Source: a virus (Duplodnaviria; Heunggongvirae; Uroviricota; Caudoviricetes). Taken from it: a stretch of DNA of 64,000 nucleotides. Of this stretch, positions 1-64,000 are shown in pieces. The stretch lies in IMG/VR virus record IMGVR_UViG_2645727901_000008; one strand, given 5' to 3'. Within the stretch, counting starts at the first letter, position 1; each line of letters starts with the position of its first letter. The notes beneath the pieces were generated by a model. The model was not told where the DNA came from. It searched no databases and saw only the letters and a list, made by a program, of their open reading frames with translations. The translations under genes and the position numbers were made by a program.

Positions 1-3000
1 AAACAAAGAGCCAAGCACCCCCTTATCTTCACCATCAATTACCTTGTATCCATTGTCATAAACTGGAATCCCCCTTGAGTTTACAGAGATTTTTTCACTC
101 TCACTTGCCGAAGAAACACCGGAGAGAAGATCCACTGAAGGCATATCGCGTTCAGCTTTTGGTCTTTTTTGTAAAGCGTCTCTTATATCAGTTACCTGGC
201 TTGCTTTTTGAAATCCAAAAGATTTACCGGTTAAGCTGGATATCTTTTCAGTAAGAGCCTGATCCATTCCTTTCGCTTTTTCGGAAAGCGAAGATATGGA
301 ACCAAACGAAGTCGCCGACGCAAAATCCTTAATCAGGCCAAGGTTTGTACCAGCAAGGCTGGTAGCCGCACCTCCAAATAAATTACCTACCCCGCTGTCA
401 TTTATAGCGATTAATCTCTCAAGCAGACTTGATGGCGAGCCAGTATTAACATCAACAATCTCTGGATTAATCGGTTGCGATTGATTGCCTGTTTTTTGTG
501 GCTTTTTGACTGCCTGGGCATGTTGTGCAACCTCAATTGGCTGTTGTGTTGCTGTCGGAACGGCATTCAAAACTGGTTGAGCTGGAGATTTTCCATTAGC
601 ATATTTTACCTTGCGACCAACACTATATTGCGAATCGCGGGCAATTAGCTGACCACCATTTTCTTTCTGAATTTTATTAATCCGCGCCAATGTTTCGTCA
701 GAGAATTGTCCCTCCCATCGACCAGTGTTAGTGTTAAATGCTCCAAGTGCATTCTTAATGAACTCATTATTAACTGCCGGATTTCCGCCTTCTTTCGTCG
801 CAATTGCACGAACTAATTGCGTCATAACCTCTGGGTTGCTGACATCTATTTTTTCATTAGGCGATACACCAAGATATTTACTGACGTTATCAATATATTG
901 GTTAGTATTGTTCTCATTTGGCGGTGCCCATTTTGAAATGATGCTGGATACCGTCTGTAACTTCTGATATCCCGCTGCAGCACTGGTGCCGTTGTAATAG
1001 CTGGAAACCTGGTTTGCCAGTGCCCTGATCCCTTCTTCAGGTGTGTTAAATCGCGCAAAACGTTGTTCACCCTTTGCATTTGGCGATTCCAGCGTCGCCC
1101 CTTCCTGGTTGGCAAAAACAAGATTACCGAGATTATTATTTCGGTAATTGCGGTTTTTAGCGTTGCTGCCGCCAATATTCAGATCCGCTGCAATGGTGTT
1201 GTTGGCAGGTGCACTAAATTCAGTTGGAGAAGTATACCCGTGCTCACCAACTCCATCCTCGCCATTACGCCCACCTTGTAATTGTTCACCTAGAGAATGA
1301 ATCGCATCGACAGTTTTTTTGGTGCCGTCTTCAACAGCTTTTTTTACTTGTTTCGTGTTTTCGTCAGTGGATAAAAATGTATCCTTAAGGCTACCAAAAA
1401 CAGATTTGGTGATATCTACCGCGCCGTTAACACCACGAGCAATATCTCCGGTATCAAAATTCTGAAGTTTTTCACCTGCTCTTTCAAATCCTAGCGCAGA
1501 AATTCCTTTCCCTATCAAGTTCGTTGCGCCCGACACCAAGCCACCCATATCGAGCACATTAGCTGTTGCGTAAGCCGTTTTTTGCTGTTCGGATACAGCA
1601 TCATCGTCACTTAAACCAAAGGCTGCCTTTTGCGCCTCTGTATCTGTGTAACCATCTATGGCGTCATATCCAGCCATTGCCAGCGAACCGATGATAGGGA
1701 CCGCTCTTGCCGCTGTGGATGCTGCTGATTTAACACCTATTTTTGCTGCACTTTTGAGGGCTACAGATTCAGTTTTTTTCTTTGCAATGACTTCGCCGGT
1801 TTTAATGGTGGCATCTTCAGCCACAACACCAGCTGACTTCACGGCCTTAGCAGTATTTTTTGTTTCCTTTGCAATCCCCTTTGATGTATCGCTGATAGTG
1901 CTTACATCTTTGGGTTTGCTGATCTTATTTTTAACTACTTTTGCTGCTCCGACACCAGTGCCAGCCGCAGCGCTACCGGCAGCAACTTTTTCGCCAGCGG
2001 AGAGTGCTTTTTTCCCAAGATTGCGGCCTTTCCTTTTCGATTTGTTCCGTTTATTTTTTCCCGTCTGATCACCAATATTGATTTTATTTCTTCTGCTTGC
2101 TCGATTTTTCCAGAGATCACTTAAGCCGAACTTATTTCCAGAAGACACTGATTTCCGAAGCTTAACTATCTCGTCAGAAACATTTTCCAGACCATCAATT
2201 ATTTTGTTGTCATTGGTCTGAAGGATTTTGGTTTGCTCTTCTACTGCTTGTGCGGATTTTGTCTCAACAGCGTTATTGAATGCTTTTGCAGATGTTGCTT
2301 TTTGAGAATTCACCGCCGCCGGATAAGTAATTACTGGTGATATCGCTTTCGAGGTTGATGTTTCTTTTTTCCCCTTTTCTACCAATTCTTTAAGAGATTC
2401 TGCTTTACCTGTGATCTCTTTAGTTATGTCGTACATGCCACGAGCCGCCATCCATAACGGCCCACCAGCACCGACACCAGCTGCATTTGTTAAAGACTCT
2501 TCACTGGAAGACTGATTGCCATCTACCCCCATAATGGAACCTAGCTTTCTGAGAAAGCCAGCTTGTAATTTTGCGTCGGCTTTACGTGCGTTCTGCAATT
2601 CTTTTTTTCTGGCTACATCCTCATTGCTTTTTTGGGATACAAAACGTCCATTACTATCCCGCAGCGGGCCTTTTAGACTTTGGGGGGATTGTGGTTCAAG
2701 AGGGGCTGAATTAGCAGCTACCGGTATAAAACCGTCCGATTTTCGGATGGTCTGACGTGATTGCACGGAGCGAACACTTTCTTGTGTGTTCGTTGCAACG
2801 ATAGAGCGGTCCACGGTTTGGTTTATCGGTGCCCTTTCCTTTTTAGCAGGGAGACGTTTTTTATATGGGTTAGTTTGGACATCTCTAACGCTATCAGATG
2901 TACTTTGCTCGTAGTCTTTACGCCTGCGTGATAGTCTGTTGCTAACTCTGCCTTGCCTTTCGTCCTGTTGAGTTATGGTGCTTGCCCCAGAAAGAATGGC

Positions 3001-3222
3001 GTCTTTTACCTCAGCAAGAGCTTTAAGTTCGTTTGTGCTCGCCTCCTGAATAGCGTCAATTATTGCGATACGGTTTTTATTCTCTTTCAAAATAACCTCT
3101 CTTTTACCAGCGCGATCAACGTTTCCCGGCTTGAGCTTTGTATTTTTCTTCCAGGGCTTTTGACATATGGAGTGCTCGCCATTGCGGTAATTGTTCAACG
3201 TCGCTAACGGGCTGATATCCAT
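1..3222 (-). CDS. sit: Tape-measure-like protein (P1 Sit-like), C-terminal part lies outside the window
   Basis: Uninterrupted minus-strand frame from ATG at 3222 to the window edge (over 1070 codons), Gly/Ala/Lys-rich repetitive sequence; absent from the ORF track because the stop is outside the window. Confidence 0.6.
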   Translation of the reverse strand, partial: MDISPLATLNNYRNGEHSICQKPWKKNTKLKPGNVDRAGKREVILKENKNRIAIIDAIQEASTNELKALAEVKDAILSGASTITQQDERQGRVSNRLSRRRKDYEQSTSDSVRDVQTNPYKKRLPAKKERAPINQTVDRSIVATNTQESVRSVQSRQTIRKSDGFIPVAANSAPLEPQSPQSLKGPLRDSNGRFVSQKSNEDVARKKELQNARKADAKLQAGFLRKLGSIMGVDGNQSSSEESLTNAAGVGAGGPLWMAARGMYDITKEITGKAESLKELVEKGKKETSTSKAISPVITYPAAVNSQKATSAKAFNNAVETKSAQAVEEQTKILQTNDNKIIDGLENVSDEIVKLRKSVSSGNKFGLSDLWKNRASRRNKINIGDQTGKNKRNKSKRKGRNLGKKALSAGEKVAAGSAAAGTGVGAAKVVKNKISKPKDVSTISDTSKGIAKETKNTAKAVKSAGVVAEDATIKTGEVIAKKKTESVALKSAAKIGVKSAASTAARAVPIIGSLAMAGYDAIDGYTDTEAQKAAFGLSDDDAVSEQQKTAYATANVLDMGGLVSGATNLIGKGISALGFERAGEKLQNFDTGDIARGVNGAVDITKSVFGSLKDTFLSTDENTKQVKKAVEDGTKKTVDAIHSLGEQLQGGRNGEDGVGEHGYTSPTEFSAPANNTIAADLNIGGSNAKNRNYRNNNLGNLVFANQEGATLESPNAKGEQRFARFNTPEEGIRALANQVSSYYNGTSAAAGYQKLQTVSSIISKWAPPNENNTNQYIDNVSKYLGVSPNEKIDVSNPEVMTQLVRAIATKEGGNPAVNNEFIKNALGAFNTNTGRWEGQFSDETLARINKIQKENGGQLIARDSQYSVGRKVKYANGKSPAQPVLNAVPTATQQPIEVAQHAQAVKKPQKTGNQSQPINPEIVDVNTGSPSSLLERLIAINDSGVGNLFGGAATSLAGTNLGLIKDFASATSFGSISSLSEKAKGMDQALTEKISSLTGKSFGFQKASQVTDIRDALQKRPKAERDMPSVDLLSGVSSASESEKISVNSRGIPVYDNGYKVIDGEDKGVLGSLF

Positions 3223-3236
3223 ATAGAGTCAGGTTG

Positions 3237-4058
3237 TTAATAATGGTTAGCCATCCATTCAGATCTAATTGATGGGATAAACTCTCTATTGAGAAAGGGG
3301 ACGTACAGTGTGGTTGTCACATCTGCACCCTCCTTAGCGTTTTTGCAATGTTGCGGAGGCAGGATCAGTCGGCTTGTGCCTCTCTCAATAGACATTTTCA
3401 GGCCGTGGCGTAGGTCTTTTTGCATAAGCTGTATGCGAGCCACAAGCGGTGTAAACTCGGTTTCAAGCGCCATGCTTTCAATGATGTCGAAGCGTCGGTT
3501 AGCTGCTTGAGTGAAGTCTTCCGGATCGTCGTCCAGTGCTGTGCATAAAGCGAGTTCTGCAATGCGCATACGGGCCACGCCTGCACTGTATTCAGGGCTT
3601 TTCATATCAGGAAGTGACGCACGCATACGTTCAAGGAGTTCCGCGCCTTTCCCGGTTAATGGTTTAAGTATCCAGTCAGTTGGTACGCCGTTTACCGGTA
3701 CGTTGGTTTTTACGTAAGGCGGTACAGTGAGTATCTCTACTGTTTGAGCCAGATCGCTCAGGTTTATATCGGCGTGATGCGTATTACCGCAGTGACTGCA
3801 CTCATAGGAGTAGGTCATTACTGCATCGGGGCGCGAATTAACAAATATCCACCAAAGAGCAGTTCTGCGATCCTGAACTGTCCAGTTAGCACTGTCGTTA
3901 ATTTCACCATCCTGCATAGAGTTAAGGTACTCTGTAGTAGTTGCCTCATCTTCTGCCGGGTTCAGGTCAGAATATTTCAGCGCATCCTTCACGGTAGGGG
4001 CGTGGAACTGAATTTCTGTCTCAGGACGGGAAGGCAATGGGAATTTTGGAATGTTCAA
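3237..4058 (-). CDS. Hypothetical tail morphogenesis protein, Cys/His-containing
   Basis: 273-aa ORF directly upstream of sit; TTG start preceded by GGAGG; CSHCGNTHH motif. Confidence 0.45.
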   Translation of the reverse strand: MNIPKFPLPSRPETEIQFHAPTVKDALKYSDLNPAEDEATTTEYLNSMQDGEINDSANWTVQDRRTALWWIFVNSRPDAVMTYSYECSHCGNTHHADINLSDLAQTVEILTVPPYVKTNVPVNGVPTDWILKPLTGKGAELLERMRASLPDMKSPEYSAGVARMRIAELALCTALDDDPEDFTQAANRRFDIIESMALETEFTPLVARIQLMQKDLRHGLKMSIERGTSRLILPPQHCKNAKEGADVTTTLYVPFLNREFIPSIRSEWMANHY

Positions 4059-4162
4059 TTATTCCTCCGAAAAGCAGGTATCTGTTCATTTTCCAGAGGA
4101 TAGGGAGTGTGTGATTTGCGATGGGGATTGAATGAAGATCTTTGCTAGTCGAGAAGCGATTA

Positions 4163-4304
4163 TTGAGGGTGATTTTTACACCTTAAGTGACGCTACTCAC
4201 ATATCCACAGAGTATTTTTATAAACCTTTTTCCATTTTTAATCCTTTTTAGATCCTTTTTAGGCGTCGCTGGAGCCAGTAGTGGCGCGGGCTGTAGAGGA
4301 GGCT
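4163..4304. promoter_or_regulatory. Putative replication-origin flank: DnaA-box-like ATATCCACA, GATC sites, inverted iteron copy
   Basis: ATATCCACA near 4201, GATC at about 4137 and 4250, iteron-like ttgagggtgatttttacacc near 4163. Confidence 0.4.
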
Positions 4305-4432
4305 GGTGTAAGATTTGCCCTCAATTAAATACGATCGGTGTAAGATTCGCCCTCAAAAGGTGTAAGATTTGCCCTCAAAAGGTGTAGTAATTGCCCTCAA
4401 AGTGATGTAAAAATTGCCCTCACCATTCGAAG
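4305..4432 (+). repeat. Five direct ~20-bp iterons upstream of repA (incC-like)
   Basis: GGTGTAAGATTTGCCCTCAA and close variants at about 4305, 4337, 4359, 4381, 4402 with 21-22 bp spacing. Confidence 0.8.
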
Positions 4433-4446
4433 GAACACACAGGGTT

Positions 4447-5202
4447 ATGAACAGAGCGGAATTAACAGCAAAAGCCGTCAGCCTGATTGAGTCAGCGACA
4501 CCTATTAGTCGTAGTTTGGCACAAGCCAATGAGATCACGGAGGCTGCTTATCACCTGACTCGCGACCAAAAGCGACTGTTGTTTATTGTGGTGGGAAGAC
4601 TTCGCTATGCTTCTAAGGATGGCGTTCTTGGTTCAGGTGCCTGTGAGTTGACGGTCAACGAATATGCAGAGATGTATAATTTGCCCTCTGCTGAAGCCAG
4701 CAAGGATATTCGTAAGGCCATTTCAGGGCTTAGCGAGAAGAAAGTTACGATATATAACCCTGATGAATCGACCGAATCAGAAGACAGTTATGAGTCTTAT
4801 CCTTGGATGATTAAGGATGCCTATTCACCACGGCGCGGGACTTACATTATTCATCTTAATCCATATCTCATGCCGTTTTTTACTCTGCTTGATAAGAGAT
4901 TCACGAGGCTGAATTTTACCGAAGTATCTCGCCTTACAAATCCTTATTCTATGCGGCTTTATGAGTCCTTATGCCAGTACAGGAAGGATGATGGAAGCGG
5001 CTTTGCCATACTTGGCGTCGAATGGATGCGGGAGCGTTATGGGTTACCAAAAAGCTATCAGCGGTATGCCGAATTTAAGAGAAGTTTTTTAACGAAGGCT
5101 GTAGCAGAGATTGAAAAAAATACAAAAATGAAAATAGTCTTCTCAGAGGTGACGGAAGGCGGAAAAGTTACCAGGATAAAATTTACCTATCAGCAGTCTT
5201 AA
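4447..5202 (+). CDS. repA: Iteron-binding plasmid replication initiator RepA-like
   Basis: Flanked by iteron arrays on both sides; ATG at 4447 follows the last iteron (the track's TTG at 4414 lies inside an iteron). Confidence 0.75.
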   Translation: MNRAELTAKAVSLIESATPISRSLAQANEITEAAYHLTRDQKRLLFIVVGRLRYASKDGVLGSGACELTVNEYAEMYNLPSAEASKDIRKAISGLSEKKVTIYNPDESTESEDSYESYPWMIKDAYSPRRGTYIIHLNPYLMPFFTLLDKRFTRLNFTEVSRLTNPYSMRLYESLCQYRKDDGSGFAILGVEWMRERYGLPKSYQRYAEFKRSFLTKAVAEIEKNTKMKIVFSEVTEGGKVTRIKFTYQQS

Positions 5203-5537
5203 GGGCAATTTTTACACCCTTCTCAAGGTGTAGAATTTGCCCTTAACGATCGGCAATTGAGGGCAATTTTTACATCTTAATTGCATGTATCTTGTTATTA
5301 GCAAGTTGTGTTTTTATATAACGTATTGATATGTAAGGATTATGTAAAAATCACCCTCAACCAATATCGTGCGTATCGTGCATTCTTATTGCGCTTTTTT
5401 ATTATCATTCACTGTGTTAACTGATTGATATTATTGAAATGTGTAAAGAATGCCTTCATTACAGATGAATTGATGATGTAAAAAATGCCCTCAAAATTGC
5501 GCTACCTTCCCTACCCGCTATCGTTGAGGGCGTGGGT
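5201..5537. repeat. Downstream iteron cluster in both orientations (incA-like copy-control locus)
   Basis: At least six copies of the GTGTAAAAATTGCCCTCAA family in both orientations after the repA stop. Confidence 0.7.
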
Positions 5538-5583
5538 GCTGACGGGAAATGAGCAACCCTCCAGCACACATAATTAAAGCGCT

Positions 5584-6291
5584 TCAGAATTTAATCACTC
5601 CACTCACAGCTCCCTTTAACGCACTTGTAGCCATGCCTGCGGCACCGTTGACCAAAGCAGAAACACCTGAGCCTGCGGATGTGTATTTCTGGAAAGTGAT
5701 TGGGTATGACAAGAACTCTGACACCTGATCACGTGAGCGAGTGATTTCCCCAAGTTGTGTAGGAAATACGCGCATTTCTTCTTCCAGTTCTTTTCCGCCG
5801 TCCTGAGTCACCCGGTAGACACGGATTTTCATCAGATATTCAGGAGGAAGGTTTATTGTTCCATCAGGGTTTGTTACACGAGAACGACGCTCTTTGAACC
5901 AGTCCATGATCTTGCCATCTTCGGTATCCCTCACGGTCATAGTGACCGGTCCGGCGCTAACATAGGTTGGCTTGCTGAATTCTACGCTGCCGATCACCTT
6001 GCTTTCTGTCTCAATGTTTCCACTGCTGTAGGTGATATCCTTCACGAACATATCGAAGCCGTTCAGGCCATCCACTTCAACGGTCCACTGCCACCCCTGG
6101 GCGTAACGGATACGCATAGCGGCAGCAACAATATTTTTCCCGTAGGCAATATCGCTACTGTAATTCCCGCTTACCCCGCCGCCTGATATGGCTTTATCAA
6201 GAATGTCGCTAATGAGGTTGCTGGTGAATGATTTCGTGTTAAATGACAATGCGGTGGTCAACGTTCTACCAACGCTGCTGAAAATACTCAC
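5584..6291 (-). CDS. Putative tail structural protein
   Basis: 235-aa ORF, GTG start with GGAGG RBS, in the tail gene block. Confidence 0.4.
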   Translation of the reverse strand: MSIFSSVGRTLTTALSFNTKSFTSNLISDILDKAISGGGVSGNYSSDIAYGKNIVAAAMRIRYAQGWQWTVEVDGLNGFDMFVKDITYSSGNIETESKVIGSVEFSKPTYVSAGPVTMTVRDTEDGKIMDWFKERRSRVTNPDGTINLPPEYLMKIRVYRVTQDGGKELEEEMRVFPTQLGEITRSRDQVSEFLSYPITFQKYTSAGSGVSALVNGAAGMATSALKGAVSGVIKF

Positions 6292-6306
6292 TCTGCGCCT
6301 CCAGCG

Positions 6307-6858
6307 TTAAAAAATGGTAGCCCCCGGAATAATGGCCCGGTTTGAGGACATTTTTTCCTCTATCTCCTGCACTCGGGCATATAGCGTGGCTTCATCGGGC
6401 AGATCGGAGTAGTCAAATTTCCCGTCGATGGACGCTCTACGCTGCCGGGCGACATTTCTGACATTGATAAGCGCCTCCAGATATTCCTCCAGCATTCCAA
6501 TGATTGCAGGAGGCACTTGCCATTCATCCAGCTTTCTGTCGCGTAGATTAACCAGATAGAGCATCCGAAAAGGCCAGCGTTCTGAACCTGTTAGCTCTAA
6601 TTCAATAAAGCCGGATAATTCATCCGAATAGACCAACAGGCCATTGTTGTCGGTAACATGAACCAGAGAGAGATAATCTTCTGGCAATGGAATTGCAGTA
6701 CCACCAGCTTTTTCAAGTTTTAACGTTTTCACTACCCCTGCCCTGTCCTGATACGTGGTCAGAGCTTTGATCAGGAAGGCTTTCAGCGTTTCTTCTTCAC
6801 GCACAAGCAGTGGATTAAATCGTGCTTTAACGCTTTCTAATAATTCGGTTGGTGTCAT
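6307..6858 (-). CDS. Hypothetical tail-assembly protein
   Basis: First ATG (6858) with GGAG RBS; the track start at 6897 is TTG. Confidence 0.4.
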   Translation of the reverse strand: MTPTELLESVKARFNPLLVREEETLKAFLIKALTTYQDRAGVVKTLKLEKAGGTAIPLPEDYLSLVHVTDNNGLLVYSDELSGFIELELTGSERWPFRMLYLVNLRDRKLDEWQVPPAIIGMLEEYLEALINVRNVARQRRASIDGKFDYSDLPDEATLYARVQEIEEKMSSNRAIIPGATIF

Positions 6859-6912
6859 CGTGCCTACAACTCCAAAACAAAGATGTTCCCGCCACAAGGG
6901 CGGGAGCGGGGA

Positions 6913-7404
6913 TTATTCTGCCCAGTTGTAAACAATACGCAGAGAAGGTTTAACAACAGCCGTTACGTCTTCGGAAGAGAAGTCCACGGCGTCGGAATAC
7001 ACTTTGCAGTGAGAATATGTGCGGATCAGACCTTTATGGTTACCGCTATTCGATTCAGCCGCCGCCTGTAAGGTAATTTCCAGATATTCTTTTCCGTATA
7101 CCATCTGTTTTACAGCGGCGAGAACTGCGCCTTCGATAGTTTCCGCGCATGTGACCTGAAATTCACCAGAGTTGCGTAATGGTCCGTGCTGGTTGAATTT
7201 CATGCCACCAGGGGCGTAATCCTCCACATCTTCACGTGTCATTTCTGGTAACTGAGCTGTACGAACTAGTACAGACAGATGTTCGTAACCCTTAATGGTC
7301 ATCCAATATTCAGAACCAATAAGTTTTTCGCCTGCAGCCAGGTTTTTATTAAACCGGGATTTTAGAAAGGCCATATCGGCTTTTGTATTTGCAAAACCGG
7401 ACAT
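6913..7404 (-). CDS. Putative tail tube protein (T4 gp19-like size and C-terminus)
   Basis: 163 aa, downstream of the sheath-like gene, GGAG RBS. Confidence 0.45.
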   Translation of the reverse strand: MSGFANTKADMAFLKSRFNKNLAAGEKLIGSEYWMTIKGYEHLSVLVRTAQLPEMTREDVEDYAPGGMKFNQHGPLRNSGEFQVTCAETIEGAVLAAVKQMVYGKEYLEITLQAAAESNSGNHKGLIRTYSHCKVYSDAVDFSSEDVTAVVKPSLRIVYNWAE

Positions 7405-7412
7405 AAATACTC

Positions 7413-8003
7413 CTACACAAAAACAGATGAGATATTGCTACGGTTGATCGATGTGTTACCGCTGCATTGCAGGGTTACCGTGTTATGAGTGAAATAGCCT
7501 TCCGGTGTGCGCGGGGCGTCCAGTTGGTAACTCACGCTTTTGATAACAACGTCGGTAAGGGCTATGTTCCTACCTATGTTTAACGTTACTGTCTCCGGGC
7601 GACGACCGAATGGCGCTACATTGTTCAGTTCCGGCGATTCCATCTTCAGCAATGCTGTAATGGCTGCGTTCACTTCAAGTTGCGCATTCACTGTCGCCAT
7701 GAAATCAATTACCAGATTAAATTCAGGCGGTTGCTGACCTTCCCAAACAAGCATTGAGTTGAAGAGGGTTTTTGTTGTTACGCCGGTTGCGGTCTGAAGC
7801 GTATCTGCAAGAGAGCCAGCCGCAGCGCTAATACCGCCAAGCAAACCTCCTACTGACTGGTTTTCAAATGGTGATTGCCACATTGATGACAGTTCTGCGG
7901 TAGATCCTTCACCGATATAACCGACGACCATATCCTCTGAAGAGAGGATATAAACCTTCATTAACGGACTTATTCCGTCAGGCATTATCGCGCCGCAAAT
8001 CAA
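7413..8003 (-). CDS. Hypothetical tail protein
   Basis: 196-aa ORF in the tail block, TTG start with GGGAG RBS. Confidence 0.4.
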   Translation of the reverse strand: MICGAIMPDGISPLMKVYILSSEDMVVGYIGEGSTAELSSMWQSPFENQSVGGLLGGISAAAGSLADTLQTATGVTTKTLFNSMLVWEGQQPPEFNLVIDFMATVNAQLEVNAAITALLKMESPELNNVAPFGRRPETVTLNIGRNIALTDVVIKSVSYQLDAPRTPEGYFTHNTVTLQCSGNTSINRSNISSVFV

Positions 8004-8052
8004 ACGCTATTTCTCCCAGGTAGAGGCCACCTTTGCAGGCGGCCTGTGTCAC

Positions 8053-8787
8053 TTACAAACCGCGTTTTTTGCGAATGCGCATTGATTTTTTGCGGTTAAT
8101 ATTCGCTACGGATGTATGTGCTTTGCGGCGTGCTTTTTTCAGCGCCTGTTTTTGCAATGACGTCATGCGGCGAGGACGCGGGCGTTTACGGATGATGGTA
8201 ACCTTGCCATCACGAACCACTTTTTTACGTACCGCTTCCAGCATTGCGCTATCACCACCAGCAACGGTGTAAATGGCAATAGCTGTTTCCATCATGTCGG
8301 TGTCGCTTTCGGAAAGAGCGTCATAAACACGTTCGGCAGCTGAGTCATCTTCATCGTCGATCATTTCGGTTACATCGTCCTGATCAGCGCCAAGCGCAAC
8401 AGCTGCATCAGCAAGAGCTGCGAGAGCATCGTTATAAGCATCGATTTGCTCATCGGTGAAATCGGTGTCTTCATCGATATCAGCCAGGCCAGCCATAGTG
8501 ATTGCTAATGCATCAAATGAGTCAGCCTCCGGATCACCATCTTCAACCCAACCAGCAAGCATGGAAGCTGCCAGGCTACGCATATCACCTTGTGCACGGG
8601 ATTCAACCGCTTCCATCATCGCGGTTTCAATGTCGTCTTTGGGCTTTGGTTGAGTGTCCTTTCCTTTCTGTCCTGCGCTTTCCAGCATGGCGTTATCATT
8701 ATTGTCCTGCGTGGATTTATCACCGCTTTCAAAGCAGCCAGAACCGAAAATCGCACGCATAAAAGGATCAGCAGTATAATTTTTCAT
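8053..8787 (-). CDS. Highly acidic protein with basic C-terminal tail
   Basis: Asp/Glu-rich over about 200 aa then KKARRK...RKKRGL; ATG at 8787 with GAGAGG RBS. Confidence 0.45.
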   Translation of the reverse strand: MKNYTADPFMRAIFGSGCFESGDKSTQDNNDNAMLESAGQKGKDTQPKPKDDIETAMMEAVESRAQGDMRSLAASMLAGWVEDGDPEADSFDALAITMAGLADIDEDTDFTDEQIDAYNDALAALADAAVALGADQDDVTEMIDDEDDSAAERVYDALSESDTDMMETAIAIYTVAGGDSAMLEAVRKKVVRDGKVTIIRKRPRPRRMTSLQKQALKKARRKAHTSVANINRKKSMRIRKKRGL

Positions 8788-8832
8788 ATTCAAACCTCTC
8801 TCCCCCGCATCATTTAGCGGGGGGGTTATAAA

Positions 8833-10491
8833 TCAGCGCATCAGAATTGGCTTACCGACGATTCGGCGAGCTGTACCGGTCGGACAAACAGACCAGGACA
8901 CTTCCCACAGATCGATGTCCTTTTGGACAACCTGAACAACATATGGATCTTCGCCCTGGGACTTGTCACGTGGAGTAACCAGCGCACCGGCTGCAACGTA
9001 ACGGTCAAGCAATTCAGTCATTGCTTTCATTAGCGTTTCTTTAGTAATGCCATCTGGTTCATGCTTAATTGTCTGAGCAACTTCATAGAAATTGCGGGCA
9101 ATAGCATTCATCAGAGACGAAACGTGCTGGAATCGCAGGTAGTTGTTTTTACTGAAAGTAGTTAAAGAGTCGTCGATGTAGACAGAACCATCAGCAGCAA
9201 CAGAAACTGGATTAATGCGCGCAAGAACGAACGCTTCACGATCAACTGCACCGATATTTGGAATTCGGGCAATGTTCTGTCGATCAATAATCGCGCGTGA
9301 TATACCTGCCGGTGCGTAATGCCAACCACCAACATCCGGTACCAGCGCCACTCCTTTTGCCTTCGCTACGAATGCGTCGCAGCTAATGCCATAGACGACA
9401 TTCATTCCAGTGAAAGTATCTCGGCAGGAGAGTGGGAAGTAGTAACGGCTTGGTTGATGTGAGCCGCCAAAACTATGGCTTTTCGCTTCTGAAATAGCGT
9501 TTTCAGGTGTCTGGTTGCCCTTCAGGTCATAGAACATGTCTACGCGAACATCTTCAGCCAGCTTTTTGATTGCGGCTAAGGCGGATGCGTCATAACAGCC
9601 AAGTGACAGCAATGCGGTGTAATTAACCTCTGAAGCTTCGAGAACCTTTAATGCTTCCAGATAGTCTGCAGCGTTAATTTCGGACAGATTTCCATCAGTA
9701 CCACCTTCAAAAGCTACATCCTCAAAAATGAGTTGAGCAGCGGATGCTTCTGCATTATCTGCCAGTACGGCACCAATGCGAGAGGACTGGCTTTCAAGCA
9801 GTGTCGGAATCCATGCTGGTTGGCCCATGTCGTTGGTGCCTTCTGGATTGAAAGACACTTGGTGACTTTCCAGCACCTCAATGGACCCATCGGTTTGTTT
9901 TTCTTTCAGCGTCAGCGTAAAGAGTTCGCTTTCTTCATCATCGCGAGTTAGTGATAACGTGCGATTTTGAGATGCATCACCATCTTTGATGAAGAATAAT
10001 GCCTTCTCTCCACTTTTAATCTGGGGCGTCTCTTTGGGTGTGAAGGTCACTGATTGAGTCGTTGCAGTTGAAGCAACACCAACGCTTAATGTGTCACCTG
10101 GATTTACTGTGGTTTCAGTAGGTTCAACGGAAAGTTCTTTGCTCGCCTTTGCCGCTTTTGCTTTGCCCACAACGGAAACAGAAATACCCGGCACCTTCAT
10201 GTCTTTAGCGCAAACTCGAACGACATATCCAGAGCCGCCTTTTACTGCACGCTCCACGTGGCGATATGGTTCAAATGCCGCGCCCTGGCGAGGGTGAATC
10301 GGTGAACCTAATACGCTTTGATAAGTCGTATCGTCAACTTTCAGTACCTTACCCGGTGCGCCACGACGCGATATTACAAGCCCAGCAAAGACGGATGCGC
10401 CACCGCTGGTATTGGTGAGGGTAGCGTCAGCATTTACTGACATTACAGCAACGCCAGCTGCCTGCCCTACCGAAAAACTAATCTTATTCAT
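8833..10491 (-). CDS. Putative contractile tail sheath protein
   Basis: 552 aa, position next to tube-like and head-like genes (P1 gene 22-like by size and synteny). Confidence 0.5.
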   Translation of the reverse strand: MNKISFSVGQAAGVAVMSVNADATLTNTSGGASVFAGLVISRRGAPGKVLKVDDTTYQSVLGSPIHPRQGAAFEPYRHVERAVKGGSGYVVRVCAKDMKVPGISVSVVGKAKAAKASKELSVEPTETTVNPGDTLSVGVASTATTQSVTFTPKETPQIKSGEKALFFIKDGDASQNRTLSLTRDDEESELFTLTLKEKQTDGSIEVLESHQVSFNPEGTNDMGQPAWIPTLLESQSSRIGAVLADNAEASAAQLIFEDVAFEGGTDGNLSEINAADYLEALKVLEASEVNYTALLSLGCYDASALAAIKKLAEDVRVDMFYDLKGNQTPENAISEAKSHSFGGSHQPSRYYFPLSCRDTFTGMNVVYGISCDAFVAKAKGVALVPDVGGWHYAPAGISRAIIDRQNIARIPNIGAVDREAFVLARINPVSVAADGSVYIDDSLTTFSKNNYLRFQHVSSLMNAIARNFYEVAQTIKHEPDGITKETLMKAMTELLDRYVAAGALVTPRDKSQGEDPYVVQVVQKDIDLWEVSWSVCPTGTARRIVGKPILMR

Positions 10492-10558
10492 GCTGGTTCT
10501 TATCCTCTAAAGCGAGAGAACGAGGCAAGGCTACCCACGGTTAATGGGCAGCCTCTGA

Positions 10559-10837
10559 TCAGGATTGGCTTACCGTGAAGTTATCGCCTACGGTTACTTC
10601 TTTCGTAGTTGGTTCAACACTGACGGTGCTTACGCTTTTATGTGCCTCCCTAACAGTGACTGTGCACTGTGCGGTTTTATTGCCGTCATTTGTTTTGATT
10701 GTCAGCACTGCCTGCCCGGCCTTAAGAGCGGTACATGTAGTGCCATCAACCCGGACAATATCAGGGTGATCTGACTCAACAGTGAAAGATTTGTCTGTTG
10801 CGTCAGATGGCGTGATAGTTACTTGAATGTTTGCCAT
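10559..10837 (-). CDS. Bacterial Ig-like domain protein
   Basis: 92 aa beta-rich TVTV/TVSV repeats typical of Big_2-like domains; GGAG RBS. Confidence 0.5.
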   Translation of the reverse strand: MANIQVTITPSDATDKSFTVESDHPDIVRVDGTTCTALKAGQAVLTIKTNDGNKTAQCTVTVREAHKSVSTVSVEPTTKEVTVGDNFTVSQS

Positions 10838-10983
10838 TTTTTCTCCTGAACGCCCCTTAATCAGGGGCGTGTTTTTGCCTTACTTCTGCTTTGTTTTTTT
10901 CTGTGCCTTTGAAGTGTTCGCGGCGATAGTTTCACCTTCATCTACGTCAAGTGACGTTGGTGATACCGACACGTTCGCCACCA

Positions 10984-12681
10984 TCACTTTTTTTCGTTAA
11001 CCTTGCCTGTCAGCATGTCGATAGCACCTTCTTTGGCACGAGTCAGACGCAGGCGGGTGAAGTAGTTTTCACCGTTGCGAGGATGTACTTCGTTGATGGC
11101 ACTGCCCCAGAGAGTGGTACGGTTAACGAGAGACGGATTGGTTTCGTGAACGTAAGGGATTGCTGGGACTGCATCACCAGCAATCAGACCGGCTTTACCA
11201 ATGCCTTCGCCACGCCCATAGAAGAAGATGTCATCCAGCCCGAAGTCATATCCCTGTGCCTGGAATTGCTCACAGACAGGTTGCGGCACTTCGTAAATAC
11301 GAATCGTGCCAAACAGGGTGCCGATGTACTGTACATACGGCGACTGAACGTAACCTGGTGCGATCTGGAAGTGCTGTGGAGGCAGAGAGCGCAGGAAGTT
11401 CGCGGCGTCACCACCAGCAAAGCCGCCACGAATACCCGTTGTCAGGGTACGATTTGCCATTTCTTGAGACAGAGCGTTTACTACGTGACGCAGGAGGCCG
11501 ACCCAGGACTCATAGTTTTGAGCTTCCGGCAGAGCCACATCAAATTCACGACCATAAACGGTATGGAATACCAGGGTGCGCAGACGCATGATGTCGGTTT
11601 CATGGGAGATCCAGTTACGCATCGCGGAGAACTGAAGTGCCGCTAATTCAAGGCCGTGCTCACGGCTTAAATCGGATGCGGACATTACCGTGTGTTCGGA
11701 AGCAATTACGTACTGGGACGGACGAACTTCGTACTTACGCATAGCCTGGTTGATCACCGGAATCAGGCTTGGATTGCGCTCGATGTTAATTTCGACCTGA
11801 ACAGCAATTTCAGTCCCTTCTGCTGGCGCTTGAGTGAAGGTAATGTCGATGACACCAGTGTCATAGGCAACTTTGGCAGTCGCTGAGAAAGCATTACCTT
11901 TGCTGTCTTTAGCATTGAAATAAAGGTTGCCATCGCCGTCGTCAACTTTGGACGGTTTGCGGTTGATCAGCAGTTTGTTATAACCAGCGCGAAGCGGGCA
12001 GGATTGTCCCTCAAAATTTTGGATGTCGAACTGGAAGGTTTTGGTGCTGCCATCCCCTTTAGTGGAAAGGGTATACAGGCGCTTCATTTGAGAATAAACA
12101 CCAGCTGACTGCATATTCAGTTCGTCACCTTGTTTGAAGGTGCCGAATTTTGTGCCTGCTACGTTGACCAGTTCATAAATATTTGACTCGTCACGATCAC
12201 AAGGAACAAAAGTACAGGCATCACTGGTAGCAGCGCCCAGAGAGGCAGGCAGAATTAGAGCAGCATATTGAGCAACTTTCATTACGCCGTCAGAGCTACG
12301 CATTGATTGCGCGACAGACTCAAACATTGCCTTACCCGTGCCTTCATGGGTATCACTGGCACATTCAGTCATCAGGCGTTCAAGAGCCATGTGTGCGTTC
12401 GCCAGGATGTCACTTGCCGGGTAATGACCATGTTGACGTTTATACTCATGCAGAGACATAGCCCACCCACCAGTGATCTGACGAGCGACCTCTGGATTTA
12501 CGCCTTCAAACATAGGCACTTTCTGGATTGCTTTATCCAGGTTTTCCATCATTACTGCCTGGTCAGCAATCATGTTGCCTGCTGCATCGGTGGTCGGATC
12601 GACGGTCATAGCCATGACGCTTGCCGCCCGATTCATAATCTCGCGCTCGCGATCACGAGCTGGCTGAATGTTTTTATTCAC
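10984..12681 (-). CDS. Putative major head protein (P1 gene 23-like by size and position)
   Basis: 565-aa ORF, GTG start, upstream of the sheath gene; assignment by synteny only. Confidence 0.4.
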   Translation of the reverse strand: MNKNIQPARDREREIMNRAASVMAMTVDPTTDAAGNMIADQAVMMENLDKAIQKVPMFEGVNPEVARQITGGWAMSLHEYKRQHGHYPASDILANAHMALERLMTECASDTHEGTGKAMFESVAQSMRSSDGVMKVAQYAALILPASLGAATSDACTFVPCDRDESNIYELVNVAGTKFGTFKQGDELNMQSAGVYSQMKRLYTLSTKGDGSTKTFQFDIQNFEGQSCPLRAGYNKLLINRKPSKVDDGDGNLYFNAKDSKGNAFSATAKVAYDTGVIDITFTQAPAEGTEIAVQVEINIERNPSLIPVINQAMRKYEVRPSQYVIASEHTVMSASDLSREHGLELAALQFSAMRNWISHETDIMRLRTLVFHTVYGREFDVALPEAQNYESWVGLLRHVVNALSQEMANRTLTTGIRGGFAGGDAANFLRSLPPQHFQIAPGYVQSPYVQYIGTLFGTIRIYEVPQPVCEQFQAQGYDFGLDDIFFYGRGEGIGKAGLIAGDAVPAIPYVHETNPSLVNRTTLWGSAINEVHPRNGENYFTRLRLTRAKEGAIDMLTGKVNEKK

Positions 12682-12814
12682 GGTTAAGCCCTAAATTCGG
12701 GCGCGGCGTGAAGGTTCTTTTGACGGGCTAACAATACCTACTTTGTGATTTAGTCAATAGGTTTAGTAAAATAAAATCTATTAACACTCATGTTGTTATG
12801 TGGTTTAATTTTAG

Positions 12815-12828
12815 TTTTCTAACACAAA
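12815..12828. promoter_or_regulatory. C1-type operator-like site TTTTCTAACACAAA
   Basis: Member of a recurring TTTTCTAACA motif family; immediately upstream of ATG 12840. Confidence 0.5.
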
Positions 12829-12839
12829 TCATTAGAGTT

Positions 12840-13232
12840 ATGGCGTATCGAATCTTTGTTTCGTATAAAAATGGCGCTAAGAGCCACTCTCTGAACACAA
12901 CAAGTCGCTTTCTTGTTGAGGCGCAGTTGGCATCAATTCTTGCCGAAAGTGAGATACTCTCGCTCGCTGAACGGATCGTTATCCAGTTTTCTGGTAGAGA
13001 TATACTCAATGTCCCCGCCCTCACCCCGGCCTCCGAAGTTATGGAATCAATTAAATGGCCTGTATGCGGATGTCCTGCCAGGGTTGAAGAGCCGGTAACA
13101 GCAACGCTCTACATGCCGAAAGCAGTAAGAGATTGGCTTGCTATGGTTGGTAATGGGAAAGTCAGTGCTGGACTTCGCAAGTTAATTGAAATGGCAGATA
13201 TTCCTGAGTTAAAAAACGCATGGCGACAATGA
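12840..13232 (+). CDS. Hypothetical protein, operator-controlled
   Basis: ATG 12840 downstream of operator motif. Confidence 0.4.
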   Translation: MAYRIFVSYKNGAKSHSLNTTSRFLVEAQLASILAESEILSLAERIVIQFSGRDILNVPALTPASEVMESIKWPVCGCPARVEEPVTATLYMPKAVRDWLAMVGNGKVSAGLRKLIEMADIPELKNAWRQ

Positions 13233-13248
13233 GTAAACAAGGGACAAA

Positions 13249-13707
13249 ATGAGCCACGTTAACCCATCAAAAACACAATATCGCTTAATGCTGGCGATCG
13301 CGTCAGCTATACCAACCAGCCTGAATCCCCCGGCAGGCTATCCCGCTGTTGTTGATGATTGTTTTCAGTATTACGGAGAAGACATCCTGAGCCAGTCCAA
13401 AGCGCTCAAGCAGTTATGTAAGGCAGGTATTCTTCACTGTATCGGAGATCCGGACGATTTTGTTGTTATGCTGGCGGATCGTGACTCTTTTCTACTGTCC
13501 TGGAAAGCCGGTGCGCGCGAAGCACGTTTGGGGAATGGTATTGGTTACATAGACTATAGTGATTGTCCGCTGGCATTTGCTGGTGGATATATGCATTGGC
13601 ATGAGCGAAATAGAGGCCGTCAGCGTCAGTATCGCTTGAGTGACTTTAACGTCTGTCACGGTTTCGAAGAAGCTGACAGCCAGGACATCTGGCTTCAGGA
13701 GCCTTGA
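13249..13707 (+). CDS. Hypothetical protein
   Basis: 152-aa ORF with ATG start. Confidence 0.45.
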   Translation: MSHVNPSKTQYRLMLAIASAIPTSLNPPAGYPAVVDDCFQYYGEDILSQSKALKQLCKAGILHCIGDPDDFVVMLADRDSFLLSWKAGAREARLGNGIGYIDYSDCPLAFAGGYMHWHERNRGRQRQYRLSDFNVCHGFEEADSQDIWLQEP

Positions 13708-14027
13708 TCCCCCTTCCCTTCCCAAATCTCCCTGTTTCTTTGGTTATTCAGTGCGTTTCGTTGGTTGCATTCGTCGATCGTGCTGAATAACTGTTCAGCG
13801 TATGTCGGATACTTGTTTAACAGCACTGGCGTGTCCTCTGGCACTAAACAAGGGGAGTAATCAATCAGATTTGCCTGCGGCTTGCTGGTGGCTTCTACGG
13901 TAATTTTCACTGGCACGCTGGTTGATGGCTTTTGCCCGTTCCCGCTGCATCCTGATAACGTCATCAGGCACACGCACATCGTTAATCCCAGCACGGCGTA
14001 ACGCATTTTCAAGGCGAGTGATTTCAT
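13695..14027 (-). CDS. Outer-membrane spanin subunit (Rz1-like lipoprotein)
   Basis: Signal peptide with lipobox LSGC; overlaps the 3-prime end of the i-spanin gene in another frame. Confidence 0.6.
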   Translation of the reverse strand: MKSLALKMRYAVLGLTMCVCLMTLSGCSGNGQKPSTSVPVKITVEATSKPQANLIDYSPCLVPEDTPVLLNKYPTYAEQLFSTIDECNQRNALNNQRNREIWEGKGDQGS

Positions 14028-14334
14028 TCTGGCTTTCCTCTCGTTGTTTGATTAGGTTGGCATTCAGTTCTGCTGTTTTGCGCTGGTACTCCTTTTCCAG
14101 TGCTTTAATTCTTTCGTTTTCGGTCAGCATGGCTGAGCGAGCGTTCTCACTTAACTGTAATGCGGTAGAAAGCGTGTTGTTCGTGCTTTCCAGTTGTGAT
14201 TTTGAGTCTTCAAGCGATCGGACATACCTGATGTGTTCGATAACTGCCGTCGTTGTTCGGTAAATTCCAGAAATGGCTAAAAGCGCAATTACAATCAAAA
14301 TTATCTTTTTCAAAACCATCCTCTCCAGGTTCAT
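13861..14334 (-). CDS. Inner-membrane spanin subunit (Rz-like)
   Basis: N-terminal TM helix then long coiled-coil; overlapped by the o-spanin ORF. Confidence 0.6.
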   Translation of the reverse strand: MNLERMVLKKIILIVIALLAISGIYRTTTAVIEHIRYVRSLEDSKSQLESTNNTLSTALQLSENARSAMLTENERIKALEKEYQRKTAELNANLIKQREESQNEITRLENALRRAGINDVRVPDDVIRMQRERAKAINQRASENYRRSHQQAAGKSD

Positions 14335-14389
14335 TTTTGGTGTTAAACATGTACCAATTTACATCCTTTTGTGTGCCTAAGTGGTGTTT

Positions 14390-15196
14390 CTATGGTTCCT
14401 TTTTGGTGTTCTTTTGGAGCGCATCGATAACGCCTTGTGGCATGATTAAACTGATTGCCGGACTCATTACTGCATCATCCAGTAGAGAACCAGTTAACGT
14501 GATGGCGACAGCGTTCTCTAAACCTCTGGTTGCCTGAGTGGTTGACGTTTTAATGCGACCTGTAAGGGCTACGACACCCTCACTTGCTGAGTTAATTTCG
14601 GAGAGTAAAACTTCGGCGGCTGTCACTGCTTCCCGTAAAGCATCAATTTCATCCTGAGTAATGACTGGAGCCTGAGCGCCCCCAGCACCACCCTGTCCAC
14701 CATTGCTTTCACCACCACCAGCACTTCCGGTAGCTTCAATTTTTGCGTTAATGGCGTTCATGGCGGTTTTCAGAGCATCAAGTTTTAGCGCCGTCAATGC
14801 GTCCGTCAGAGATTGCGGAATGGAAACATTCCCCATTCCCTCAACAAGGGCGAAAGCAGGTATGGGGGTCAGCTCGTTACCTTTTGCGTAGCATTCCCAG
14901 CCAATCTTCATCTGTAACAGCTCTGATGGTTTGGTGTATGGGGAAAGAGAATCAGCCAGTAATGAAGACGCTTTGCTGGCCTCATTGAGCTGTTCAGAAA
15001 AGCCAAGCAATTGAGTAGTCCAGGCCGAAACAGAATCAGGATAGGTTTTATCGGCGTGAACTATTCCCTGTATGGCGCTGGCGAGCGATGAGGCTTTTAC
15101 AGAAGCTGCCCGGCTTATGGTTATAGATTCTGGTGTAGAGATACCGGCATCTGACAGAATTTTGAAGGCTTTAACTTCACCTATTGAATCAAGCAT
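14390..15196 (-). CDS. Hypothetical alpha-helical protein coupled to the PAAR gene
   Basis: ATG at 15196 overlaps the PAAR stop (TAATG). Confidence 0.45.
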   Translation of the reverse strand: MLDSIGEVKAFKILSDAGISTPESITISRAASVKASSLASAIQGIVHADKTYPDSVSAWTTQLLGFSEQLNEASKASSLLADSLSPYTKPSELLQMKIGWECYAKGNELTPIPAFALVEGMGNVSIPQSLTDALTALKLDALKTAMNAINAKIEATGSAGGGESNGGQGGAGGAQAPVITQDEIDALREAVTAAEVLLSEINSASEGVVALTGRIKTSTTQATRGLENAVAITLTGSLLDDAVMSPAISLIMPQGVIDALQKNTKKEP

Positions 15197-15480
15197 TATG
15201 CAACCTGAAAAATATCCTCGCCGTTGGCGATAACAGAACCACAAGAAAGCGGATCGCCTACACAGACAACTCCCTTTCCACCTATCGAAAACCATACTCG
15301 CGTCGATACAGCTGCCCCTGGATGTGCACTGTTACCGTCAGTGTGACTGGGAAACATGGCACCATCTACAACAACTGGCTTACCGTTAACGGTGAACCAG
15401 GGAACGGTTTCAGCTACCAGTCGCGGCGGAAATCCTCCGTGACCAGAACAAAGGGTGTCGCTGGTGGCTATTGCGCTCAT
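15196..15480 (-). CDS. PAAR-repeat spike-tip protein
   Basis: 94 aa with PAAR-like repeats (GHGG, SHTDG, HPGAAV); AGGAGG RBS. Confidence 0.7.
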   Translation of the reverse strand: MSAIATSDTLCSGHGGFPPRLVAETVPWFTVNGKPVVVDGAMFPSHTDGNSAHPGAAVSTRVWFSIGGKGVVCVGDPLSCGSVIANGEDIFQVA

Positions 15481-15565
15481 TCTTCACCTCCTGGTTATCC
15501 TCCTATTGTCATCACTTTGTTATTTCGTCATTCAAACGGAGAGTTAAATTTCGGAATATTTTTGT

Positions 15566-15724
15566 ATTCTCAATTCGTTCTCAAATAAATCTCACTGTCA
15601 GACCATCATTCGGTGGGTGATTAAGATATTCTCAAAATAAACTCAACAATCGCTCTTTTTATCTCGTTTGGTGTGGATTTTTGGGTGCTTCTCTTTTAAA
15701 ATTACATTTTGGTTCTCAAATGTG
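15566..15724. repeat. parC-like centromere: iterated TTCTCAA(A/T) repeats upstream of parM
   Basis: At least four TTCTCAA copies between 15566 and 15724. Confidence 0.5.
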
Positions 15725-15745
15725 TCTCAGAAGTGGAGCAAGAAG

Positions 15746-16702
15746 ATGCGCATTTTTATCGATGATGGTTCAACCAATATCAAAATGCTGTGGGAGCACG
15801 ACGGGGAAACTCGCACTCACATCAGCCCTAACAGCTTTAAGCGCGGATGGTCAGCAACATTTGGTGCTGGCAAGCCATTTAACTATGTCATTGACGACGA
15901 AAAGTATTCGTATGATTTGATCTCGCCAGATGTTCTGCCGACGAATAACGTGGAATGGCAATACAGCCCGCTTAACGTCCTGGCTGTTCACCATGCCCTG
16001 CTGACAAGTGGCATTGAGCCGCAGGAAGTAGAAATTGTGGTTACGCTGCCACTGGCGGAGTTTTACGACGACGACGCGCAATACAATCTCGATAACATCG
16101 AGCGCAAGAAAGCCAGCCTTATGCGCCCCGTCACGCTGAATAAAGGCAATGTATTCACGATTAAGAAAGTTACGGTACGCCCGGAGTCTATTCCGGCAGG
16201 AATTGGTCTGTGCGACAATCTGAACCCTGCCCACTCTGTTCTTATCGTCGATTTGGGTGGAACTACCCTTGATGTTTCAATGGTCGCCGGGCAAATGACG
16301 GCAGTTTCCCGTGTTTTTGGCGATTCGAATCTTGGTGTATCACTGGTCACCAGGGAAGTAAGGCAAGCACTTGCCAGAGCCAATACCGAAACGTCAAATT
16401 ACAATGTCGATCAGCTCATTATTAACCGCCACGATGAAGATTATCTGAACGACAATATCAATGACCCATCAGCGGTTGGTGATGTGAAAAAGGCCATTGC
16501 CGCAAGCATTGACCGTCTGCGTACCCGCGTTCTTGATGTGATTGGCGACTTTAAAGGATATACGCATGTCATGGTGATCGGTGGTGGCGCACCGCTGGTG
16601 GCAGATGCAATTCGCGAGCAAGTTAATATTCGTGATGACCGTTTCTTCGTGGCGGATGACCCGCAACTTGCTCTTGTTCATGGCCTGAAAGCAATCGGTT
16701 AA
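15746..16702 (+). CDS. parM: Actin-like plasmid segregation ATPase (ParM/StbA family)
   Basis: Actin-fold motifs IFIDDGSTNIK, IVDLGGTTLD, MVIGGGAP; GGAG RBS. Confidence 0.75.
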   Translation: MRIFIDDGSTNIKMLWEHDGETRTHISPNSFKRGWSATFGAGKPFNYVIDDEKYSYDLISPDVLPTNNVEWQYSPLNVLAVHHALLTSGIEPQEVEIVVTLPLAEFYDDDAQYNLDNIERKKASLMRPVTLNKGNVFTIKKVTVRPESIPAGIGLCDNLNPAHSVLIVDLGGTTLDVSMVAGQMTAVSRVFGDSNLGVSLVTREVRQALARANTETSNYNVDQLIINRHDEDYLNDNINDPSAVGDVKKAIAASIDRLRTRVLDVIGDFKGYTHVMVIGGGAPLVADAIREQVNIRDDRFFVADDPQLALVHGLKAIG

Positions 16703-16715
16703 CGAGGTAATGTCC

Positions 16716-17054
16716 ATGTCTCAGGAACGTAAGAAAGTGATGATTTATCTTCGCCCAGAGGCTTATGCCAATGAAAAGGCGGCGAGCGAGAAGATAAAAA
16801 AACATAGCGATATGGCAAGAACCGCATTGTTGGCAGGGCTTGCGCTGGGAGAAGTCGATAGCAGGCTTCCAGGATTACTGGCTTCCCTGCTGACCGAAGA
16901 CAATAACCCGGAGCTGATCCGAAAAATGCTGGCATCCTTCCTGGAACTACCAGCTGCGGTTGAGGAGCGCCCTGCCTCCATTGAGCCAGTGAAGGAGCAA
17001 GTTGTTGCCAAAAGCGCGTCGGCGCGTAATCTTGCTGATTCTCTACCTGATTGA
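16716..17054 (+). CDS. parR: ParR/StbB-like centromere-binding adaptor
   Basis: Small ORF immediately after parM, ATG 16716 with GAGG RBS. Confidence 0.5.
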   Translation: MSQERKKVMIYLRPEAYANEKAASEKIKKHSDMARTALLAGLALGEVDSRLPGLLASLLTEDNNPELIRKMLASFLELPAAVEERPASIEPVKEQVVAKSASARNLADSLPD

Positions 17055-17071
17055 TGGTCAAAACTCTATTT

Positions 17072-17097
17072 TAAGGCTGCAAATTGCAGCCTTTTTT
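17072..17097 (+). terminator. Rho-independent terminator after parR
   Basis: GGCTGCAA-ATTGCAGCC hairpin followed by TTTTTT. Confidence 0.6.
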
Positions 17098-17106
17098 GTT
17101 CCTTTT

Positions 17107-17300
17107 TGGTGTTAAAATGGCATCAAAGCGACACCAAATGGGAGTCGTTAATGTACTGGTGCATACTTGGTGCTAATTTAGTGCTATTCAGGCGCAAAAC
17201 GTGTACCAGTATCCATCGGATTTGATGTTATACTTCCGGCATTAAGAATGGTGCTATTGCTGTACCGTTGATGTGTAAATGTGGTGCTGTTTTAGTGTAA
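17107..17300. repeat. Centromere-like iterated GGTGCT(A)TT repeats upstream of parA
   Basis: At least five GGTGCT-containing repeats; similar GTGCCATAATG repeats and a CGTGTACCAGT box recur at 18270-18335. Confidence 0.45.
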
Positions 17301-17326
17301 AAATAGAGCCAAAATAAAGCCGAGGT

Positions 17327-17974
17327 ATGGACATGATTATCCTGGTAGCAAGTCAAAAGGGAGGCTGTGGCAAGTCAACCACCAGCGTCAATATTTGTGC
17401 CGAGCTGGCCCGAAAAAACAAAGATGTCGTCTTGATTGATGCTGATAAGCAGGGAACGGCAGCTCGATGGGCGTCAGACCGTAATTCGTCCGAAGTGACA
17501 CCAGTTATTCATTGCGTCCAGAAGTTTGGAAATATTCGAGAAACTCTGCTCGATCTTAACAATCGATATGAATACGTGGTTGTTGATACCGCAGGTCGTG
17601 ATAGTAAAGAGATGCGCACAGGTATAACGGCGGCGGATATTCTATTGGTTCCATTCAGGCCGTCTCAGCCAGATTTGGACACGCTGGCACACTTTGTTGA
17701 GGTGTTTGAAGAGGCTTTGGATCTGATGCCTAATCCCAATATTAAGGCGTGCGCAGTCTTAACTATGGCCCCGTCAAATCCGGTTGTGAATGAAGCAAAT
17801 GAGGCCAAAGAGTATCTGGCAGAATATCCGCAACTGAAATTGCTGAAAACCATTATTCGCGATCGCAAGGTTTACCGCGACTGCATGGCTGAAGGAAAGG
17901 GTGTTGTTGAGATGGATAACGGTAAGGCGAAAGGTGAAATTCAGATGTTAGTTAAGGAGTTGCTAAGTGATTAA
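17327..17974 (+). CDS. parA: ParA/ParF-type partition ATPase (small deviant Walker-A)
   Basis: KGGCGKST deviant Walker A motif, 215 aa. Confidence 0.8.
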   Translation: MDMIILVASQKGGCGKSTTSVNICAELARKNKDVVLIDADKQGTAARWASDRNSSEVTPVIHCVQKFGNIRETLLDLNNRYEYVVVDTAGRDSKEMRTGITAADILLVPFRPSQPDLDTLAHFVEVFEEALDLMPNPNIKACAVLTMAPSNPVVNEANEAKEYLAEYPQLKLLKTIIRDRKVYRDCMAEGKGVVEMDNGKAKGEIQMLVKELLSD

Positions 17975-18251
17975 ACGTCGAGAACCAGCTAAAGCGCCTA
18001 AGGCTACTGATCCGGAACTTGAGCGAAGAATTGAAGAGTTCGCCAGCAAAGCGGATTTAATCCCGGATGAAATTACAACGGGGAAGGTGCTTGATAAAGA
18101 TGCGCCGCGCGACTTTAAATCCATACGCGTGAGCTTTAATGAATATGAGTACGGGGTGCTCGATGCGTTAAGCAAAAAGCTTAACCGCAGCAAATTGAAC
18201 CTGATTCGACATGCCATCCTCATGCTTGCTGAGTCAGAGGATGCTAAATGA
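17967..18251 (+). CDS. ParG-like small partition DNA-binding protein
   Basis: 94 aa, overlaps the parA stop, C-terminal ribbon-helix-helix-like region. Confidence 0.5.
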   Translation: MIKRREPAKAPKATDPELERRIEEFASKADLIPDEITTGKVLDKDAPRDFKSIRVSFNEYEYGVLDALSKKLNRSKLNLIRHAILMLAESEDAK

Positions 18252-18370
18252 TACCGATTTGATGCCTTATTGGCGTCTATCGTGTACCAGTGCAATAATG
18301 TGTCAAAGTGGTGCCATAATGGTGTTAATATACAGCCATATTGATATCAAATTGACACTGTATCGGCATC

Positions 18371-18396
18371 AAAAAGCCCCAGGCGGGGCTTTTTCT
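18371..18396. terminator. Bidirectional rho-independent terminator
   Basis: A-run, GCCCC-AGGC-GGGGC hairpin, T-run between convergent parG and dam-like gene. Confidence 0.6.
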
Positions 18397-19300
18397 ATTT
18401 GAGCGTTGCAATGATATCGTTAGCGACTATTCGCGTGGATGCTTTGCATGACACGGACCGTCTGGCTGGCATGTGGTACAGCTTAAAACCGTTTCTTTCG
18501 TACAATTCGCGAATTTTTGGCGCGCCACTGTTTGTTATTACTATCTTTGCACCGCGCTGGTGGGCCGCCACCAACAGTGATACAAGCCGTTTTTGTTCAT
18601 CGAAAAGGAAGCTATTTCCTGAATAGCTGGTAAATCCCTCTGTATCTGGCAGCGGCTCATACGGCGGGTCACAAAAAATCACATCGTCTTTACCAGCCGC
18701 CTCGATGACACCAGCAAAGTCACCTGATACAAAGGAAGTGTTTTTGAGTACGTCATCAGCCAAAAATGCCTTCATCTCTGCATGTGGGAAGTAGGGCGCT
18801 TTGTATTTGCCATACCCCACGTTGAACTCGCCATTTTGGTTGTACCGCGTTACGCCATTAAAACAGTGACGATTAAGGTACAAAAATGCGGCAGCATGAT
18901 GTAGTTGGTCATACTTTCCTCTGTTAAATGCCTCACGCACTTCGAGGTAAGCGTCAGCGTTGTTGTAATTTTTGAAAAAACTATATGACAGCGTGACGAG
19001 CGAATGTCCTTCTCGCTGCAATGTCTGATAGAAGTTAATCAGGTCACCGTTAATATCATTAAGCAGGTTGTGGCGAAATCCTGCATTCGTAAATACGGAA
19101 CCGCCACCAACGAATGGTTCTATTAACCGCTTACCGTGTGGTAGATGCTCAAGCACTGTAGGCAATTCTGAGAATTTACCACCTACCCATTTGAATATCG
19201 GACGCTCATATTCATCCGGAGTCCGAATGGTGCGCATATAGCTAATTTCAGCCATCGTATCCTGTTTTTCTATGGCTATGCTTGCTATAGATTTACTCAT
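18395..19300 (-). CDS. dmt: Dam-type N6-adenine DNA methyltransferase
   Basis: FKWVGGK motif I and DPPY catalytic motif; ATG 19300 overlaps the upstream stop by 8 nt. Confidence 0.75.
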   Translation of the reverse strand: MSKSIASIAIEKQDTMAEISYMRTIRTPDEYERPIFKWVGGKFSELPTVLEHLPHGKRLIEPFVGGGSVFTNAGFRHNLLNDINGDLINFYQTLQREGHSLVTLSYSFFKNYNNADAYLEVREAFNRGKYDQLHHAAAFLYLNRHCFNGVTRYNQNGEFNVGYGKYKAPYFPHAEMKAFLADDVLKNTSFVSGDFAGVIEAAGKDDVIFCDPPYEPLPDTEGFTSYSGNSFLFDEQKRLVSLLVAAHQRGAKIVITNSGAPKIRELYERNGFKLYHMPARRSVSCKASTRIVANDIIATLK

Positions 19301-20045
19301 AGAGCACCCCCTTATTCGCTTCGAAAACTGCCTTTGCGAATCCATGTGGAGTAGCACTTCGAAAATTAGCCCTGTCAGGCCCTGGTGGCGCGGCATGGAT
19401 TCTGTTATCTGGCTTGCCTAATGATTCGTCCATTAGGGCATCAGGCATGACAAAGCCCTGGCCGCTCCAGAGGCATGTTTTTTTTGTGTAGTTATCTTCC
19501 TGACAATATGCAGTGAAGAAGTAAGGGTGAAAGATGTGATCTGGCTTACGCCAGAATGTCGATATTTTGCTGACCGGATTTTCAATCATGTACGGACAAC
19601 CGATCATCTTTGCAATGTCATAACACTGCCAGACAACCTGCATTGCTTTGAACTGGAAAACCGGATCTTTATTAGCCTTGTCCGAAAACCAGCGCGCGCC
19701 GGAAACAGCCAGGTCAGTACACGGTGGGAACCCGGCCAGAAACACGATGCGCTGCAAATTCTTACGGAGAAAAGCGTATACTTCATCGCTATCGATGATC
19801 GCACTAATACGCGTCAGAACGGCACCTGATTGCATCCGCTCGTCACTGGTCGATAAGTGCTGTGGATCGACGATAGCGGCATCGACACCGTATTCCAGCC
19901 AGGGGGCAACCATTGCCCCCGTAAAATCACAAAGACTCACAACAAGCTGTCGGTTATTATCGTTCTGCTTCACCGCCAATGGCCTCCACCAGCGCGTTAA
20001 ACAGTGCAGATAATTCGCCCGTAAAGAGCACGAAATCAGCATCAA
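19293..20045 (-). CDS. C5-cytosine methyltransferase-like protein (catalytic-domain motifs only)
   Basis: Motif I-like [10 protein letters not shown] motif FAGFPPC, ENP motif; overlaps hrdC 3-prime end and the dam-like start. Confidence 0.5.
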
Positions 20046-20862
20046 ATCGTTGTGCTACATCCTCCCGGTCGATATCGTCGTTCTGGTCATAGAGATCATC
20101 ACAGAATGTCAGGGCTTTGATACTCATATCATCGTTGACTCTGAACGACGCACGGTCCATCCAGTTAATTGCAACGGTCGTAGCTACTTTCCCCGCCTCA
20201 ATGTGAGACATAATCTCGTCGGACTGTAGATCAACTTTGTTGCAGCGAACGGCACCACCATTATCGAGCAGACCCTTTAATGTGGCGTCTTCACCTGCTG
20301 TAAATCCGGCAGGGAAGCCGCTTTTAAACCACTCGGTCATTGTAATTTCCAGCGGTTCGCGTGGTGTGAATGGAATGACAGGCAGGCTGCCGAGCGACTT
20401 TCGCAATAAAGCCAGCTGGTCCTCTGCCTTTTTGGCGCTGCTTGCCTCAACGAATACCAGATGGTTGCTGCGGTCGATCAGGATTTTGGCGAGTGATTTT
20501 CTCGTGAACGCGCGAGGCAAAAGTGAATGCAGGACTTCATCTTTAAGACTGTCTCTTTCCGTTTTCTTCAGCTTGCGGGCTTGCTCTTCTTCGAGTTTCA
20601 GGACTTTTTTCTGCAACTCTTCCTTGAGCACCTGCGAGGGGAGAATTTTTTCTTCTCGCTTATGCTGTATTAGCAGAAAACCCTGGTATTCATGGGTGAG
20701 GTTGTCACCAAGAACAGGTGTCCAACCGACTTTAGCTGTGTCCTGAGAACCGCAAGGAGTAAACACGAATTTGCTAAGAGCATCGGATACTTCTGCGGCA
20801 CTCCAGTTAACTTCACGTGAAAGACGATAGATGAAGATGTTTTTGAAAGCGACTGATCTCAT
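19957..20862 (-). CDS. hrdC: RdgC-like recombination-associated protein (P1 HrdC-like)
   Basis: Translation aligns along its length with E. coli RdgC as recalled ([32 protein letters not shown], [15 protein letters not shown]). Confidence 0.85.
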
Positions 20863-20868
20863 GTTTCA

Positions 20869-20912
20869 CCAATTGTGTTAGAAAATTCTATTCAATTATC
20901 TAACACAATTGG
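20869..20912. promoter_or_regulatory. Palindromic pair of C1-type operator-like sites upstream of hrdC
   Basis: CCAATTGTGTTAGAAAATT / AATTATCTAACACAATTGG near-perfect palindrome. Confidence 0.55.
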
Positions 20913-20921
20913 ATGTGTTTT

Positions 20922-21575
20922 CTATCCCTTCTTGAAATCAAAGTTGCTTGCGATGGCCTGGAAGGTGCCTCCAGCCTTGAAATCAATATTTTCGTCGGCT
21001 GTCACAGTAATGTTTTTGCCATTAACGCTGATGTTATCGGCTGATTTGACGTTAACACTCCCTCCCGCATTCACTACTACATCAGCCGGACCAATGATGT
21101 ATATCTGCCCTGATTCATTCATTCCAATCCTTGAGCCTGCTGCCGTATTCGCTATTTCATATCCACCGCCAGCCGTTCGCACTTCGAGCACATTGTTGCG
21201 GTGAATCACGAAATCTTTTGTCGCCGAAAATTGCGGGCGGGGAGGCGCTCCGTCTACTTCTGGTGGCGTCCAGCCGCTACCATTGCCTGACGCCTCCGGC
21301 GCGACGTTTGGTACTCCTCCAGGCGCATCCTGAGCTGCGCCAACTATCATTGGGCGTCTGGTATCAATTCGACCATTAACATCCAGATAAGGAAACTCTA
21401 CCCATACCAGGTCGCCTTTTACTGTAGGTACAAACGCGTTACCTATGGGTAACAGGTATTCTGCCCAGGGTAGATCGTCATCAGGAACGCCATTCCAGTC
21501 TGGTAAAACACGGACCTGAGCACGCATAAGCCCTGCCGGGTGCACAGTTCCAACAATTTGCGCTCTACGCTTCAT
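20922..21575 (-). CDS. Baseplate central spike protein (gpV-like)
   Basis: N-terminal OB-fold-like region then Gly-rich beta-helix-like C-terminus. Confidence 0.55.
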   Translation of the reverse strand: MKRRAQIVGTVHPAGLMRAQVRVLPDWNGVPDDDLPWAEYLLPIGNAFVPTVKGDLVWVEFPYLDVNGRIDTRRPMIVGAAQDAPGGVPNVAPEASGNGSGWTPPEVDGAPPRPQFSATKDFVIHRNNVLEVRTAGGGYEIANTAAGSRIGMNESGQIYIIGPADVVVNAGGSVNVKSADNISVNGKNITVTADENIDFKAGGTFQAIASNFDFKKG

Positions 21576-22552
21576 TTGTTCGGCACTCCTAATATCATTC
21601 GTGTTGTGTAGCCTACGCGGTCTTCAAAGTGCGCAACATTTTTTACTATCAGCTTGCGGGGCATTGATTCATCAATGCGGTTTTCCTGGTCATAGCGGTA
21701 TACGATAATCTCTATTACCATTCCCGGTTTTATATCCGGATTGCCTGCGACTTCTATATCCATTTTGGGGACGAGAGACAGCTGCATATTGCGAAGAGTT
21801 TCCATATCAGAATCGGATATATAACGCACTGGGAGTGAGCTATCGCCATATTCGACGTAGCCATCGGTCATGGAATACCCAACAAAACGATATTGATTCT
21901 TTGCTGTTGTCGCATGTTCCTGTTGGAGTAGGCGCATTTTGGACAAAGTGTATTCTGCTTTAGGGTTATTCCCCTCGTAGGTAAATGATGGCGTTTGCTT
22001 CATCAGATCAGCCAGGGTGTAAAAGTTAAATTCCCCACGGCATACCCAACATAATGCACCTTTGTCTCGCGCTATCTGCGAGAGCATTTTTGACGGTTTG
22101 TCACCGGCATTCAGATGATATGTAACTGCGCGTTTTAGCACGCTGCTGGTAATTTTAAGCTTGCCGGAATATGCCTTGAATATAGCGTCTGGTGTTTTGT
22201 TGGTATGTAAATTTGTGCGCGGGGAGGGGATCTTAAACCTGCGCACGTCTTCACTGACAGCAATAACGGTAACAACATCACCAGCCAGCATTGCAGACGT
22301 AACAAAGAAGTCTGTTTTAAAAGTGCCTGCATTACCGTTTGGATCGCCCATTTCAGCCACCAGCGATGCACCGTATTTGGCTTTCCAGTCATCAATTACG
22401 GTGCCGGTAGCGTCATGAATTTCCAGTTTTAGCAAAGGGGCTTTGAGGCTGGTTTTTTCTACATATACTGCGGTAAAAATCCAGTCTCGTGGCACTTTGT
22501 TATCGTTAATGAGCACTGACTGTAGAAAATATTGTTGTAACTCCTGGGCCAC
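21572..22552 (-). CDS. Putative baseplate protein
   Basis: 326-aa ORF coupled to flanking baseplate genes. Confidence 0.4.
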   Translation of the reverse strand: MAQELQQYFLQSVLINDNKVPRDWIFTAVYVEKTSLKAPLLKLEIHDATGTVIDDWKAKYGASLVAEMGDPNGNAGTFKTDFFVTSAMLAGDVVTVIAVSEDVRRFKIPSPRTNLHTNKTPDAIFKAYSGKLKITSSVLKRAVTYHLNAGDKPSKMLSQIARDKGALCWVCRGEFNFYTLADLMKQTPSFTYEGNNPKAEYTLSKMRLLQQEHATTAKNQYRFVGYSMTDGYVEYGDSSLPVRYISDSDMETLRNMQLSLVPKMDIEVAGNPDIKPGMVIEIIVYRYDQENRIDESMPRKLIVKNVAHFEDRVGYTTRMILGVPNK

Positions 22553-22555
22553 TTA

Positions 22556-23323
22556 TCACCCCATAGATATCGAGGTTTCGGTAATAATACGTTTTGCGTC
22601 CAACTCCCATGCTGTGATCACGTCTGCAATCACACTTATCGGCGCTTGTGTGGCATAAATACGCTCTTCTCCAATTGGTGCCGAAACATCCGTAAATCCG
22701 ACTTCTTTGGCATCCTGTATCGAGCAAATCAGCGGGACCGGGACACGAACAAGGTGAGTGGTTGCTTCAAATTGTGTACCTGTCATCAGGCGAAGCCGTG
22801 CGCCCAGCGAATTACACATCAGACTCATGGTCGCTTTATCAGTTGACATTAACGTAACGTCATACGTCAGAATGGCCTGGGTGTATTCCAGTTCTGCTAA
22901 AGGCATTCCGGTATCCGGTTCGCAAAAACTGGCTACTTTTTTGCGGTCAATCTGCTGATCATCGTTGATATAATTGATATCCATAGTGCGTGAGATATTG
23001 ACCAGGGGGAGAGCATCCCGGTTAATGTTCTGGTTTTCAGGTTTTCTCCCTTGCCCGGCATTTGCGCGACGAACTGCTTTAAGAAACTCGATCGCATTGT
23101 CGAAACGGGCCACATAGACACGCTCTGCTGGTGGACGATTCAGGAATGACGCAAAGCGTTTTTCTTCCGGCGCGGGGGCCACCAGTAAGATATCAGAAAA
23201 GATATTGCTGATTAGCGTAGCAAACGCGTTATCCACGTTTTCAAAGCCCGTGGTCTGGAATTTCCCTGTGCGTGAGGTTTGCCATTCACCTGTTCGCGCC
23301 AGGAGGGTTTTATTTGAAGTCAT
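22556..23323 (-). CDS. Putative baseplate/tail protein
   Basis: 255-aa ORF in the same operon. Confidence 0.4.
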   Translation of the reverse strand: MTSNKTLLARTGEWQTSRTGKFQTTGFENVDNAFATLISNIFSDILLVAPAPEEKRFASFLNRPPAERVYVARFDNAIEFLKAVRRANAGQGRKPENQNINRDALPLVNISRTMDINYINDDQQIDRKKVASFCEPDTGMPLAELEYTQAILTYDVTLMSTDKATMSLMCNSLGARLRLMTGTQFEATTHLVRVPVPLICSIQDAKEVGFTDVSAPIGEERIYATQAPISVIADVITAWELDAKRIITETSISMG

Positions 23324-24121
23324 TCGATCACTCCGTTTTGAGTCGTATCAAAATTCCTGGCAGGTATGCAGTAGTAAAGCGAACCAACATGCTGTGTGCC
23401 GTAGCTAAAAATACGGTGCACGTACCACCAGCGGCGGGCTACGCCGTTTACCATCTCTTCATTCCATTCAAGAATTGATCCGACGGGGACGTTATTTGCT
23501 GCAATACGCAGAATCAGAACATCATCGGTTAAGCCATCCTGCTCACCGTCTGCGTCAATCGCATGGAAAGAGTCACGCCCGTCCGGGTTATCCAGCACAT
23601 AAACGATTTCAGGTTCCTGGTAAGTCAGTTCGCGCTGGTTGTTATCCAGTTCAGTGAATGACTCTTCTCCTGTTTCGTCGCTGACTACCCCATATGTGCC
23701 AACATCTGGTCGATATAAGAGAGCCTGAAACGCGTCTGGGCTGGATTCAATAATCAGCATCCAGTCTGCGCGGATTTGGTCGTTAAAGGCTTTATGCCCG
23801 TTATAGCGTGCTTTTAGCTGTGGAGTTGGTTCTCTGCCAGCCAGGGAAGGTGGAAGTATGGCTATATCTGATTCGGCAGCATCCGGAGTAAGGCCAGCGT
23901 TGCTATCAGCAAAATTATCATGGCTATCAGCTTTGGCGGCGGGTTGCTCTTCCAGAATGCTGAATGAATCCGAACCGGTATTGCCATGTTCCGGCGCGCC
24001 TCCTGCATTCGCTTCAATCGGCGCTGGCGTTTCTCTCTGCGTGCTGTCATGTTCTGACTCATTACTTGCCAGGTTTGCATCGTCAGCAAACCATTCGTCA
24101 AAACGGCCCATAAGCATCCTC
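23320..24121 (-). CDS. Hypothetical acidic tail-associated protein
   Basis: ATG 24121 with GAGGA RBS (track start 24153 is further upstream). Confidence 0.4.
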
Positions 24122-24181
24122 AAAGGTCGATTTATCAGGTATCGAGGGTGCATTGTCTGGAGATTGTGATTTCAATTCATA

Positions 24182-24226
24182 TCCCAACATGGGACTAAAG
24201 TGCTTTACATTGTCCCATATTGGGAC
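24182..24226. promoter_or_regulatory. Two short palindromes upstream of higB (putative HigA operator)
   Basis: TCCCA-ACA-TGGGA and GTCCCA-TAT-TGGGAC inverted repeats. Confidence 0.45.
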
Positions 24227-24256
24227 TACTATACTTTCAGAGAGAAGGAATCTGTG

Positions 24257-24559
24257 ATGAAAATAATTTCGGTAAAAACACTAAGGGATTTCTGGGCGAA
24301 GAATCCCGATGCAGAACAGCCATTAAAGGCATGGGTTGATGAAGCAACAAAGGCTGACTGGAAAAATCCGGCTGAGATCAAAGAACAGTACCGGACAGCC
24401 AGCATCCTTAAAAACAGGCGCGTGGTGTTCAATATTAAGGGAAATGATTACAGGTTAATTGTCGCAATTGCTTATCAGCGAGGATGGATGTTCGTTAAGT
24501 TTATTGGAACACATAAGGAATACGATGCCATTGAAGCGGATACAATAGAACTGGAGTAA
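24257..24559 (+). CDS. higB: HigB-family mRNA interferase toxin
   Basis: 100-aa RelE/HigB-like sequence; toxin-first order with downstream HTH antitoxin. Confidence 0.75.
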   Translation: MKIISVKTLRDFWAKNPDAEQPLKAWVDEATKADWKNPAEIKEQYRTASILKNRRVVFNIKGNDYRLIVAIAYQRGWMFVKFIGTHKEYDAIEADTIELE

Positions 24560-24562
24560 ATC

Positions 24563-24922
24563 ATGAACATTAAACCTATCCGTACAGAACAAGATTATGA
24601 GGCCGCACTGCGTGCGGTCGAACCGATGTTCGATAACGAACCGGAAATGAACACACCGGAAGGCGATTTCTTTGAAGTAATGTGCCTGCTCATTGAAGAG
24701 TACGAGAAAAAGCATTACCCAATTGAGCCACCATCACCTATTGAAGCCATTAAATTCCGTATGGAACAGCAAGGGCTGACCGTGAAGGATCTGGAACCGG
24801 CGATTGGTAAGTCAAATCGAGTTTACGAAGTGCTTAATGGGACACGAAATTTGACGTTACCTATGATTCGTCGTTTACATGCCCAGTTTGGTATTCCACT
24901 GGAAAGTCTGGTTGGTGTTTAA
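24563..24922 (+). CDS. higA: HigA-family HTH antitoxin
   Basis: 119 aa with XRE-type HTH in C-terminal half, 3 nt after the higB stop. Confidence 0.75.
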   Translation: MNIKPIRTEQDYEAALRAVEPMFDNEPEMNTPEGDFFEVMCLLIEEYEKKHYPIEPPSPIEAIKFRMEQQGLTVKDLEPAIGKSNRVYEVLNGTRNLTLPMIRRLHAQFGIPLESLVGV

Positions 24923-24972
24923 GTTTGGCGGTCTGGAGGACCGCTTTTTATCTAAAATAAAAATTAGAAGGT

Positions 24973-25722
24973 TTGATAGCTTGTATGGGCAAAAATTCAT
25001 CAACAGAAAACACATCTACAATTGACTCAATCAAGGGCACAATGGATGAAGCCATAAAAGATAAATTATTTAATAAATTATTTGCATATGTGGTGGTTTC
25101 ATTTTTTGTCGTTAATTGGCAAGAAATACTAATTTTGTTTAAATCTAAATATGATATATACACAACACTGTCTATAGTATGGGTAGGGGATAAATATCAA
25201 ATCCCTTATTTTGGAACCTTCATTGTATCTCCGTTTTTAGCTCACTTTGTGATGCCGTTTATATATGGCACTATTGCGTCCATAGTGATGCCTTATATTA
25301 CTATGCGTATATCAAAACTCACTGGTAGAAATTATGCGCAAATAAGATACATTGACCATGAATTTGACTCAGAAGAGAAAGCAAGAGTAAAGGCGTTGCT
25401 GAGAAACCTAAAGAAAAAAGAGGAAGAGCTTTTAAAATTAGAGGAACAAATAGAAGGTCAACAAAAAATACTGAATACAATCGAAGAAAAGAAGAGAGAG
25501 ATTGAGAGTGCCAGAGTGGCTCTGTATCACGGTATAAAAGTAATTGTTGATATATATAAAGCAAAAGATAAAAGGATTTCCACCAAAGAAGATTTTGCCG
25601 ATTTATTAAAAGCAATTGAAGAAAGTGATTTTTATAAAGACACTGGGTTGTGGGGTATTAATAAATTAATAGATGACGTGGAGACAATATATGAGTCTCA
25701 ATCGACATCAAAGGACAAGTAA
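24973..25722 (+). CDS. AT-rich membrane protein with cytoplasmic coiled-coil
   Basis: Two or three predicted TM helices then Lys/Glu-rich coiled-coil; low GC; start may be ATG 24985. Confidence 0.5.
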   Translation: MIACMGKNSSTENTSTIDSIKGTMDEAIKDKLFNKLFAYVVVSFFVVNWQEILILFKSKYDIYTTLSIVWVGDKYQIPYFGTFIVSPFLAHFVMPFIYGTIASIVMPYITMRISKLTGRNYAQIRYIDHEFDSEEKARVKALLRNLKKKEEELLKLEEQIEGQQKILNTIEEKKREIESARVALYHGIKVIVDIYKAKDKRISTKEDFADLLKAIEESDFYKDTGLWGINKLIDDVETIYESQSTSKDK

Positions 25723-25755
25723 TATAAAAGGCGGGATAACCGCCTTTGTTGTAAA

Positions 25756-26952
25756 TTAAGAACCTTTCTTCACATACTCCATGAACATTTTTTCAGCTTG
25801 TGCAGGTGGTGTTCCTGCCATGACCAGCGCATCAATGAACGCCTGCTTCTTCAGTGCGAACTGATCGGCCAGGCGTTGCTGAAGCTCCTTGTTTTTCTGT
25901 TTCTCACGTTGCAACGCCGCTTCTTTTGCTGCCGCCCGTTTTTTCTGTGCGTCTGACAACTTTCTGGCCTTGGTCAGTTGGTCACGTAGCTTGTCAATCT
26001 TGCCGTTGTCCTTTGCCAGTTTTGTGCTTAAAGCGGCCTGGCGCTTCTGATAGAGCCTCCATTCGCGCTTGGCAGCGTCAACGTTTGTTTTACTGTTGCG
26101 ATTGCGATTAAACTCCCTCTCGTCTTCTTTTGAGAAGTGTTTGGTTGTACGGCGGCGATCGTCACCAAATGCAATTTGCGTTGCGGCCTTTTGTAACGCA
26201 CGAGCAATACTCATTTGCCAACTAGCGGACTGTAACCGCGTCATTGAGTGGATCACGTGTTTACAGGCGACGCCTTGTAGCTTAGGGTTACGAACTTTTG
26301 GATAGGCGTATTCTTTTGGCGGGGCCAGGGCAAAGTTACCCGCAGTAGCGATGTAACGATACCAGTATTGATGACGACCACAGTCACAATCGAAAGACAC
26401 CCGCCCGGCGCACAGTGATTTAGTGATTTTCAGAGCTGATTTATCGTCTTCTGCGATGTCATCGACCATCTGATCCCATTCTTCAAAGCGTATCCGGACG
26501 ATATGGTGCTGGTGGACGGATATATCCGATGCTTCTACGCGGATATGAATCACGTTGTGGCGAAGAGATACGGGTGTAGCTCTTTTGATACCAGATCCGT
26601 CATCCACGGCGTTATTTGCACGCTTAATATCGATTGCCTGGCTGGATGCCACCAGCTGGGCGTATGTGATGCCAGCCGTCTTGCTGTCATATTTTTCGCG
26701 TGTTTTACTCCGTAGCTTTTCGAAACCTTTCAGGTCGTCTCGCGTGAAGAACGTGCCGCCTTTTTTCTTCCCTAACTTGAGAATATCTTCGGCGGATTTG
26801 TTCCTCAGTCTACCTGGCGTCAGCGTCCGGTGAGCTTGTCGGCGCTTACGGGTTTGTTCTTTCCTGATAAGGTCGAATAAACGCGTGAAGTCCTTAGAGG
26901 ACAGGCCGTCAGTGATATAGCGCCCGTCCTGGTTTTTCAGGAAATCAGGCAT
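25756..26952 (-). CDS. SWIM-type zinc-finger protein with basic coiled-coil C-terminus
   Basis: CxCx(n)CxH pattern FDCDCGRH...ACKHVIH; 398 aa. Confidence 0.5.
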   Translation of the reverse strand: MPDFLKNQDGRYITDGLSSKDFTRLFDLIRKEQTRKRRQAHRTLTPGRLRNKSAEDILKLGKKKGGTFFTRDDLKGFEKLRSKTREKYDSKTAGITYAQLVASSQAIDIKRANNAVDDGSGIKRATPVSLRHNVIHIRVEASDISVHQHHIVRIRFEEWDQMVDDIAEDDKSALKITKSLCAGRVSFDCDCGRHQYWYRYIATAGNFALAPPKEYAYPKVRNPKLQGVACKHVIHSMTRLQSASWQMSIARALQKAATQIAFGDDRRRTTKHFSKEDEREFNRNRNSKTNVDAAKREWRLYQKRQAALSTKLAKDNGKIDKLRDQLTKARKLSDAQKKRAAAKEAALQREKQKNKELQQRLADQFALKKQAFIDALVMAGTPPAQAEKMFMEYVKKGS

Positions 26953-27274
26953 TTTCTATCTCCGGTTCCGCGCTCGCGTAATCACGGATCTTGTTCCTCA
27001 GCCATGCCACATCAGGAAGAGTTAACGTGGTCCCGGCGGGCATTTCTTCCATTTCTGACTCATGGCCCACCAGCACCCGGAATACCCAGCGCAAATCTGC
27101 ATTGCCATACGCCCTGTAGGCTGCAAGGTCTGAACGATATACTTCATCAATCTTTATCGTGTACTGGAAATTATCAGAGTGATACTCCGATACCCGCTTA
27201 ATCATTTCCTGGTGAAACAGCGCACGAAAAATATCGTCTTCAATGTACCTATCGTCGAGTCTGCTATAGCCCAT
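26945..27274 (-). CDS. Hypothetical protein
   Basis: 109-aa ORF coupled to the SWIM gene. Confidence 0.4.
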   Translation of the reverse strand: MGYSRLDDRYIEDDIFRALFHQEMIKRVSEYHSDNFQYTIKIDEVYRSDLAAYRAYGNADLRWVFRVLVGHESEMEEMPAGTTLTLPDVAWLRNKIRDYASAEPEIENA

Positions 27275-27467
27275 AACAAAGCCTCTCAGTCATAACATGG
27301 GGGAAACTGTATGCAGGGTGTGAAATGCGAGAAACAGACAGGCCACCAGTTCAGGGGGATGTGGTTCATAAATCCCCTCACTGGTGACAAGTGACTTTCA
27401 TTAATCTTTATGCGGGGGCCAGCTTCATTTGCTGGCATTAGATTAAAAATTAAACGGAGTGAATGAC

Positions 27468-27611
27468 ATGGATGTTATTCTAGAATTGTTAAAGCTTATT
27501 GATCTGTTTATGAACGCCTCATTGACCACTCAAATACTGGCGTCAATATTTTTGTTACTCTTCTACCTGGTATTGAGGGAGTTAACAAAGCTACTAATGT
27601 GATCAAAGTAT
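27468..27611 (+). CDS. Small hydrophobic peptide (47 aa), not in the ORF track
   Basis: ATG preceded by GGAG; hydrophobic core ILASIFLLLFYLVL; 3-prime end overlaps the convergent gene. Confidence 0.3.
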
Positions 27612-28256
27612 CACGGTATCTTCATCAACTTCTTTCCCAGCCAGTGACTTTGGCTGGGAGGTGCCTGCTTTAACTTTTTCATGCCCAATAATGGAAAGGA
27701 ACGAAGCGAGTATGCCTGTTTTTTGCTCTTTCTCGACTGTACCGGTCATCTGCTCTACATAATCTGCACTGGCAACGTTGTGGTATACGGTCGCGTAGCA
27801 ACACAGGATCATCAGAATATGCTCCGGCCTGATATCCTGCCAGTTCACCCTGTAGACTTCTTCTCCGTTACCGTTGTATTCGGTATCAACGATAGAGTCG
27901 GGGATTTCGAAAGCACCTTTGTTATTTTGCGGCAGGGATAATAGTTTCTGGAGTTTTAACTCTCTGTATCTTTCCATCCCGACGATGATTGCTGCTCTTC
28001 CATCGGCATGACGGGTCTTGAGAGTCACCTGACTTGCTCCGGTGCCAGCGGAGATCGTTGGCGTAATTTCGTCTACCAGTACCTTAAATTTGCTTTTCCG
28101 CAGGGCTGCTATAGCTGGAGGAATTTTTTGCTTTTGCTCCAATGCTGACGCGGGAAGGGGTTTTACTTCGTTAATAATGAGAGCACCGTCTTTCAGTATT
28201 GCAGTGAGCATTTGAGGCTTGCTGGTGGTCAGGCTGAATATTGCGATCTTTTCCAT
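27603..28256 (-). CDS. Hypothetical protein
   Basis: ATG 28256 with GGAGGAAGG RBS. Confidence 0.45.
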   Translation of the reverse strand: MEKIAIFSLTTSKPQMLTAILKDGALIINEVKPLPASALEQKQKIPPAIAALRKSKFKVLVDEITPTISAGTGASQVTLKTRHADGRAAIIVGMERYRELKLQKLLSLPQNNKGAFEIPDSIVDTEYNGNGEEVYRVNWQDIRPEHILMILCCYATVYHNVASADYVEQMTGTVEKEQKTGILASFLSIIGHEKVKAGTSQPKSLAGKEVDEDTVIL

Positions 28257-28524
28257 TGTCCTTCCTCCACGGATGACGGATACAAAAAAAGGCCGCACAT
28301 GGCGGCCTGCTTTGGCGTTATGACTCCCTACCGCGCTTCGGCTGAAAGTTAATCGTCAAAAGAACCTTCAACGGGAGCCGTTAGCGCGATGGATTATGTG
28401 CAGTTTGTGATTTCCAAAATAGTGTCAACCACTTTTTGTGGATTTTATTTTTTGACCGAAATTTGGCCTAAATCATGTTGATGTAGTTAATTGTTTTTAT
28501 AACATAAAACTTCATTTTGTTTAC

Positions 28525-29148
28525 ATGAAGGATGGTGTAGTGAAGTTAAGGGTTTTAGGGGCCGCGCTCGCGGCTATGTTGGGATGCGTATCTGCTAATA
28601 CTGCCAATGCAACTGCGTTACCTGCACAATTCAGGGCAGGGCAGCAGGTTATGAATAATGCTGGTGGGGATCATTCACAAGCGGCCATTATGGACTTTTG
28701 CAAGAGGGAGGGCATTCCATTACGGCCTGTTGGAACTCAGTTTATTGGTAAAACTGACTTTTGCGTTTTTGCATATACAGCATATCTGACGGACAAAGCT
28801 ATAACAAAAACAGGTTATTCAACCAAAGATACTCTTTCCAGATTAAGTCAGGGATGGCAGCAATTCGAAGTGTATCGCCAGCAAGGATTAGGTGAGTTAT
28901 TGCAACCACTTTTTATGCTTGCGTTGGTGCCCGAGGGGCAGCAATTTTTGGTTAAAAAGGGAATGCTTCGCCAAAGTGATATTGCCGGGTTCGATAGCAT
29001 GATGGCTTATGAGCGCAAACTAACCGAGCAGCGAAATAAAAAACCATCTGCTTCATGTGTGCAAAGTAAAACAGCAGAATACAGTGCAGTAGCCGGGCCT
29101 TTAGCCAAACAAATGGCAGAGCAATGGTGTAAAAAATACGGGCAATAA
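28525..29148 (+). CDS. Secreted protein with cleavable signal peptide
   Basis: N-terminal signal peptide ending ANA. Confidence 0.5.
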   Translation: MKDGVVKLRVLGAALAAMLGCVSANTANATALPAQFRAGQQVMNNAGGDHSQAAIMDFCKREGIPLRPVGTQFIGKTDFCVFAYTAYLTDKAITKTGYSTKDTLSRLSQGWQQFEVYRQQGLGELLQPLFMLALVPEGQQFLVKKGMLRQSDIAGFDSMMAYERKLTEQRNKKPSASCVQSKTAEYSAVAGPLAKQMAEQWCKKYGQ

Positions 29149-29168
29149 GTTACGCAGCGGAGGCAGAA

Positions 29169-29561
29169 TTGAAAAGATTGACTATTGCTTTACTGGCGTC
29201 TTTCCCTTTGATCGCGAGCGCCGGAAATTTACAAGTTAAGTGCGGTCGGTTTGATATAAAAATCTATCCAGATGCCATATTTCTGAATGGGAATAAGGTT
29301 GATAACGTACACCGAAAAACTAAATCTGACGTAATGAGCTATGTGTTCCAGGAGTATGCGGAGATGGGGGGAACTTACACGCTGTACTCGCTGGATGTTC
29401 CTTCTCGCGGTGATATGACATTATCCCATCAATGGCAGAACGCCGATGGCGAAGCTCTGCGCGAAGTTAAAACAGAAAAATGCGGCACTTTCCATTCTTT
29501 TAAAGGGAAAGTGCCAAATGTTAAATCTGTGCTTGAAAAACAGCGCGCAGGTGATTTTTAA
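29169..29561 (+). CDS. Small secreted protein
   Basis: Signal peptide MKRLTIALLASFPLIASAG. Confidence 0.5.
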   Translation: MKRLTIALLASFPLIASAGNLQVKCGRFDIKIYPDAIFLNGNKVDNVHRKTKSDVMSYVFQEYAEMGGTYTLYSLDVPSRGDMTLSHQWQNADGEALREVKTEKCGTFHSFKGKVPNVKSVLEKQRAGDF

Positions 29562-29584
29562 ACTGCGTTAGCACTTTGAACATG

Positions 29585-29627
29585 GCGACAACACATCTTG
29601 GTGGCTGCGTTGTCGCTGTATGTTTTT
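29585..29627 (+). terminator. Rho-independent terminator after the secreted-protein genes
   Basis: GCGACAAC / GTTGTCGC stem then T-run. Confidence 0.5.
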
Positions 29628-29649
29628 ATAATATAAAGCATTAAAGTTT

Positions 29650-30267
29650 TCATTTTTGTCGGATCTTTTCCAGCATATTTAATTCATTATCACTTTCTGC
29701 TGCTGAGACGGTTGGCCTCACATTTCCGAAATATTTCCTGTGAGACTCATGACTTATGTATTCACCGACAGTTTCATTCTTGAATATACGAATTTGACAT
29801 ATGCGAGATCCAACAATAAGTTCTACAGGGCTATTCCCATGATTAAATAACTCTAAAGATATACAGCCTCTGTACCCTGGTTGTATCATGGTATTTAATG
29901 AAAGACCAAGCCTTGTATAGCTGCTTCTGGACAATACATCAGCGTAGCAATCTGGTGGCAAACAAACATATTCTAATGTTGTTGCCAGTACCACTTGATT
30001 CGGGTAAACAATGAATCTATCCCCAAGATCTCTCCTTGTTTCCTGGAAAAATGTTCTGATTGGTTGATGAGTATCATTGTTTTTTGATGGAATTAACTCT
30101 ATTGACGGCTTCCTTGTCATAATAGACACTAAAAAATCGTAACCAAGTCTAAGGTCTATGGTGAAGTTCCCAATTTGGTTTTTATTTAGAAGAGGTTCAA
30201 TGAACAACGACTCAGGTTCTTCTGATTCATAATATTGCAGCAATTCAGCTTTGCTTAGGAGATTCAT
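29650..30267 (-). CDS. Standalone dCTP deaminase-like enzyme (dUTPase fold)
   Basis: VLATTLEYVCLP, RSSYTRLGL and IQPGYRGCISLELFN align with E. coli Dcd motifs as recalled; ATG 30267 overlaps the upstream stop (ATGA), GGAG RBS. Confidence 0.7.
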   Translation of the reverse strand: MNLLSKAELLQYYESEEPESLFIEPLLNKNQIGNFTIDLRLGYDFLVSIMTRKPSIELIPSKNNDTHQPIRTFFQETRRDLGDRFIVYPNQVVLATTLEYVCLPPDCYADVLSRSSYTRLGLSLNTMIQPGYRGCISLELFNHGNSPVELIVGSRICQIRIFKNETVGEYISHESHRKYFGNVRPTVSAAESDNELNMLEKIRQK

Positions 30268-31337
30268 TGTGCACTCCATTTTTCAAGAATCATTACGTTT
30301 CGAATCGATTTTTCAACCAAATCATTTATAGTTTTTTCTATGGCTTCTTGTGACAACCCAGACCATATACCCGTAGGTTTTTCCCATTCAGAGCATAAGT
30401 ACTGCCAGCTGCTGTTAATAAAAGCATGCATTTCATTGTGGTCGCGAATAACAAAAGGACGCACATTATCAAAAGCTGATTTCACATCAAGCAAAGGTGT
30501 CGGCAATGTCAAACAAGGAGAAATAATCTGCCCACCATTATGTAAGGCTGATATCACAGCATTGAACATGCCAACAACTGGATTTTCCACTTTGTTCAAA
30601 AAGTCGCTTACAATTTTAACTCTATCTTCTGTGGATGGGTGAGTATAGCTTGCAGGATGAGAGCCAGCTAATTTGTATAAGAAATCTACCCCACTTTTTC
30701 CAATAAATTGGGCACTAAATAGATCTGCAAAATATTCTCTGCAATGATTTATCCAAATAACATCAGGTAGATTACTCCATTCTGGTCCAGGAAGTGTGCC
30801 TTTGTCCTTGGAACGATAGTTAAGACAGGCAAGCTCAGAAATACCTTTGCTAATATCAACGAAATGTCCCAATTCGTGATATAAAGGTATAGAGCATAAT
30901 GGTCGTCTTCTGTACATTTCAGGTAATGAAATCTGAATTAATTCGACATCGAATTTGACATTTAAAACTTCGTCAAATAAAGAATACAAATTCTTGTTTA
31001 CAGACTTAAAATAAAACCCATGCATATCTGGAGATAGGGCTGTGGTTATAAGTGTTTTTTCACTTATCCATTTTTTACAGGCATCATTTAAGCAATAGAC
31101 AATCTCGTAGGGAATTTTCTTTGTAGTACTGCCAGTGAAAAAATTAACTGCATCGGTGATAAAAAAAGTACAATCCGCAATTATTTTATCAGCAACATTC
31201 ACATGGTTTTCATAGAGCTTATCCACCGCTTCTTGTAGAACAGCAAGATATTCATGCATGTCTTTAGAAAAATAGGGAGATTCTGATATCTCCCTTAGCT
31301 TATTTCGAACTAATGTAAGTTGTGTAAATGCAAGCAT
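30264..31337 (-). CDS. HExxH metallopeptidase-like protein (ImmA/IrrE-like HELGH motif)
   Basis: PLYHELGHFVD motif in a 357-aa protein; start overlaps the upstream stop (TAATG). Confidence 0.55.
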   Translation of the reverse strand: MLAFTQLTLVRNKLREISESPYFSKDMHEYLAVLQEAVDKLYENHVNVADKIIADCTFFITDAVNFFTGSTTKKIPYEIVYCLNDACKKWISEKTLITTALSPDMHGFYFKSVNKNLYSLFDEVLNVKFDVELIQISLPEMYRRRPLCSIPLYHELGHFVDISKGISELACLNYRSKDKGTLPGPEWSNLPDVIWINHCREYFADLFSAQFIGKSGVDFLYKLAGSHPASYTHPSTEDRVKIVSDFLNKVENPVVGMFNAVISALHNGGQIISPCLTLPTPLLDVKSAFDNVRPFVIRDHNEMHAFINSSWQYLCSEWEKPTGIWSGLSQEAIEKTINDLVEKSIRNVMILEKWSAQ

Positions 31338-31642
31338 TAAATGTACTCTAATACATTCCGGGCCATTACGGGTTCTAACATATCTTCGCTAGTTACTTTG
31401 GTTAGCACCTGGGCGAGCGCCTTAGTGTGGCGTATCTCTACCGCGAGCGAGATGGACTCTCTGTGAGAAGGAATCTGTAATTGATCACCTTTATCTACAC
31501 TTAAGTTTGAGGCTTCTCTGATCACCTCATAAACCCGTAACTTTAACTGCTGTGACACTTCTTGTTGAGATGCTATAAGCTGAAGTACAGTCTTGATCAA
31601 CTTCAAAGAATCAGAAGCTTGCTGAGGAACCGCATAGAGCAT
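31337..31642 (-). CDS. Small protein, first gene of the three-gene cassette
   Basis: 101-aa ORF translationally coupled to the HExxH gene. Confidence 0.45.
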   Translation of the reverse strand: MLYAVPQQASDSLKLIKTVLQLIASQQEVSQQLKLRVYEVIREASNLSVDKGDQLQIPSHRESISLAVEIRHTKALAQVLTKVTSEDMLEPVMARNVLEYI

Positions 31643-31779
31643 AACCCCTCCTTTCCCTTATCTATAACCGCTTTCTTTTTTCTGTGTATGTTAAAAGTAG
31701 AAGCGGTTTTTACCTTTTGTAATATATATAGTGTCTAAAACTAACTTTGGCACTATATATGGCATGATATCTATGTTTT

Positions 31780-31821
31780 AAAGACACAAAAGCTCTGTTA
31801 AAACAGAGCTTTTGTGTCTTT
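31780..31821. repeat. Perfect 20-bp inverted repeat with 2-nt spacer
   Basis: AAAGACACAAAAGCTCTGTT-AA-AACAGAGCTTTTGTGTCTTT. Confidence 0.8.
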
Positions 31822-31967
31822 AACTTGATCATTTTCTCGCTGAAGTGTATGTCAGGCTTAGCTCATAATCAAGTTGCTTCCAAGCTAAAAATGAGCTAGC
31901 TCCCTGAAACACTAAGAGCGGGGTGTTTCATTTATTAGCGTTGGGCCTGACGGTGTGTAGGTGAATT

Positions 31968-32255
31968 TTAGCTCATTACTCGATAACGACGGGGAATGGA
32001 ATTCTCCATCAGGCCACGAATTACTCCCGCCTCACGTAGTTCCTCTGTCTCCCAGTATCTGTTTGTCACCAGATCGAGGCTGGCTATGACCTTGTGCCGG
32101 TCATTCGGCATAGCTAATTTTTCTGCTATAACCATCAGTGAAAACTCTTCATCCAGTAGAATTTGATAGCAGTTTTTTGATAGTTCCACTTCCCTTATGA
32201 GACTGAAACGTCGCTGGATTGTGGCAGTAGAGTAAGTGAAATCTATTTTCTTCAT
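31968..32255 (-). CDS. Hypothetical small protein downstream of ant
   Basis: 95-aa ORF. Confidence 0.4.
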   Translation of the reverse strand: MKKIDFTYSTATIQRRFSLIREVELSKNCYQILLDEEFSLMVIAEKLAMPNDRHKVIASLDLVTNRYWETEELREAGVIRGLMENSIPRRYRVMS

Positions 32256-32314
32256 CGTGCGGAGAATCCGATTATTTAGCAGTTAAAGCCCCGGACAGGC
32301 CGGGGCAACAGTAA

Positions 32315-33241
32315 TTAACTAACAATCCAGTCCATAGCAACCATATCCTCTGGCGCTAAATCAATAGCATGGATTTTCCCATCCCGGATAGTGCGCCAGT
32401 GCTTCCTTGATCCGCCTTCGGGCCATACCCATACACCTTCAGACCATGAGGCGCGACGGCATACCGTTGCATATCCACTTCTGATCTTCTCTCTGGCGGT
32501 ATGCAGTGACAGATTATCTTTTGGGATTTCCGGTAAAGGATGATGGATTGCCTGAAACAGCCCCATCTTGGGATGATACCAGCGTTTGTTGCGTGGTTCT
32601 GCCTCCGACATAACCTGCTTGAAGGCTTTCTGGAAGGGGGCCAGGGCCACAATGGAGCGTCGCGCAAGCAAACCATCTGGAGTTAAAAACTCATGCGTAT
32701 CGGTGGGAATCCGGAAAGCGTTAACCAGGTTGCGACATTTGGCTTCGGTCAGGCCACATTTCGCCGCCAGCTGGCGGTAGCCAATGTAGCCTTCCGGAAT
32801 ATTGCCTTTCTTTATTTGCTCGAGTGTTTCAGCGACCATCGATACTTGTGCTGATACCTCGGCTACCTGGGCATTTACGGCGTTGATCCGGCGTTCATGC
32901 TCAAGATGCATTTGCGCCATTTCAGCCAGGATTTCGGCTTTTGATTTTAACTGTACCCGGGCATTCTCCAGTTCGCGCCAGCGGTCCACCAGCCGGGCGG
33001 TGAATTCGGGAGAGAGCTGCGCGACGACGACAATACTATCGCGCTTGCCTTGCTCGCCTTCGAAGACGTAATAGCTCGCCGGGCGGCCTGCGGTGGGCTT
33101 TTCCTCAATTTGAGGAAAAGATATTACGCCCCGTTCCGCCAGGTGTTCAATGGTGCGTTTAACGTTATCAGGGCGCTTACCTACCAGTTCCGCGATCTCA
33201 ATGCTGGTCATTGTCGCTTTTTGAGAGATGGACAGATTCAT
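32315..33241 (-). CDS. ant: Antirepressor-like protein (Rha-like N-terminal region)
   Basis: N-terminal TSIEIAELVGKRPDNVKRTIEHL; start overlaps the upstream small ORF stop (ATGA); GGAGG RBS. Confidence 0.55.
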   Translation of the reverse strand: MNLSISQKATMTSIEIAELVGKRPDNVKRTIEHLAERGVISFPQIEEKPTAGRPASYYVFEGEQGKRDSIVVVAQLSPEFTARLVDRWRELENARVQLKSKAEILAEMAQMHLEHERRINAVNAQVAEVSAQVSMVAETLEQIKKGNIPEGYIGYRQLAAKCGLTEAKCRNLVNAFRIPTDTHEFLTPDGLLARRSIVALAPFQKAFKQVMSEAEPRNKRWYHPKMGLFQAIHHPLPEIPKDNLSLHTAREKIRSGYATVCRRASWSEGVWVWPEGGSRKHWRTIRDGKIHAIDLAPEDMVAMDWIVS

Positions 33242-33456
33242 CAGTGCGCCTCCACGCAGTTCATCGGCAGATTCCAGTAATTGAGGATCTCCATCGCATC
33301 AAGAGTGAAGCGAGCAGCAAAAATGCAGGGTTCTTCGGGAAGGTATGAGCGCGCCTCTGCTTCGGTAGCAGCCATGACGCAGATATACAGGTGTTTTTGG
33401 CAGGAATAGAAACGCCAGATAAATTCAGAATGAGTTGGGGTAGGGATAGTAGCCAT
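33241..33456 (-). CDS. icd: Icd-like small protein upstream of ant
   Basis: 71-aa ORF with AGGAGG RBS, positioned like P1 icd. Confidence 0.4.
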   Translation of the reverse strand: MATIPTPTHSEFIWRFYSCQKHLYICVMAATEAEARSYLPEEPCIFAARFTLDAMEILNYWNLPMNCVEAH

Positions 33457-33631
33457 ATTGGCAGCCTCCTTTGACTAAGTTAAGGAGCTACCGCGTGAGG
33501 TTCCAATCTCAATGGCGGTAGCACTGACTGGGTTGGAACTACCGGCGTCAAAGGGAACCGGCCTGCCTTTCGGCAGCCCAGCCAGCACTACCATTGATCT
33601 CTGAGCTAAACGCTACGTATGGCTGTGCGAT

Positions 33632-33720
33632 GGCATGACACAAAAAAAGACGCTTTCGGCGTCTGTGTCGCCTTTGACATTATCCGGGGTTCCAATCCCG
33701 GCACCCGTTTTTCTAAGGTG
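33632..33720 (-). ncRNA. Candidate c4-like antisense RNA
   Basis: Promoter-like region with operator-like GTAGAAATATA, then on the minus strand a hairpin (AGACGC-CGAAA-GCGTCT) plus U-run about 80 nt downstream; GGTTCCAATC-type elements recur in the icd leader. Confidence 0.35.
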
Positions 33721-33772
33721 CCGTAGAAATATACCCCACGATAATGCCAGGGCGCAACAGTCAGTATTTTAT

Positions 33773-33937
33773 GCTTTGGCGGATTTCTTCCGGGCTTGCT
33801 TGCAGGCGTAGGCCATTGCTTTAGCTTTCACTTCATCCAGCTTCCCGGTGATCGCTTCTTTTCCGAGAGTGACAAACCAGTCATAGCAACCGCCAGTGAT
33901 GTTCTGGATTTGAAAGTTGAGGTAGCGAACGGTCATT
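33773..33937 (-). CDS. Small hypothetical protein (54 aa), not in the ORF track
   Basis: ATG with GGGGGTG RBS-like upstream. Confidence 0.3.
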
Positions 33938-34256
33938 TTGACACCCCCAGCGCGAGTAAAGAATGCAGATTATCGCGTGAGTGGCGGACAACGAGTGATG
34001 GGAAAAGACAGTAGCTGTTCATAGTGTAGTGACTCCTTGCTTTCGGAGCCGCCATCGACTGTTCCACGGTCTGGTGGCGGCGCAATAAAGGCTGGAACAC
34101 CGTGAGTCAACGGGGGCTTTTCAGCCACCTATATTGCACCGCCATAGGTATAGCGGCGGCAATAATACGAAAAACTAAACAGTTTGTCTCAAAAAGTTGA
34201 CCGGTGTGCCAATCGGTAGTGAATGTACATCGGAGAAATTTACAATTCAACTTAAA

Positions 34257-34271
34257 ATGTTAGAAAACTAA
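34257..34271. promoter_or_regulatory. C1-type operator-like site ATGTTAGAAAACTAA
   Basis: Nearly identical to the site upstream of the c1-like gene; faces the sim-like/c4/icd/ant region. Confidence 0.45.
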
Positions 34272-34846
34272 TTTATCAATTCAATCGCCATCTGATACAA
34301 CGTCATTTCATCGGCATTGTGCCGCATGAAATCTGCTTTTCCGCCTATTTTTCCGTCAGCATGAACAGGGACCAGCCAGGGATATTGTTCTCGGACCTCG
34401 GCTGGCGCTGCGTACTGGTGGTGCCATTTACACAAAGGGAGGACATATTTATGCGCGTTCTCTGCCGTTCTCCCGAAGATATGGTGCAGGGATACTACTG
34501 GGCTATGTTGTCCGTGAATATGGCAGGCAATGCAGGGGAGAGTACCGATAGCGGTCTGTATCCGGCGTTCATCAGCTGTGAGTGATCTGCCCTTCAGGCC
34601 GCGTGACGTGCGTGTTTTTTTGGGCGGAGCGGATACAGCTTTATCTTTTCTCCGCTGTTCATATTGCTTTGCTTTTTCAATTTTCTTTTGCCGATATTCA
34701 GGCGATGCGGCTTTTTCTCTCGCTCGCTGCTGCTGGCGTTGAGCTTGTTGAAGGCGCTTTGCCCTTTGTTCCTCTCGCCAGGCCGGGTCAGCCAATTTTT
34801 GCATGGCTTTTTGTCTCTGTTTCTCCCAATAGCTCTGTTTCTGCAT
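34268..34846 (-). CDS. ref: Ref-like HNH endonuclease
   Basis: Lys/Arg/Gln-rich N-terminus then HNH-like core CIACHIHG...HHIFGR...CKWHH. Confidence 0.7.
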   Translation of the reverse strand: MQKQSYWEKQRQKAMQKLADPAWREEQRAKRLQQAQRQQQRAREKAASPEYRQKKIEKAKQYEQRRKDKAVSAPPKKTRTSRGLKGRSLTADERRIQTAIGTLPCIACHIHGQHSPVVSLHHIFGRTAENAHKYVLPLCKWHHQYAAPAEVREQYPWLVPVHADGKIGGKADFMRHNADEMTLYQMAIELIN

Positions 34847-34893
34847 GATGGCAGTCTCTTACTTTTCAATGATTTTTCTATGATTGATCAAAA

Positions 34894-34929
34894 CTGTTAG
34901 ATATTCAAAATTGATTTTCTAACACAAAA
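34894..34929. promoter_or_regulatory. Pair of C1-type operator-like sites in the divergent ref region
   Basis: CTGTTAGATAT and TTTTCTAACACAAAA. Confidence 0.5.
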
Positions 34930-35118
34930 CATTAATATCATTCCTGATAACTGTTTGGAGGACATGATGCTTATAGCTTTAAGTGCGATCCACCAGCCAT
35001 CTGTGAATGAAATTGGCCTGTTCTATGTGTTGTTTTTCGGGGCGTTGGCGCTACTTGAGCTTGGTATTGAGCTTTTCGCAGTGCTTATGTTTTGCGTCAC
35101 GATTTTGGGGAAATTTTG

Positions 35119-35742
35119 ATGGTGAAACGAGTTTTGAAAATTTACATCGCGGGGCCGATGACTGGTTATCCAGATTACAACCGTGCTGCGTTTAATGCGA
35201 AAGCGAGCGAGCTGATGGCTGAAGGGCATATCGTTCTGAATCCAGCTGTGTTACCTGGTGGCCTTTGTCAGAGTGAATACATGGATATTTGCCTGGCAAT
35301 GGTGCGTTCTGCTGATGCGATCTACTTGCTCAATCGATGGGAGGAATCGATTGGTGCTCGTGCAGAGCACGCGCTGGCTGAAAAGCTGGGGCTGACTGTA
35401 ATTTATGAATCACCAACCAACATTGAATGCCAGGTTGCTCCGCATATTTACCGGGAACTGGTCAATGCGTTACGTGATGTTGCTATTGAATGTCACGGCA
35501 CGGATCAGCTTCGCGCTCGCTTAAGCCAAACCCTTTCCAGTTACCTGTCTTTGGCTGAAGGATACAACCTCCGACAGCGAAGAATGGTCAAATTAATCAC
35601 TCTTTTATCGCAATCCCTTGCAAATGCTGAACCAACCAATCCGCTACCTGGTGACGCAATGAATTATCTGAAGTCATGCGGTGTTGTTTCTGAAGATGCA
35701 GTTCGTTTTGTGGAGTTTATGTCTCGGAGGATGTCGGCGTGA
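35119..35742 (+). CDS. Nucleoside 2-deoxyribosyltransferase-like (DUF4406-like) protein with distinct C-terminal module
   Basis: N-terminal KIYIAGPMTG...NP motif; C-terminal about 35 aa paralogous to the 43835 protein. Confidence 0.45.
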   Translation: MVKRVLKIYIAGPMTGYPDYNRAAFNAKASELMAEGHIVLNPAVLPGGLCQSEYMDICLAMVRSADAIYLLNRWEESIGARAEHALAEKLGLTVIYESPTNIECQVAPHIYRELVNALRDVAIECHGTDQLRARLSQTLSSYLSLAEGYNLRQRRMVKLITLLSQSLANAEPTNPLPGDAMNYLKSCGVVSEDAVRFVEFMSRRMSA

Positions 35743-36056
35743 GCTGGCGGGGATGGGGAAGGGCAGAAATCATGATACTCCGCCAGTGCGCCGGAACTAT
35801 GACGGTAGAGAGTATTGGGAAGCTGATCGGTCGTACCGGTGATGCCGTCAGGACTAAAGCGCGGGAGCTGGGGATCAGCATGATTCTGAAAGGAGACTTT
35901 CATCCGTCAGCCAAATACCGGCAGAGCGATATAGAACTGGCACGGCAGCTTCATCAGTGTGGTGTTCCCCGCCGTGAGATCGCGGAAAAACTCGAAATGC
36001 CCCTGGGCATGATTAATCAGTACGTTTATTTCGAAAGGAGAGTACATGAAGTCTGA
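35739..36056 (+). CDS. Small HTH-like protein
   Basis: 105 aa, overlaps the upstream stop. Confidence 0.4.
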   Translation: MSWRGWGRAEIMILRQCAGTMTVESIGKLIGRTGDAVRTKARELGISMILKGDFHPSAKYRQSDIELARQLHQCGVPRREIAEKLEMPLGMINQYVYFERRVHEV

Positions 36057-36471
36057 AGGTTTAACGCCAGAGCAACTGGCGGAGCGTAACGCTCAGTATG
36101 TGACGGAAATTTCCCGTCTTGAGAAAGAGCGCGCGGCGCTGGCGGCGGAGAATGCAGGGCTAAAGGCGATATGTGATGACTGTCGCAGGTTCATCATGAA
36201 TGGTGTGCAGATGGGTTATATCAAGGTGCCAACAGCGGAAACAGATCCAGACCTTGAGACAATACGTATTGCTATATCACCACAAAAGCCCATTCCAGCC
36301 ACCGATGCTTTTCTGGCTGAAGTCCGGGCACAGGGATTGGAGATGTTTGCTCAGAAATGTAACTCAAAATCAGAACAGTCGATTGCATCTGATATACGCG
36401 ATAACTGGAAACTACTCGGTGAACATGCCACTGACTTTGCCGCAGAGCTTCGCAAGGGAGGGAAACAGTGA
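36046..36471 (+). CDS. Hypothetical protein
   Basis: 141-aa coupled ORF. Confidence 0.4.
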   Translation: MKSEGLTPEQLAERNAQYVTEISRLEKERAALAAENAGLKAICDDCRRFIMNGVQMGYIKVPTAETDPDLETIRIAISPQKPIPATDAFLAEVRAQGLEMFAQKCNSKSEQSIASDIRDNWKLLGEHATDFAAELRKGGKQ

Positions 36472-36716
36472 GTAATTCAGCACGACTACAGCTTGGTTTT
36501 TCACCGCTATCAAAAACCATCGTGTTGGCAAAAATGCGTGACTTAGGGGATGGAACAAAACGTCGTGTTGGCAATGATCGCGGTCGTGATGTAACCAACG
36601 AGGCCGCTCAACTCGTCTGGCATCTGGTCATGGCAGAAGGCGGTGAAATTAATTGGGAGCTGGATGATGGTTCGCGCATGGTATTGAAGGCAGAAAAGCA
36701 GGAGCCACCACAGTGA
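36468..36716 (+). CDS. Hypothetical protein
   Basis: 82-aa coupled ORF. Confidence 0.4.
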   Translation: MSNSARLQLGFSPLSKTIVLAKMRDLGDGTKRRVGNDRGRDVTNEAAQLVWHLVMAEGGEINWELDDGSRMVLKAEKQEPPQ

Positions 36717-37006
36717 ATATCGACACCACGATAACGATCGATACGGCCCTCAACACAGGTTTGGCCCTGCTCGGTTGGTTTTACATCATGTTCAGTGCGG
36801 GGAAGTGGGCGGCCTCTGTTTTTCTAAAGCAGTGGGGAAAGCGCCGCAAACAGGAGATACGCCAGAAAGCGTTAGAGGCGTTCTATGACGCCTTTGAACT
36901 TAGCCGCATTGAGCCTGGCACAACAGCCAGGGTAGCAACAAAAGATGACCTGATGATCGTGATGTTCCGACAGGAGAAAGCAAATGGCAGCAAAGCGAAT
37001 GACTAA
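36713..37006 (+). CDS. Small membrane protein
   Basis: 97 aa with N-terminal TM helix. Confidence 0.4.
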   Translation: MNIDTTITIDTALNTGLALLGWFYIMFSAGKWAASVFLKQWGKRRKQEIRQKALEAFYDAFELSRIEPGTTARVATKDDLMIVMFRQEKANGSKAND

Positions 37007-37208
37007 TCGCGAACTTGTTGATGCCGCGATTGAACTTGCTGGCGATTTTTATTCCATGATGGGGTACACGCATCGCCCAGGCTTCAAATATTGGGAGTCT
37101 CCGCACCCGCAAGAGCAACGGGTATTTCAAATGGCCTGTCGCGCTTTTGAAGTTATTCGCGGTTCTGATGTGATGGACGCGATTGCTGATTTGGAGGATG
37201 AAGAGTGA
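36984..37208 (+). CDS. Hypothetical protein
   Basis: 74-aa coupled ORF. Confidence 0.35.
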   Translation: MAAKRMTNRELVDAAIELAGDFYSMMGYTHRPGFKYWESPHPQEQRVFQMACRAFEVIRGSDVMDAIADLEDEE

Positions 37209-37516
37209 ACACAATTAAAGAAATGCCGGTAGAACGTGATGAATATGGCTGCTGGACACATCCGGAGTATGAGAAGTTTTGCGCAGGTCGTGAATATATT
37301 TCCACTGAGGAATTTGACGCCTGGATGAAGGAAAATAATCTTCAGTGGACTATTCGCAGTATGGATGAAGATGATTTTGATCTGGACGCAGCTGGTCCCG
37401 ATATTGCCGCCTGGGAACCGGAGCGACCAGAAGGTGAAGGCTGGTTTGTTGGCTCTATTCATGACACTGAAGATGGTCCAGTTTGTATCTGGCTGCGGGA
37501 GAAGGTTGCCGCATGA
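37205..37516 (+). CDS. Hypothetical acidic protein
   Basis: 103-aa coupled ORF. Confidence 0.4.
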
Positions 37517-38205
37517 TCCAAGCTATGCATGAAGTGAATTTATATAGCCGTATTGATGGTTCTGGCTACAGAAACATATGGGTAGTTGGTGATCTGCATG
37601 GTTGCTACACCAGACTGATGTCCGAACTCCATCGTGTGGATTTTGACCCGGCGCAGGATTTACTGATATCGGTTGGCGACCTTATCGATCGCGGTACTGA
37701 AAATGTCGAATGTCTGGAACTATTACAGATGCCCTGGTTCAGGGCAGTAATGGGGAACCATGAGCGGTTGATGCTTGATGCGTTAAGTCCTGATGGCAAC
37801 GTGAATAACTGGCTAATGAATGGCGGACAATGGTTCTTCATGCTGGACACTGATCAGGAAATATTAGCCAAGGCGCTGGTGGAGCTGGTAAAGCGTCTGC
37901 CATATATCATTGAGTTGAACACCGGACATGAAACTATCGTTATAGCCCATGCCGACTATCCAGGTGGAGAGTACCAGTTCGGTAAGGATGTATCGCTTTT
38001 TGATGTTGTCTGGTCGCGCAGTCGCGTCGGTGATTCGATAGATGGCATTGGTGGAGAAATCACAGGCGCAGATCGCTTTATCTTTGGGCACACACCGGTA
38101 CGAAGACCAAAAGCATACTGGAATCAGCACTACATAGACACGGGCGCGGTTTTTTGTGGAAATCTGACGCTAATGCAGGTGAAGGGAGGGCAGCTTAAAG
38201 TCTGA
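37513..38205 (+). CDS. ppp: Lambda-type Ser/Thr protein phosphatase
   Basis: Metallophosphatase motifs GDLHG, GDLIDRG, GNHE; ATG 37513 overlaps the upstream stop. Confidence 0.8.
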
Positions 38206-38228
38206 TCAAATCATTTACGCACTCAAAA

Positions 38229-38263
38229 TGCGTTAGAACATTGATTTTAGTTTTCTAACATAT
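38229..38263. promoter_or_regulatory. Inverted pair of C1-type operator-like sites
   Basis: CGTTAGAACA ... TTTTCTAACATAT upstream of ATG 38303. Confidence 0.5.
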
Positions 38264-38302
38264 TATTTTACCACTCGGAACAAAACAGAGTCGGTATGCA
38301 TT

Positions 38303-39298
38303 ATGAGTGCAATAATCACCCCATATGTCGTAAATGAAACTGGTGTGGCTGTCTTTCCGGTAGACAAGCCCACCAGCAACTACATCGGCGCAGGTCGCCG
38401 TTTCATTATCTCACCACTTCCGCGAGAACAGGCTGAAAACACTCCAGATGGCGTAGTGGATCTGAATTATTCGCTGGTTGCCAACCAGTCGCTGAAACCA
38501 TTTTTTCAAAGCGAGCGCGTATTTAACGCGTTAGGCGGTGAAGATTCGCTTGTTCATTGGGTAAGTTCCAATATCCACGATTGCCAGGCGCACGATAAGC
38601 GCGATTGCAGCCACCAGCTAACCACTCATTTCTATAACGGCTCTGCCGTTCGCCTGTGCTGGAAGCATGATGCGGAATACATGATGAAGGGGTACAGCAA
38701 GCTGGACGACCAGTTATCCCTGAATCGCGCCAACTGGGTTATGAACTGGGCTGCGAGCGAGTTAAAACTACCGCCAGAACGCGATCTGAGCATGGTTGAA
38801 CTCACTTTTTGGGCCATTCGCCGGAATCTGAAAGATGAGCTGCCAGATGAAGCCGGGCGCATTGCATTTTGTCAGCCAAAAACTGAAATCCCTACCGGTA
38901 CGCTGAAAGAATCAGATATCACCTGGGAGCACAGTACCCGCGAGCTGGTGGACATAACCGCAGAGCAGATCGTCAACCTGTCTGTAGATGAGGATTCCGG
39001 CCTGCTTTATATGCGCCGACCAAAAGCGGTCCTCGGTAAAAGCCCAGCTTATCTCCGGTTTGTGGTTTCTCGTCCGTGCATCGGATGCGGTGGCAAAGTT
39101 AACCACCCGTTCATGTACCGCGCCCGCTCGTTAAACGAACACGACCGCTGGGCTGTTCCTCTTTGTGATGACTGCGCCAGAAGCGCAGAACACGATGTCC
39201 GGGCATGGGAAAAAGCACATGGCATACGCCTTTATGTAGCCGCTAACCAGCTTTTCGACTTCGCCATCGAGCGCGGAGTGATCACGTTCAATAACTGA
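38303..39298 (+). CDS. Hypothetical operator-controlled protein with C-terminal Cys cluster
   Basis: 331 aa; CIGCGG...CDDC. Confidence 0.45.
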   Translation: MSAIITPYVVNETGVAVFPVDKPTSNYIGAGRRFIISPLPREQAENTPDGVVDLNYSLVANQSLKPFFQSERVFNALGGEDSLVHWVSSNIHDCQAHDKRDCSHQLTTHFYNGSAVRLCWKHDAEYMMKGYSKLDDQLSLNRANWVMNWAASELKLPPERDLSMVELTFWAIRRNLKDELPDEAGRIAFCQPKTEIPTGTLKESDITWEHSTRELVDITAEQIVNLSVDEDSGLLYMRRPKAVLGKSPAYLRFVVSRPCIGCGGKVNHPFMYRARSLNEHDRWAVPLCDDCARSAEHDVRAWEKAHGIRLYVAANQLFDFAIERGVITFNN

Positions 39299-39311
39299 TG
39301 GGAACAACGCA

Positions 39312-39611
39312 ATGAGTCAAGGTAACGGTGGTGGAGCTGCAAAGTGCAGAATCTCCACTTGTTTGATTAATGGCAGAAAAATAGAACCGTGCGCGGCGCT
39401 GGCACAATCTCTGGAGCAGGATGCTGAATACACGACGCGAAAAGGCCTGCTGAAATACAAAGTCTATAACCATGAATTAATTCATTCACAGGACCTGATC
39501 ATGCTGCGGTCTGGTGAATTTTCTAAATCGCCTATTCGAGTTTCATTTTGCCCATTCTGTGGTGAAAGTCTGAAAACGTGGGAAGCGGAGGCAACCAGTG
39601 AGCAAAATTAA
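39312..39611 (+). CDS. Small Cys-containing protein, paralog of 41104-41367
   Basis: Shared KCRI..G..IEPCA and FCPFCGESLKTW motifs. Confidence 0.4.
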   Translation: MSQGNGGGAAKCRISTCLINGRKIEPCAALAQSLEQDAEYTTRKGLLKYKVYNHELIHSQDLIMLRSGEFSKSPIRVSFCPFCGESLKTWEAEATSEQN

Positions 39612-40056
39612 CTATCAAGAACTGCGCGAGGCGGCGGAACAGGCAACGCAAGATGAATGGGTAGCATATATTTTGCCGGGTCATAACGGCATTTATCCTG
39701 CGCGCACGTCTGAAGGTAGGCATTGCGGATACTTTATTGACTGGCCTGGCATTGATGGACAAAGGAATGCTGGTGCTAATGCCCGTTATATCGCGGCTAT
39801 CCCACCAAAAGTTGCACTGTCACTCCTAGGCGAAATTAAGCGCCTGGAGGACAAAAATATTGATGCCATGTGCCAAATTGCAGAGCTGGAGAGCAATCGC
39901 GCGGCGCTGGCGGCGGAGCATGGTATTCAGATTGCAATAAATGAACTGCTTGCTCTGGCCCCGCGTCTGGATAAACGAGCGATGGATGCACTCTCTGTGG
40001 CTGTGGAGCACCTGTGTAAACTGATTAAGAAGGAGGCAGTCAGTGAGCAAAATTAA
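39598..40056 (+). CDS. Ead/Ea22-like protein (MSKINYQ family, copy 1)
   Basis: GTG start with GGAGG RBS; N-terminus shared with two downstream paralogs. Confidence 0.45.
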   Translation: MSKINYQELREAAEQATQDEWVAYILPGHNGIYPARTSEGRHCGYFIDWPGIDGQRNAGANARYIAAIPPKVALSLLGEIKRLEDKNIDAMCQIAELESNRAALAAEHGIQIAINELLALAPRLDKRAMDALSVAVEHLCKLIKKEAVSEQN

Positions 40057-40723
40057 TTACCAGGCACTGCGTGAGGCGGCAGAAAAAGCACTACATGGTG
40101 AATGGGGTTACGAGGCAGGGGCAATCTGGAATACCTGTGATAGCGGCTATGTTCAGCACATGGCAGCGGTCGAGACTGGCGATGATGTTAGCGATGAAGA
40201 GCATATGAGCAATATGCGTTTTATCACGCTCGCCACGCCAACTGTTGTTCTTGGATTGCTTGATGAGCTTTCTGAAGCTAAAGCTGCCGAAGAGAATGAG
40301 TCCAGTTGTGCTAACAGCGTTATCGACATCGCTATCAACTGGCAGATGCGAGCCAAAGATGCAGAAGCCAAGCTGGAAGCCGCAGAGAAGCGCATTGCGG
40401 AACTGGAAACAAAAGCGAACCAGCAAACCAGAATAAGCGATAAGAATCTGACCAGGCTGATTGCCGATGCTGACAAAATGCTGGGTATGCGTTCGCCGGT
40501 TATAGACAGCGAGTGGTGGACGCTTTTACGGCAGTTCCTGATTGAACTTCAGGATCGCCGCAGAAACAGCATTTCTGAATCTGGAATCCGTGCTGAAACC
40601 CTGAATGATTTAATCCGACATATTGACAGAAACCTGGATATTGACGCGATGAAATCGCCGTTTGAACTGTCATCTGAAATTGTGGATTACGTTAATAGGC
40701 AACTGCACAAGGAGAATTCGTAA
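40043..40723 (+). CDS. Ead/Ea22-like protein (copy 2)
   Basis: Same N-terminal module; coiled-coil centre. Confidence 0.45.
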   Translation: MSKINYQALREAAEKALHGEWGYEAGAIWNTCDSGYVQHMAAVETGDDVSDEEHMSNMRFITLATPTVVLGLLDELSEAKAAEENESSCANSVIDIAINWQMRAKDAEAKLEAAEKRIAELETKANQQTRISDKNLTRLIADADKMLGMRSPVIDSEWWTLLRQFLIELQDRRRNSISESGIRAETLNDLIRHIDRNLDIDAMKSPFELSSEIVDYVNRQLHKENS

Positions 40724-40942
40724 TGCAGGTGGCATTTGTTGGCCTGTTACCGCATCCGATCCGCCTTTGGGCGGATATGTCACTCATAAAAACGCATTTT
40801 TTTACTACTGATGGCGGCATTCCGGCACCAAAGCGCCGTCATACCGGTATTGCAGCGGCACGACGAGCAGCAAAGAGACGCAGGAGAGCAAAGCGATGAA
40901 AAACCGTAAAGCAAATAAAGTGGCAAAACAGGAGGCGGCGCA

Positions 40943-41119
40943 GTGAACCAGCAAACCAGAATAAGCGATAAGAGCCTGACCAGACTGATTGCCGATGCGG
41001 ACAAGGTGCTGGAGCGGAACACACCCGTTGCCGATGAGGAATGGTGGCAGGATTTCCGGGCTGCAATGCTGGAACTTCAGGAACGTCGTCGGGAGGAGTT
41101 GAAGTGAGTGAATTAAAGT
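40943..41119 (+). CDS. Short ORF duplicating the C-terminal part of copy 2 (possible gene fragment)
   Basis: About 60-bp direct repeat of 40425-40490; GTG start with AGGAGG RBS. Confidence 0.3.
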
Positions 41120-41367
41120 GTCGAATTAATGGCAATCAGATAGAACCGTGTGCGGTACTGGCAAAAGCACTCGAATATGGAAATCCAGCCTTTAAGAGTA
41201 AAGGCATATTTATCCCGGAACGCGTGAATATAAATACCGGCGAGCCAGGCTTAGACATTGCTCAAATTCACTCCGGCCAATATGTCGGTCGTGGTGTTGC
41301 CATGTGTTTTTGCCCGTTCTGTGGTGAAAGTCTGAAAACATGGAAAAAGGAGGCAACCAGTGAGTGA
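41104..41367 (+). CDS. Small Cys-containing protein, paralog of 39312-39611
   Basis: GTG 41104; same FCPFCGESLKTW C-terminus. Confidence 0.4.
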   Translation: MSELKCRINGNQIEPCAVLAKALEYGNPAFKSKGIFIPERVNINTGEPGLDIAQIHSGQYVGRGVAMCFCPFCGESLKTWKKEATSE

Positions 41368-41914
41368 AGTTAACTATCAGGCACTGCGTGAGGTGGCAGA
41401 GGCCGCGAAGGGGGATACGACGTGGCAGAACCTACAGGCTTTTCATGCTGCGGCAACGCTGGAGGTTGTGCAGGCGTTGCTGGATGAAAACGAAAGACTG
41501 TGTCGCGATCTGATAGCTCGTAATGGTGAGATTGAAGGGCTTCGGGAGTGGGCAGAAGAACTGGAGGCACGGGAAGTGGCTTTGCCAGTAGCGTCATGCA
41601 TTGTTGAAGATGGATGCATGTGTGTTGATGGGTTCAGTGAGTATGTAGGTCACTCGCTACCTGATGGAATGCATGAGCTTTATGCTGCCCCACCAGCGTC
41701 GGTAGTGCCGGAAGGACTAGTTAAAGCAGTGCGTTTCTATGAACAGGTAAAGTGTGAGAATCCGCCAGTCGAAACCGGAGCATGGAAAGACGCTATTGAC
41801 TGGGTGCTCAAAGAGGCTTGCCAGGCTGTAAACATTGGCATCAAAGGAGAGAGATATGGCAACTTTAACAAAAAAAGAACAAGCATGGTTGAACGAATTA
41901 CAGGACGTTCTTGA
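41360..41914 (+). CDS. Ead/Ea22-like protein (copy 3)
   Basis: N-terminus MSEVNYQALREVAE. Confidence 0.45.
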   Translation: MSEVNYQALREVAEAAKGDTTWQNLQAFHAAATLEVVQALLDENERLCRDLIARNGEIEGLREWAEELEAREVALPVASCIVEDGCMCVDGFSEYVGHSLPDGMHELYAAPPASVVPEGLVKAVRFYEQVKCENPPVETGAWKDAIDWVLKEACQAVNIGIKGERYGNFNKKRTSMVERITGRS

Positions 41915-42119
41915 TCGCTGTCCGTCACCGAAAAAAATAGGCTTTTACACCATTGGCGATAAAAACATTTACCTGTATGACCTACGCCGCATGGATGTAA
42001 TCATGGAGGCTCTTGATAATCGTTCGTCGATGGATTGGTGTGCTGCTGTCCATGATATGAATGCCGGATTTGATGAAACGATTTTGTTCCCCTCATCAGT
42101 TGAAAGCACTGCGGGTTAA
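41856..42119 (+). CDS. Hypothetical protein
   Basis: ORF overlapping the previous gene end. Confidence 0.35.
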   Translation: MATLTKKEQAWLNELQDVLDRCPSPKKIGFYTIGDKNIYLYDLRRMDVIMEALDNRSSMDWCAAVHDMNAGFDETILFPSSVESTAG

Positions 42120-42129
42120 GGAGTAACAC

Positions 42130-42513
42130 ATGACCACTATTACCAAAGAACGTATTGAATTGTTCATTAAAAATCCGCTTGAAAACGGACTTACCCGTGG
42201 CGAACAAATGGAACTGGCACGAATTGCACTGGCCTCGCTTGAGGCAGAGCCAGTTGGTGCATTCCACATTGCTGAACAGCAAGTTGACGGCACAAGTGAC
42301 TACATCAAGGATGGGGAGTGGCCTATTGATAATGGGACAATTGAAGTCTACGCCGCCCCGCCAGTACCGGTAGTACCTGCTGCATTACCTGAGAACGACG
42401 ATGAGGACGGGCAGGACATTGATTATCTTGAGCCATCTGAAGTTTACGCGCTTGGGCGAACAGCTGGCTGGAACGCCTGCCGTGCTGCCATGCTTAAGGG
42501 AGATAAATCATGA
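42130..42513 (+). CDS. Hypothetical protein
   Basis: 127-aa ORF with GGAG RBS. Confidence 0.4.
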   Translation: MTTITKERIELFIKNPLENGLTRGEQMELARIALASLEAEPVGAFHIAEQQVDGTSDYIKDGEWPIDNGTIEVYAAPPVPVVPAALPENDDEDGQDIDYLEPSEVYALGRTAGWNACRAAMLKGDKS

Positions 42514-42881
42514 TTAATCGTACCAAGCTGGAGCACATCCTCGAATATGCCAGACAGCAGAAGCGCTTTGGTCAGCATTGCAAAATTCCGCCAGGAGATA
42601 TGGTTGAAATCGTGGAGATTGCCATGCGTAAGGCTGGCAACTATCCGGTAACTCCGGATAGTTGGATAAGCTGTAGTGATCGAATGCCTGAAAAGGGCCA
42701 GAACGTGCTTATTTCGGTGAATTTCGATAGCTCTCTGGTTGAACCGCTAATATGCTCCGCACGCTATACCGGAAGCACCTTTCGGCGCGGAGATGCAACG
42801 ATTAAGCCGGGTAATGGTATTGAGCAAGCAACTCACTGGATTCCGCTACCGGAACCGCCGCAGGAGGTTAACCGTGGCTAA
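42510..42881 (+). CDS. Hypothetical protein
   Basis: 123-aa coupled ORF. Confidence 0.4.
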   Translation: MINRTKLEHILEYARQQKRFGQHCKIPPGDMVEIVEIAMRKAGNYPVTPDSWISCSDRMPEKGQNVLISVNFDSSLVEPLICSARYTGSTFRRGDATIKPGNGIEQATHWIPLPEPPQEVNRG

Positions 42882-43155
42882 CCTGCAACTTGCCGTCAAA
42901 GGTGAATACTTCGATGCCATGATTCGCGGGGAGAAAACAGAAGAATATCGCCTGTGTAATGACTACTGGAATAAGCGAATTATGTTCCGGGAATATGACC
43001 GCCTGATTATCACAAAGGGATATCCGAAGCGCGACGATTCCAGTCGCAGAATAGACGTCCCGTATAACGGATATGAAATCAAGACAATCACACATCCGCA
43101 CTTCGGTGATAAACCGGTAAAGGTGTTCGCGATAAAAGTGAAGATTAATAGCTAA
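42874..43155 (+). CDS. ASCH-like small protein
   Basis: GTG 42874 overlapping the upstream stop. Confidence 0.35.
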   Translation: MANLQLAVKGEYFDAMIRGEKTEEYRLCNDYWNKRIMFREYDRLIITKGYPKRDDSSRRIDVPYNGYEIKTITHPHFGDKPVKVFAIKVKINS

Positions 43156-43178
43156 ATTTCAATTAACACGGAGTAATT

Positions 43179-43472
43179 ATGTGGCGCGGTAATAATCATG
43201 GCGGAAGCCAGATGATACTTACCGAATATACGTTCGACCCCAAAACCTATAAATCACGTTCAGTATATTTGCTTCGGCACAATAGCCGCGTAAGGAATAC
43301 CGTGCTGGAGCAAAATCTGACCGTTGAAATGGATAATTTTGGGAACTTCAAGCCAACAATTGCGCTTGATGATTTTCCGCGTGGTTTAAGCGAAAGAGAA
43401 GCAATGCTGAAATTAGCAGAATGGCTACAAAGATTAAGCATTGCTATTGAAGATAACTGGTCTGAACCTTAA
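43179..43472 (+). CDS. Hypothetical protein
   Basis: 97-aa ORF. Confidence 0.35.
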   Translation: MWRGNNHGGSQMILTEYTFDPKTYKSRSVYLLRHNSRVRNTVLEQNLTVEMDNFGNFKPTIALDDFPRGLSEREAMLKLAEWLQRLSIAIEDNWSEP

Positions 43473-43478
43473 ATTTAT

Positions 43479-43853
43479 ATGATGACACTAAAACATTTTC
43501 TTGACCGCCCATTATGGGCGGCAGCCGCAGGCTATGATTTTAATTATATGGATTGCATGTCTTATACTGCCAATGCATACGACCATTCGTTCAGCCTGCT
43601 GTTTAATTCTTTAAGAATATTGCCGGAAACAGAAGTTGGAGAGCTTCATTTATGGCTATTGGGTTTTATCGCGGCTGTCGTTGGTATTGCTGTATGGCCT
43701 TTTATTTTCTGGCTGGTGGCTGTTGTAGTGTGGTTTAAGTGCAAGACATACCGGAAAAAGTATTTCTTAGGTGATGGAATGACTGATATTGCCAAAATGA
43801 ACATTGAAAAATGGACTAAGGAATGTGAAAAGAAATGGCGCAAAAAGAAATGA
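43479..43853 (+). CDS. Membrane protein
   Basis: TM segment LWLLGFIAAVVGIAVWPFIFWLVAVVVWF. Confidence 0.4.
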   Translation: MMTLKHFLDRPLWAAAAGYDFNYMDCMSYTANAYDHSFSLLFNSLRILPETEVGELHLWLLGFIAAVVGIAVWPFIFWLVAVVVWFKCKTYRKKYFLGDGMTDIAKMNIEKWTKECEKKWRKKK

Positions 43854-44458
43854 CCAGAATCACTGAAGAGCGTATATCAGAGATTATTTCCCGTATCGAA
43901 ATGTATGGTCACGGAGCTGGATATACGGCAGATGAAGTATTGGAAATAGCCCAGCAGATGCTGGCCTTGAGACAAAAAGAGCAACATGAAAGTAATACGT
44001 GTAGATTGAATTTTGAGCAGTGGCTGGAACAGCAACGCGGGAAAATCGATGTGGACTGTGGTTGTGTGTCCACTGAAACATTCATGCACTGGCTGCGGGT
44101 AGCTTACGAGGCTGGCAACTATCCGGATATTCCGGATAGTTCGGCGCAAGCACCAGGGAAGGGGGGGTTCCCCGGAGAGCGGATCCGAATTAAGCCGCAT
44201 GTTTACCGTGAACTGGTTAACCGCCTCCACGATACAGCGATCAAGTGTGCTGGCACCCAGCAATTACGGGAAAGAATTAGCCGCGTTTTGGGCGAAGTTA
44301 TTACACCAGATCGTCATAAACAAGCCGAGAAAAGCGGCCTGGAAAGGAGTCATCTTGAGGCGGCATTAAACATTAAACCGGGGCATACGCTAGGTGTCAT
44401 TGATGCCATGTTGGTTCATGAAATGGCTAAGGCGTTATTGCCACTGGAGGCTGATTAA
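43835..44458 (+). CDS. Hypothetical protein sharing a C-terminal module with the 35119 protein
   Basis: PHVYRELVNRLHDTAIKCAGTQQLRERISRVL vs PHIYRELVNALRDVAIECHGTDQLRARLSQTL. Confidence 0.4.
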   Translation: MAQKEMTRITEERISEIISRIEMYGHGAGYTADEVLEIAQQMLALRQKEQHESNTCRLNFEQWLEQQRGKIDVDCGCVSTETFMHWLRVAYEAGNYPDIPDSSAQAPGKGGFPGERIRIKPHVYRELVNRLHDTAIKCAGTQQLRERISRVLGEVITPDRHKQAEKSGLERSHLEAALNIKPGHTLGVIDAMLVHEMAKALLPLEAD

Positions 44459-44521
44459 ATTCCGGATAAAGCTGATATCTGATCACCATGCTAAAATCCC
44501 CTCAATTCACAGAGGGGATTT

Positions 44522-44794
44522 TTGTATATGTTGCGTAGATTTTTAGGTAAAAGCGTTATTGTCGGTGCGATGTTGGCTATGTCTGGGTGTGCTATGGTGC
44601 AATACAATGACGGAGAAAAGGTTAGCATCCAGTCAGATGGTTGGTATGGCCTGGATAGCCTGCAAAAAACAGCGGATAAAGCCTGCCAGCAATACGGAAA
44701 GTCTAAAGCCGTATATCAGCATAGCGCGAACGCTAACCCTCATCTTGCGCCCGGTTCGGGTGTTCAGAATACCATCTGGAAATGTGAGCCTTAA
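44522..44794 (+). CDS. Small lipoprotein
   Basis: Signal peptide with lipobox LAMSGC. Confidence 0.5.
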
Positions 44795-44796
44795 AC

Positions 44797-45045
44797 ATGA
44801 GCGACTGGAATATTGCAGCCAAAAGTCAGGAAGAACGGGATAAGGTTAACGTAGATCTGGCTGCCAGCGGTGTGGCGTACAAAGAGCGATTGAACATACC
44901 AGTCATAGCGGAACAGGTGGCCAGGGAACAACCTGAGCACTTGCGTGCATATTTCATGGAAAGACTACGTTATTACCGCGAGCAGAGCGTGAAACTACCA
45001 AAAGGAAGTGATCCGGTATATCAAAAGGCAGATCCACAAAAATAA
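44797..45045 (+). CDS. hot: Pol III theta-subunit homologue (P1 Hot-like)
   Basis: [39 protein letters not shown] matches HolE as recalled. Confidence 0.75.
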
Positions 45046-45120
45046 GCCTTTTCAATAAGCTATATCACCACCAGCTAAAAAATACATTCTGACTTGCATG
45101 AAATGCGCCCTTTAGCGATA

Positions 45121-45140
45121 TACTGTATATAAACACAGTA
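45121..45140. promoter_or_regulatory. LexA (SOS) box overlapping the humD promoter
   Basis: TACTGTATATAAACACAGTA fits CTGT-N8-ACAG; TTGCAT and TATACT promoter-like hexamers nearby. Confidence 0.65.
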
Positions 45141-45156
45141 TTTAGGAGGGCGTATA

Positions 45157-45549
45157 ATGGGATTCCCATCACCAGCAGCCGATTTTGCTGAAAGCAGAAT
45201 TTCGCTTGACGCACAATTCATCAAACGACCAACCGCAACATATTTCATGCGGGCCGCCTGCTCACATCTCCGTGAGGGGATTTTGCAAGGTGCAATGCTG
45301 GTGGTTGATTCATCTCTTCCACCACTGGATGGTTCTCTACTCATATGTGCCGTAGAGGGAGAATTTCGCGTAAAGCGATACCGCAAGCATCCTCGCCCAC
45401 ACCTTGAGGATCTGGAAAGCGGAAGACGTGAGTCACTGCCAGATGATGATGACAGCAGCTATTCCGGGAGTCAGGCCATATTCGGGGTAATCACATACAT
45501 CATTAACGATGCCAGGAGTGGGGAATTTGATGATTGCCCGGTGATTTAA
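45157..45549 (+). CDS. humD: UmuD-prime homologue HumD
   Basis: 130 aa S24-peptidase-like core lacking the N-terminal arm; AGGAGGG RBS; LexA box upstream. Confidence 0.8.
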   Translation: MGFPSPAADFAESRISLDAQFIKRPTATYFMRAACSHLREGILQGAMLVVDSSLPPLDGSLLICAVEGEFRVKRYRKHPRPHLEDLESGRRESLPDDDDSSYSGSQAIFGVITYIINDARSGEFDDCPVI

Positions 45550-45621
45550 GCTGCAAAGAGCTGGTGCTTTATGCTTGTGAAGTTTATACTTGTGTACACA
45601 TAACGAGTACACGAGGTGTTT

Positions 45622-45843
45622 ATGCAATCCATTAACTTCCGTACCGCGCGTGGCAACCTTTCTGAAGTGCTCAACAATGTTGAAGCCGGGGAAGAGGTTG
45701 AAATCACCCGCAGAGGCCGTGAGCCAGCAGTAATTGTCAGCAAGGCTACTTTCGAAGCCTACAAAAAAGCGGCGCTGGATGCTGAATTTGCATCCCTGTT
45801 TGACACCCTGGACTCCACCAACAAGGAACTGGTTAACCGATAA
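45622..45843 (+). CDS. phd: Phd antitoxin
   Basis: [49 protein letters not shown] matches P1 Phd as recalled. Confidence 0.95.
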
Positions 45844-46223
45844 TGAGGCATATATCACCGGAAGAACTTATTGCGCTTCATGATGCGAATATAAGCCGCT
45901 ACGGCGGCCTGCCGGGAATGTCAGATCCGGGTAGGGCAGAGGCCATTATCGGGAGAGTTCAGGCCAGAGTTGCCTACGACGAGATCACCGACCTTTTCGA
46001 AGTCTCCGCCACCTACCTGGTGGCTACGGCGAGAGGGCATATATTCAATGATGCCAATAAGCGTACCGCGCTAAACAGTGCGCTGCTATTTCTACGCCGT
46101 AACGGTATACAGGTATATGATTCTCCCGTGCTGGTGGAACTTGCGGTGGGGGCCGCAACTGGTGAAATCCCCGTATCTTCAGTAGCGGAAAAACTACGTG
46201 AATTATTTGGTTCCAATATTTGA
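45843..46223 (+). CDS. doc: Doc toxin (Fic-fold)
   Basis: 126 aa, start overlaps the phd stop; [11 protein letters not shown] Fic-type motif. Confidence 0.95.
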
Positions 46224-46306
46224 AAAGAAGCCCGCTCAACCAGGCGGGCTTCCTACTATCACTCAATGATTTTTTCTGCTGTCAGCCAGCTAATTCGGTG
46301 ATGTTT

Positions 46307-47113
46307 TTAGGCGTCAGCATCAGCATCCTCCGCTACCTCTGCTTCCACATCAGCCACGGCTTCATCGGACGGTTCTTCTTTGGCCTGATCTGCAATCGCC
46401 GCACGGCATTTCGCCCTGGCTGTAGCGATTGCTTCAGCTCGCACATCATCAGGAATCGTTGACGTGATATACATATCCACTTCTTCGGCGCGGAACACTG
46501 TTTGGTCCAGATATTCGCGTAGCATCCAGGTAAATTCGAAATCACACGCGATAATCTCTGCGCTACCTTCTGCACCATTTGAGAAATGAATAAATGCCTG
46601 TTTAGCCAAACCGATAACACGACATGCGGTTGCCAAAACAGCGACAACTAGGTTTACATTTTCACACGCTACGGGCTGATTAACGCCGGAGATTACTCCA
46701 TTTAACTGTCGGTTATATGGAAGGTAGTTTGAGATGCGTTCTACGCGCCATGTGCCAGTCAGGCTGCCATTTTTAAATATAATTGGTGTAACGGATAGCC
46801 CAAGCTCGCGTATAAGTCGTTGCGCTATAGCAGGATCATTAAACAGGTCTAATGCTATACATTCGAAAGACTGCGCAAGGGCAAACAGTTCTTCCAGAGA
46901 GTAGTCTTTGCCCCTGGCGGTGATGTAACGACGAACGCCGCTGTCTGCATCACTCCATATAGCTACGCCATGCTCTTCATTCAGCACTTCATTAAAGCCG
47001 AGATACGTCATGATAGTGCGTTCAATCGTGTCAAACGGCAGTGACATGTCGGCGTTAACAGCCACCAGCAGGCCATTACGCAAGCGGTATTGAATTGTTT
47101 TGGTGCTTTCCAT
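46307..47113 (-). CDS. Hypothetical protein with acidic C-terminus
   Basis: 268-aa ORF. Confidence 0.4.
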   Translation of the reverse strand: MESTKTIQYRLRNGLLVAVNADMSLPFDTIERTIMTYLGFNEVLNEEHGVAIWSDADSGVRRYITARGKDYSLEELFALAQSFECIALDLFNDPAIAQRLIRELGLSVTPIIFKNGSLTGTWRVERISNYLPYNRQLNGVISGVNQPVACENVNLVVAVLATACRVIGLAKQAFIHFSNGAEGSAEIIACDFEFTWMLREYLDQTVFRAEEVDMYITSTIPDDVRAEAIATARAKCRAAIADQAKEEPSDEAVADVEAEVAEDADADA

Positions 47114-47119
47114 GTCAAA

Positions 47120-47797
47120 TCACTCCACTACAAACCAGTCACATGCCAGTAAGTCGCCTACAGAAGGAACCCACGGAACAACTACACCTTGTGCATTTTT
47201 TAAGGCGAAATAAGCACCATACGGAACGAGGTCGCCGGGGAAATATCCCTTAATGGGTTCCATTCGTGCCGGGTACTGTCCTTCAGGAACCAGCCAGCAG
47301 AATTGGTTTTCGCCGTTCCACCCGCGTCGAGCAACTTTCTTGCCATCCTTCAGCCACATCAGCGCGTCAGAAAAGTCGGCTGCTTCAAGGTCGATTTCTT
47401 CTTGCTGGGTGGTGATGCCACCAGCAGAAATAGTTACGCTCCCGGTAAGATTAATCATCACGCCGTTGTCATCCGTAATGATGACCGTGGTTCCATTTTT
47501 GGCGGCGTCGTTAACCAGGCCATAGCGTTCCTCAAATGGTTTCTCCGGGGCATAGAACAAATAACCGTTTTCATAAACGATCAGATACCCGCCAGTTTTT
47601 GGTCGGTGTTTTTGTAAAAACATTGCGTCAACACAAACTGTTGCCCCTTTTGGCTCAACGAGTTCGATGCAGCCCCAAAGTGGGGCATCAGTTACTCCGA
47701 AAATAACAACATTTTTGATTTTCGATGCACTAACGTTTTTGTGAGCTTTGTATTTGGGAAGGAACTTAAAAAGCTCTTTCGTTGCCATGTTATTCAT
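47120..47797 (-). CDS. Hypothetical protein
   Basis: 225-aa ORF. Confidence 0.4.
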   Translation of the reverse strand: MNNMATKELFKFLPKYKAHKNVSASKIKNVVIFGVTDAPLWGCIELVEPKGATVCVDAMFLQKHRPKTGGYLIVYENGYLFYAPEKPFEERYGLVNDAAKNGTTVIITDDNGVMINLTGSVTISAGGITTQQEEIDLEAADFSDALMWLKDGKKVARRGWNGENQFCWLVPEGQYPARMEPIKGYFPGDLVPYGAYFALKNAQGVVVPWVPSVGDLLACDWFVVE

Positions 47798-47811
47798 AGT
47801 CTTTTCTCTGC

Positions 47812-48306
47812 TTATAACTTTTCGTACTGAAGCGGTGAACGCTTAATTTCAAAGTGGCCTTCCGATGTGCTACCAAAGCCACCAGCACCACGTTCCGTTT
47901 CGTTGAGTTCCTCAACCTCGACTAGTGAGACTTGTTCAACACGCTCAAAAATGCCTTGCATGACAGCCATTCCTGGCTTGAGACAAACGCCTTCCCCGCC
48001 GGGATCAGTAATCAGTTTTGCCATGATTTCACCGCGATAATCGGAGTCGATAATTCCTACGCAGTTAGCCAGGCGAGTATGTTTTTTGCAGCCCAATCCG
48101 GATCGCGGATAGAGTTTCAGACACCAGCCGGGCGGGATCTCCATAGCCAGTCCGGTATACACCCACCAGCTTGAGGAAATTGCACCATTGCTATCGACGC
48201 ATGTTTTTATTTCAACAGCCTCAAAATCCATCGCCGCCGATCCGGAGGTGGCATAAGCTGGAAGTTTTGCTGCCGGATGTAGGCGTTTCACTTTTACGTA
48301 AATCAT
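47812..48306 (-). CDS. dut: dUTPase
   Basis: Motifs YPRSGL, GIIDSDYRGE, RGAGGFGSTS. Confidence 0.75.
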   Translation of the reverse strand: MIYVKVKRLHPAAKLPAYATSGSAAMDFEAVEIKTCVDSNGAISSSWWVYTGLAMEIPPGWCLKLYPRSGLGCKKHTRLANCVGIIDSDYRGEIMAKLITDPGGEGVCLKPGMAVMQGIFERVEQVSLVEVEELNETERGAGGFGSTSEGHFEIKRSPLQYEKL

Positions 48307-48779
48307 TGTTTTTTAGCTCTCTGCGTGAAGGTGTAAACCCGACGTTTGATATGTGGAACGGTAGGAACAGGAAGACAGGAACTTTCAATAACCCCTTGCT
48401 CCTCCAGCGATCGCACCGCCCGCAAGAACTGCGACGTGTCGCCGCCAAACTGGCGGGCATAGGTGCTGCCGTTAAGAAGTATTTGAGCTATTACCCGAGC
48501 TTTTGTCTGGCTGTCACGATATGCGAATAGCCGCACGGCCTCTTCTGGCGCAATCGCTAACTGATAGCCTTTACCGGCACGGTGTCGAATGAATCCATGC
48601 GCCAGTAGGTTTTTGAGTTCGTTACGAGTGCGAACAGATCCGTAATCCAGGAAGTGCGGATTAATAACGACTGGCTTAAACCATTCCGTAGGTGCTTTAG
48701 CTAATAGAGCTAACAGCTTTCCGGACAATTCTGGATAGGAAGACGGGTAACAATTCAGAGATGGGTAATAAGTTTTCAC
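48303..48779 (-). CDS. Hypothetical protein
   Basis: 158-aa coupled ORF. Confidence 0.4.
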   Translation of the reverse strand: MKTYYPSLNCYPSSYPELSGKLLALLAKAPTEWFKPVVINPHFLDYGSVRTRNELKNLLAHGFIRHRAGKGYQLAIAPEEAVRLFAYRDSQTKARVIAQILLNGSTYARQFGGDTSQFLRAVRSLEEQGVIESSCLPVPTVPHIKRRVYTFTQRAKKQ

Positions 48780-49120
48780 CGACGCCCCCTTGCAGGATAT
48801 CGACCTGCATCAGTATCCGGTGCGATAAAGCCGGTAGTGGGGCGAGTGAAAGCGAGATTAATCTTCTCGACCATAGTGCGATAATTTTCCTGATAGTGGG
48901 CCAGGAGTTTTTCGGCGGCAATGATGGTTACTTTCCGGACGTAGCTTTCTGCTTCCTCCAGATTTCGCCAGTTTTTTTCGAGGGTAAACACAGGGACGGC
49001 CTCAAGCCCGGTCATGATGCCGAATACAACGACAGCATGACTGTTCTTAACACCAGCAGCGAAGGTTACGGTGTAACCATCCACCTTAAAGCGTCTTGAT
49101 TCCGTGATTTGACTCTGCAA
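48776..49120 (-). CDS. Hypothetical protein downstream of operator
   Basis: 114-aa ORF. Confidence 0.4.
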   Translation of the reverse strand: MQSQITESRRFKVDGYTVTFAAGVKNSHAVVVFGIMTGLEAVPVFTLEKNWRNLEEAESYVRKVTIIAAEKLLAHYQENYRTMVEKINLAFTRPTTGFIAPDTDAGRYPARGRR

Positions 49121-49174
49121 AGCACCCTCCGAAATAGGCGAGGGTACTTTACAGCAAAGATAACAATCTAAAAA

Positions 49175-49190
49175 GATGTGTTAGAAATTT
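49175..49190. promoter_or_regulatory. C1-type operator-like site
   Basis: GATGTGTTAGAAATTT between the cre stop and the next gene start. Confidence 0.45.
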
Positions 49191-49193
49191 AAT

Positions 49194-50222
49194 TTATGAA
49201 TCCATCAGGCGGCTATTAGCCCCCACAGACACGCCGCCACGGCGCAGATACCGCATAAGTGTTTCCGGTTTCTTCCAGGTTCCTTCCTGCATGATCTCCA
49301 CCATAGACACCTGCTTTTCAGCCATATCGATAGCGGCCCCGACACGAGCACTATGCCCGGTCCACGTCCGGTATCTCCCTTTGTTTGGCGTGGCATCTCT
49401 TTTATTCAGCAACACCCAGGCGTCGCTGAATATTTTCTCCATTGCAGGTGCAGTAAGGGGAGTTGTCGTAATCCTGGCCTTATTGCTACGGTGTATCGGC
49501 GGGAACAGCACCGCGTCAGGATGTTCACGAAGCCCGGAAACATCCAGCCAGTCATTCAGCACTGCGGTAGTGCGACGGGAAAGCACCTTATCAAGCCCGG
49601 CGGCGGTCGTTATTGTCTTCGTGTGTGAAATATGTAGCGTGACAGTGTCACCTGTTTGGTCCAGATCTCCTACACGAATACGCGAGATTTCAGACATTCG
49701 CATCAGCGTATTGTATGCAACGAAGAGGAAAGCCCGGTTACGCAGGTCCACCAGCCGTTCTGACCTGGACAACAGGACGTCGAGCAGTTTCAGATCGTCC
49801 CACCGCAGCGGTATAGCCTGGCCTGTTCGTTCGCCTTTTTCCGTTGCCGCTTCGCGCCGGATGCGCCGCATAGCCAGAGAAACACTTTTATCATCCGAAA
49901 GTGGCGGAAGGCCACAATGCGAAAGCAGCATGTTAAGCATGGCGTAGTGCTTATCAATGGTGGTCGAAGCCAGATCAGCATCATGCAGCTGAAGAAAATA
50001 CTCGCGGGCCATCTCTGGTGAGATCGGGAACCAAGCGAGCTGGCGAGCGTGGCACCATCGCGCCCAGGAGTGAAACACTAACCGGAGATCGCGCAAAGTA
50101 TTCGGCGCGTAAGCCCCCTGGTCATTCATGAACCGCATAAAGTTTTCTGCGGCCTCCTGGTACTCTTTGCCAATGTTGCGCAGAAAACCACCGGAGCTGC
50201 CAGAGATAATTAATTCACTCAT
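49194..50222 (-). CDS. cre: Cre-like tyrosine site-specific recombinase
   Basis: Extended similarity to P1 Cre as recalled (HSWARWC, WFPISPE, SVSLAMRRIRRE, WTGHSARVGAA, LMRYLRR). Confidence 0.9.
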   Translation of the reverse strand: MSELIISGSSGGFLRNIGKEYQEAAENFMRFMNDQGAYAPNTLRDLRLVFHSWARWCHARQLAWFPISPEMAREYFLQLHDADLASTTIDKHYAMLNMLLSHCGLPPLSDDKSVSLAMRRIRREAATEKGERTGQAIPLRWDDLKLLDVLLSRSERLVDLRNRAFLFVAYNTLMRMSEISRIRVGDLDQTGDTVTLHISHTKTITTAAGLDKVLSRRTTAVLNDWLDVSGLREHPDAVLFPPIHRSNKARITTTPLTAPAMEKIFSDAWVLLNKRDATPNKGRYRTWTGHSARVGAAIDMAEKQVSMVEIMQEGTWKKPETLMRYLRRGGVSVGANSRLMDS

Positions 50223-50371
50223 GAAACTATTTAACCTCTATATACAGATGACGCTACGCAAAAATATAAAAATGACAGGGTAGCTATAAGTTAATTTTCA
50301 AAATTCAAGCCTTTGATTCGAGGCACGTATTTTTAGTGATGTCAACACTGATCATCTACCCATGATTATAG

Positions 50372-50407
50372 TCTAACTTTAAATAATGCCAATTATCTAA
50401 AGTTAGA
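50372..50407. other. lox-like recombination site
   Basis: TCTAACTTTAAATA-ATGCCAAT-TATCTAAAGTTAGA: 14-bp inverted arms (1 mismatch) around an 8-bp asymmetric spacer, about 150 bp upstream of the cre start. Confidence 0.7.
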
Positions 50408-50493
50408 AACTTAGGAATTTTTTTCCTTTCCCCGTAGATGGGCAATGCATTGCTGGCGTGGGCTTTAAGTTATGCCTGGCAGTTTTTAAGCAG

Positions 50494-50594
50494 AATTTTC
50501 TAAATTGGATGACAAAAAAATGCATCTTGATCCTTTACTCACCCTGTTATTCGGCATAGATTTGTCATAGTAATTTTATGTTAGAAAACTAAAT
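50494..50594. promoter_or_regulatory. Operator-like sites upstream of the c1-like gene
   Basis: ATTTTCTAAAT (about 50494) and ATGTTAGAAAAC (50578-50589). Confidence 0.45.
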
Positions 50595-50606
50595 CGAGTA
50601 GGAATA

Positions 50607-51644
50607 ATGAGTAAGAAGTCGATCGAGAAAGAGTACAAACGGTTCCTGCAAACCGCTGAACGGTGGAAAGAGCTGGTGGTCGCAAACTCTGTTTTCCATG
50701 ATACCAGTTATGCCGGCGAGGAATTCCGCCACGTTGCACTAACACATGATCAGAATGTACTAGAAGAAGCTGAAAAGTGCCTCACAGAATGGAAAGCCTT
50801 TGTTGACTTGTGCCGTAACGCTGACGGCAAAGCGTCCAACATTGTTGAGTCTGTATATTCTCCGATCCCATTCATTATTGAGGACACAAATCAAAGCACG
50901 CATATTGTTGTGCAAAGCGCGACCACCACCCGCTCATTTACGCGCGAAAATCTGCTCAAAAAATATGATGCAATTATAAAGAAAAGCCTGAAAAACAAGA
51001 TATTTTCGCAGATTGTTGGTGCACTTGAAGAAGAGCGCCGTTTTTTCGCATCAGAACCTGAAGGGGAAGTTTACCGGGCGCGCAAAGATGGATACACAGA
51101 TGTAGTGCTTACAACAAACATTGAAGGCAGCAATGCTCTGTCACGATTCAGGGTAGGCGCACACGGAGCCTTAGTGTTCGCAAAACTTCCGAACACCACA
51201 GTGCCCGTTGTTAATAATGTCGGCGAACGTCGCAGCATTACTATTTATTCTGGGGTTGAGTCGATACCTTGCGGCCTGCTTGGTGACTTTAGCCTCTATC
51301 GCGTTCGCGATCTGGAGAAACACCAACCAAGCTATGTTGCGAAGTCATATATCTTGCGAAACATCGACATCCGCAATGAGAGCTTAAAGAACAAATCAGC
51401 CAAAATGCTTGAGGAAGCCGATCCGGCTATTCGCCATATCATTGAGCGTAAAATACAGACAGCACGCGAAGCGATGGCGAGACTGAATAAAATGGATCTG
51501 GAGTTGTTAGACGTAATGATGACATCCGGAGATGACCTGACAGGCATAAAACTGACAGACGCGCGGAAAAGATACGGTAAAACCATAGAAGAACGTTACG
51601 GGTTCACTTTCTCCCAAACACAGCACGCCGCTAAACTCTGGTAA
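50607..51644 (+). CDS. Putative C1-like master repressor (assignment by position)
   Basis: 345-aa ORF between lox/cre and pacB, preceded by clustered operator-like sites; no recognisable motif. Confidence 0.4.
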   Translation: MSKKSIEKEYKRFLQTAERWKELVVANSVFHDTSYAGEEFRHVALTHDQNVLEEAEKCLTEWKAFVDLCRNADGKASNIVESVYSPIPFIIEDTNQSTHIVVQSATTTRSFTRENLLKKYDAIIKKSLKNKIFSQIVGALEEERRFFASEPEGEVYRARKDGYTDVVLTTNIEGSNALSRFRVGAHGALVFAKLPNTTVPVVNNVGERRSITIYSGVESIPCGLLGDFSLYRVRDLEKHQPSYVAKSYILRNIDIRNESLKNKSAKMLEEADPAIRHIIERKIQTAREAMARLNKMDLELLDVMMTSGDDLTGIKLTDARKRYGKTIEERYGFTFSQTQHAAKLW

Positions 51645-51649
51645 TCACA

Positions 51650-51672
51650 AGCCCCGCATTGCCGGGGCTTTA
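51650..51672. terminator. Bidirectional rho-independent terminator
   Basis: GCCCCG-CATTGC-CGGGGC hairpin with flanking A/T runs. Confidence 0.6.
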
Positions 51673-53178
51673 TATATCCAGATCTGGCATTTCCACATCT
51701 GCAAGAACCTGATCGCGGAAGGTAGCCATTTCAGCGCCGATATCTTCATTAGCAGGAACATAGTCCACCAGCATTGTAAAGCAGTAGGTATCCCATCGGT
51801 CAGGTGATTTGATGTTCAGCTTTTGCCGCATGTGCTCCTTGCGCATCATCGCCATCTTCCCTTCTTCATTAAGTAAAAAGGGGATTTTTGACGCTTGCTC
51901 TGCCGTTTTAGGGTCACTGTCTATTCGCATACGACCTGACTTTATGGCATCACGAGCCATAATATTTGCGTAGGCACGTTGGTTAACAAAACGCTCCTTG
52001 TCTTTGTTCGAAAACATGGGTTTCCCCCACCGAATACGTACCGGATTAGCCCCACGGCGCACCAGCTGCGCACAGGTATCTGAACCAAAACCGTCTGCGT
52101 CAACCGCGATTGTAATATTCGGGTATTTATCCGGCGTGCATTCGTTGTATATAAAGTCAGCAAAAGCCAGCGGGTCCATAGTCCCTGGCATTTCCATTAT
52201 CTTAAAGTTAACAACGCGCCGCTTATTCCTGTGACCTGACACCTTGCAGATGTTAAGGACCGACTTGTCTCGCCCGTTCCCAACGTCAGCTGTCGCTACC
52301 CACCCCCAATTTTTCTCCAACAACACCTTGCGCCGCGCAGCGCGATCGCATTCATCACGACCAAGCAAATAGCCGTTAATCTCCCGAGGGAACTGACCAA
52401 GCACCTTAACCATATACTCAATAGAATCGCGCCCGCCATATTCCAGGAGTTTCTGCCTGATGAATTGTGGTGTGACGAACGGTGATTCTTCTGAGTTAAG
52501 AACAATTGCTGTCCAGATCCCTTTCGGGTTGTCTGGGGTTTTAGCTTGAGAATGGTGCGAATCGTAGAAATAACCACTTGGCCTTGTTGGCTGGGATAGC
52601 ATCAACATTCGGTTATCTTCTTCAGTAAGAGCACCGGTCATTACGCCGATCGCCTTATCAGATATACCAGATGCTTCATCCAGAATTAGAAGCAAATGTG
52701 CCGCGTGTTCCCCCGCCAGCGCTTCTTCGTTGCCGAGTCGATAACCTTTGCAGAGAACTTCCCAAATCCCCTTACGGGAGCGCTCATAAAACATGGTGTC
52801 AGAGAGGACAAAATAGGTCTGCAACCACCCATGACGCTTAACTGCATTCGCCCAATACTGTTTAACGTATTTGAATACGCCTGTTTTTACCTGGCCTATC
52901 TTGTTAGCAACAATGATGACACGGGCATCGGGGAACAGGATCATAAAAATCAACAGCAACATCGCGGTAAGGGACGACTTCCCCGTTCCGTGTCCGGACG
53001 TGACGGTAGTCCTACTCCCCGTTTCCTGCACTGACTGAATGATCTGCTGCTGCTGGTGGGAGGGGAACATCCCAAAAATATCGACAACAGCCTGGGTAAA
53101 GTTGTAGCGGTATTTGATTACCATATCGCGCCAGCGTGGATCGCTGGTGACGCATTTAATCTTGCGCCCGCCAGCCAT
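51670..53178 (-). CDS. pacB: Terminase large subunit (PacB-like)
   Basis: Walker A GHGTGKSS; 502 aa; GGAGGATG RBS. Confidence 0.8.
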   Translation of the reverse strand: MAGGRKIKCVTSDPRWRDMVIKYRYNFTQAVVDIFGMFPSHQQQQIIQSVQETGSRTTVTSGHGTGKSSLTAMLLLIFMILFPDARVIIVANKIGQVKTGVFKYVKQYWANAVKRHGWLQTYFVLSDTMFYERSRKGIWEVLCKGYRLGNEEALAGEHAAHLLLILDEASGISDKAIGVMTGALTEEDNRMLMLSQPTRPSGYFYDSHHSQAKTPDNPKGIWTAIVLNSEESPFVTPQFIRQKLLEYGGRDSIEYMVKVLGQFPREINGYLLGRDECDRAARRKVLLEKNWGWVATADVGNGRDKSVLNICKVSGHRNKRRVVNFKIMEMPGTMDPLAFADFIYNECTPDKYPNITIAVDADGFGSDTCAQLVRRGANPVRIRWGKPMFSNKDKERFVNQRAYANIMARDAIKSGRMRIDSDPKTAEQASKIPFLLNEEGKMAMMRKEHMRQKLNIKSPDRWDTYCFTMLVDYVPANEDIGAEMATFRDQVLADVEMPDLDI

Positions 53179-54542
53179 TAATCATCCTCCGGCGGTTCTA
53201 TCGCGATATCATCATCTCCGGCGTCATACCCTGCATCAGATACATCATAATCACCGTAAATTTCAGCCGTTGCCGAAGGGTCAATATCCAGCTCTTCGTC
53301 GTTGGCCTCGAATTCTCCAGCTTTACGCTCGCCATTGCGGTCGTAATCTCCGCACCCCAATTCTTCAACAATGGTTGCCACATCCGCCCGGCGCTCTGCC
53401 AGCCATTGCGGATGGTTAGCCTGAAGCGTTGCAAACTCCCTTGCCTCTTTGTCCAGCTGTTCATCATCAACATCATTGACGTCAGAAACAGGTGGTTCGA
53501 GAAGAGTGATAGCTTTCGCCGCGCGCGCCGCGAGGATAGCCGGGACGCTGACCCCCTGGCGCTCGATGTATTCAGCAACACCGATATCATCCAGTTCCTC
53601 GCGCTCACGCATACGTATAGCGGCGGCGATAACTCTGGCTGCGCGTGCGTCAGCGCCAATGCGATATTCAATCTCTTTGCCACGCTGTTCGGCCTGTAGG
53701 CGTGCTAATTCGAGTTTTTCTCTGGCCTCAGCCTCTTTGAATGCTTGCTGGCGAGCGCTCTGACGAAGCTTTTCATCCCCCTGTCGCAGCTTTTGTTCGG
53801 ACTGATATATAGCTGCCAACCTACTGATAAAATCATTCATGTAGTAGGCCGCGTCACTGATTAGACCGAGAAGACGCTGCCCAGGGTGCATTCCTTCTGG
53901 CTCTTTATCGCCCAAGGCGTCTATTTCCGCCTGTAGGCGTTCGGCCTCCTGATCAACAATGCTTTGATACTGAAGTGCGCGCTCTTGCGCCATTTGAATT
54001 GCTAACCGCAGGTGTTCTTCTGCGCCGTTCTTCATCATATCGCGAGCCACATTCGTAGTGGGCAATGTGGCACGCTGCACAGCACCGTCAGGGATCATTG
54101 CAGAAGATCCCTCAATTTTTGGGGCGCTTTTATCTTCTTCGGGGATCATTTTCGCCATTTTTTCGCGCAATGATCTCCTGACAGATTCTTTTATCTCATT
54201 GTTATTATTTGCATTATTTTCATGATCCGAAGTTTTCTTTCTCGGCATACTTCGGAAAGAACCTGCGCCCTGCGAATTGTCAATTTCTGTAAATTTTGTT
54301 TTTTCTGCACCCTCTTCCAGCTTTTTTGTTGCTCTTCCCGCCCGTTTTTTTTCAGGTGATTTGGTGCTTTTTTTTGTTGTCTTTACCTGCGACCGCACCT
54401 CATTTTTTTTCATATTGAGATGCTTTCTGGCTGTATTGAAGCTAAGGCCATGCTCCTCACAGTATTCCTTTACAGTGATCCCTTTTTCTTCACGCAACGC
54501 TATAAAGCGGGCGCGGTGCTCCTCCCAATTAACCAGACTCAT
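53178..54542 (-). CDS. pacA: Terminase small subunit (PacA-like)
   Basis: Upstream of and coupled to pacB; contains a GATC-rich pac-like region. Confidence 0.7.
   Translation of the reverse strand: MSLVNWEEHRARFIALREEKGITVKEYCEEHGLSFNTARKHLNMKKNEVRSQVKTTKKSTKSPEKKRAGRATKKLEEGAEKTKFTEIDNSQGAGSFRSMPRKKTSDHENNANNNNEIKESVRRSLREKMAKMIPEEDKSAPKIEGSSAMIPDGAVQRATLPTTNVARDMMKNGAEEHLRLAIQMAQERALQYQSIVDQEAERLQAEIDALGDKEPEGMHPGQRLLGLISDAAYYMNDFISRLAAIYQSEQKLRQGDEKLRQSARQQAFKEAEAREKLELARLQAEQRGKEIEYRIGADARAARVIAAAIRMREREELDDIGVAEYIERQGVSVPAILAARAAKAITLLEPPVSDVNDVDDEQLDKEAREFATLQANHPQWLAERRADVATIVEELGCGDYDRNGERKAGEFEANDEELDIDPSATAEIYGDYDVSDAGYDAGDDDIAIEPPEDD
54090..54230. other. pac-like cluster of GATC hexamers inside pacA
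   Basis: Five GATC sites in about 135 bp. Confidence 0.4.
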
Positions 54543-54931
54543 AAAGCAACACCACGCTTTTTAACGGCGGCATTCCACAGCTTATTCGCCATGTCCACCA
54601 GCTCTCGTTGCTCTTTTCGCGCCTGTTCGACTGATTTCCTGCTACAGTTTTTAACCAGTAAGCTACCGTATTCAGGCGTGCGCCCGCGCACCTTGAACTG
54701 ATATCCGTTCAGACCATGTAGCCAATATTTTCGTGGATACACACGATCATCCAGCTCACAGATTGCCCTGCTTGAACGAACAAAATGACGAATGATGTTA
54801 GTTACACTTACTCGTGAAACATGGAGATGAGGGTATTTTTCTTTGGCGAGAGTGGTAATTTCAGTGACTGTCAGATAGCAGTCAGCCCTGATCATGATAT
54901 CCGCAATTTCTGCGCTGCTGATTTGTTCCAT
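54539..54931 (-). CDS. lpa: Putative late-promoter activator (Lpa-like, by position)
   Basis: 130-aa ORF directly upstream of pacA with an operator-like site upstream. Confidence 0.45.
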   Translation of the reverse strand: MEQISSAEIADIMIRADCYLTVTEITTLAKEKYPHLHVSRVSVTNIIRHFVRSSRAICELDDRVYPRKYWLHGLNGYQFKVRGRTPEYGSLLVKNCSRKSVEQARKEQRELVDMANKLWNAAVKKRGVAL

Positions 54932-55005
54932 TAATCCCCCGGGCAGGAAATGACCGAGGGGATGATAATGAGAATGTTAAAACTGTATAGACTGGTAAAA
55001 AGATG

Positions 55006-55026
55006 ATTATATTAGAAAATTAATAT
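55006..55026. promoter_or_regulatory. C1-type operator-like site upstream of lpa
   Basis: ATTATATTAGAAAATTAATAT. Confidence 0.4.
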
Positions 55027-55039
55027 TAAATACCTAACG

Positions 55040-55432
55040 CTACCAGCGAGACAAACGAACAACATGTTTCACTTTTGCGATCCACTTTCCGCGATAACTA
55101 TTGATTACGGCCTGTGCCAGCTTCAAATTGGCTTCAAAATCAGCCTTACTACCATCAGACTCCACCAGCATTCCTCCATCTATTTCTGGTAAACATAGAT
55201 AATCCTGCTCAACCTGCAGCGGCATTGATGGCTCTCTGAATGGCGTTACTTGCTCTGCTTTCCAGCGAAATCTAACCCTCATCCCCCTGGTGGTCATTAC
55301 TAGATAGCCTGTTATAGTGCTTTTATGGCCCACATCAGTACGCGTGGCATTGCATGACACGATCTTACAGTTAGCGATAGACCACTCCATATTGGTGGCC
55401 TGTTGAGTGCTTAATTTGGTAGTCCCGTACAT
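55040..55432 (-). CDS. Hypothetical protein
   Basis: 130-aa ORF. Confidence 0.4.
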   Translation of the reverse strand: MYGTTKLSTQQATNMEWSIANCKIVSCNATRTDVGHKSTITGYLVMTTRGMRVRFRWKAEQVTPFREPSMPLQVEQDYLCLPEIDGGMLVESDGSKADFEANLKLAQAVINSYRGKWIAKVKHVVRLSRW

Positions 55433-56007
55433 CAGAAAGCCTCCCAGTCAGTCGCGATAATATCCACACCAGTTGCAAACCAGTCTGTCTGCGCCTGTAA
55501 ATCACCATTCATCATTACCAGGCGAGGCATCACCATCACATCGCACCCTTCCACAATATCGAATGCCTCTTCCGGCAAGAATTCGAAGAGCTTTTCTTTG
55601 CTGCCAATGCTGCCACGGAACATCGATATATAGCTCCCTTTAGGCCATGATGTCCGCCGGGCATCAAGCCCTTTCATCATCCAGTAAAAAGCCGAGGAAA
55701 AAGGGATATTCTTTTTGCCAATGATTACATTATTCGCTTCTGTGTACTTCAGGAACTTAACTAACCTTACCATTGACTCGGATAACGCAACGTATGGCTC
55801 ATGATTGATTGCTGACACGCTTACACCGTGCAATCCAACGCTTACCACTGTCATATCGCCGCTTTGTGCGGTTTCGATATTGACGCCTTTGCGAACTAAT
55901 GAGGCGTAAAGTTCCTCTCGCTTTTGGGTCCAGCGTTCACGCTTCCCTATGAAGTCACTCAAAATGAGATCTTCTTCTGCATATGCGTTATCGTTCGCCA
56001 TTAACAT
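55432..56007 (-). CDS. Hypothetical protein
   Basis: 191-aa coupled ORF. Confidence 0.4.
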   Translation of the reverse strand: MLMANDNAYAEEDLILSDFIGKRERWTQKREELYASLVRKGVNIETAQSGDMTVVSVGLHGVSVSAINHEPYVALSESMVRLVKFLKYTEANNVIIGKKNIPFSSAFYWMMKGLDARRTSWPKGSYISMFRGSIGSKEKLFEFLPEEAFDIVEGCDVMVMPRLVMMNGDLQAQTDWFATGVDIIATDWEAF

Positions 56008-56461
56008 AACGTCTCCTTTTTTACACGCGCGACTATCCCCCGGAAGTACCGGTAGTGATGTCGTAACTTCGTATTAATTAAGGGGTACAGCCTGAGCGGC
56101 TATATGATGAATTGAAAGGAGTTGTGGCGGTGGTGCCTCCACCTGCCAGGTTAGCCACTCCCGGCGACGTCACTTATCAGAACGTAGTGAATGAAAATGG
56201 CTTCGTCACGAGCGCATAGCCGCAATTACCACAACGGAAACGGCGCTCACGCTAATTAAACGCCTTTTCCTGTTGTGCGCCGTACTCTTCCGGCTGTCAC
56301 ACCGAATCGCCAGGATGGTGAGTCCTCGGTCCGACGATATGAACGGGGCTTGCACATTCCGGCTACCTGGTTTGTTGCCTGAGCTAGGGGAAAAGGTAAC
56401 CCCTTTAACGTCACCAGACCGCTAACGACGCATGTGCCATACGCCGTGTTACAACCAAATA

Positions 56462-56537
56462 TGGTGGCCCCTACCGGACTTGAACCGGTGACCGTGCGAT
56501 TATGAGTCGCCAGCTCTAACCACTGAGCTAAAGGGCC
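56462..56537 (-). tRNA. tRNA-Ile2-like, anticodon CAT (could be Met)
   Basis: Cloverleaf traced by hand; close to E. coli ileX as recalled; CCA encoded. Confidence 0.8.
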
Positions 56538-56547
56538 AATTAGTGTT

Positions 56548-56661
56548 TTATTTTCGACGCCTGAGATTCTTCGCGACTTGTTCTACGCCGTATACGATCA
56601 CAAGTAGAAACAGCAAAAACCATCCAGGGTTCTTATCGATATACGTCCAAAAATCCATCAT
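56548..56661 (-). CDS. Tiny membrane peptide (37 aa)
   Basis: Hydrophobic core; start overlaps the upstream stop. Confidence 0.3.
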   Translation of the reverse strand: MMDFWTYIDKNPGWFLLFLLVIVYGVEQVAKNLRRRK

Positions 56662-56822
56662 GAGTTCCTGAACGCACCTTCAATAATCGGCAATAGCAAT
56701 ACCACAGCTACTGAAACTAATGCCCCATCAGCCAACACCGACATCACTTTGCTGGTGAAATCCACCAGTACGGACAAAACGAGAAAGCCAATGGCGCCCG
56801 CAATACGCGCCTTGCCAATCAT
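56658..56822 (-). CDS. Small membrane protein (54 aa)
   Basis: ATG overlaps the TerB-like stop (TAATG); two hydrophobic segments. Confidence 0.35.
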   Translation of the reverse strand: MIGKARIAGAIGFLVLSVLVDFTSKVMSVLADGALVSVAVVLLLPIIEGAFRNS

Positions 56823-57256
56823 TACAGATAATCTTCCACACGAAGGCCAAGACGGCGACCAACCTCTTCCAGAACCTTATGCTCCGCAGGTTCGATTTCA
56901 CCATCTGCTTCAGCGATCGTGAGCATGTTCACGAAGACTTCTTCCGCTTCTTTGGGATCGTTTTTGATATCTTCAATTTCGCGGAGGATATTCATGCGAC
57001 CAACACGGAAACCAGCTTCCAGTTGCTCAGTAAAACGGGTGATTGTTGCGGTAATTTCGTTGCCAAAATGACTTAAGCGAGGATTAGAGCGGACAAGCTG
57101 ATCAAGTTTCGCTGTTTCTTCCTTTTCGATTTCACCATCTGCGGCAGACACCAGCAAACAGCCACCGATGATGGCCTCCATCAGATCGCGATTCTCAACC
57201 CTTTTCAGCTCTACTTTTGCTGAAGCGACTTTCTTACCGAAAAATTTACCGAACAT
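56822..57256 (-). CDS. TerB-like tellurite-resistance family protein (P1 TciA-like)
   Basis: TerB-like acidic repeats ADGEIEKEE and ADGEIEPAE; ATG 57256 with GAGGG RBS. Confidence 0.7.
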   Translation of the reverse strand: MFGKFFGKKVASAKVELKRVENRDLMEAIIGGCLLVSAADGEIEKEETAKLDQLVRSNPRLSHFGNEITATITRFTEQLEAGFRVGRMNILREIEDIKNDPKEAEEVFVNMLTIAEADGEIEPAEHKVLEEVGRRLGLRVEDYL

Positions 57257-57523
57257 TGGTTTTCCCTCAATAAACATGACGTATTTATTAGGTTGCGGTG
57301 CCTGGTGCCTCCAGGTGACGTTAACCAGTTAACAATTAACGCCGGGATTTTTGTCTTCACAATTAAGGAGGATTGTTTTAACTGTTCCGCGTGCGCTTAG
57401 CCGCATTCACCGCAATGGTAAGAGCACTTGGCTGGCTGGGCGGCGATGACGCCTGTACGCATTTGGTGAACCGGTTCTGCTTCCGGCATTCGCTTAATTA
57501 GCCAAATACTCTTAACGTTGCAC

Positions 57524-57610
57524 TGGCGGAGAGTAATGGAATCGAACCATCATCGCTTGCGCAATGGGACGGTTTTCAAGACCGCTTGAGCACCATGCTC
57601 CCTACTCTCC
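57524..57610 (-). tRNA. Long-arm tRNA-like gene, anticodon loop CUUGAAA (Ser-TGA-like), atypical D/variable arms
   Basis: 7-bp acceptor stem, TTCGATT T-loop, CCA encoded; anticodon stem-loop resembles tRNA-Ser(UGA) but other arms are non-canonical. Confidence 0.5.
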
Positions 57611-57746
57611 CGTTATTGTGGCGACCGGTGCTGATCTCCGGCTTGCGGTTATTTCAGACTCTCACGGGCGTTTAATTGCCCCGCCGAACAGCTCTTTTCC
57701 GCAATAGCTGCAATGTCTTTCGCGCATCAGCCTGCGCATTCACCAC

Positions 57747-57834
57747 AATGTTGAGAACACTGGTTGTCACGCTGCAACGCAACATTTATTCGTAGATTGG
57801 GATATGACCCCGTTACGCCAGTGTTCTCAACGTT
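57747..57834. repeat. 17-bp inverted repeat (16/17) separated by 54 bp
   Basis: AATGTTGAGAACACTGG ... CCAGTGTTCTCAACGTT. Confidence 0.5.
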
Positions 57835-57983
57835 GTAGTGCCGGTTACGGTTCCGGCCAGGCCTCTTCCTCAACGGGTTGTTCTCCATACGGACTACCGT
57901 TTATTGGTCGTTCCTGCGGTTTATGTTGTGAAGCCAGATGCTTATCTTCTGGTTGCTTCAAAGAGCTGCACTTCATCACAACG

Positions 57984-58056
57984 GTAAGGGTACTTCGTAG
58001 GGATTCGAACCCTCTGCCAAGCACGGCGATCTCCGACGTCGCAAAATACCCTTACC
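57984..58056 (-). pseudogene. Degenerate tRNA-like element
   Basis: GGTTCGAATCCC T-loop and 7-bp acceptor pairing, but no canonical anticodon arm and no CCA. Confidence 0.3.
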
Positions 58057-58064
58057 TGTTGCGT

Positions 58065-58140
58065 TGGTGCCGATTAACGGGATCGAACCGCTGACCATTC
58101 GCTTACAAAGCGACTGCTCTACCAACTGAGCTAAACCGGC
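58065..58140 (-). tRNA. tRNA-Thr (TGT)
   Basis: Canonical cloverleaf, anticodon loop TTTGTAA, CCA encoded. Confidence 0.85.
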
Positions 58141-58144
58141 AATT

Positions 58145-58231
58145 TGGTGGGGAGTGATGGAGTCGAACCACCCGAGTCGCAATGACAGTAGATTTACAGT
58201 CTACCCCGCTACCCCTACGGACTAACTCCCC
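58145..58231 (-). tRNA. tRNA-Tyr (GTA), long variable arm
   Basis: Anticodon stem-loop GTAGA-CTGTAAA-TCTAC as in E. coli tRNA-Tyr; CCA encoded. Confidence 0.75.
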
Positions 58232-58236
58232 TAAAG

Positions 58237-58313
58237 TGGCGATGGTGGGTGGATTCGAACCACCGACCGACAGCTTAGAAGGCTGCTGCTCTATCCTACT
58301 GAGCTACACCATC
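58237..58313 (-). tRNA. tRNA-Arg (TCT)
   Basis: Canonical cloverleaf, anticodon loop CTTCTAA, CCA encoded. Confidence 0.85.
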
Positions 58314-58816
58314 ACTTGCCGGGTACGTCTCCGGCGAGGGCTTCCACCTCCGTATGCTTTTCGGCGCACCGCGCCCTGGCTGCAATTCAGTAACAGGGGA
58401 TGCATAACCCTGGCTTCCAGCGTGATTAGCGCCTTCAGCATGACGGGATATACCCGTAACCAACAAACTTTCCCATATACCATCAAACAATGGCTGTTAC
58501 GCGGGAGGGACGTAACAGGTAAGGGCGCTGACCAGAAAGACCTGACCCTTCTCATTCATCTGGTTAATCACACCAGCGCCCTTGCCTGTTATGTCTCCCC
58601 GTTCCCTAATACACAGACGGGGACACTCTGCGGTCGATTTTTTGACGGGGGACGACTCATACCCCGTGGCGTCTGGCTTCTTAGGCCGCTACCATCATCA
58701 GATCATCGTTTGCATTTACTTTAATGGTCGGTTTCTAAACCGCCGCAAAGCCGCTAACCATGACGAAAACCCTAAAAAAGCCCACCCGAAGATGGGCAAA
58801 TACGCTACATCTCACA

Positions 58817-58895
58817 CAAGAAAGAAGCCGACTGCCTGAGCTGGATTCACTTTCAAATGCCCGCAGAAAGGGAACACAAGTCGGCTTCTTTCTTG
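58817..58895. repeat. Perfect 17-bp inverted repeat separated by 45 bp
   Basis: CAAGAAAGAAGCCGACT ... AGTCGGCTTCTTTCTTG in an ORF-poor stretch. Confidence 0.6.
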
Positions 58896-59383
58896 ATGCG
58901 GCACTCTCTCCGCCCGTCACCGTTCTGTCTCGGTTGTCGCGTTTGCCACGCCAGCCGTAACGAGGTTTAAAGTCTTTGCACGTTTCCATCACTCGACTGC
59001 CGTCTGTGGCTGTTCGTTGCAGCGGGGGTGCCTCCCCCTGGGGATATCCCCGGCCTTACCCCATTCTTTCAAGACACAATGCAAGGCCGCATCCGCATAG
59101 GTGCATTACCGCAACATTAAGGAGACTTAGGGCAAAAGGTAATCGCCACAAAAAAAATCCCTATGCCTCCTTAATGTTGAGGATGTGCATTGATGATGAT
59201 TCGATGCGGCGAGTCCCGTTACTCTCTGCCGGACCATCATCAATGAACATCTTAAAAAGACCTTCCGTGGCTCAACATGTCTTGTCGTTTACTCCGTAAA
59301 GTGCTCTCTCTGAAACCACTTTACGCACTAAACCTGCTGAACTTTGGCTTGCTCGGTGCCAAAGCGAGTCCCTGTATGTATGT

Positions 59384-59398
59384 AATTTTCTAACACTT
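59384..59398. promoter_or_regulatory. C1-type operator-like site
   Basis: AATTTTCTAACACTT. Confidence 0.45.
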
Positions 59399-59540
59399 TA
59401 ATTTGTTATTTGCTGGTGGGCGAACAACAACCAATAAGTGACTATCAAGCCCAGCAAGCGAAATGTGGCAACGCTCCACCAGCAAGGAAAATTCTAAGTT
59501 AAGTTACTCTCACAATCAATACGTTCGTTTAGTGAAATTA

Positions 59541-59555
59541 GATTTCTAACATTTT
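59541..59555. promoter_or_regulatory. C1-type operator-like site
   Basis: GATTTCTAACATTTT at the 3-prime end of the 406-aa gene. Confidence 0.45.
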
Positions 59556-60774
59556 ATTTCCCATAAAGATCTTCTACGCCCCCATTCTTCTTGTCCCATT
59601 CGTTAGCCCACACCCGGCAGGCATCAATAATTTCTTGACGACGGTCGCCCTGCATAAAGGGGATGCTTTCATGAAAACTACTTGGGATACAGGCCACGCT
59701 GAATACGGTATCAAACGCAGTCTGTTTGATAGCTTCCAACGTCTCTGGGCGCATTTTCAATTCATCGATCGGCGCATCCTTAGAGTCCATAATCCGGCGA
59801 TGCAGGCGCGGGAAATCAGTCTCCAGGTACGCCATAATTTTATCTGCCAGGCATTCGTCTATATCGGTATTCCAGTCCGTTTCGAAGCCGGGCAGGCGAT
59901 AGTAAAGCGGCGTTCCCCATACTGATGGGATCACATCCATCGTCAGCAGGCGGTTGGTTCTAATTTGTTGATGGTAATTAGCCGTCAACAGAGCTTCACC
60001 ACGCTGACCAGTCTCCGCAACCAGACCATGCGGGTACTCATGGATATAGGCAATAGCATCCACCCCGTCATACATGAGCGGGAATGTCTCTGGCCTTTGT
60101 CCCATACCACAAGCGCGGTTCAGATCATGACCAAGCTGTGAGCACTCTCGTTTCAGCGTTTCAATAATGTTCTGCGCTGTTGCTAACTTTTTACGCAGTG
60201 TGACGCCTTCGCCTTGATACTTAATGCATTGCTGATTCAGCTCTGTTAAACGCTCTTTTAGTTCCCGACGCTCTCTTTTCAGCGCACGGTTATCCTTCTC
60301 CGCAACATCCAGTCGTTTTGACAGACTGGCTGGATAGTCTTTTTTGTAACGACTCAAATCGGCTTCTGCGGATTTGCGCAGTGTGTTTGCCTGTTCAAGA
60401 CGCGCTTCCAGATTACCGATCTCACTACGCATATTCGCGGCAAATTGATTAACAGCATTGCCAAGACTTTCAACTGTCGCTGATACGCCTGTGACTTGTG
60501 AAAAACGGATCAAGCCATCATTAACGGCTTGTTGATATCCCTCAAACTGATCCACCAGCTTGTTGTAATCAACCGTCCCTTCCTCAAGTAGCTGGTTGAT
60601 CTCCGCGACCAGGTTATCAGTAGTGGCAATGACGCTCTCATGTAACCGTCTGGACAGGTCATCCCCCGGATTCCGCTTTTGAATAAGGGCGATCTGTGTC
60701 CGCAGCGTTTCAATCGCGGCTGAGATGATTTCCAGATTAGAAGTATCAGTTTGTTGACTCATTGCAGTTCCCAT
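59554..60774 (-). CDS. Operator-controlled coiled-coil protein
   Basis: ATG 60774 (or 60762) just downstream of the operator; long N-terminal coiled-coil. Confidence 0.5.
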   Translation of the reverse strand: MGTAMSQQTDTSNLEIISAAIETLRTQIALIQKRNPGDDLSRRLHESVIATTDNLVAEINQLLEEGTVDYNKLVDQFEGYQQAVNDGLIRFSQVTGVSATVESLGNAVNQFAANMRSEIGNLEARLEQANTLRKSAEADLSRYKKDYPASLSKRLDVAEKDNRALKRERRELKERLTELNQQCIKYQGEGVTLRKKLATAQNIIETLKRECSQLGHDLNRACGMGQRPETFPLMYDGVDAIAYIHEYPHGLVAETGQRGEALLTANYHQQIRTNRLLTMDVIPSVWGTPLYYRLPGFETDWNTDIDECLADKIMAYLETDFPRLHRRIMDSKDAPIDELKMRPETLEAIKQTAFDTVFSVACIPSSFHESIPFMQGDRRQEIIDACRVWANEWDKKNGGVEDLYGK

Positions 60775-60790
60775 TGTTTTTTGCAAGATT

Positions 60791-60806
60791 AGTTTTCTAA
60801 CATATT
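60791..60806. promoter_or_regulatory. C1-type operator-like site
   Basis: AGTTTTCTAACATATT. Confidence 0.5.
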
Positions 60807-60844
60807 TTATTAGTATGAGAACAAGAGCGAAAGATGTGATAAAC

Positions 60845-60871
60845 AAAAAACCCGCTAATCGGCGGGTTTTT
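60845..60871. terminator. Bidirectional rho-independent terminator
   Basis: A-run, CCCGC-TAATCG-GCGGG hairpin, T-run. Confidence 0.55.
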
Positions 60872-60877
60872 GAGCGG

Positions 60878-61192
60878 TTATTGTGTCATTGCCTGGTAGA
60901 TAAAATACACGATGCATACCGGTACGATAGCCCATTGCAGCAATGAAAGCAGCCTCATGGCTGTCATGGGAGTAACTCCATCTACGTATTCCTTCTCTGA
61001 CATTTTCCCTAACCAACTAACCGACAAAAGGGTCGAGTTCTCCCCCATTTCCAGCTCCCTGAGGGCTTCCCGGATTAAAGGCGCTGTTACCACCTTGCGG
61101 GCAGTGTTGAGCGTAATGCTCCGCGTCCTCCCGGCGTCATCGGCAAACGCCAGGTTCACATGATATTTTTTGCTCAATGTACAAACTCCCAA
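60878..61192 (-). CDS. Small protein with C-terminal TM helix
   Basis: 104 aa; LLSLLQWAIVPVCIVYFIY. Confidence 0.35.
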   Translation of the reverse strand: MGVCTLSKKYHVNLAFADDAGRTRSITLNTARKVVTAPLIREALRELEMGENSTLLSVSWLGKMSEKEYVDGVTPMTAMRLLSLLQWAIVPVCIVYFIYQAMTQ

Positions 61193-61374
61193 TCATTGGC
61201 TTTCGCGCTTTCCGGGGTAATGCATACCTTGTCGCCGGTAACTATGTTTCGGGCTTCTAATGCCCCATCATCCATCTTTTTAAGCTCTATACAGAAAGAA
61301 TGAGGCCATGAGCAGCGACGAGCAACAACGTTAGCACCAGCAGGGATAAGTTCAGCCACGTTAAGTAAACGCAA
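61174..61374 (-). CDS. Small hypothetical protein
   Basis: 66-aa coupled ORF. Confidence 0.3.
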   Translation of the reverse strand: MRLLNVAELIPAGANVVARRCSWPHSFCIELKKMDDGALEARNIVTGDKVCITPESAKANDWEFVH

Positions 61375-61388
61375 AACGATTTCTCCGT

Positions 61389-61832
61389 TTAATCAAGACA
61401 AACATATTCCGTGATAGCTTTTATGGCTTCATCGGCACTGCGCGCCTCAAAGCAGTAATAGCCTGCTTCCGTGAGGCGAGTCATCCAGACGAGCTGTTCG
61501 GGAGTCAGACGGTTTCTCCCGTGCTTCATCTCAATGCGCATTCCGTGATACCCACCACGAGCAAGGTCAATAGAAAGGTCCGGATAGCCCTTCTTCTGAC
61601 CTTCTGCCACCATCTTAATGGCTGTCCTTTTGCCTCTCAGGCCGCCGTTCGGTGTTGAGTGTGTGTGCTCATACACGTATCGCATGTTGCGATACAGCCA
61701 ATCCAGAACGCGAACCTGTTCGTAATGTTCGTAATTCCGTTTTAATAAGTCAGGATTTCTTTCTAACTCTCTCAGTGCAGCAGCGTGCGGGGATATTTCA
61801 GAATACGCACTATGATGCCTGCGTCTTCGCAT
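61389..61832 (-). CDS. VRR-NUC-type (PD-(D/E)xK) nuclease
   Basis: GYPDLSIDL...HGMRIEMK core; ATG 61832 abuts the operator. Confidence 0.65.
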   Translation of the reverse strand: MRRRRHHSAYSEISPHAAALRELERNPDLLKRNYEHYEQVRVLDWLYRNMRYVYEHTHSTPNGGLRGKRTAIKMVAEGQKKGYPDLSIDLARGGYHGMRIEMKHGRNRLTPEQLVWMTRLTEAGYYCFEARSADEAIKAITEYVCLD

Positions 61833-61834
61833 CA

Positions 61835-61849
61835 AATTTCTAACACAAA
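61835..61849. promoter_or_regulatory. C1-type operator-like site
   Basis: AATTTCTAACACAAA immediately upstream of the VRR-NUC start. Confidence 0.5.
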
Positions 61850-62020
61850 CTTACTGAATTCATGAACACGATAATAACAAGAGCGTTAGTTTTATCAAAC
61901 CGAGGGGAATACTACTGAAGAGATAGGCGGATGCAACAGGTCGGACTTGTTTTTAGAGTAAATGGTGATGCGGGTCAACAAGCCGGGTAAATTGTATGTC
62001 ATTTACCCAACTTGTTATTT

Positions 62021-62281
62021 TTAATGGTTTATTTTATCAGGTTCGTTAATTTCCGTAACCGCCTTGTCGATAGCAATCATCCATCCTTCATAGGATAAAT
62101 CATCAACAAGTCCCACCAGCTTATCGTCAGTGTGCGGAAAATAAATCCATCCCCATTTCGAAGGGTTTCCTATATGCCGCAGGGTAAATACCCGCTTATA
62201 ACGGTGGTATTCAAGGGCGTATCCCTTCCCTTGTGAGTACGCTTTTAAGTCGTCGATCGTAAACCTACGATTCTTCCGCAT
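62021..62281 (-). CDS. Hypothetical protein
   Basis: 86-aa ORF. Confidence 0.4.
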   Translation of the reverse strand: MRKNRRFTIDDLKAYSQGKGYALEYHRYKRVFTLRHIGNPSKWGWIYFPHTDDKLVGLVDDLSYEGWMIAIDKAVTEINEPDKINH

Positions 62282-62283
62282 GG

Positions 62284-62718
62284 CTACCCCACGATTCGAT
62301 ATTTCTCTATAGACTCGTCGTAACTTGTGTATACGTATGGCTCTGTATCATCAGCATAAGGCGCGACTTCCAGAGCATGAACGGGATTGTATACCGCGTC
62401 ATTTTCCAGGCGATCGCTCGAATACAGATGCCCGGCTAAAACCGTAAGCGCCGGGCGACTCATTTTGTAGATTTCTGCCACATCACTATCTACAACTTGT
62501 CCAAATGATATGTCGCCACGCTCCAGCAATAACGTTTTAAGCGCAGGCCACCACGGCCCATAAAGATGATAAAGCTGTGGATCTCTTTTCAGCCTTTCCG
62601 CCATGCCATCCAGATATGCATCCAGAAACGCCTCTTCACTCCTGCCATTGAGCGCCTGCGGCAAAATGTCCTCAAGGTAGGATTCCGTCGGTTTTACAGT
62701 GTCAATTAATGTCGTCAT
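62284..62718 (-). CDS. Hypothetical protein
   Basis: 144-aa coupled ORF. Confidence 0.4.
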   Translation of the reverse strand: MTTLIDTVKPTESYLEDILPQALNGRSEEAFLDAYLDGMAERLKRDPQLYHLYGPWWPALKTLLLERGDISFGQVVDSDVAEIYKMSRPALTVLAGHLYSSDRLENDAVYNPVHALEVAPYADDTEPYVYTSYDESIEKYRIVG

Positions 62719-62754
62719 TCAAATTCGGCCCCGGTTGGGGCCGCTCCTTATCTG

Positions 62755-63894
62755 TTAGGCCGCATCGGCGATTATTTTACGCAATTCATCTACCGAGTAA
62801 CGCGTAGATACCATCCATGCAGGACGGTCAAAGTTCACATCAGCAACCGGGTTTGCTTCAAAATTCCAGAAACGCCCGCCAATCTTCTTAATCGCGTCTT
62901 TGGCGTTCCGTATTGTCGAGGAACCAGGTTGGTCGGCAATGAGATAAACCGCACCGACGTCCTCGCTGACACTCCACCAGCGCCCGCGAACACGCGCCTT
63001 AGCGCGAATCGGCTTATCATTAACCACAATGATATAGTCATCATTCGCCGCTTCATCAGCTCTGGCTTCAGCCACTGCCGCCTGCTCTTCTCTTTTGCTT
63101 TCAGCCTGTTCAAGCCTTTCCGCGATCTCTGATTCGGTGGCCCCGCCGTTTTTCAGCGATACATAGTCTTGCCACGTTGCTGATTTGAGCGCATCCGGCA
63201 ACTCATTCACATAGTCACCGTCTTTCAACTCACGGGCGCGGCGGGTAGCCATTTCTACCAGGCGATTAACAGAAACAGCATCAGCAAAATCGTCCTTACT
63301 AATGTGTTTTTCATCAAATGCATTGATGACAGCCCCCACCTTAATCCACTGCGCTGCTGGCGAATCCAGAGGATTATCGGCCTGAACAATGGCTAATTTC
63401 GCTCCATCGACACCATTATTAGCCAGCTGCTCCAATGCCGACCAGCCATCGGCATCGCTGAGTGATTTATATTGCTCAAACAATGCATCGCGCCAGGCCA
63501 CCAGCGCAGCTCGTGTTTTCTCAATTTTCGCCGTAATTTTCGCGGCCTTCACCTGATTAAACATCCGTTCAATGTCATCAGTGTTGCTAAAGGCTTTCAT
63601 CCTGCCCTGGAATAAACGGTATGCCACCACGGTCTTCCAGAAAGATTCCAGCCCTTCTCCGGACGGTTTACGGAACAGGCTAAGAATATCTTCAGAAGTA
63701 ACTTTATTAAGTGAGCGACCGGACAAACCACGCCCTGCCATCCAGTTTTCAAACTCCTGGGAAACATCATCCATCGTGGCCTGTGACCCCCATGCCTGCA
63801 TTCCCTGGATGTAATCATATCCATACAATGCCTGGAGGAATCCCTCGCCGTCCACGACATTCAGCGGGTTATCACTGGCTTGTATTTTTGCCAC
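62755..63894 (-). CDS. Hypothetical protein
   Basis: 379-aa ORF with GTG start. Confidence 0.4.
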   Translation of the reverse strand: MAKIQASDNPLNVVDGEGFLQALYGYDYIQGMQAWGSQATMDDVSQEFENWMAGRGLSGRSLNKVTSEDILSLFRKPSGEGLESFWKTVVAYRLFQGRMKAFSNTDDIERMFNQVKAAKITAKIEKTRAALVAWRDALFEQYKSLSDADGWSALEQLANNGVDGAKLAIVQADNPLDSPAAQWIKVGAVINAFDEKHISKDDFADAVSVNRLVEMATRRARELKDGDYVNELPDALKSATWQDYVSLKNGGATESEIAERLEQAESKREEQAAVAEARADEAANDDYIIVVNDKPIRAKARVRGRWWSVSEDVGAVYLIADQPGSSTIRNAKDAIKKIGGRFWNFEANPVADVNFDRPAWMVSTRYSVDELRKIIADAA

Positions 63895-63897
63895 TTC

Positions 63898-64000
63898 ACG
63901 CTTCAGCGCCTCATCGTTGCCATCAGGGTAAATCCACCGCTCAGGCGCTATATCCGATGCTCGCCCGATTTTTTGACCTATTACGCCATCATAAGCCGAT
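63898..64000 (-). CDS. 3-prime end of a minus-strand gene starting outside the window
   Basis: Open frame running off the window edge, stop overlapping the downstream GTG start. Confidence 0.25.

What the first reader, a model, noticed from the sequence alone, without database searches (positions are those of the whole stretch)
4163..5537. Iteron replicon flanked by tail-gene blocks; RepA and iterons unlike the P1 sequences I recall
Five incC-like iterons, repA, then an incA-like iteron cluster reproduce the P1 plasmid-replicon architecture, but the iteron sequence (GGTGTAAGATTTGCCCTCAA) differs and the replicon lies between the Sit-like gene and the tube/sheath block rather than next to P1-type parAB. 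This suggests replicon exchange and a distinct incompatibility group.
Basis: partly seen in the sequence, partly recalled or inferred. Interest (0 to 1): 0.5.

Follow-up and report, generated by a model that had tools for sequence, protein, structure and literature searches.

The report
Plasmid replicon of a D6-like phage
This is the already-described plasmid-maintenance origin of a phage-D6-like P1 relative, whose initiator resembles F-plasmid RepE rather than P1 RepA; the one unexpected feature is that its control region also carries two "orphan" binding sites of the P1 initiator type.

Summary
Twelve iteron sites (≥18 bits) all lie in 4163-5494, around a 251-aa Rep gene (4447-5202), far above chance.

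The window is 99.3% identical here to phage D6 and to about 100 E. coli, Salmonella and Shigella plasmids of ~90 kb. So this is the known replicon of the D6 subgroup (P1-g2).

I also found it is not the "p0111" type, whose RepB is a P1 RepA homologue. Its closest characterised relative is mini-F ori2/repE/incC. Rep is 50% identical to RepE (PDB 1REP, E = 1e-73), the iterons share the TTGCCCTCA half, and the DnaA-box/AT-rich origin aligns with F. It sits between pmgB and tub, which are adjacent in P1, about 10.5 kb from a ParMR partition system.

New here: two P1-RepA-type iterons (5531-5549, 5554-5572) lie at the right edge, and no P1-type RepA is encoded in D6 or the window. Related elements show swapped RepE-type and RepA-type cassettes whose arrays contain both iteron types, and one plasmid has both initiator genes converging on a shared spacer. 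That is direct evidence for replicon exchange. Whether the orphan sites still act is unknown.

The parts
3237..4058 (-). pmgB-like late gene; left flank of the cassette
   Evidence: D6 annotation 'similar to P1 gene pmgB'; ORF list; weak T4_baseplate Pfam hit
4163..4182 (-). Upstream D6-type iteron in inverted orientation (GGTGTAAAAATCACCCTCAA)
   Evidence: 23.8 bits with the 5-copy PWM; conserved in D6, pEF-4, pMIN14 and pEC361_3
4201..4209 (+). DnaA-box-like ATATCCACA (1 mismatch to TTATCCACA). It aligns with the second of the tandem DnaA boxes of F ori2 and of clade relatives.
   Evidence: alignment A2
4183..4261 (.). AT-rich region (28% GC) with repeated CCTTTTT tracts and one GATC; presumed unwinding element
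   Evidence: composition; alignable with the F ori2 AT-rich region
4262..4303 (.). GC-rich spacer (71% GC) between the AT-rich region and the iterons
   Evidence: a GC-rich spacer occupies the same position in the clade relatives, with a less GC-rich counterpart in F ori2
4305..4423 (+). Five direct 20-bp origin iterons (4305, 4337, 4359, 4381, 4404)
   Evidence: 25.7-30.6 bits; the repeat finder D1/D2; relatives with Rep identity of 60-78% have five and Nissabacter (57%) has six
4406..4414 (+). Candidate extended -10 (TGTAAAAAT) of the rep promoter, inside iteron 5. Inference only.
   Evidence: Only 23 bp separate iteron 5 from the ATG. The consensus scan finds no promoter here; this is the best relaxed match.
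4447..5202 (+). rep: 251-aa RepE-like Rep_3 initiator (WH1 + WH2)
   Evidence: Pfam; PDB 1REP E = 1.4e-73; 50% identity to F RepE; 100% identical to an NCBI 'RepB family' cluster of 222 members
4671..4690 (+). Intragenic iteron-like site (GATGTATAATTTGCCCTCTG; encodes EMYNLPS)
   Evidence: 18.0 bits; present at the same gene position in L018, L020, L021 and L023 (Rep identity 57-71%) but not in L015
5199..5494 (.). Downstream control-iteron cluster: 5199-5218(-), 5227-5246(+), 5257-5276(-), 5341-5360(+), 5440-5459(+, weak), 5475-5494(+)
   Evidence: 18.8-27.3 bits, weak site 11.9; positions conserved in the ~70%-identical spacers of pEF-4 and pMIN14
5319..5331 (-). IHF-consensus-like site (TATCAATACGTTA) between downstream iterons
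   Evidence: pattern match only
5418..5430 (-). IHF-consensus-like site (TATCAATCAGTTA)
   Evidence: pattern match only
5531..5549 (+). Orphan P1-RepA-type iteron, degenerate (CGTGGGTGCTGACGGGAAA)
   Evidence: 17.1 bits with a PWM of the 14 annotated P1 iterons; second-best site in the window; shuffles give a mean of 0.087 sites of this score per 64 kb
5554..5572 (-). Orphan P1-RepA-type iteron (TATGTGTGCTGGAGGGTTG), convergent with the previous site, 11 bp from the tub stop codon
   Evidence: 23.7 bits, inside the range of true P1 iterons (18.4-31.1); 15/15 exact match to the P1 iteron core; 0 of 300 shuffles reach it; present in 13 of 15 IMG/VR loci
5584..6291 (-). tub (tail tube) gene; right flank of the cassette
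   Evidence: D6 annotation; 51% identical to P1 Tub
15668..17054 (+). ParM (15668-16702) and ParR-like (16710-17054) type II partition genes, ~10.5 kb from the replicon
   Evidence: StbA_N 2e-69, ParM C-terminal domain (PF21523) 8e-55, Plasmid_stab_B 3.5e-11
17327..17974 (+). Small ParA-like ATPase
   Evidence: AAA_31, CbiA and ParA Pfam hits; D6 orf60 note

Best explanation
Window 4163-5572 is the prophage-plasmid (theta-type, iteron-controlled) replicon of a phage-D6-like member of the P1 group (subgroup P1-g2).

Shown:
- It encodes a RepE-like two-winged-helix initiator.
- The origin reads: DnaA box, AT-rich stretch, GC spacer, five direct iterons.
- A second iteron cluster follows the gene.

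Inferred by homology with mini-F RepE and analogy with P1 RepA:
- Rep monomers bind the five origin iterons and, together with host DnaA, open the AT-rich region for DnaB loading.
- Because only 23 bp separate the last iteron from the start codon, the rep promoter must overlap the iterons. Rep binding should therefore repress its own synthesis.
- The downstream, upstream and intragenic iterons titrate Rep and pair with the origin ('handcuffing') to hold copy number low.
- Partition is supplied in trans by a ParMR system ~10.5 kb away.

The cassette sits between pmgB and tub and differs in family, sequence and position from the P1 IncY and p0111 replicons.

Two P1-RepA-type iterons lie at its right edge. 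They are most likely inherited from mixed iteron arrays created when RepE-type and RepA-type cassettes were exchanged, or once coexisted tail to tail, in related phage-plasmids.
For: Identity of the element:
- 99.3% identical to D6 and 95-99.7% identical to about 100 circular plasmids of ~90 kb typed rep_cluster_1704.
- The D6 annotation shows pmgB | rep | tub.

Family:
- Rep3_N and Rep3_C; PDB RepE 1REP at 1.4e-73; 50% identity to F RepE.
- The origin aligns with F ori2 and with relatives of 57-78% Rep identity.
- Iterons: 12 sites >=18 bits, all within the locus, and beyond nearly all shuffles.

Not IncY, not p0111:
-.
- No other plasmid initiator was found in D6 1-58,994 or in the window.

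Location:
- pmgB and tub are adjacent in P1 and in pO111_2.
- ParMR lies at 15.7-17.1 kb.
- Literature: pYU39_89 'repB associated with iteron sequences' (PMC6799933); replication and partition are separated by 14 genes in P1-g2 (PMC7969092).

Exchange:
- L015 and L041 share flanks (87% and 92.5% identity) but carry RepE-type versus P1-RepA-type cassettes. Both have mixed arrays.
- Nissabacter CP028040 has both initiator genes convergent.
Against: - No experiment here shows that this segment replicates autonomously or which proteins bind which sites.
- The consensus scan found no sigma-70 promoter upstream of rep.
- Only one intact DnaA box is present, and it has one mismatch.
- The F-type inverted-repeat operator is absent, so the mode of autoregulation is assumed rather than shown.
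- The D6 genome paper (Gilcrease & Casjens 2018) could not be read. I cannot say exactly what it reports about this replicon.
Confidence: 0.88

Rival explanations
1. The orphan P1-type iterons (5531-5572) are functional cross-incompatibility determinants. They would bind the RepA of a co-resident IncY P1-like prophage, titrating it or handcuffing its origin, so that the D6-like element interferes with a competing relative while replicating through its own RepE-like system.
For: - The sites match P1 iterons over all 19 positions (23.7 bits here; 25.8 and 28.4 in pEF-4) although the surrounding spacer is only ~71% identical.
- No cognate RepA is encoded in D6 or the window.
- The pair is the majority allele: 13 of 15 IMG/VR loci, and about 100 PLSDB records cover it at >=97% identity.
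- Reciprocal arrangements exist. L015 has 6 strong P1-type sites beside a RepE-type initiator. L041 has 2 strong D6-type sites inside a P1-type incA-like array.
- From established P1 biology (my knowledge): extra incA iterons in trans lower P1 copy number.
Against: - The sites are dispensable and variable. Alleles with three, two or no sites exist (pEF-4; D6 and the window; pMIN14, pEC361_3, L027, L034).
- One of the two window sites is degenerate (17.1 bits).
- Two extra sites on a low-copy plasmid, against 14 on P1, should have only a small effect.
- Units 2 and 3 of the L015 array are recent duplicates, so their regularity is weak evidence of selection.
Confidence: 0.25
2. The P1-type sites are inert scars: leftovers of a lost convergent IncY-type replicon, or of recombination inside mixed arrays, now decaying.
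For: - The three/two/none allele series includes a 42-bp deletion that removes the best middle site in D6 and the window.
- A truncated D6-type half-site (TTGAGGGC, 5524-5531) is fused directly to the first P1-type site.
- A tail-to-tail dual replicon exists in Nissabacter.
- A cassette swap with shared flanks is seen in L015 and L041.
Against: The best site keeps near-consensus sequence in lineages whose surrounding non-coding DNA has diverged to ~70% identity, which is unexpected for neutral DNA.
Confidence: 0.55
3. The inverted pair at 5531-5572 is merely a transcription-terminator hairpin downstream of tub (or of rep), and its resemblance to P1 iterons is coincidental.
For: It is an imperfect inverted repeat 11 bp beyond the tub stop codon. 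The pEF-4 version folds at -37.8 kcal/mol, z = -8.
Against: - The window hairpin is not unusual (z = -1.5 and -1.7), and no U-run follows on either strand.
- The spacing between arms varies (0, 4, 23, 35 bp) among relatives.
- Single, unpaired P1-type sites and incC-like tandem sets occur in the related loci.
- A 15/15 core match to P1 iterons, with 0 of 300 shuffles reaching the score.
Confidence: 0.07
4. The locus is a variant of the P1 IncY R replicon or of the PlasmidFinder 'p0111' replicon.
For: - The overall layout is the same: origin iterons, rep, control iterons.
- Literature statements say P1-like phage-plasmids are 'consistently IncY or p0111' (PMC11165635).
- NCBI gives it the same 'RepB family' product name as p0111 RepB.
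Against: - Window Rep against P1 RepA gives E = 0.057, and against p0111 RepB E = 0.09. p0111 RepB is 41% identical to P1 RepA.
- There is no DNA match to pO111_2.
- The D6-type PWM has no hit in the P1 oriR/incA region.
- The genomic position is different.
Confidence: 0.02

Closest known systems
Phage D6 orf42 replicon, i.e. the D6-like (P1-g2) phage-plasmids such as pYU39_89; MOB-suite rep_cluster_1704
   Same: 99.3% DNA identity over 4100-5600. Same gene order (sit, pmgB, rep, tub), same iterons and the same P1-type pair.
   Different: The window is not D6 itself. Other parts of the window are only 85-95% identical to D6, and the best match is Salmonella Concord plasmid pGMI14-002_2 at 99.7%.
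Mini-F replicon (RepFIA: ori2 - repE - incC)
   Same: - Rep is 50% identical to RepE over 228 aa, and the solved RepE structures match at E ~1e-73.
- The origin has the same order: DnaA box(es), AT-rich region, spacer, direct iterons. The sequence is alignable.
- The iterons share the right half, TTGCCCTCA.
- A control-iteron cluster lies downstream of rep.
   Different: - The left half of the iteron differs (GGTGTAAGA versus TGTGACAA), and the D6-type PWM does not detect F iterons.
- There are five origin iterons, against four in F.
- No inverted-repeat operator lies between the iterons and the start codon (23 bp only).
- Downstream iterons are in mixed orientation; all are inverted in F.
- There is no adjacent sopABC.
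- The score is below the NCBIfam RepE equivalog cut-off (280.6 < 342).
P1 R replicon (IncY: oriR/incC - repA - incA - parAB)
   Same: - Same generic layout, including five origin iterons with the promoter presumably inside them.
- Two sites at 5531-5572 match P1 RepA iterons.
   Different: - The initiator is unrelated at BLAST level.
- The main iterons are different.
- There is one GATC in the AT-rich region, against five Dam sites in P1.
- It is located between pmgB and tub rather than beside parAB downstream of gene 23.
PlasmidFinder 'p0111' replicon (pO111_2 RepB)
   Same: Also a replicon of P1-group phage-plasmids, and also named 'RepB family' by NCBI.
   Different: p0111 RepB is a 294-aa P1 RepA homologue (41% identity) at the P1 repA position, with different iterons. 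It has no similarity to the window Rep or to its DNA.

Membership tests
Rep_3 iteron-type theta replicons | Initiator with WH1 (PF01051) and WH2 (PF21205) domains | tested here: met
   Rep3_N 2.9e-29 (102.7 bits, cut-off 22.4) and Rep3_C 9e-16 (58.3 bits, cut-off 21.1)
Rep_3 iteron-type theta replicons | Tandem direct repeats (iterons) next to the rep gene, beyond chance | tested here: met
   Five direct copies at 4305-4423. All 12 sites >=18 bits lie within the locus, against a shuffle mean maximum of 14.4.
Rep_3 iteron-type theta replicons | DnaA box and AT-rich unwinding region beside the iterons | tested here: met
   ATATCCACA at 4201-4209 (1 mismatch); 79 bp at 28% GC; conserved in alignment with F and clade relatives
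Rep_3 iteron-type theta replicons | Supports autonomous replication; Rep binds the iterons | not testable with these tools
   Indirect only. It is the sole recognisable plasmid initiator in D6 and the window, and it is present in ~100 circular plasmids.
F RepE / IncFIA (RepFIA) replicon | Initiator is a RepE equivalog | tested here: not met
   NF010305 scores 280.6 bits, below the cut-off of 342; 50% identity to F RepE. It is a sister lineage, not RepE itself.
F RepE / IncFIA (RepFIA) replicon | F-type iteron TGTGACAAATTGCCCTCAG (the incompatibility determinant) | tested here: not met
   Only the right half is shared. The D6-type PWM gives no hit >=9 bits on the F ori2 or incC iterons.
F RepE / IncFIA (RepFIA) replicon | Inverted-repeat operator at the repE promoter, between the iterons and the gene | tested here: not met
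   Only 23 bp separate iteron 5 from the ATG, and there is no inverted half-iteron there.
F RepE / IncFIA (RepFIA) replicon | Adjacent sopABC partition operon | tested here: not met
   tub follows immediately. Partition is by ParMR at 15.7-17.1 kb.
P1 R replicon / IncY | RepA homologous to P1 RepA | tested here: not met
   blastp E = 0.057. tblastn of P1 RepA against the window and D6 1-58,994 finds nothing at E <= 1.
P1 R replicon / IncY | 19-bp iterons of the GATGTGTGCTGGAGGGAAA type at the origin | tested here: not met
   The origin iterons are of a different type. Only two orphan P1-type sites exist, at 5531-5572.
P1 R replicon / IncY | Position next to parAB-parS, downstream of gene 23 | tested here: not met
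   P1 map against window and D6 map
PlasmidFinder p0111 | Similarity to pO111_2 repB (AP010962 = NC_013370) | tested here: not met
   Protein E = 0.09; no blastn hit
D6-like (P1-g2) phage-plasmid replicon | Near-identity to D6 orf42 and its iterons, with pmgB | rep | tub synteny | tested here: met
   99.3% identity over 1501 bp; synteny; identical iteron map

The most novel reading that the evidence does not exclude
P1-group phage-plasmids carry 'bilingual' copy-control arrays, in which iterons for two unrelated-looking initiators are interleaved: RepE-like and P1 RepA-like. In the D6-like window, the two orphan IncY-type iterons would still bind the RepA of a co-resident P1-like prophage. They would act as a built-in, one-sided incompatibility weapon or decoy against competing relatives. 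The mixed arrays would also serve as recombination substrates that allow replicon cassettes to be swapped.
Probability: 0.25. Interest if true: 0.65.

Novelty: already known. Interest (0 to 1): 0.35.

Why it matters
The replicon itself is ordinary. It identifies the window as a D6-like phage-plasmid and gives a practical point for typing. These widespread E. coli, Salmonella and Shigella elements of ~90 kb are neither IncY nor p0111. They carry a RepE-like replicon, so screens that use only those two markers will miss them.

The orphan P1-type iterons, and the reciprocal mixed arrays in related elements, are more interesting. They are a physical trace of replicon exchange between phage-plasmids. 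If they still bind the foreign initiator, they would be a simple natural mechanism of directed incompatibility between competing prophage-plasmids. That can be tested with existing P1 tools.

Tried and rejected
1. I assumed from the literature that the D6-type replicon was the PlasmidFinder 'p0111' type. Fetching pO111_2 rejected this: its RepB is a P1 RepA homologue at the P1 position.

2. I considered a simple 'scar of a replaced P1 replicon at this site'. This was weakened when L015 showed P1-type sites interleaved with D6-type iterons in repeated units. It was refined after L041 and Nissabacter.

3. I tested whether RepE-like dimers might bind the inverted P1-type pair as an operator. This is unlikely, because the arm spacing varies (0, 4, 23, 35 bp).

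4. Terminator hairpin: not supported in the window.

5. A P1 late-promoter (-22 box) PWM found no site upstream of pmgB or near tub. This is uninformative, because the specificity of D6 Lpa is unknown.

6. NZ_CP027382 (36 kb) was considered as a natural mini-replicon, but the record is linear and fragmentary, so it is unusable.

7. The Citrobacter relative has a 432-bp repeat-rich pmgB-tub spacer with no iterons of either type.

8. Gilcrease & Casjens 2018 (PMC5800970) is not held. Literature searches for mixed or orphan iterons in phage-plasmids found nothing relevant.

9. No L015-type element exists in PLSDB, so I could not check whether the full L015 contig also encodes a P1-type RepA elsewhere.
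Full report
**The observation**

The repeat finder lists five direct copies of about 20 bp at 4304-4424, plus related copies upstream and downstream in both orientations. I built a position weight matrix from the five origin copies and scanned the whole window. It gives 12 sites of at least 18 bits, and every one lies between 4163 and 5494. The best score anywhere else in the 64 kb is 15.3 bits. In 100 shuffles of the window the mean maximum was 14.4 and the highest 18.9.

The ORF at 4447-5202 encodes a 251-aa protein with both domains of the Rep_3 initiator family: Rep3_N 2.9e-29 and Rep3_C 9e-16.

**What the element is**

Window 4100-5600 is 99.3% identical to Escherichia phage D6 (NC_050154, 45494-46994). 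It is 95-99.7% identical to about 100 plasmids of ~90 kb from E. coli, Salmonella and Shigella, most of them non-mobilizable. The records inspected are typed by MOB-suite as rep_cluster_1704.

The D6 record annotates the gene as orf42, 'replication initiation protein, similar to P1 repA?, pfam01051'. It lies between a pmgB homologue and tub. The window is a D6 relative rather than D6 itself, because other parts of it are only 85-95% identical to D6.

The literature already covers this:
- In the D6 subgroup (P1-g2), replication and partition genes are separated by 14 persistent genes, whereas they are adjacent in the P1 subgroup (PMC7969092).

I could not read the D6 genome paper itself.

**Anatomy, left to right**

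1. Inverted iteron, 4163-4182.
2. DnaA-box-like ATATCCACA, 4201-4209.
3. A 79-bp AT-rich stretch (28% GC) with repeated CCTTTTT tracts and a single GATC.
4. A 42-bp GC-rich spacer (71% GC).
5. Five direct iterons, 4305-4423.
6. A 23-bp gap that includes an AAGGA ribosome-binding site.
7. rep, 4447-5202, with an iteron-like site inside it at 4671-4690.
8. Five strong and one weak iteron in mixed orientation, 5199-5494, with two IHF-consensus matches between them.

The consensus scan finds no sigma-70 promoter upstream of rep. The best relaxed candidate is an extended -10, TGTAAAAAT, inside iteron 5. With so little room before the start codon, the promoter must overlap the iterons. That is an inference.

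**Comparison with P1**

- Window Rep against P1 RepA: best blastp E = 0.057.
- tblastn of P1 RepA, ParA, ParB and RepL against the window finds nothing.
- P1 RepA is itself only a marginal Rep_3 match.
- In P1, pmgB and tub are 14 bp apart. The R replicon lies about 16 kb away, beside parAB-parS.

Partition in the window is by ParM and ParR-like genes plus a small ParA-like ATPase at 15.7-18.0 kb.

**A correction to my own working assumption**

Papers state that P1-like phage-plasmids are IncY or 'p0111' (PMC11165635), so I first equated the D6 type with p0111. Fetching the p0111 reference plasmid pO111_2 showed otherwise:
- Its 294-aa RepB is 41% identical to P1 RepA.
- It occupies the P1 repA position next to P1-type parAB.
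- It has no similarity to the window Rep (E = 0.09) or to its DNA.
- In pO111_2, pmgB and tub are adjacent.

The D6-type replicon is therefore a third type within the P1 group.

**Closest characterised relative**

The closest relative is the mini-F replicon:
- The window Rep matches the solved RepE structures at E ~1e-73 and is 50% identical to F RepE over 228 residues.
- The F iteron TGTGACAAATTGCCCTCAG and the D6-type iteron share the right half, TTGCCCTCA, and differ in the left half.
- The DnaA-box/AT-rich/spacer part aligns with F ori2 and with more distant clade members.

It is not an IncFIA replicon:
- It scores below the NCBIfam RepE equivalog cut-off (280.6 against 342).
- The D6-type matrix does not detect F iterons.
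- There are five origin iterons rather than four.
- The F-type inverted-repeat operator is missing.
- The downstream iterons are in mixed orientation.
- There is no sopABC.

In PLSDB the Rep forms a tight cluster: 108 records at >=95% identity, one at 60-80%, and all others below 60%.

**The unexpected part**

When I aligned the cassette with P1, the only hits were to P1 iterons. A matrix of the 14 annotated P1 RepA iterons gives its two best scores in the whole window at the right edge of the cassette:
- 5531-5549 (+), CGTGGGTGCTGACGGGAAA, 17.1 bits.
- 5554-5572 (-), TATGTGTGCTGGAGGGTTG, 23.7 bits.

True P1 iterons score 18.4-31.1 bits. The next-best site in the window scores 15.6, and none of 300 shuffles reached 23.7. 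The two sites are convergent, 4 bp apart, and end 11 bp before the tub stop codon.

Neither the window nor D6 1-58,994 encodes a P1-type RepA or a p0111-type RepB, so the sites are orphans.

They are not a quirk of one sequence. E. fergusonii pEF-4 has a Rep 99.6% identical to the window's, but its rep-tub spacer is only ~71% identical. It has better copies (25.8 and 28.4 bits) plus a degenerate third. D6 and the window lack a 42-bp segment that carries the middle copy. pMIN14 and pEC361_3 lack all of them. Of 15 complete IMG/VR loci, 13 have the window's allele and 2 have none.

**Where the orphan sites come from**

Three related loci explain it.

1. L015 is an ~87-kb contig with DarB, Ulx and DdrB-like neighbours, and its Rep is 78% identical to the window's. 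Its downstream region consists of three ~180-bp units. Each reads: [D6-type iteron +], spacer, [P1-type +][P1-type -], TT, [D6-type -]. It has six P1-type sites of 19-25 bits. The window carries one such unit, truncated at tub.

2. L041 is an ~86-kb IMG/VR contig found with the junction pattern. It shares the flanks of L015 (87% and 92.5% identity, including the 2234-aa DarB-like gene) but carries a P1-type RepA instead (81% identical to P1 RepA). It has five incC-spaced P1-type iterons. Its downstream array of P1-type pairs contains two strong D6-type iterons of 27.7 and 25.8 bits.

3. In Nissabacter plasmid CP028040, a RepE-like gene (57% identical to the window Rep) and a P1 RepA homologue (47.5% identity, E = 2e-81) converge on one 825-bp spacer. 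That spacer holds the control iterons of the RepA homologue plus one D6-type iterons' worth of the other type, a single D6-type iteron.

Together these show that RepE-type and RepA-type cassettes have coexisted tail to tail and have been exchanged at a single locus in related phage-plasmids, and that their control arrays retain iterons of both kinds.

**What the orphan sites do now**

This is open. The allele series (three, two, none) and a truncated D6-type half-site fused to the first P1-type site point to decaying scars. I give that reading about 0.55.

Against pure neutrality, the best site keeps near-consensus sequence while the surrounding spacer has diverged to ~70% identity. The alternative is that the sites still bind the RepA of a co-resident IncY prophage and so interfere with it. 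I give that about 0.25.

A plain terminator hairpin is unlikely. In the window the fold is unremarkable (z = -1.5 and -1.7), no U-run follows, and the arm spacing varies among relatives.

I found nothing on such mixed arrays in the searchable literature, but the key D6 paper was not available.

**Verdict**

The finding is a correct reading of a known element: the plasmid replicon of D6-like phage-plasmids. Mechanistically it is a standard iteron-controlled Rep_3 replicon of the RepE lineage. It is not a member of IncFIA, IncY or p0111. The replicon itself is of low interest. The orphan P1-type iterons and the reciprocal mixed arrays are a modest, testable addition.

Noticed in passing
window 5531-5572; L006 3820-3917; L015 5757-6290; L041 1739-2223: Iterons of two initiator types (RepE-like 'D6-type' and P1 RepA-type) are interleaved in the downstream control arrays of related phage-plasmids. 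L015 and L041 share flanks but carry opposite initiator cassettes.
   Followed up: yes
L021 (Nissabacter sp. SGAir0207 plasmid CP028040.1) 3700-6900: Tail-to-tail dual replicon. A RepE-like gene and a P1 RepA homologue (47.5% identity) converge on one 825-bp iteron-filled spacer, and each has its own origin on the outer side.
   Followed up: partly
window 4671-4690: An iteron-like site inside the rep coding sequence (encodes EMYNLPS). It is conserved at the same position in relatives whose Rep is only 57-71% identical (L018, L020, L021, L023), but it is absent from L015 and from F repE.
   Followed up: partly
L013 (Citrobacter portucalensis NZ_CP099368) 6703-7134: A distant D6/P1-group relative has a 432-bp non-coding insert at the same tub|pmgB junction. 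It holds about 11 tandem 8-bp repeats (CTCATAYA) and several ATTGTCATA repeats. It might be a centromere-like or other protein-binding array. The junction seems to be a hotspot for inserted modules.
   Followed up: no
L008 (E. coli NZ_CP095127) 3819-5466: An IS200/IS605-family element (tnpA + tnpB-like) is inserted inside the downstream iteron cluster of an otherwise typical D6-type replicon. It separates the last iteron and the P1-type pair from the rest.
   Followed up: no
L011 (pO111_2, NC_013370) record 52496-53305: In the p0111 reference plasmid, two small genes, one encoding a GIY-YIG nuclease family protein, lie between parA and repB. P1 has only incA at that position.
   Followed up: no
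P1 iterons (L004 11487-12791) compared with window iterons: The P1 iteron (GATGTGTG-CTGGAGGGAAA) looks like an F/D6-type left half (TGTG...) joined to the reverse complement of the F/D6 right half (TTnCCCTC). This may hint at a common origin of the two iteron types, with one half-site flipped. It is sequence inspection only.
   Followed up: no
L020 (JGI 3300073836 contig, Rep 63% identical) 4744-5869: This relative has an unusually long downstream array of about 24 D6-type iterons, nearly all in the inverted orientation, spread over ~1.1 kb.
   Followed up: no

Follow-up and report, generated by a model that had tools for sequence, protein, structure and literature searches.

The window analysed here, the whole 64,000-nucleotide stretch of viral DNA, is by its sequence a phage D6-like plasmid prophage related to P1, with the same gene order as Escherichia phage D6 (MF356679 / NC_050154) and ~95% nucleotide identity to it where aligned. 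It belongs to an already sequenced lineage, which corrects any reading of it as an unknown element. Along it lie a gene for RdgC/hrdC (Pfam RdgC match, E=5e-103), ref, an immI-like anti-repressor module (of which D6-type elements carry two, each with icd and an antirepressor), a DUF968/pdcB-like gene, a cre-like recombinase gene, a c1-like gene, lpa (Pfam Lpa match, E=5e-57), tRNA genes, a 406-aa gene that is the counterpart of the D6 pmgS homologue, and a VRR-NUC, pmgM-like gene; the gene names used in the initial annotation were right. Dispersed between them are copies of a short asymmetric motif (Table 1), described in that annotation as a family of at least 13 operators.

This abundance is far from what chance would give. 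The exact 10-mer TTTTCTAACA occurs eight times on the two strands of the window against 0.19 expected, and none of 100 shuffles reached eight copies; the 12-mer TTTTCTAACAYA, allowing at most one mismatch, occurs 13 times between 12815 and 61847 (0.92 expected; shuffle maximum 4), recovering in place every copy of the initial annotation and giving a clear answer to the comparison with a shuffled background that it had proposed. A weight matrix of 22 columns (consensus AAATTAGTTTTCTAACAYAAAT) finds 16 sites scoring 15 bits or more in the window, the additional ones lying at 34890(-), 38226(-) and 59535(+). Its score distribution is bimodal, and dinucleotide shuffles yield 0.8 sites at 12 bits or above, but the matrix was derived from the sites that it scores, and only the exact-word counts are independent of them. 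A measure of conservation in sites relative to their flanks did not discriminate, since most of the flanking sequence is coding.

None of the 16 cores lies in coding sequence, in a window of which only ~14% is non-coding; the apparent exception, the core at 12815, falls inside a mechanical ORF whose real start, at 12840, is backed by a full-length match to phrog_7830. Around half of the sites lie 4-21 nt from a start codon, and for these the earlier description of copies immediately upstream of start codons holds; it does not hold for three others, which abut the stop codons of ref, the cre-like gene and the pmgS-like gene. The inverted pairs are real: three of them (20871-/20889+, 34890-/34908+ and 38226-/38244+) have an identical offset of 18 bp, with the geometry TTAGA-N16-TCTAA and centres 21 bp apart, and a weak fourth lies at 55005-/55023+.

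Table 1 Motif sites and immI-like features of the window, with P1 counterparts and conservation in relatives (L015, L016 and L017 are metagenomic or assembly relatives)
Feature	Position	Strand	Score and setting	P1 counterpart	Relatives
Single operator-like site, ATTTTAGTTTTCTAACACAAAT	12808..12829	+	30.2 bits; 10 nt 5' of 130-aa gene 12840-13232, beside capsid gene		D6 at 54201, Shigella plasmid; Pantoea element, same position, different motif
Paired site	20871-20892 / 20889-20910	- / +	26.3 + 25.7 bits, offset 18; just upstream of RdgC/hrdC gene 19957-20862(-)	Operator upstream of uhr-hrdC	D6 and Shigella, offset identical
Single site, C-to-A variant core TTTTATAACATA	28488..28509	+	22.5 bits; upstream of gene 28525-29148(+), in gap beside mat-like gene		D6 at 72195, variant identical
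immI-like module (isrK-like RNA, C4 antisense RNA, icd region, anti-repressor Ant)	32315..33721	-	Downstream of 34253 site, same strand
Ant anti-repressor	32315-33241	-	phrog_63, E=2e-62
C4 antisense RNA	33511-33598	-	Rfam C4, 77.1 bits
isrK-like RNA	33643-33721	-	Rfam isrK, 62.7 bits
Single site	34253..34274	-	29.1 bits; abuts ref stop codon; heads leftward isrK-C4-icd-ant (immI-like) unit	Operators at end of ref and before c4-icd
Paired site	34890..34929	both	15.3 + 30.1 bits, offset 18; between ref (34268-34846, minus) and rightward early operon from 34964	Oref, annotated upstream of ref
Paired site	38226..38265	both	18.5 + 29.9 bits, offset 18; upstream of DUF968/pdcB-like gene 38303-39298(+)		D6, Shigella, L017 (repressor 45% identical)
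Single site	49174..49195	-	27.2 bits; overlaps stop codon of cre-like recombinase gene; heads leftward operon (48776-49120, dut, others)	Operator-like site 18 nt after cre	D6, Shigella, L016, L017; Pantoea, with other motif
Single site	50574..50595	-	29.7 bits; 11 nt 5' of c1-like start codon, opposite strand	Oc1a-e upstream of c1	Every relative examined; identical in D6 at 194-215
Candidate repressor, 345 aa	50607..51644	+	Remote homologue of P1/P7 C1, with C-terminal helical extension
Site and weak partner	55005-55026 / 55023-55044	- / +	26.3 + 8.5 bits, offset 18; ~75 nt upstream of lpa (54539-54931, minus)	Operator 71 nt upstream of lpa	D6, L015, L017
Single site	59379..59400	+	25.2 bits; between pmgS-like gene and tRNA cluster (56462-58313, minus, downstream of site)	Paired operator ahead of tRNA-tci genes
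Single site	59535..59556	+	26.8 bits; abuts stop codon of pmgS-like gene (59554-60774, minus)		D6 at 9066, Shigella, L015
Single site	60786..60807	+	28.6 bits; 12-19 nt 5' of 406-aa pmgS-like gene, opposite orientation	Two operator-like sites upstream of pmgR-pmgS	D6 at 10315, Shigella, L015
Single site	61829..61850	+	22.3 bits; at start of VRR-NUC (pmgM-like) gene 61389-61832(-), opposite orientation	Operator upstream of pmgL-pmgM, opposite orientation	Shigella and L016; not in D6

As with c1 in P1, the c1-like gene has the cre-like recombinase/rox site on one side and pacB on the other, and its product is collinear with P1 C1, although at only 20% identity (BLASTP, 239 aa, E=8e-8). The two proteins have phrog_1678 in common and Pfam PF27008 (Phage_P7_repressor_C1) is found on all homologues, while the NCBIfam phage_rep_C1 model scores it at 23 bits, far below its equivalog cut-off of 500; relative to P1 C1 the C-terminal extension amounts to roughly 60-100 aa. 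Other plasmids of E. coli and Salmonella encode the window allele at 100% identity, and it is 89.9% identical to the repressor of D6, where gene 1 already carries the annotation ‘prophage repressor, similar to P1 C1’; no operators are annotated in the D6 GenBank record. For the predicted structure (AF2, pLDDT 85), the only whole-chain PDB match is Tus, with a TM-score of only ~0.4 from a single model built on an 11-sequence alignment. Tus is a monomer that binds asymmetric DNA and P1 C1 also acts as a monomer, and the Tus-like predicted fold is consistent with monomeric recognition of asymmetric DNA. Tus and the repressor have no sequence similarity (hhalign probability 0.3%), Ter and operator sequences are not significantly alike, and nothing suggests a role in replication-fork arrest. 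Lambda-type CI is likewise a temperate-phage master repressor, responsible for maintaining the lysogenic state and for immunity to superinfection, but it is of an unrelated protein family, a helix-turn-helix dimer acting at symmetric sites clustered at two operators (OL/OR), whereas the window sites are many, asymmetric and genome-wide.

In P1, C1 controls repL and lpa and has ~22 dispersed asymmetric 17-bp operators of consensus ATTGCTCTAATAAATTT (PMC8546580), which is the consensus given in the initial annotation. The P1 operator places, as given by the P1 record together with a scan for the consensus, are c8 after cre, ref, the end of ref, ssb, c4-icd, kilA-repL, uhr-hrdC, the position ahead of the tRNA-tci genes, pmgL-M, pmgR-S, pmgT, lpa and c1-coi. 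The suggested likeness in distribution is borne out, as at least 10 sites occupy such places, with targets in common at ref, the end of ref/c4-icd-ant, hrdC, lpa, c1, after cre, pmgS, pmgM, the tRNA operon and, in D6, repL. P1/P7 and the window element moreover have homologous repressors encoded at corresponding genomic positions; in both, the sites are numerous, dispersed, asymmetric and non-coding, come singly and in pairs, and have the same orientation relative to transcription at most loci.

The two systems differ in the operator itself. No P1-type operator occurs in the window at up to three mismatches from the P1 consensus, and P1 contains no clear D6-type site, only a single marginal match of 12.4 bits. 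To this extent the motif is distinct from the P1 consensus, as had been claimed, but the two are related, matching at 10 of 17 positions when aligned on a common TCTAA core and differing at the other seven (GCTCTAATAAA in P1 against TTTCTAACAYA in the window). Paired sites are divergent in the window but convergent in P1 (TCTAA-N8-TTAGA), with a different spacing as well, and no homologues of Coi and Lxc, both of which tune C1 in P1, were found in the window. These two differences, in the pairs and in the tuning proteins, weigh against reading the sites as C1-type operators.

Comparisons among relatives bear on which protein reads the motif. D6 has a counterpart with the same core for 15 of the 16 window sites, the pmgM-proximal one being absent, and the same core recurs at orthologous places in relatives with repressors only 45-72% identical, namely a Shigella plasmid (72%) and L015, L016 and L017 (45-52%). 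In a Pantoea element with a repressor 29% identical, orthologous places instead carry a third motif, ATTCTAAAT (8 observed against 0.17 expected), and D6-type sites are absent; TCTAA is common to the D6-type, P1 and Pantoea motifs. We consider it probable that the C1-like protein is the master lysogeny repressor of the prophage and that the sites are its operators. Every computational test agrees with the proposal of a C1-type network of operators whose specificity is not that of P1, although the link between protein and sites comes from sequence comparison. Some other element-encoded or host protein (such as a small early-operon regulator or a nucleoid protein) might bind the motif, with the C1-like protein recognising something else; many proteins of the element are without known function, and the AT-rich motif resembles many nucleoid-protein sites in composition. 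We regard this as unlikely: gene by gene, the sites fall where P1 has C1 operators; the Pantoea element has a different motif although host factors would be conserved among Enterobacterales; and Chi is the only other enriched word family, with no further over-represented motif dispersed through non-coding DNA that might be the operator of the C1-like protein.

Most sites share the direction of the downstream gene, which could also be expected if early genes had a promoter class of their own with the motif as part of its -35/-10 or spacer signature, and TAACAT resembles a -10 box, with TTGAAT or TTGATG lying 16 bp upstream at 34253 and 28488. Half of the sites, however, read TAACAC, a poor -10. 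Those at 59379, 59535, 60786 and 61829 face away from the nearest gene, which also counts against the operator reading, as does the placing of the c1-proximal site on the strand opposite to c1. Inverted pairs of exact geometry occur at three loci, and neither hrdC nor the 38303 gene has a divergent gene beside it. A standard promoter scan of 34150-35150 calls no promoter with at least 9/12 matches over the sites, and a laxer scan of this AT-rich DNA gives 8/12 at best, so that promoter overlap is weak, as with the hexamers TTGATT-16-TAATAT across 34890..34929. A promoter signature in place of a repressor site is consequently a very unlikely reading; in P1 the equivalents are proven operators that overlap promoters (PMC8546580), and the two roles are therefore not exclusive. 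It is scarcely credible that the cre-like recombinase Dre has the copies as secondary (pseudo-rox) targets: the rox-like site at 50374-50405 (TAACTTTAAATAAT...ATCTAAAGTTA), preceded by TC, does produce TCTAAC, but with the motif matrix a rox arm reaches no more than 3.3 bits, the sites lack two 13-14-bp arms around an 8-bp spacer, and the Pantoea and P1 comparisons track the repressor and not the recombinase.

Most likely, the motif represents putative binding sites through which the element's own, distant version of C1 keeps lytic genes off, an expected trait of a known phage group and not a new kind of system. In a lysogen, the C1-like protein would occupy ~16 dispersed asymmetric sites of ~19-22 bp with core TTTTCTAACA in the window, and two or more others close to repL, where the element extends beyond the window, presumably binding as a monomer like P1 C1 and in a Tus-like manner, with each of the three or four fixed-geometry pairs taking two repressor molecules. 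By covering the core promoter or transcript start, the bound protein would prevent transcription of the late-gene activator lpa, the isrK-C4-icd-ant anti-repressor unit, ref and the divergent early operon, hrdC-methylase, the pdcB-like and dut operons, the tRNA unit, pmgS and pmgM, with c1 itself and the cre-like recombinase gene probably also among the targets. Since the predicted specificity differs from that of P1, heteroimmunity of the element to P1 and P7 is expected at immC.

The dispersed repeats flagged in the initial annotation prove to be a genuine motif family. Their core, TTTTCTAACA, occurs 8 times in the window against an expectation of 0.19, and TTTTCTAACAYA, with one mismatch allowed, occurs 13 times against 0.92 expected. 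Alignment of the 13 copies reveals information outside the 12-mer, giving the consensus AAATTAGTTTTCTAACAYAAAT, and with the resulting 22-column matrix 16 sites in the 64 kb score 15 bits or more, whereas shuffled windows give 0.8 sites scoring 12 bits or more; an empty gap in the score histogram separates sites from background. The sites added by the matrix to the 13 copies are the pair partners 34890(-) and 38226(-), plus 59535(+). All 16 site cores fall in non-coding DNA, which makes up about 14% of the window; the seeming coding exception, 12815, lies upstream of the real gene start at 12840. These asymmetric, non-coding sites ahead of lytic and accessory genes are dispersed over the element. 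The proposal that the sites sit immediately upstream of start codons holds for six genes, at distances of 4-21 nt; at other genes the distance is 40-80 nt. A reading of the repeats as P1-type late promoters can be dismissed, given that the LPmat -22 box pattern AAGTNACTT shows no enrichment (2 observed, 0.93 expected) and bears no relation to the motif. The words TACCGGTA and GCGAGCGAG are also enriched and were dropped, being mostly within genes. The most over-represented word family in the window is Chi (GCTGGTGG / CCACCAGC); the word CCACCAGCA, for example, is found 22 times where 1.7 are expected. Chi also ranks first in every relative examined (the D6-like relatives and the Pantoea and Enterobacter kobei elements).

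Both monovalent and bivalent forms are present among the window sites. The bivalent forms are inverted pairs, as originally suggested, three of them clear and one weak, with an identical 18-bp offset and a plus-strand reading of TGTTAGAAAA-CTA-AWWT-TAG-TTTTCTAACA. Their geometry differs from that of P1, in which pairs are convergent (TCTAA-N8-TTAGA) with an 11-bp offset, whereas the window pairs are divergent (TTAGA-N16-TCTAA), their centres lying 21 bp, or two helical turns, apart.

Published work on P1 counts 22 dispersed operators bound by C1, whose consensus ATTGCTCTAATAAATTT is asymmetric, and places repL and lpa under C1 control (PMC8546580). The P1 record marks C1 operators at ref and at its end (Omat), and in five places around c1/coi/cre. 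A consensus scan of a P1 genome yields further sites, namely ahead of c8 (18 nt past cre), ssb, c4-icd, kilA-repL and uhr-hrdC, as a pair that follows dmt and precedes the tRNA-tci genes, and at pmgL-M, pmgN, pmgR-S, pmgT and lpa. The suggested likeness to the distribution of P1 C1 operators is borne out, with window sites corresponding to these P1 operator places (see table), and P1 counterparts exist also for the sites of Escherichia phage D6 around repL and at its second icd-ant unit.

Table. Operator-like sites and associated features of the window, with P1 counterparts
Feature	Position	Strand	Locus or placement	P1 counterpart	Rfam score
Inverted pair	20871/20889		hrdC	uhr-hrdC	
Inverted pair	34890/34908		ref	Oref	
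Inverted pair	38226/38244				
Weak inverted pair	55005/55023		lpa	lpa	
Site	34253	-	end of ref, heads isrK-C4-icd-ant	Omat / c4-icd	
Site	49174		after cre-like gene	c8 site after cre	
Site	50574		c1	Oc1a-e	
Sites	59379, 59535		ahead of tRNA cluster	pair after dmt	
Site	60786		pmgS	pmgR-S	
Site	61829		pmgM	pmgL-M	
Ant anti-repressor, 308 aa	32315-33241	-			
C4 antisense RNA	33511-33598	-			77.1 bits (gathering threshold 45)
isrK-like sRNA	33643-33721	-			63 bits
cre-like gene	49194-50222	-			
rox-like site TAACTTTAAATAATGCCAATTATCTAAAGTTA	about 50374-50405		between cre-like gene and c1		
c1-like gene (candidate repressor)	50607-51644	+			
pacB-like gene	51670-53178	-			
pacA-like gene	53178-54542	-			
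lpa	54539-54931	-			
tRNA genes (Met, Ser-tga, Thr, Tyr, Arg-tct)	56462-58313	-			
86-aa ORF	62021-62281	-	P1 lxc position (darB-ulx-lxc)		

The correspondence extends to a second immunity region of the immI type (in P1, c4 antisense RNA-icd-ant), which lies under an operator-like site, the minus-strand site at the end of ref being upstream of both C4 and Ant. The C4 RNA and the isrK-like sRNA are arranged one after the other, preceding the icd region and Ant, and the D6 record contains a second icd-antirepressor module, outside the window. Five tRNA genes are clustered in the window, and the D6 record annotates only three, on its own plus strand. P1 possesses Coi, an anti-repressor adjoining c1, and the co-repressor Lxc, whereas P1 queries find no homologue of either in the window or D6 (tblastn, best E 0.78), and Lxc went undetected in a D6-like plasmid (PMC6799933). 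At the lxc position the window has an 86-aa ORF of phrog_6844, a different PHROG from that of Lxc. This ORF is dissimilar to Lxc, and may be the co-repressor's positional analogue.

Homology to the P1/P7 C1 repressors is found in the product of the c1-like gene. This 345-aa protein shares 89.9% identity with the product of D6 gene 1, which carries the annotation 'prophage repressor, similar to P1 C1', and copies 100% identical to it exist on other plasmids. With P1 C1 it shares 20% identity over 239 collinear residues (BLASTP, E=8e-8; residues 7-237 of the candidate and 8-242 of P1 C1), both proteins strongly match phrog_1678, and PF27008 (Phage_P7_repressor_C1) is present in 12 of 12 homologues. 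Relative to P1 C1 the candidate carries a C-terminal extension, and it falls outside the P1 C1 equivalog NF041318 (phage_rep_C1), scoring 23.1 bits against a cut-off of 500, where P1 C1 scores 607.5. P1-like gene order is also kept, with c1 between the lox/cre-type region and pacB, and lpa past pacA. The rox-like site differs at one position from the rox sequence, and TC precedes its left arm, giving TCTAAC.

By megablast, the window belongs to the D6 lineage of P1-related plasmid prophages. Its aligned parts are 94-96% identical to D6 (MF356679), and identity to non-mobilizable plasmids of about 90 kb from Escherichia coli, Salmonella and Shigella is 95-98%. The genes follow the order of the D6 annotation; the window covers about 64 kb of a roughly 90-kb element, with the repL region outside it. 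D6-like plasmid prophages are common in these hosts, and the family of the candidate repressor is represented in 157 plasmid records. Repressor alleles on plasmids are 100%, about 90% (the D6 type, and the commonest), 81%, 72%, 70% and 68% identical, and the operator core is the same for all alleles examined; one possibility is that the allelic differences play a role in anti-repressor specificity. Repressor-carrying fragments are found also on resistance plasmids. In pK91 of Salmonella Typhi (NZ_CP029871), a conjugative IncFIB multiresistance plasmid, a D6-like fragment at 14000-21900 holds hot, humD, phd-doc, dut, the cre-like gene and the c1-like gene with its operator, and is truncated by IS26 inside pacB. 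As it holds only a fragment of the element, pK91 was kept outside the regulon comparison. Its stranded repressor gene might confer host immunity to D6-like phages.

The motif is conserved among relatives at orthologous places. D6 carries it there, with two additional sites flanking repL (21260 and 22462). In a plasmid of Shigella dysenteriae with a 72% identical repressor, TTCTAACA is found at 15 sites, among them three pairs that have the 18-bp offset. Three relatives obtained by protein search, with repressors 45-52% identical, keep TTTTTCTAACA ahead of c1, lpa, pmgS and the VRR-NUC and DUF968 genes, and past the integrase gene. The window, D6 and the Shigella plasmid share the 5' flank AAATTAG, which creates a partial internal dyad, TTAG-N4-CTAA, in each single site; it is not kept in the three more distant relatives, although TTTTTCTAACA is. 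Comparing the identity of sites and flanks against D6 and the Shigella plasmid is uninformative, as the 150-bp flanks are mostly coding. An E. kobei element with a 24.5% identical repressor yields no clear dispersed motif by exact-word enrichment over 40 kb.

That the motif departs from the P1 consensus is confirmed by the count of ATTGCTCTAATAAATTT in the window, which is 0 even at up to 3 mismatches; in the opposite direction, P1 contains one marginal D6-type match (12.4 bits). Nevertheless, AGTTTTCTAACACAAAT and ATTGCTCTAATAAATTT agree at 10 of 17 aligned positions, with TCTAA as common core, and when they are aligned in this way, sites at most loci point in the same direction relative to transcription in both phages (with it at ref, lpa, c4-icd, repL and after cre; against it at pmgM). 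A Pantoea plasmid prophage (CP009882; repressor 29% identical) has no D6-type site. Its own word, ATTCTAAAT, occurs 8 times against 0.17 expected, an exact-word count that is the only independent figure, the Pantoea matrix seeds having been hand-picked. It lies past the integrase stop, between integrase and c1, and at lpa, pmgS and the gene next to that for the capsid; a convergent pair stands upstream of RdgC. Across the P1 supergroup, motif and repressor therefore vary in step around a constant TCTAA: D6-type relatives keep the motif, and the Pantoea element and P1, with distant repressors, have others. The same Pantoea plasmid holds, at 39480-41320 (76.6-78.5 kb of the record), 8 ATGTTTATAAACAT-like and 6 ATGTTTGCAAACAT-like palindromes within 2 kb, a cluster that looks like an iteron or partition-site array.

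Taken together, these sequence comparisons support reading the sites as the putative C1-type operators of a D6-like plasmid prophage, with a distinct immunity specificity; the C1-like network of non-P1 specificity originally proposed draws its support from repressor homology, positional orthology and the change of motif with a distant repressor. By analogy with P1 C1, the best-supported reading of its action is repression by occupancy, in which the repressor would cover the promoter or the transcript-start region. Only weak hexamers overlie the sites, for instance at 34908 (TTGATT-16-TAATAT) and 34253 (TTGAAT-16-TAACAT), and a standard promoter scan calls no promoter over the sites. An operator set of this kind is to be expected in a phage lineage already sequenced. 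The sites are not annotated in the D6 GenBank record, and the literature searched describes neither D6 operators nor the motif; the D6 genome paper (Gilcrease and Casjens 2018) may already list them.

More interesting leads than the operator set itself are the TCTAA specificity series and a Tus-like fold predicted for the repressor. An AlphaFold2 model built on an 11-sequence alignment (pLDDT 85.1, pTM 0.56) has whole-chain PDB matches to one family only, E. coli Tus bound to Ter DNA; for this single predicted model Foldseek gives E=1.4e-7 to 3.3e-6, probability 1.00 and a TM of about 0.4 over 304-305 columns, the next match having E=0.066. The BFVD viral structure library contains no significant match to the model, Pfam returns no match of the candidate to PF05472 (Ter) at E up to 10, and hhalign finds no C1-Tus sequence link (probability 0.3%). 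Likeness between operator and Ter sequences was considered and rejected, 2072 of 5000 shuffles being equally good. Tus binds its asymmetric 23-bp site as a monomer, and P1 C1 binding is monomeric; the resemblance therefore fits monomeric C1 binding. TerB lies directly upstream of tus. We tentatively propose, at somewhat less than an even chance, that C1-family repressors, including P1 C1, may be Tus-fold monomers reading long asymmetric operators via inter-domain beta strands, that their specificities (P1 GCTCTAAT, D6 TTTCTAAC, Pantoea-type ATTCTAAA) would vary round one conserved TCTAA contact, and that the D6 branch may have gained a C-terminal helical hairpin that sets the 21-bp divergent pairing. 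No paper in the literature searched connects C1 with Tus.

If true, the Tus-like prediction would explain in structural terms the recognition of asymmetric sites by monomeric C1, and the P1, D6-type and Pantoea-type operators form a natural specificity series around the TCTAA core. Knowledge of the operator word aids the design of reporters and of curing or induction tools for the D6-like lineage, and renders predictable the immunity group of an element and mappable its repressed regulon, comprising lpa, the anti-repressor, ref, the hrdC-methylase genes and the tRNAs.

What the first reader, a model, noticed from the sequence alone, without database searches (positions are those of the whole stretch)
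15566..18335. Two complete partition systems side by side, plus two TA modules elsewhere
An actin-type ParM/ParR pair with upstream TTCTCAA repeats is followed directly by a Walker-type ParA/ParG-like pair flanked by GGTGCT repeats. With Phd/Doc and HigBA the element stacks four stability modules. This is unusual redundancy and may reflect recent fusion of maintenance modules.
Basis: partly seen in the sequence, partly recalled or inferred. Interest (0 to 1): 0.5.

Follow-up and report, generated by a model that had tools for sequence, protein, structure and literature searches.

The report
Double partition locus of D6-like phage-plasmid
The window is a D6-like phage that lives as a plasmid in E. 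coli, and the flagged stretch is its standard, already annotated pair of plasmid-segregation systems (an actin-type ParM/ParR set followed by a small Walker ParA plus ribbon-helix-helix set); both look intact and long conserved together, so this is an ordinary family trait, not a recent or unusual fusion.

Summary
Window 15567-18335 carries two complete, intact partition cassettes in tandem on the + strand.

- **Cassette 1 (type II):** iteron array, parM, parR, terminator.
- **Cassette 2 (type Ib):** repeat array, small parA, a 94-aa ribbon-helix-helix adaptor, second repeat array, terminator.
- **Toxin-antitoxin modules:** HigBA (24257-24922) and Phd/Doc (45622-46214) are also real.

The interpretation does not hold. 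The window is a D6-like (P1-related) phage-plasmid, 99.4% identical here to an E. coli plasmid in PLSDB. Phage D6 has the same four genes in the same order, annotated since 2018. About 112-118 of about 123 D6-like plasmids carry both adaptors. All four genes are under strong purifying selection (dN/dS 0.00-0.13), even where synonymous divergence is saturated. The pairing is therefore old and maintained, not a recent fusion.

It is also not unusual. A 2026 survey found type II plus RHH type I in 971 PLSDB plasmids, and pB171, R27 and pINV are studied precedents.

Two details appear to be new. The repeats are 11-bp-phased iterons, with core TCTCA for ParR and core TGGTRC(C) for the RHH protein. 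The second motif follows the ParA/RHH pair into unrelated replicons. The cassettes are also mosaic between lineages.

The parts
15567..15734 (+). parC-like centromere and operator of the type II system. 11-bp-phased iterons with core (T)TCTCA start at 15567, 15578 and 15589, at 15629 and 15640, and at 15713 and 15724. They flank a putative promoter (-35 about 15674-15679, -10 TAAAAT 15697-15702; inferred).
   Evidence: Cores are conserved while spacers diverge in 8 lineages, and one lineage has an exact 11-bp unit insertion. The same TTCTCA 11-bp iterons lie upstream of a Proteus parMR whose ParR is 43% identical.
15746..16702 (+). parM (stbA): actin-like segregation ATPase, 318 aa, intact.
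   Evidence: Pfam StbA_N and ParM C-terminal domain. 54% identical to R1 ParM over full length, with the phosphate-binding motifs DDGSTN and DLGGTTLD kept. dN/dS 0.02-0.05.
16710..17054 (+). parR (stbB): centromere-binding adaptor, 114 aa (112 aa from the ATG at 16716 that is annotated in relatives).
   Evidence: Pfam Plasmid_stab_B. pB171 ParR 2JD3, E 1e-6. PHROG 8671 partition protein, 1.7e-60. C-terminal SA(R/Q)NLxxSLPD tail largely invariant across alleles. dN/dS 0.00-0.08.
17073..17099 (+). Intrinsic terminator that ends the parMR operon (AAGGCTGCAA-A-TTGCAGCCTT followed by a T run).
   Evidence: Nearly invariant in all nine lineages aligned (one has a single loop substitution), while the flanks diverge.
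17106..17303 (+). Upstream centromere/operator of the type Ib system (parC1-like). Three blocks of 11-bp-phased TGGTGY/TRGTGY/GTACC units lie at 17106-17150, 17156-17210 and 17248-17303. They surround a conserved extended -10, TGTTATACT, at 17226-17234 (promoter inferred).
   Evidence: GGTRC density in the flanks of 10 related operons is 3.0 per 100 bp against 0.32 in the coding sequence.
17327..17974 (+). parA: small Walker-type (type Ib) partition ATPase, 215 aa (213 aa from the ATG at 17333 that is annotated in relatives).
   Evidence: NCBIfam ParA_partition 161.9 bits, below the 180 cutoff. ParF of TP228, E 1e-17 over full length. PHROG 164. dN/dS 0.00-0.05.
17967..18251 (+). Type Ib centromere-binding protein, 94 aa, GTG start overlapping parA by 8 nt. 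It has a flexible basic N-terminal tail (M-I/V-K-x-R conserved) and a C-terminal ribbon-helix-helix at residues 51-93.
   Evidence: AF2 with 57 sequences: pLDDT 82, strand 51-57, helices 59-72 and 76-93. Foldseek hit lists are nearly all RHH proteins, including ParG 1P94, but E > 0.1. Family members hit Pfam RHH_1, NikA-like, RHH_7, TacA1 and TraY. Distant homologues always directly follow a ~210-aa ParA.
18284..18335 (+). Downstream centromere-like array (parC2-like): GTACCAGTGCA, TGTGTC, TGGTGCC and TGGTGTT in about 11-bp phase.
   Evidence: Downstream arrays with the same core occur in D6, H13, H66, L005, L006 and L007.
18371..18394 (.). GC-rich hairpin (AAAAAGCCCC-AGGC-GGGGCTTTTT). It is a likely bidirectional terminator between the type Ib operon and the convergent Dam methylase gene (18395-19396, - strand).
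   Evidence: inverted repeat I2. Dam confirmed by Pfam MethyltransfD12, 1.5e-55.
24257..24922 (+). higB-higA toxin-antitoxin module (outside the flagged span).
   Evidence: Pfam HigB_toxin 3.3e-34 and HTH_3 3.8e-05.
45622..46214 (+). phd-doc toxin-antitoxin module (outside the flagged span).
   Evidence: tblastn with P1 Phd and Doc sequences that I recalled from memory gave 100% and 91% identity. Pfam PhdYeFM_antitox and Fic/DOC.

Best explanation
This is the native double partition locus of a D6-like (P1-related) phage-plasmid. It consists of two independent, co-oriented operons that both serve to segregate the low-copy plasmid prophage at cell division. Operon 1 is a type II (ParMRC) system. 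By analogy with R1 (inferred), ParR dimers bind the 11-bp-phased TCTCA iterons that flank the parMR promoter, repress that promoter, and cap ParM actin-like filaments through the conserved ParR C-terminal tail, so that filament growth pushes sister plasmids apart. A conserved terminator ends this operon. Operon 2 is a type Ib system. The 94-aa ribbon-helix-helix protein is inferred to bind the 11-bp-phased TGGTRC(C) arrays on both sides of the operon, to autoregulate through the array around the extended -10 promoter, and to stimulate the small nucleoid-bound ParA ATPase through its basic N-terminal tail. This would position plasmids over the nucleoid as in pB171 par2 and TP228 ParFGH. Shown here: gene identities, integrity, fold, repeat arrays and their conservation, purifying selection, and family-wide linkage. 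Inferred: DNA binding, promoters, and actual stabilisation. The two systems have been linked since before the known D6-like lineages diverged, and they exchange alleles between lineages by recombination.
For: The RHH fold of the fourth protein comes. The same GGTACC-type 11-bp repeats lie on both flanks of those operons. Phased repeat dimers occur only in the par intergenic regions of the 64-kb window. Iteron cores are conserved while spacers diverge, and one lineage has an 11-bp unit indel. The same four-gene order is found in phage D6 and in all ten D6-like plasmids fetched: nine that were annotated plus H66, where the order was confirmed by tblastn. The adaptors are near-universal in D6-like PLSDB records: 118 and 112 of about 123. 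dN/dS is 0.00-0.13 for all four genes, with dS up to more than 1. Segment identities are mosaic. A terminator separates the operons. Published precedents for functional double par loci: PMC13245405, PMC6519299 and PMC4270457.
Against: No experiment on D6-family partition was found in the searchable literature, so function rests on homology and conservation. The RHH protein has no Pfam hit of its own, and Foldseek E-values are above 0.1. ParA scores below the NCBIfam equivalog cutoff (161.9 against 180). The GGTRC-type units in the window are degenerate. The closest database plasmid has a 1-nt deletion that frameshifts parM. If real, this shows that one system can be lost.
Confidence: 0.85

Rival explanations
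1. Recent fusion with one redundant passenger. One cassette was acquired recently by this element, is not needed, and is on its way to decay.
For: The two cassettes have discordant divergence between lineages. Window against D6: parM dS 0.10 but parA dS 1.25. This shows cassette-level recombination. The closest plasmid has a frameshifted parM in its deposited sequence.
Against: The arrangement is present in phage D6 and in every D6-like lineage examined across four genera. Counts of both adaptors nearly equal the number of D6-like plasmids. All four genes are intact and under strong purifying selection. The recombination replaces alleles at a fixed position; it does not add a module.
Confidence: 0.04
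2. The ParA/RHH pair is not a partition system. It would be a regulatory or copy-control module (the RHH gene may be the one called 'cop' in pYU39_89), or a positioning system for something other than the plasmid.
For: [quoted passage not shown] That this is the RHH gene is my inference. RHH proteins are commonly repressors, and family members hit CopG-type Pfam models. Part of the array overlaps the inferred promoter, which fits autoregulation.
Against: In type Ib systems the adaptor is also the autorepressor, so regulation and partition are not exclusive. The gene is translationally coupled to a full-length ParF-like ATPase with an intact deviant Walker A. The pair is conserved next to replication genes in unrelated replicons. 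Arrays also lie downstream of the operon, where no promoter needs regulating.
Confidence: 0.06
3. Both systems are functional but not simply redundant. They would be kept together because each covers conditions in which the other fails. Examples are partition incompatibility from a co-resident plasmid with a related ParMRC or ParA system, a different host, or a different temperature. Allele shuffling of adaptors and centromeres would reflect selection to escape such incompatibility. This refines the best explanation rather than excluding it.
For: Motors are conserved, while adaptors and centromere regions diverge far more and reassort. A third ParR allele (58-63% identical, changed in the N-terminal DNA-binding part) goes with GTCTCT instead of TTCTCA iterons. 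Temperature- or condition-dependent division of labour is reported for pINV and proposed for R27 (PMC6519299, PMC13245405).
Against: The RHH domain of the type Ib adaptor and the GGTRC core stay nearly the same across alleles. Most change is in the disordered N-terminal part and in the spacers, which may simply evolve fast. No co-residence or incompatibility data exist.
Confidence: 0.3

Closest known systems
Phage D6 orf58-orf61 (MF356679) and D6-like plasmid prophages such as pYU39_89
   Same: Same four genes in the same order and orientation, between the PAAR/upfC gene and the dmt region. The parMR part is 96.7% identical in DNA. ParA is 93% and the RHH protein 78% identical in protein. Both also have phd-doc and higAB (PMC6799933).
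   Different: The window carries a minority allele of the type Ib cassette: at least 95% identity in 9 PLSDB records, against 102 records at 60-80% identity. It lacks the glnS gene that follows the cassette in D6. In the D6 allele the array downstream of the parA promoter is missing.
pB171 double par locus (par1 parMR plus par2 parAB with parC1 and parC2; Ebersbach and Gerdes 2001, Ringgaard 2007)
   Same: An adjacent type II plus RHH type Ib combination. The type Ib operon is flanked by centromere arrays on both sides (the parC1-parA-parB-parC2 layout is visible in PMC4270457). ParR belongs to the same Pfam family as pB171 ParR.
   Different: From my own knowledge, the pB171 operons are divergent and share parC1, with regulatory cross-talk. 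Here the operons are tandem and separated by a terminator, and each has its own array. tblastn with the RHH protein (E <= 1e-3) hit E. coli plasmids in numbers matching the D6-like records; every listed E. coli hit is of D6-like size (87-97 kb) and the one divergent hit checked (H66) is D6-like, so relatedness to pB171 ParB is not detected.
R1 ParMRC
   Same: ParM is 54% identical over its full length. The adaptor gene lies directly downstream. Upstream, 11-bp iterons flank the promoter; the R1 layout of ten 11-bp iterons is from my own knowledge (Dam and Gerdes 1994).
   Different: About 7-8 recognisable iterons in a 3 + 2(3) + 2 pattern rather than 5 + 5. ParR is closer to pB171 StbB than to any other solved ParR.
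TP228 ParF/ParG/parH
   Same: A small ParA (ParF is the best solved match, E 1e-17). The adaptor has a flexible N-terminal tail and a C-terminal RHH. ParG is among the top Foldseek hits.
   Different: No sequence-level membership in Pfam ParG. The repeats are 11-bp-phased TGGTRC(C) units on both sides of the operon, not upstream ACTC tetramer boxes (the parH description is from my own knowledge).
Shigella pINV and R27
   Same: Large low-copy elements that stack two partition systems of different types with several TA modules. Both par systems were shown to be functional (PMC6519299; R27 cited in PMC13245405).
   Different: Those are virulence or conjugative plasmids, and their two par loci are not adjacent tandem operons on a phage genome.

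Membership tests
Type II (ParMRC) partition system | Actin-like ATPase ParM with intact nucleotide-binding motifs | tested here: met
   Pfam StbA_N 1.7e-69 and ParM C-terminal domain 6.6e-55. Full-length alignment to R1 ParM at 54% identity, with DDGSTN, DLGGTTLD and IGGGA conserved.
Type II (ParMRC) partition system | ParR adaptor gene directly downstream, with an N-terminal RHH DNA-binding domain and a C-terminal ParM-binding tail | tested here: met
   Pfam Plasmid_stab_B 3.5e-11. pB171 ParR 2JD3, E 1e-6, over residues 4-76. C-terminal tail largely invariant across alleles down to 48% identity. ParM binding itself was not tested.
Type II (ParMRC) partition system | Upstream centromere of phased iterons overlapping the operon promoter | tested here: met
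   TCTCA iterons in 11-bp phase, significant and conserved. Promoter position is inferred only. ParR binding is not testable here.
Type Ib (small ParA plus RHH adaptor) partition system | ParA of about 200-220 aa without an N-terminal HTH domain, with deviant Walker A KGGxxK[ST] | tested here: met
   213-215 aa with KGGCGKST. Full-length match to ParF. NCBIfam ParA_partition matched end to end.
Type Ib (small ParA plus RHH adaptor) partition system | Small adaptor with a ribbon-helix-helix fold, encoded directly after parA | tested here: met
   AF2 beta-alpha-alpha at residues 51-93, pLDDT 82. RHH-dominated Foldseek lists. Pfam RHH families are hit by up to 20 of the 57 family members each. 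8-nt overlap with parA.
Type Ib (small ParA plus RHH adaptor) partition system | Repeat arrays next to the operon that serve as centromere | tested here: met
   At sequence level only: about 10-fold enrichment of GGTRC in the flanks of 10 related operons, with spacings in multiples of about 11. Binding and centromere activity are not testable here.
NCBIfam NF041546 ParA_partition (equivalog) | Score at or above the curated cutoff of 180 bits | tested here: not met
   161.9 bits. It is a relative but not an equivalog member.
Pfam ParG family (TP228 ParG) | Sequence match to the ParG model or to ParG itself | tested here: not met
   The window protein has no Pfam hit. ParG is not among the 25 listed (of 30) families hit by 57 homologues. 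Neither phmmer nor a profile search against the PDB finds ParG. Only a fold-level resemblance is seen.
pB171-type double par locus | Divergent par1 and par2 operons sharing one central centromere/operator | tested here: not met
   Both operons are on the + strand and are separated by a conserved terminator at 17073-17099. Their arrays are distinct.
D6-like phage-plasmids (P1/D6 group) | Synteny and high identity to phage D6 and to rep_cluster_1704 plasmid prophages | tested here: met
   96.7% identity to D6 over 1716 nt, with the same neighbours (PAAR/upfC, dmt, rdgC, capsid, sheath). The window is collinear with NZ_CP115379.1 at 90-98% over most of its length.

The most novel reading that the evidence does not exclude
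The two systems are kept together as mutual insurance against partition incompatibility. The lineage-to-lineage reshuffling of adaptor and centromere alleles (for example the ParR allele that goes with GTCTCT rather than TTCTCA iterons) would be driven by competition among co-resident phage-plasmids and plasmids. The tandem double locus would then be a recombination hotspot for incompatibility specificity in a phage.
Probability: 0.2. Interest if true: 0.45.

Novelty: already known. Interest (0 to 1): 0.2.

Why it matters
It matters little beyond correct annotation. The locus explains how D6-like plasmid prophages, which are widespread at low frequency in E. coli, Shigella and Salmonella, are inherited stably. 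The work yields three usable results:

- Explicit candidate centromere motifs for both systems: 11-bp-phased TCTCA iterons, and TGGTRC(C) arrays on both sides of the ParA operon.
- Evidence that the second motif is shared by a wider, uncharacterised family of ParA/RHH modules.
- Evidence that the two cassettes recombine independently between lineages.

These could guide incompatibility typing of D6-like elements, which current replicon-typing tools do not cover (bioRxiv 10.1101/2025.09.12.675607).

Tried and rejected
- **pB171 sequence:** fetching pB171 (NC_002142, AB024946) from the plasmid collection failed because the record is not held. The adaptor and ParA could therefore not be compared directly with pB171 ParB and ParA.
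- **Key papers:** the D6 genome paper (Gilcrease and Casjens 2018) and Ebersbach and Gerdes 2001 are not held in the library. What D6 annotators thought is taken from the GenBank notes.
- **First structure model:** the first AF2 model, built from 11 close homologues, was poor (pLDDT 60). It was replaced by a 57-sequence model.
- **Fold and profile searches:** Foldseek gave no significant E-values for the small RHH domain. A PDB profile search gave only weak CopG and HP0222 matches.
- **RNA families:** an Rfam scan of 15000-19000 found nothing.
- **Promoter scan:** the generic promoter scan found no more sites than shuffles and missed the conserved candidates. The promoters are therefore inferred from conservation only.
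- **Cross-regulation:** I considered that ParG-type sites inside the parM promoter (TGGTGT and GGTGCT at 15668-15689) mean cross-regulation as in pB171. I rejected this because those bases are not conserved in other lineages.
- **Dispersed centromeres:** I looked for N15-like dispersed centromere clusters elsewhere in the window. None was found; each motif has a single maximum at the par locus.
Full report
**What is there**

Between 15567 and 18394 the + strand carries two co-oriented operons.

The first operon is the type II system.
- It starts with an AT-rich leader whose 11-bp-phased iterons begin at 15567, 15578 and 15589, at 15629 and 15640, and at 15713 and 15724.
- parM follows at 15746-16702, then parR at 16710-17054, then a perfect hairpin terminator at 17073-17099.
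- ParM hits Pfam StbA_N (1.7e-69) and the ParM C-terminal domain (6.6e-55). It aligns end to end with R1 ParM at 54% identity with the nucleotide-binding motifs intact.
- ParR hits Pfam Plasmid_stab_B, PHROG 8671 'partition protein' and the solved pB171 ParR, 2JD3 (E 1e-6).

The second operon is the type Ib system.
- It begins after a 270-bp spacer that holds three blocks of 11-bp-phased TGGTGY/TRGTGY/GTACC units (17106-17150, 17156-17210, 17248-17303).
- These blocks surround a conserved extended -10, TGTTATACT, at 17226-17234.
- It encodes a 213-215-aa ParA with the deviant Walker A KGGCGKST. Its best solved relative is ParF of TP228, E 1e-17. It scores 161.9 bits on NCBIfam ParA_partition, below the 180 cutoff.
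- A 94-aa protein follows, with a GTG start that overlaps the end of parA by 8 nt.
- A second short array (18284-18335) and a GC-rich hairpin (18371-18394) close the operon against the convergent Dam methylase gene.

**The fourth protein**

- It has no Pfam hit of its own. A profile search of 1.84 billion representative proteins found 125 relatives of 55-130 aa.
- Of 57 aligned relatives, many hit ribbon-helix-helix families: NikA-like 20, RHH_1 18, DUF6290 10, plus RHH_7, TacA1 and TraY.
- An AlphaFold model from that alignment (pLDDT 82) shows a disordered basic N-terminus, one helix, then strand 51-57 and helices 59-72 and 76-93. This is the RHH topology.
- Foldseek hit lists consist almost wholly of RHH proteins, including ParG, CopG, PutA, TacA, Arc and AmrZ. 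E-values stay above 0.1, as expected for a 45-residue domain modelled as a monomer.
- Three distant homologues (44-54% identity) each lie directly after a 209-212-aa ParA, and next to Rep3, RepA_C or resolvase genes, on unrelated replicons.
- 'ParG-like' is therefore right for role and fold. It is not right for sequence family: no ParG match was found by Pfam, phmmer or profile search.

**Are the repeats more than chance?**

- TTCTCAA occurs 4 times in about 150 bp (15567-15719), all on one strand, against 17 in the 128 kb of both strands.
- The phased dimer TCTCA-N6-TCTCA occurs three times in the window, all here. The expectation is 0.14, and 0 of 100 shuffles reach 3.
- For the second system the exact GGTGCT occurs only three times, and only upstream.
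- The phased dimer TGGTGY-N5-TRGTGY occurs four times, all in the two flanks of the operon, against 0.08 expected. I wrote this pattern after seeing the sequence, so it is partly circular.
- Each motif has its single window-wide density maximum at the par locus.

The stronger evidence is comparative.
- In eight lineages whose parM leader is 66-99% identical, the TCTCA cores are conserved while the spacers drift. One lineage has an insertion of exactly one 11-bp unit.
- A Proteus conjugative plasmid whose ParR is 43% identical has the same ATTCTCA units at 11-bp spacing.
- For the type Ib system, GGTRC and its complement reach 3.0 per 100 bp in the flanks of ten related operons. The density is 0.32 in their coding sequence and 0.30 window-wide. 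Spacings cluster at 10-11, 21-22 and 32-34 bp.
- In two distant loci (ParA 60% identical, adaptor 44-47% identical) the units are perfect TGGTACC palindromes 11 bp apart. They lie on both sides of the operon in L006; in L007 only the downstream side could be examined.
- The repeat motif therefore travels with the protein family. That is what a cognate binding site should do.

**Context**

- The window is a D6-like phage-plasmid. The flagged region is 99.4% identical to E. coli plasmid NZ_CP115379.1 and matches 123 PLSDB records, nearly all non-mobilizable replicons. The 27 listed are 78-97 kb and come from Escherichia, Salmonella and Shigella.
- The parMR half is 96.7% identical to phage D6. 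D6 annotates the same four genes as orf58-61: 'StbA type', 'StbB type', 'possible ParA partitioning function' and 'hypothetical'. They sit between the P1 upfC homologue and the dmt region.
- The window is collinear with the closest plasmid at 90-98% over most of its length.
- HigB/HigA (24257-24922) and Phd/Doc (45622-46214) are confirmed.
- The published description of the D6-like plasmid pYU39_89 lists exactly these maintenance modules (PMC6799933).

**Recent fusion?**

No.
- All ten D6-like plasmids fetched, plus D6 itself, have the four genes in the same order. They come from E. coli, E. fergusonii, Shigella dysenteriae and Salmonella.
- tblastn finds the RHH adaptor at 60% identity or more in 118 PLSDB records, and ParR at 80% or more in 112. 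About 123 records are D6-like.
- All four genes are intact in the eight lineages where they could be scored.
- dN/dS is 0.02-0.05 for parM, 0.00-0.08 for parR, 0.00-0.05 for parA and 0.04-0.13 for the adaptor. Synonymous divergence reaches 0.4-0.9 in the first cassette and exceeds 1 in the second.
- Both systems have therefore been maintained by selection over long divergence.

What does vary is the combination of alleles.
- Window against D6: parM dS 0.10, parA dS 1.25.
- Window against the Shigella plasmid: parM dS 0.40, parA dS 0.19, adaptor dS 1.04.
- The locus is therefore mosaic, with breakpoints between and inside the cassettes.
- The window combines the common ParR allele (at least 99% identity in 91 records) with a rare adaptor allele (at least 95% identity in 9 records, against 102 at 60-80%).
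- A third ParR allele is 58-63% identical and is changed in the N-terminal DNA-binding part but not in the C-terminal tail. It goes with GTCTCT rather than TTCTCA iterons. This hints at diverging specificity.
- In contrast, the RHH domain of the type Ib adaptor and its GGTRC core stay nearly constant across alleles.

**Unusual?**

No.
- A 2026 survey of PLSDB found multiple partition systems in 19% of plasmids that have any. It found the type I RHH plus type II combination in 971 accessions and describes it as previously reported (PMC13245405).
- pB171 is the classic adjacent type II plus type Ib locus, with centromeres on both sides of the type Ib operon (layout visible in PMC4270457).
- Shigella pINV carries two functional par systems and three TA systems (PMC6519299).
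- The D6 arrangement differs from pB171 in being tandem, with a terminator between the operons and separate arrays. From my own knowledge of Ebersbach and Gerdes 2001 and Ringgaard 2007, pB171 is divergent with a shared parC1.

**Mechanism**

Shown:
- The components, their integrity, the fold of the adaptor, the arrays and their co-occurrence with the proteins, and selection on all four genes.

Inferred from R1, pB171 and TP228:
- ParR coats the iterons, represses its own promoter and captures ParM filament ends through its conserved C-terminal tail.
- The RHH adaptor coats both flanking arrays and autoregulates.
- Through its conserved basic N-terminus (M-I/V-K-x-R, nearly invariant over 57 homologues) the adaptor activates nucleoid-bound ParA.

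I put 0.85 on both being working partition systems. Whether they are plainly redundant or divide labour by host, temperature or co-resident plasmids is open. I found no experiments on D6-family partition.

**Verdict**

The gene-level reading is right. 'Unusual' and 'recent fusion' are not supported. The locus is already annotated in D6 and its relatives and belongs to a well-known class of double par loci. The new contribution is limited to the explicit centromere motifs and the mosaic allele structure. Interest is low.

Noticed in passing
window 15891 versus NZ_CP115379.1 (L002 about 6493): The closest database plasmid (99.4% identical) has a 1-nt deletion (TT to T) that frameshifts parM at codon 49-50, and its parM is not in the gene table. 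Another relative, CP042620.1, shows several frameshifts in parM. This could be real loss of the type II motor tolerated because of the second system, or long-read assembly error.
   Followed up: partly
window 18252-18394 versus L001 9133-10794, and L010, L011, L013, L014: Phage D6 and several relatives carry a glutaminyl-tRNA synthetase gene (glnS) directly after the type Ib cassette. The window and some other lineages (H4, H22, H91) lack it and run straight into the Dam methylase gene.
   Followed up: no
window 24172-25764 and 27337-27541: The window's higBA (HigB_toxin family) sits where the closest plasmid has no megablast match and instead carries a RelE/ParE-type toxin with a HigA antitoxin. 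A second RelE/HigA pair of that plasmid (28188-28759) is absent from the window. TA cassettes appear to be swapped or lost at fixed positions.
   Followed up: partly
window 29563-31981, 39902-42875, 43472-45157: These stretches have no megablast match (>400 nt) to the otherwise collinear closest plasmid. They are presumably variable accessory regions of the phage-plasmid.
   Followed up: no
L016 1340-1520 (NZ_LR890273.1) and L015 (NZ_CP069647.1): A third ParR allele in D6-like plasmids is 58-63% identical and carries a 5-residue insertion and changes in the N-terminal DNA-binding part. It is paired with GTCTCT-type iterons in a 3 + 3 + 2 pattern, while the two iterons nearest the parM start stay TTCTCA/GTCTCA.
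   Followed up: partly
L006 626-706 and 1646-1676; L007 915-935: Unrelated metagenomic replicons with a homologous ParA/RHH pair have perfect TGGTACC palindromes spaced exactly 11 bp apart (upstream and downstream of the operon in L006, downstream in L007). This suggests an uncharacterised type Ib subfamily with a shared centromere motif.
   Followed up: partly
window 15196-15480, - strand: A PAAR-motif protein (homologue of P1 upfC) is encoded divergently, directly upstream of the parM leader.
   Followed up: no
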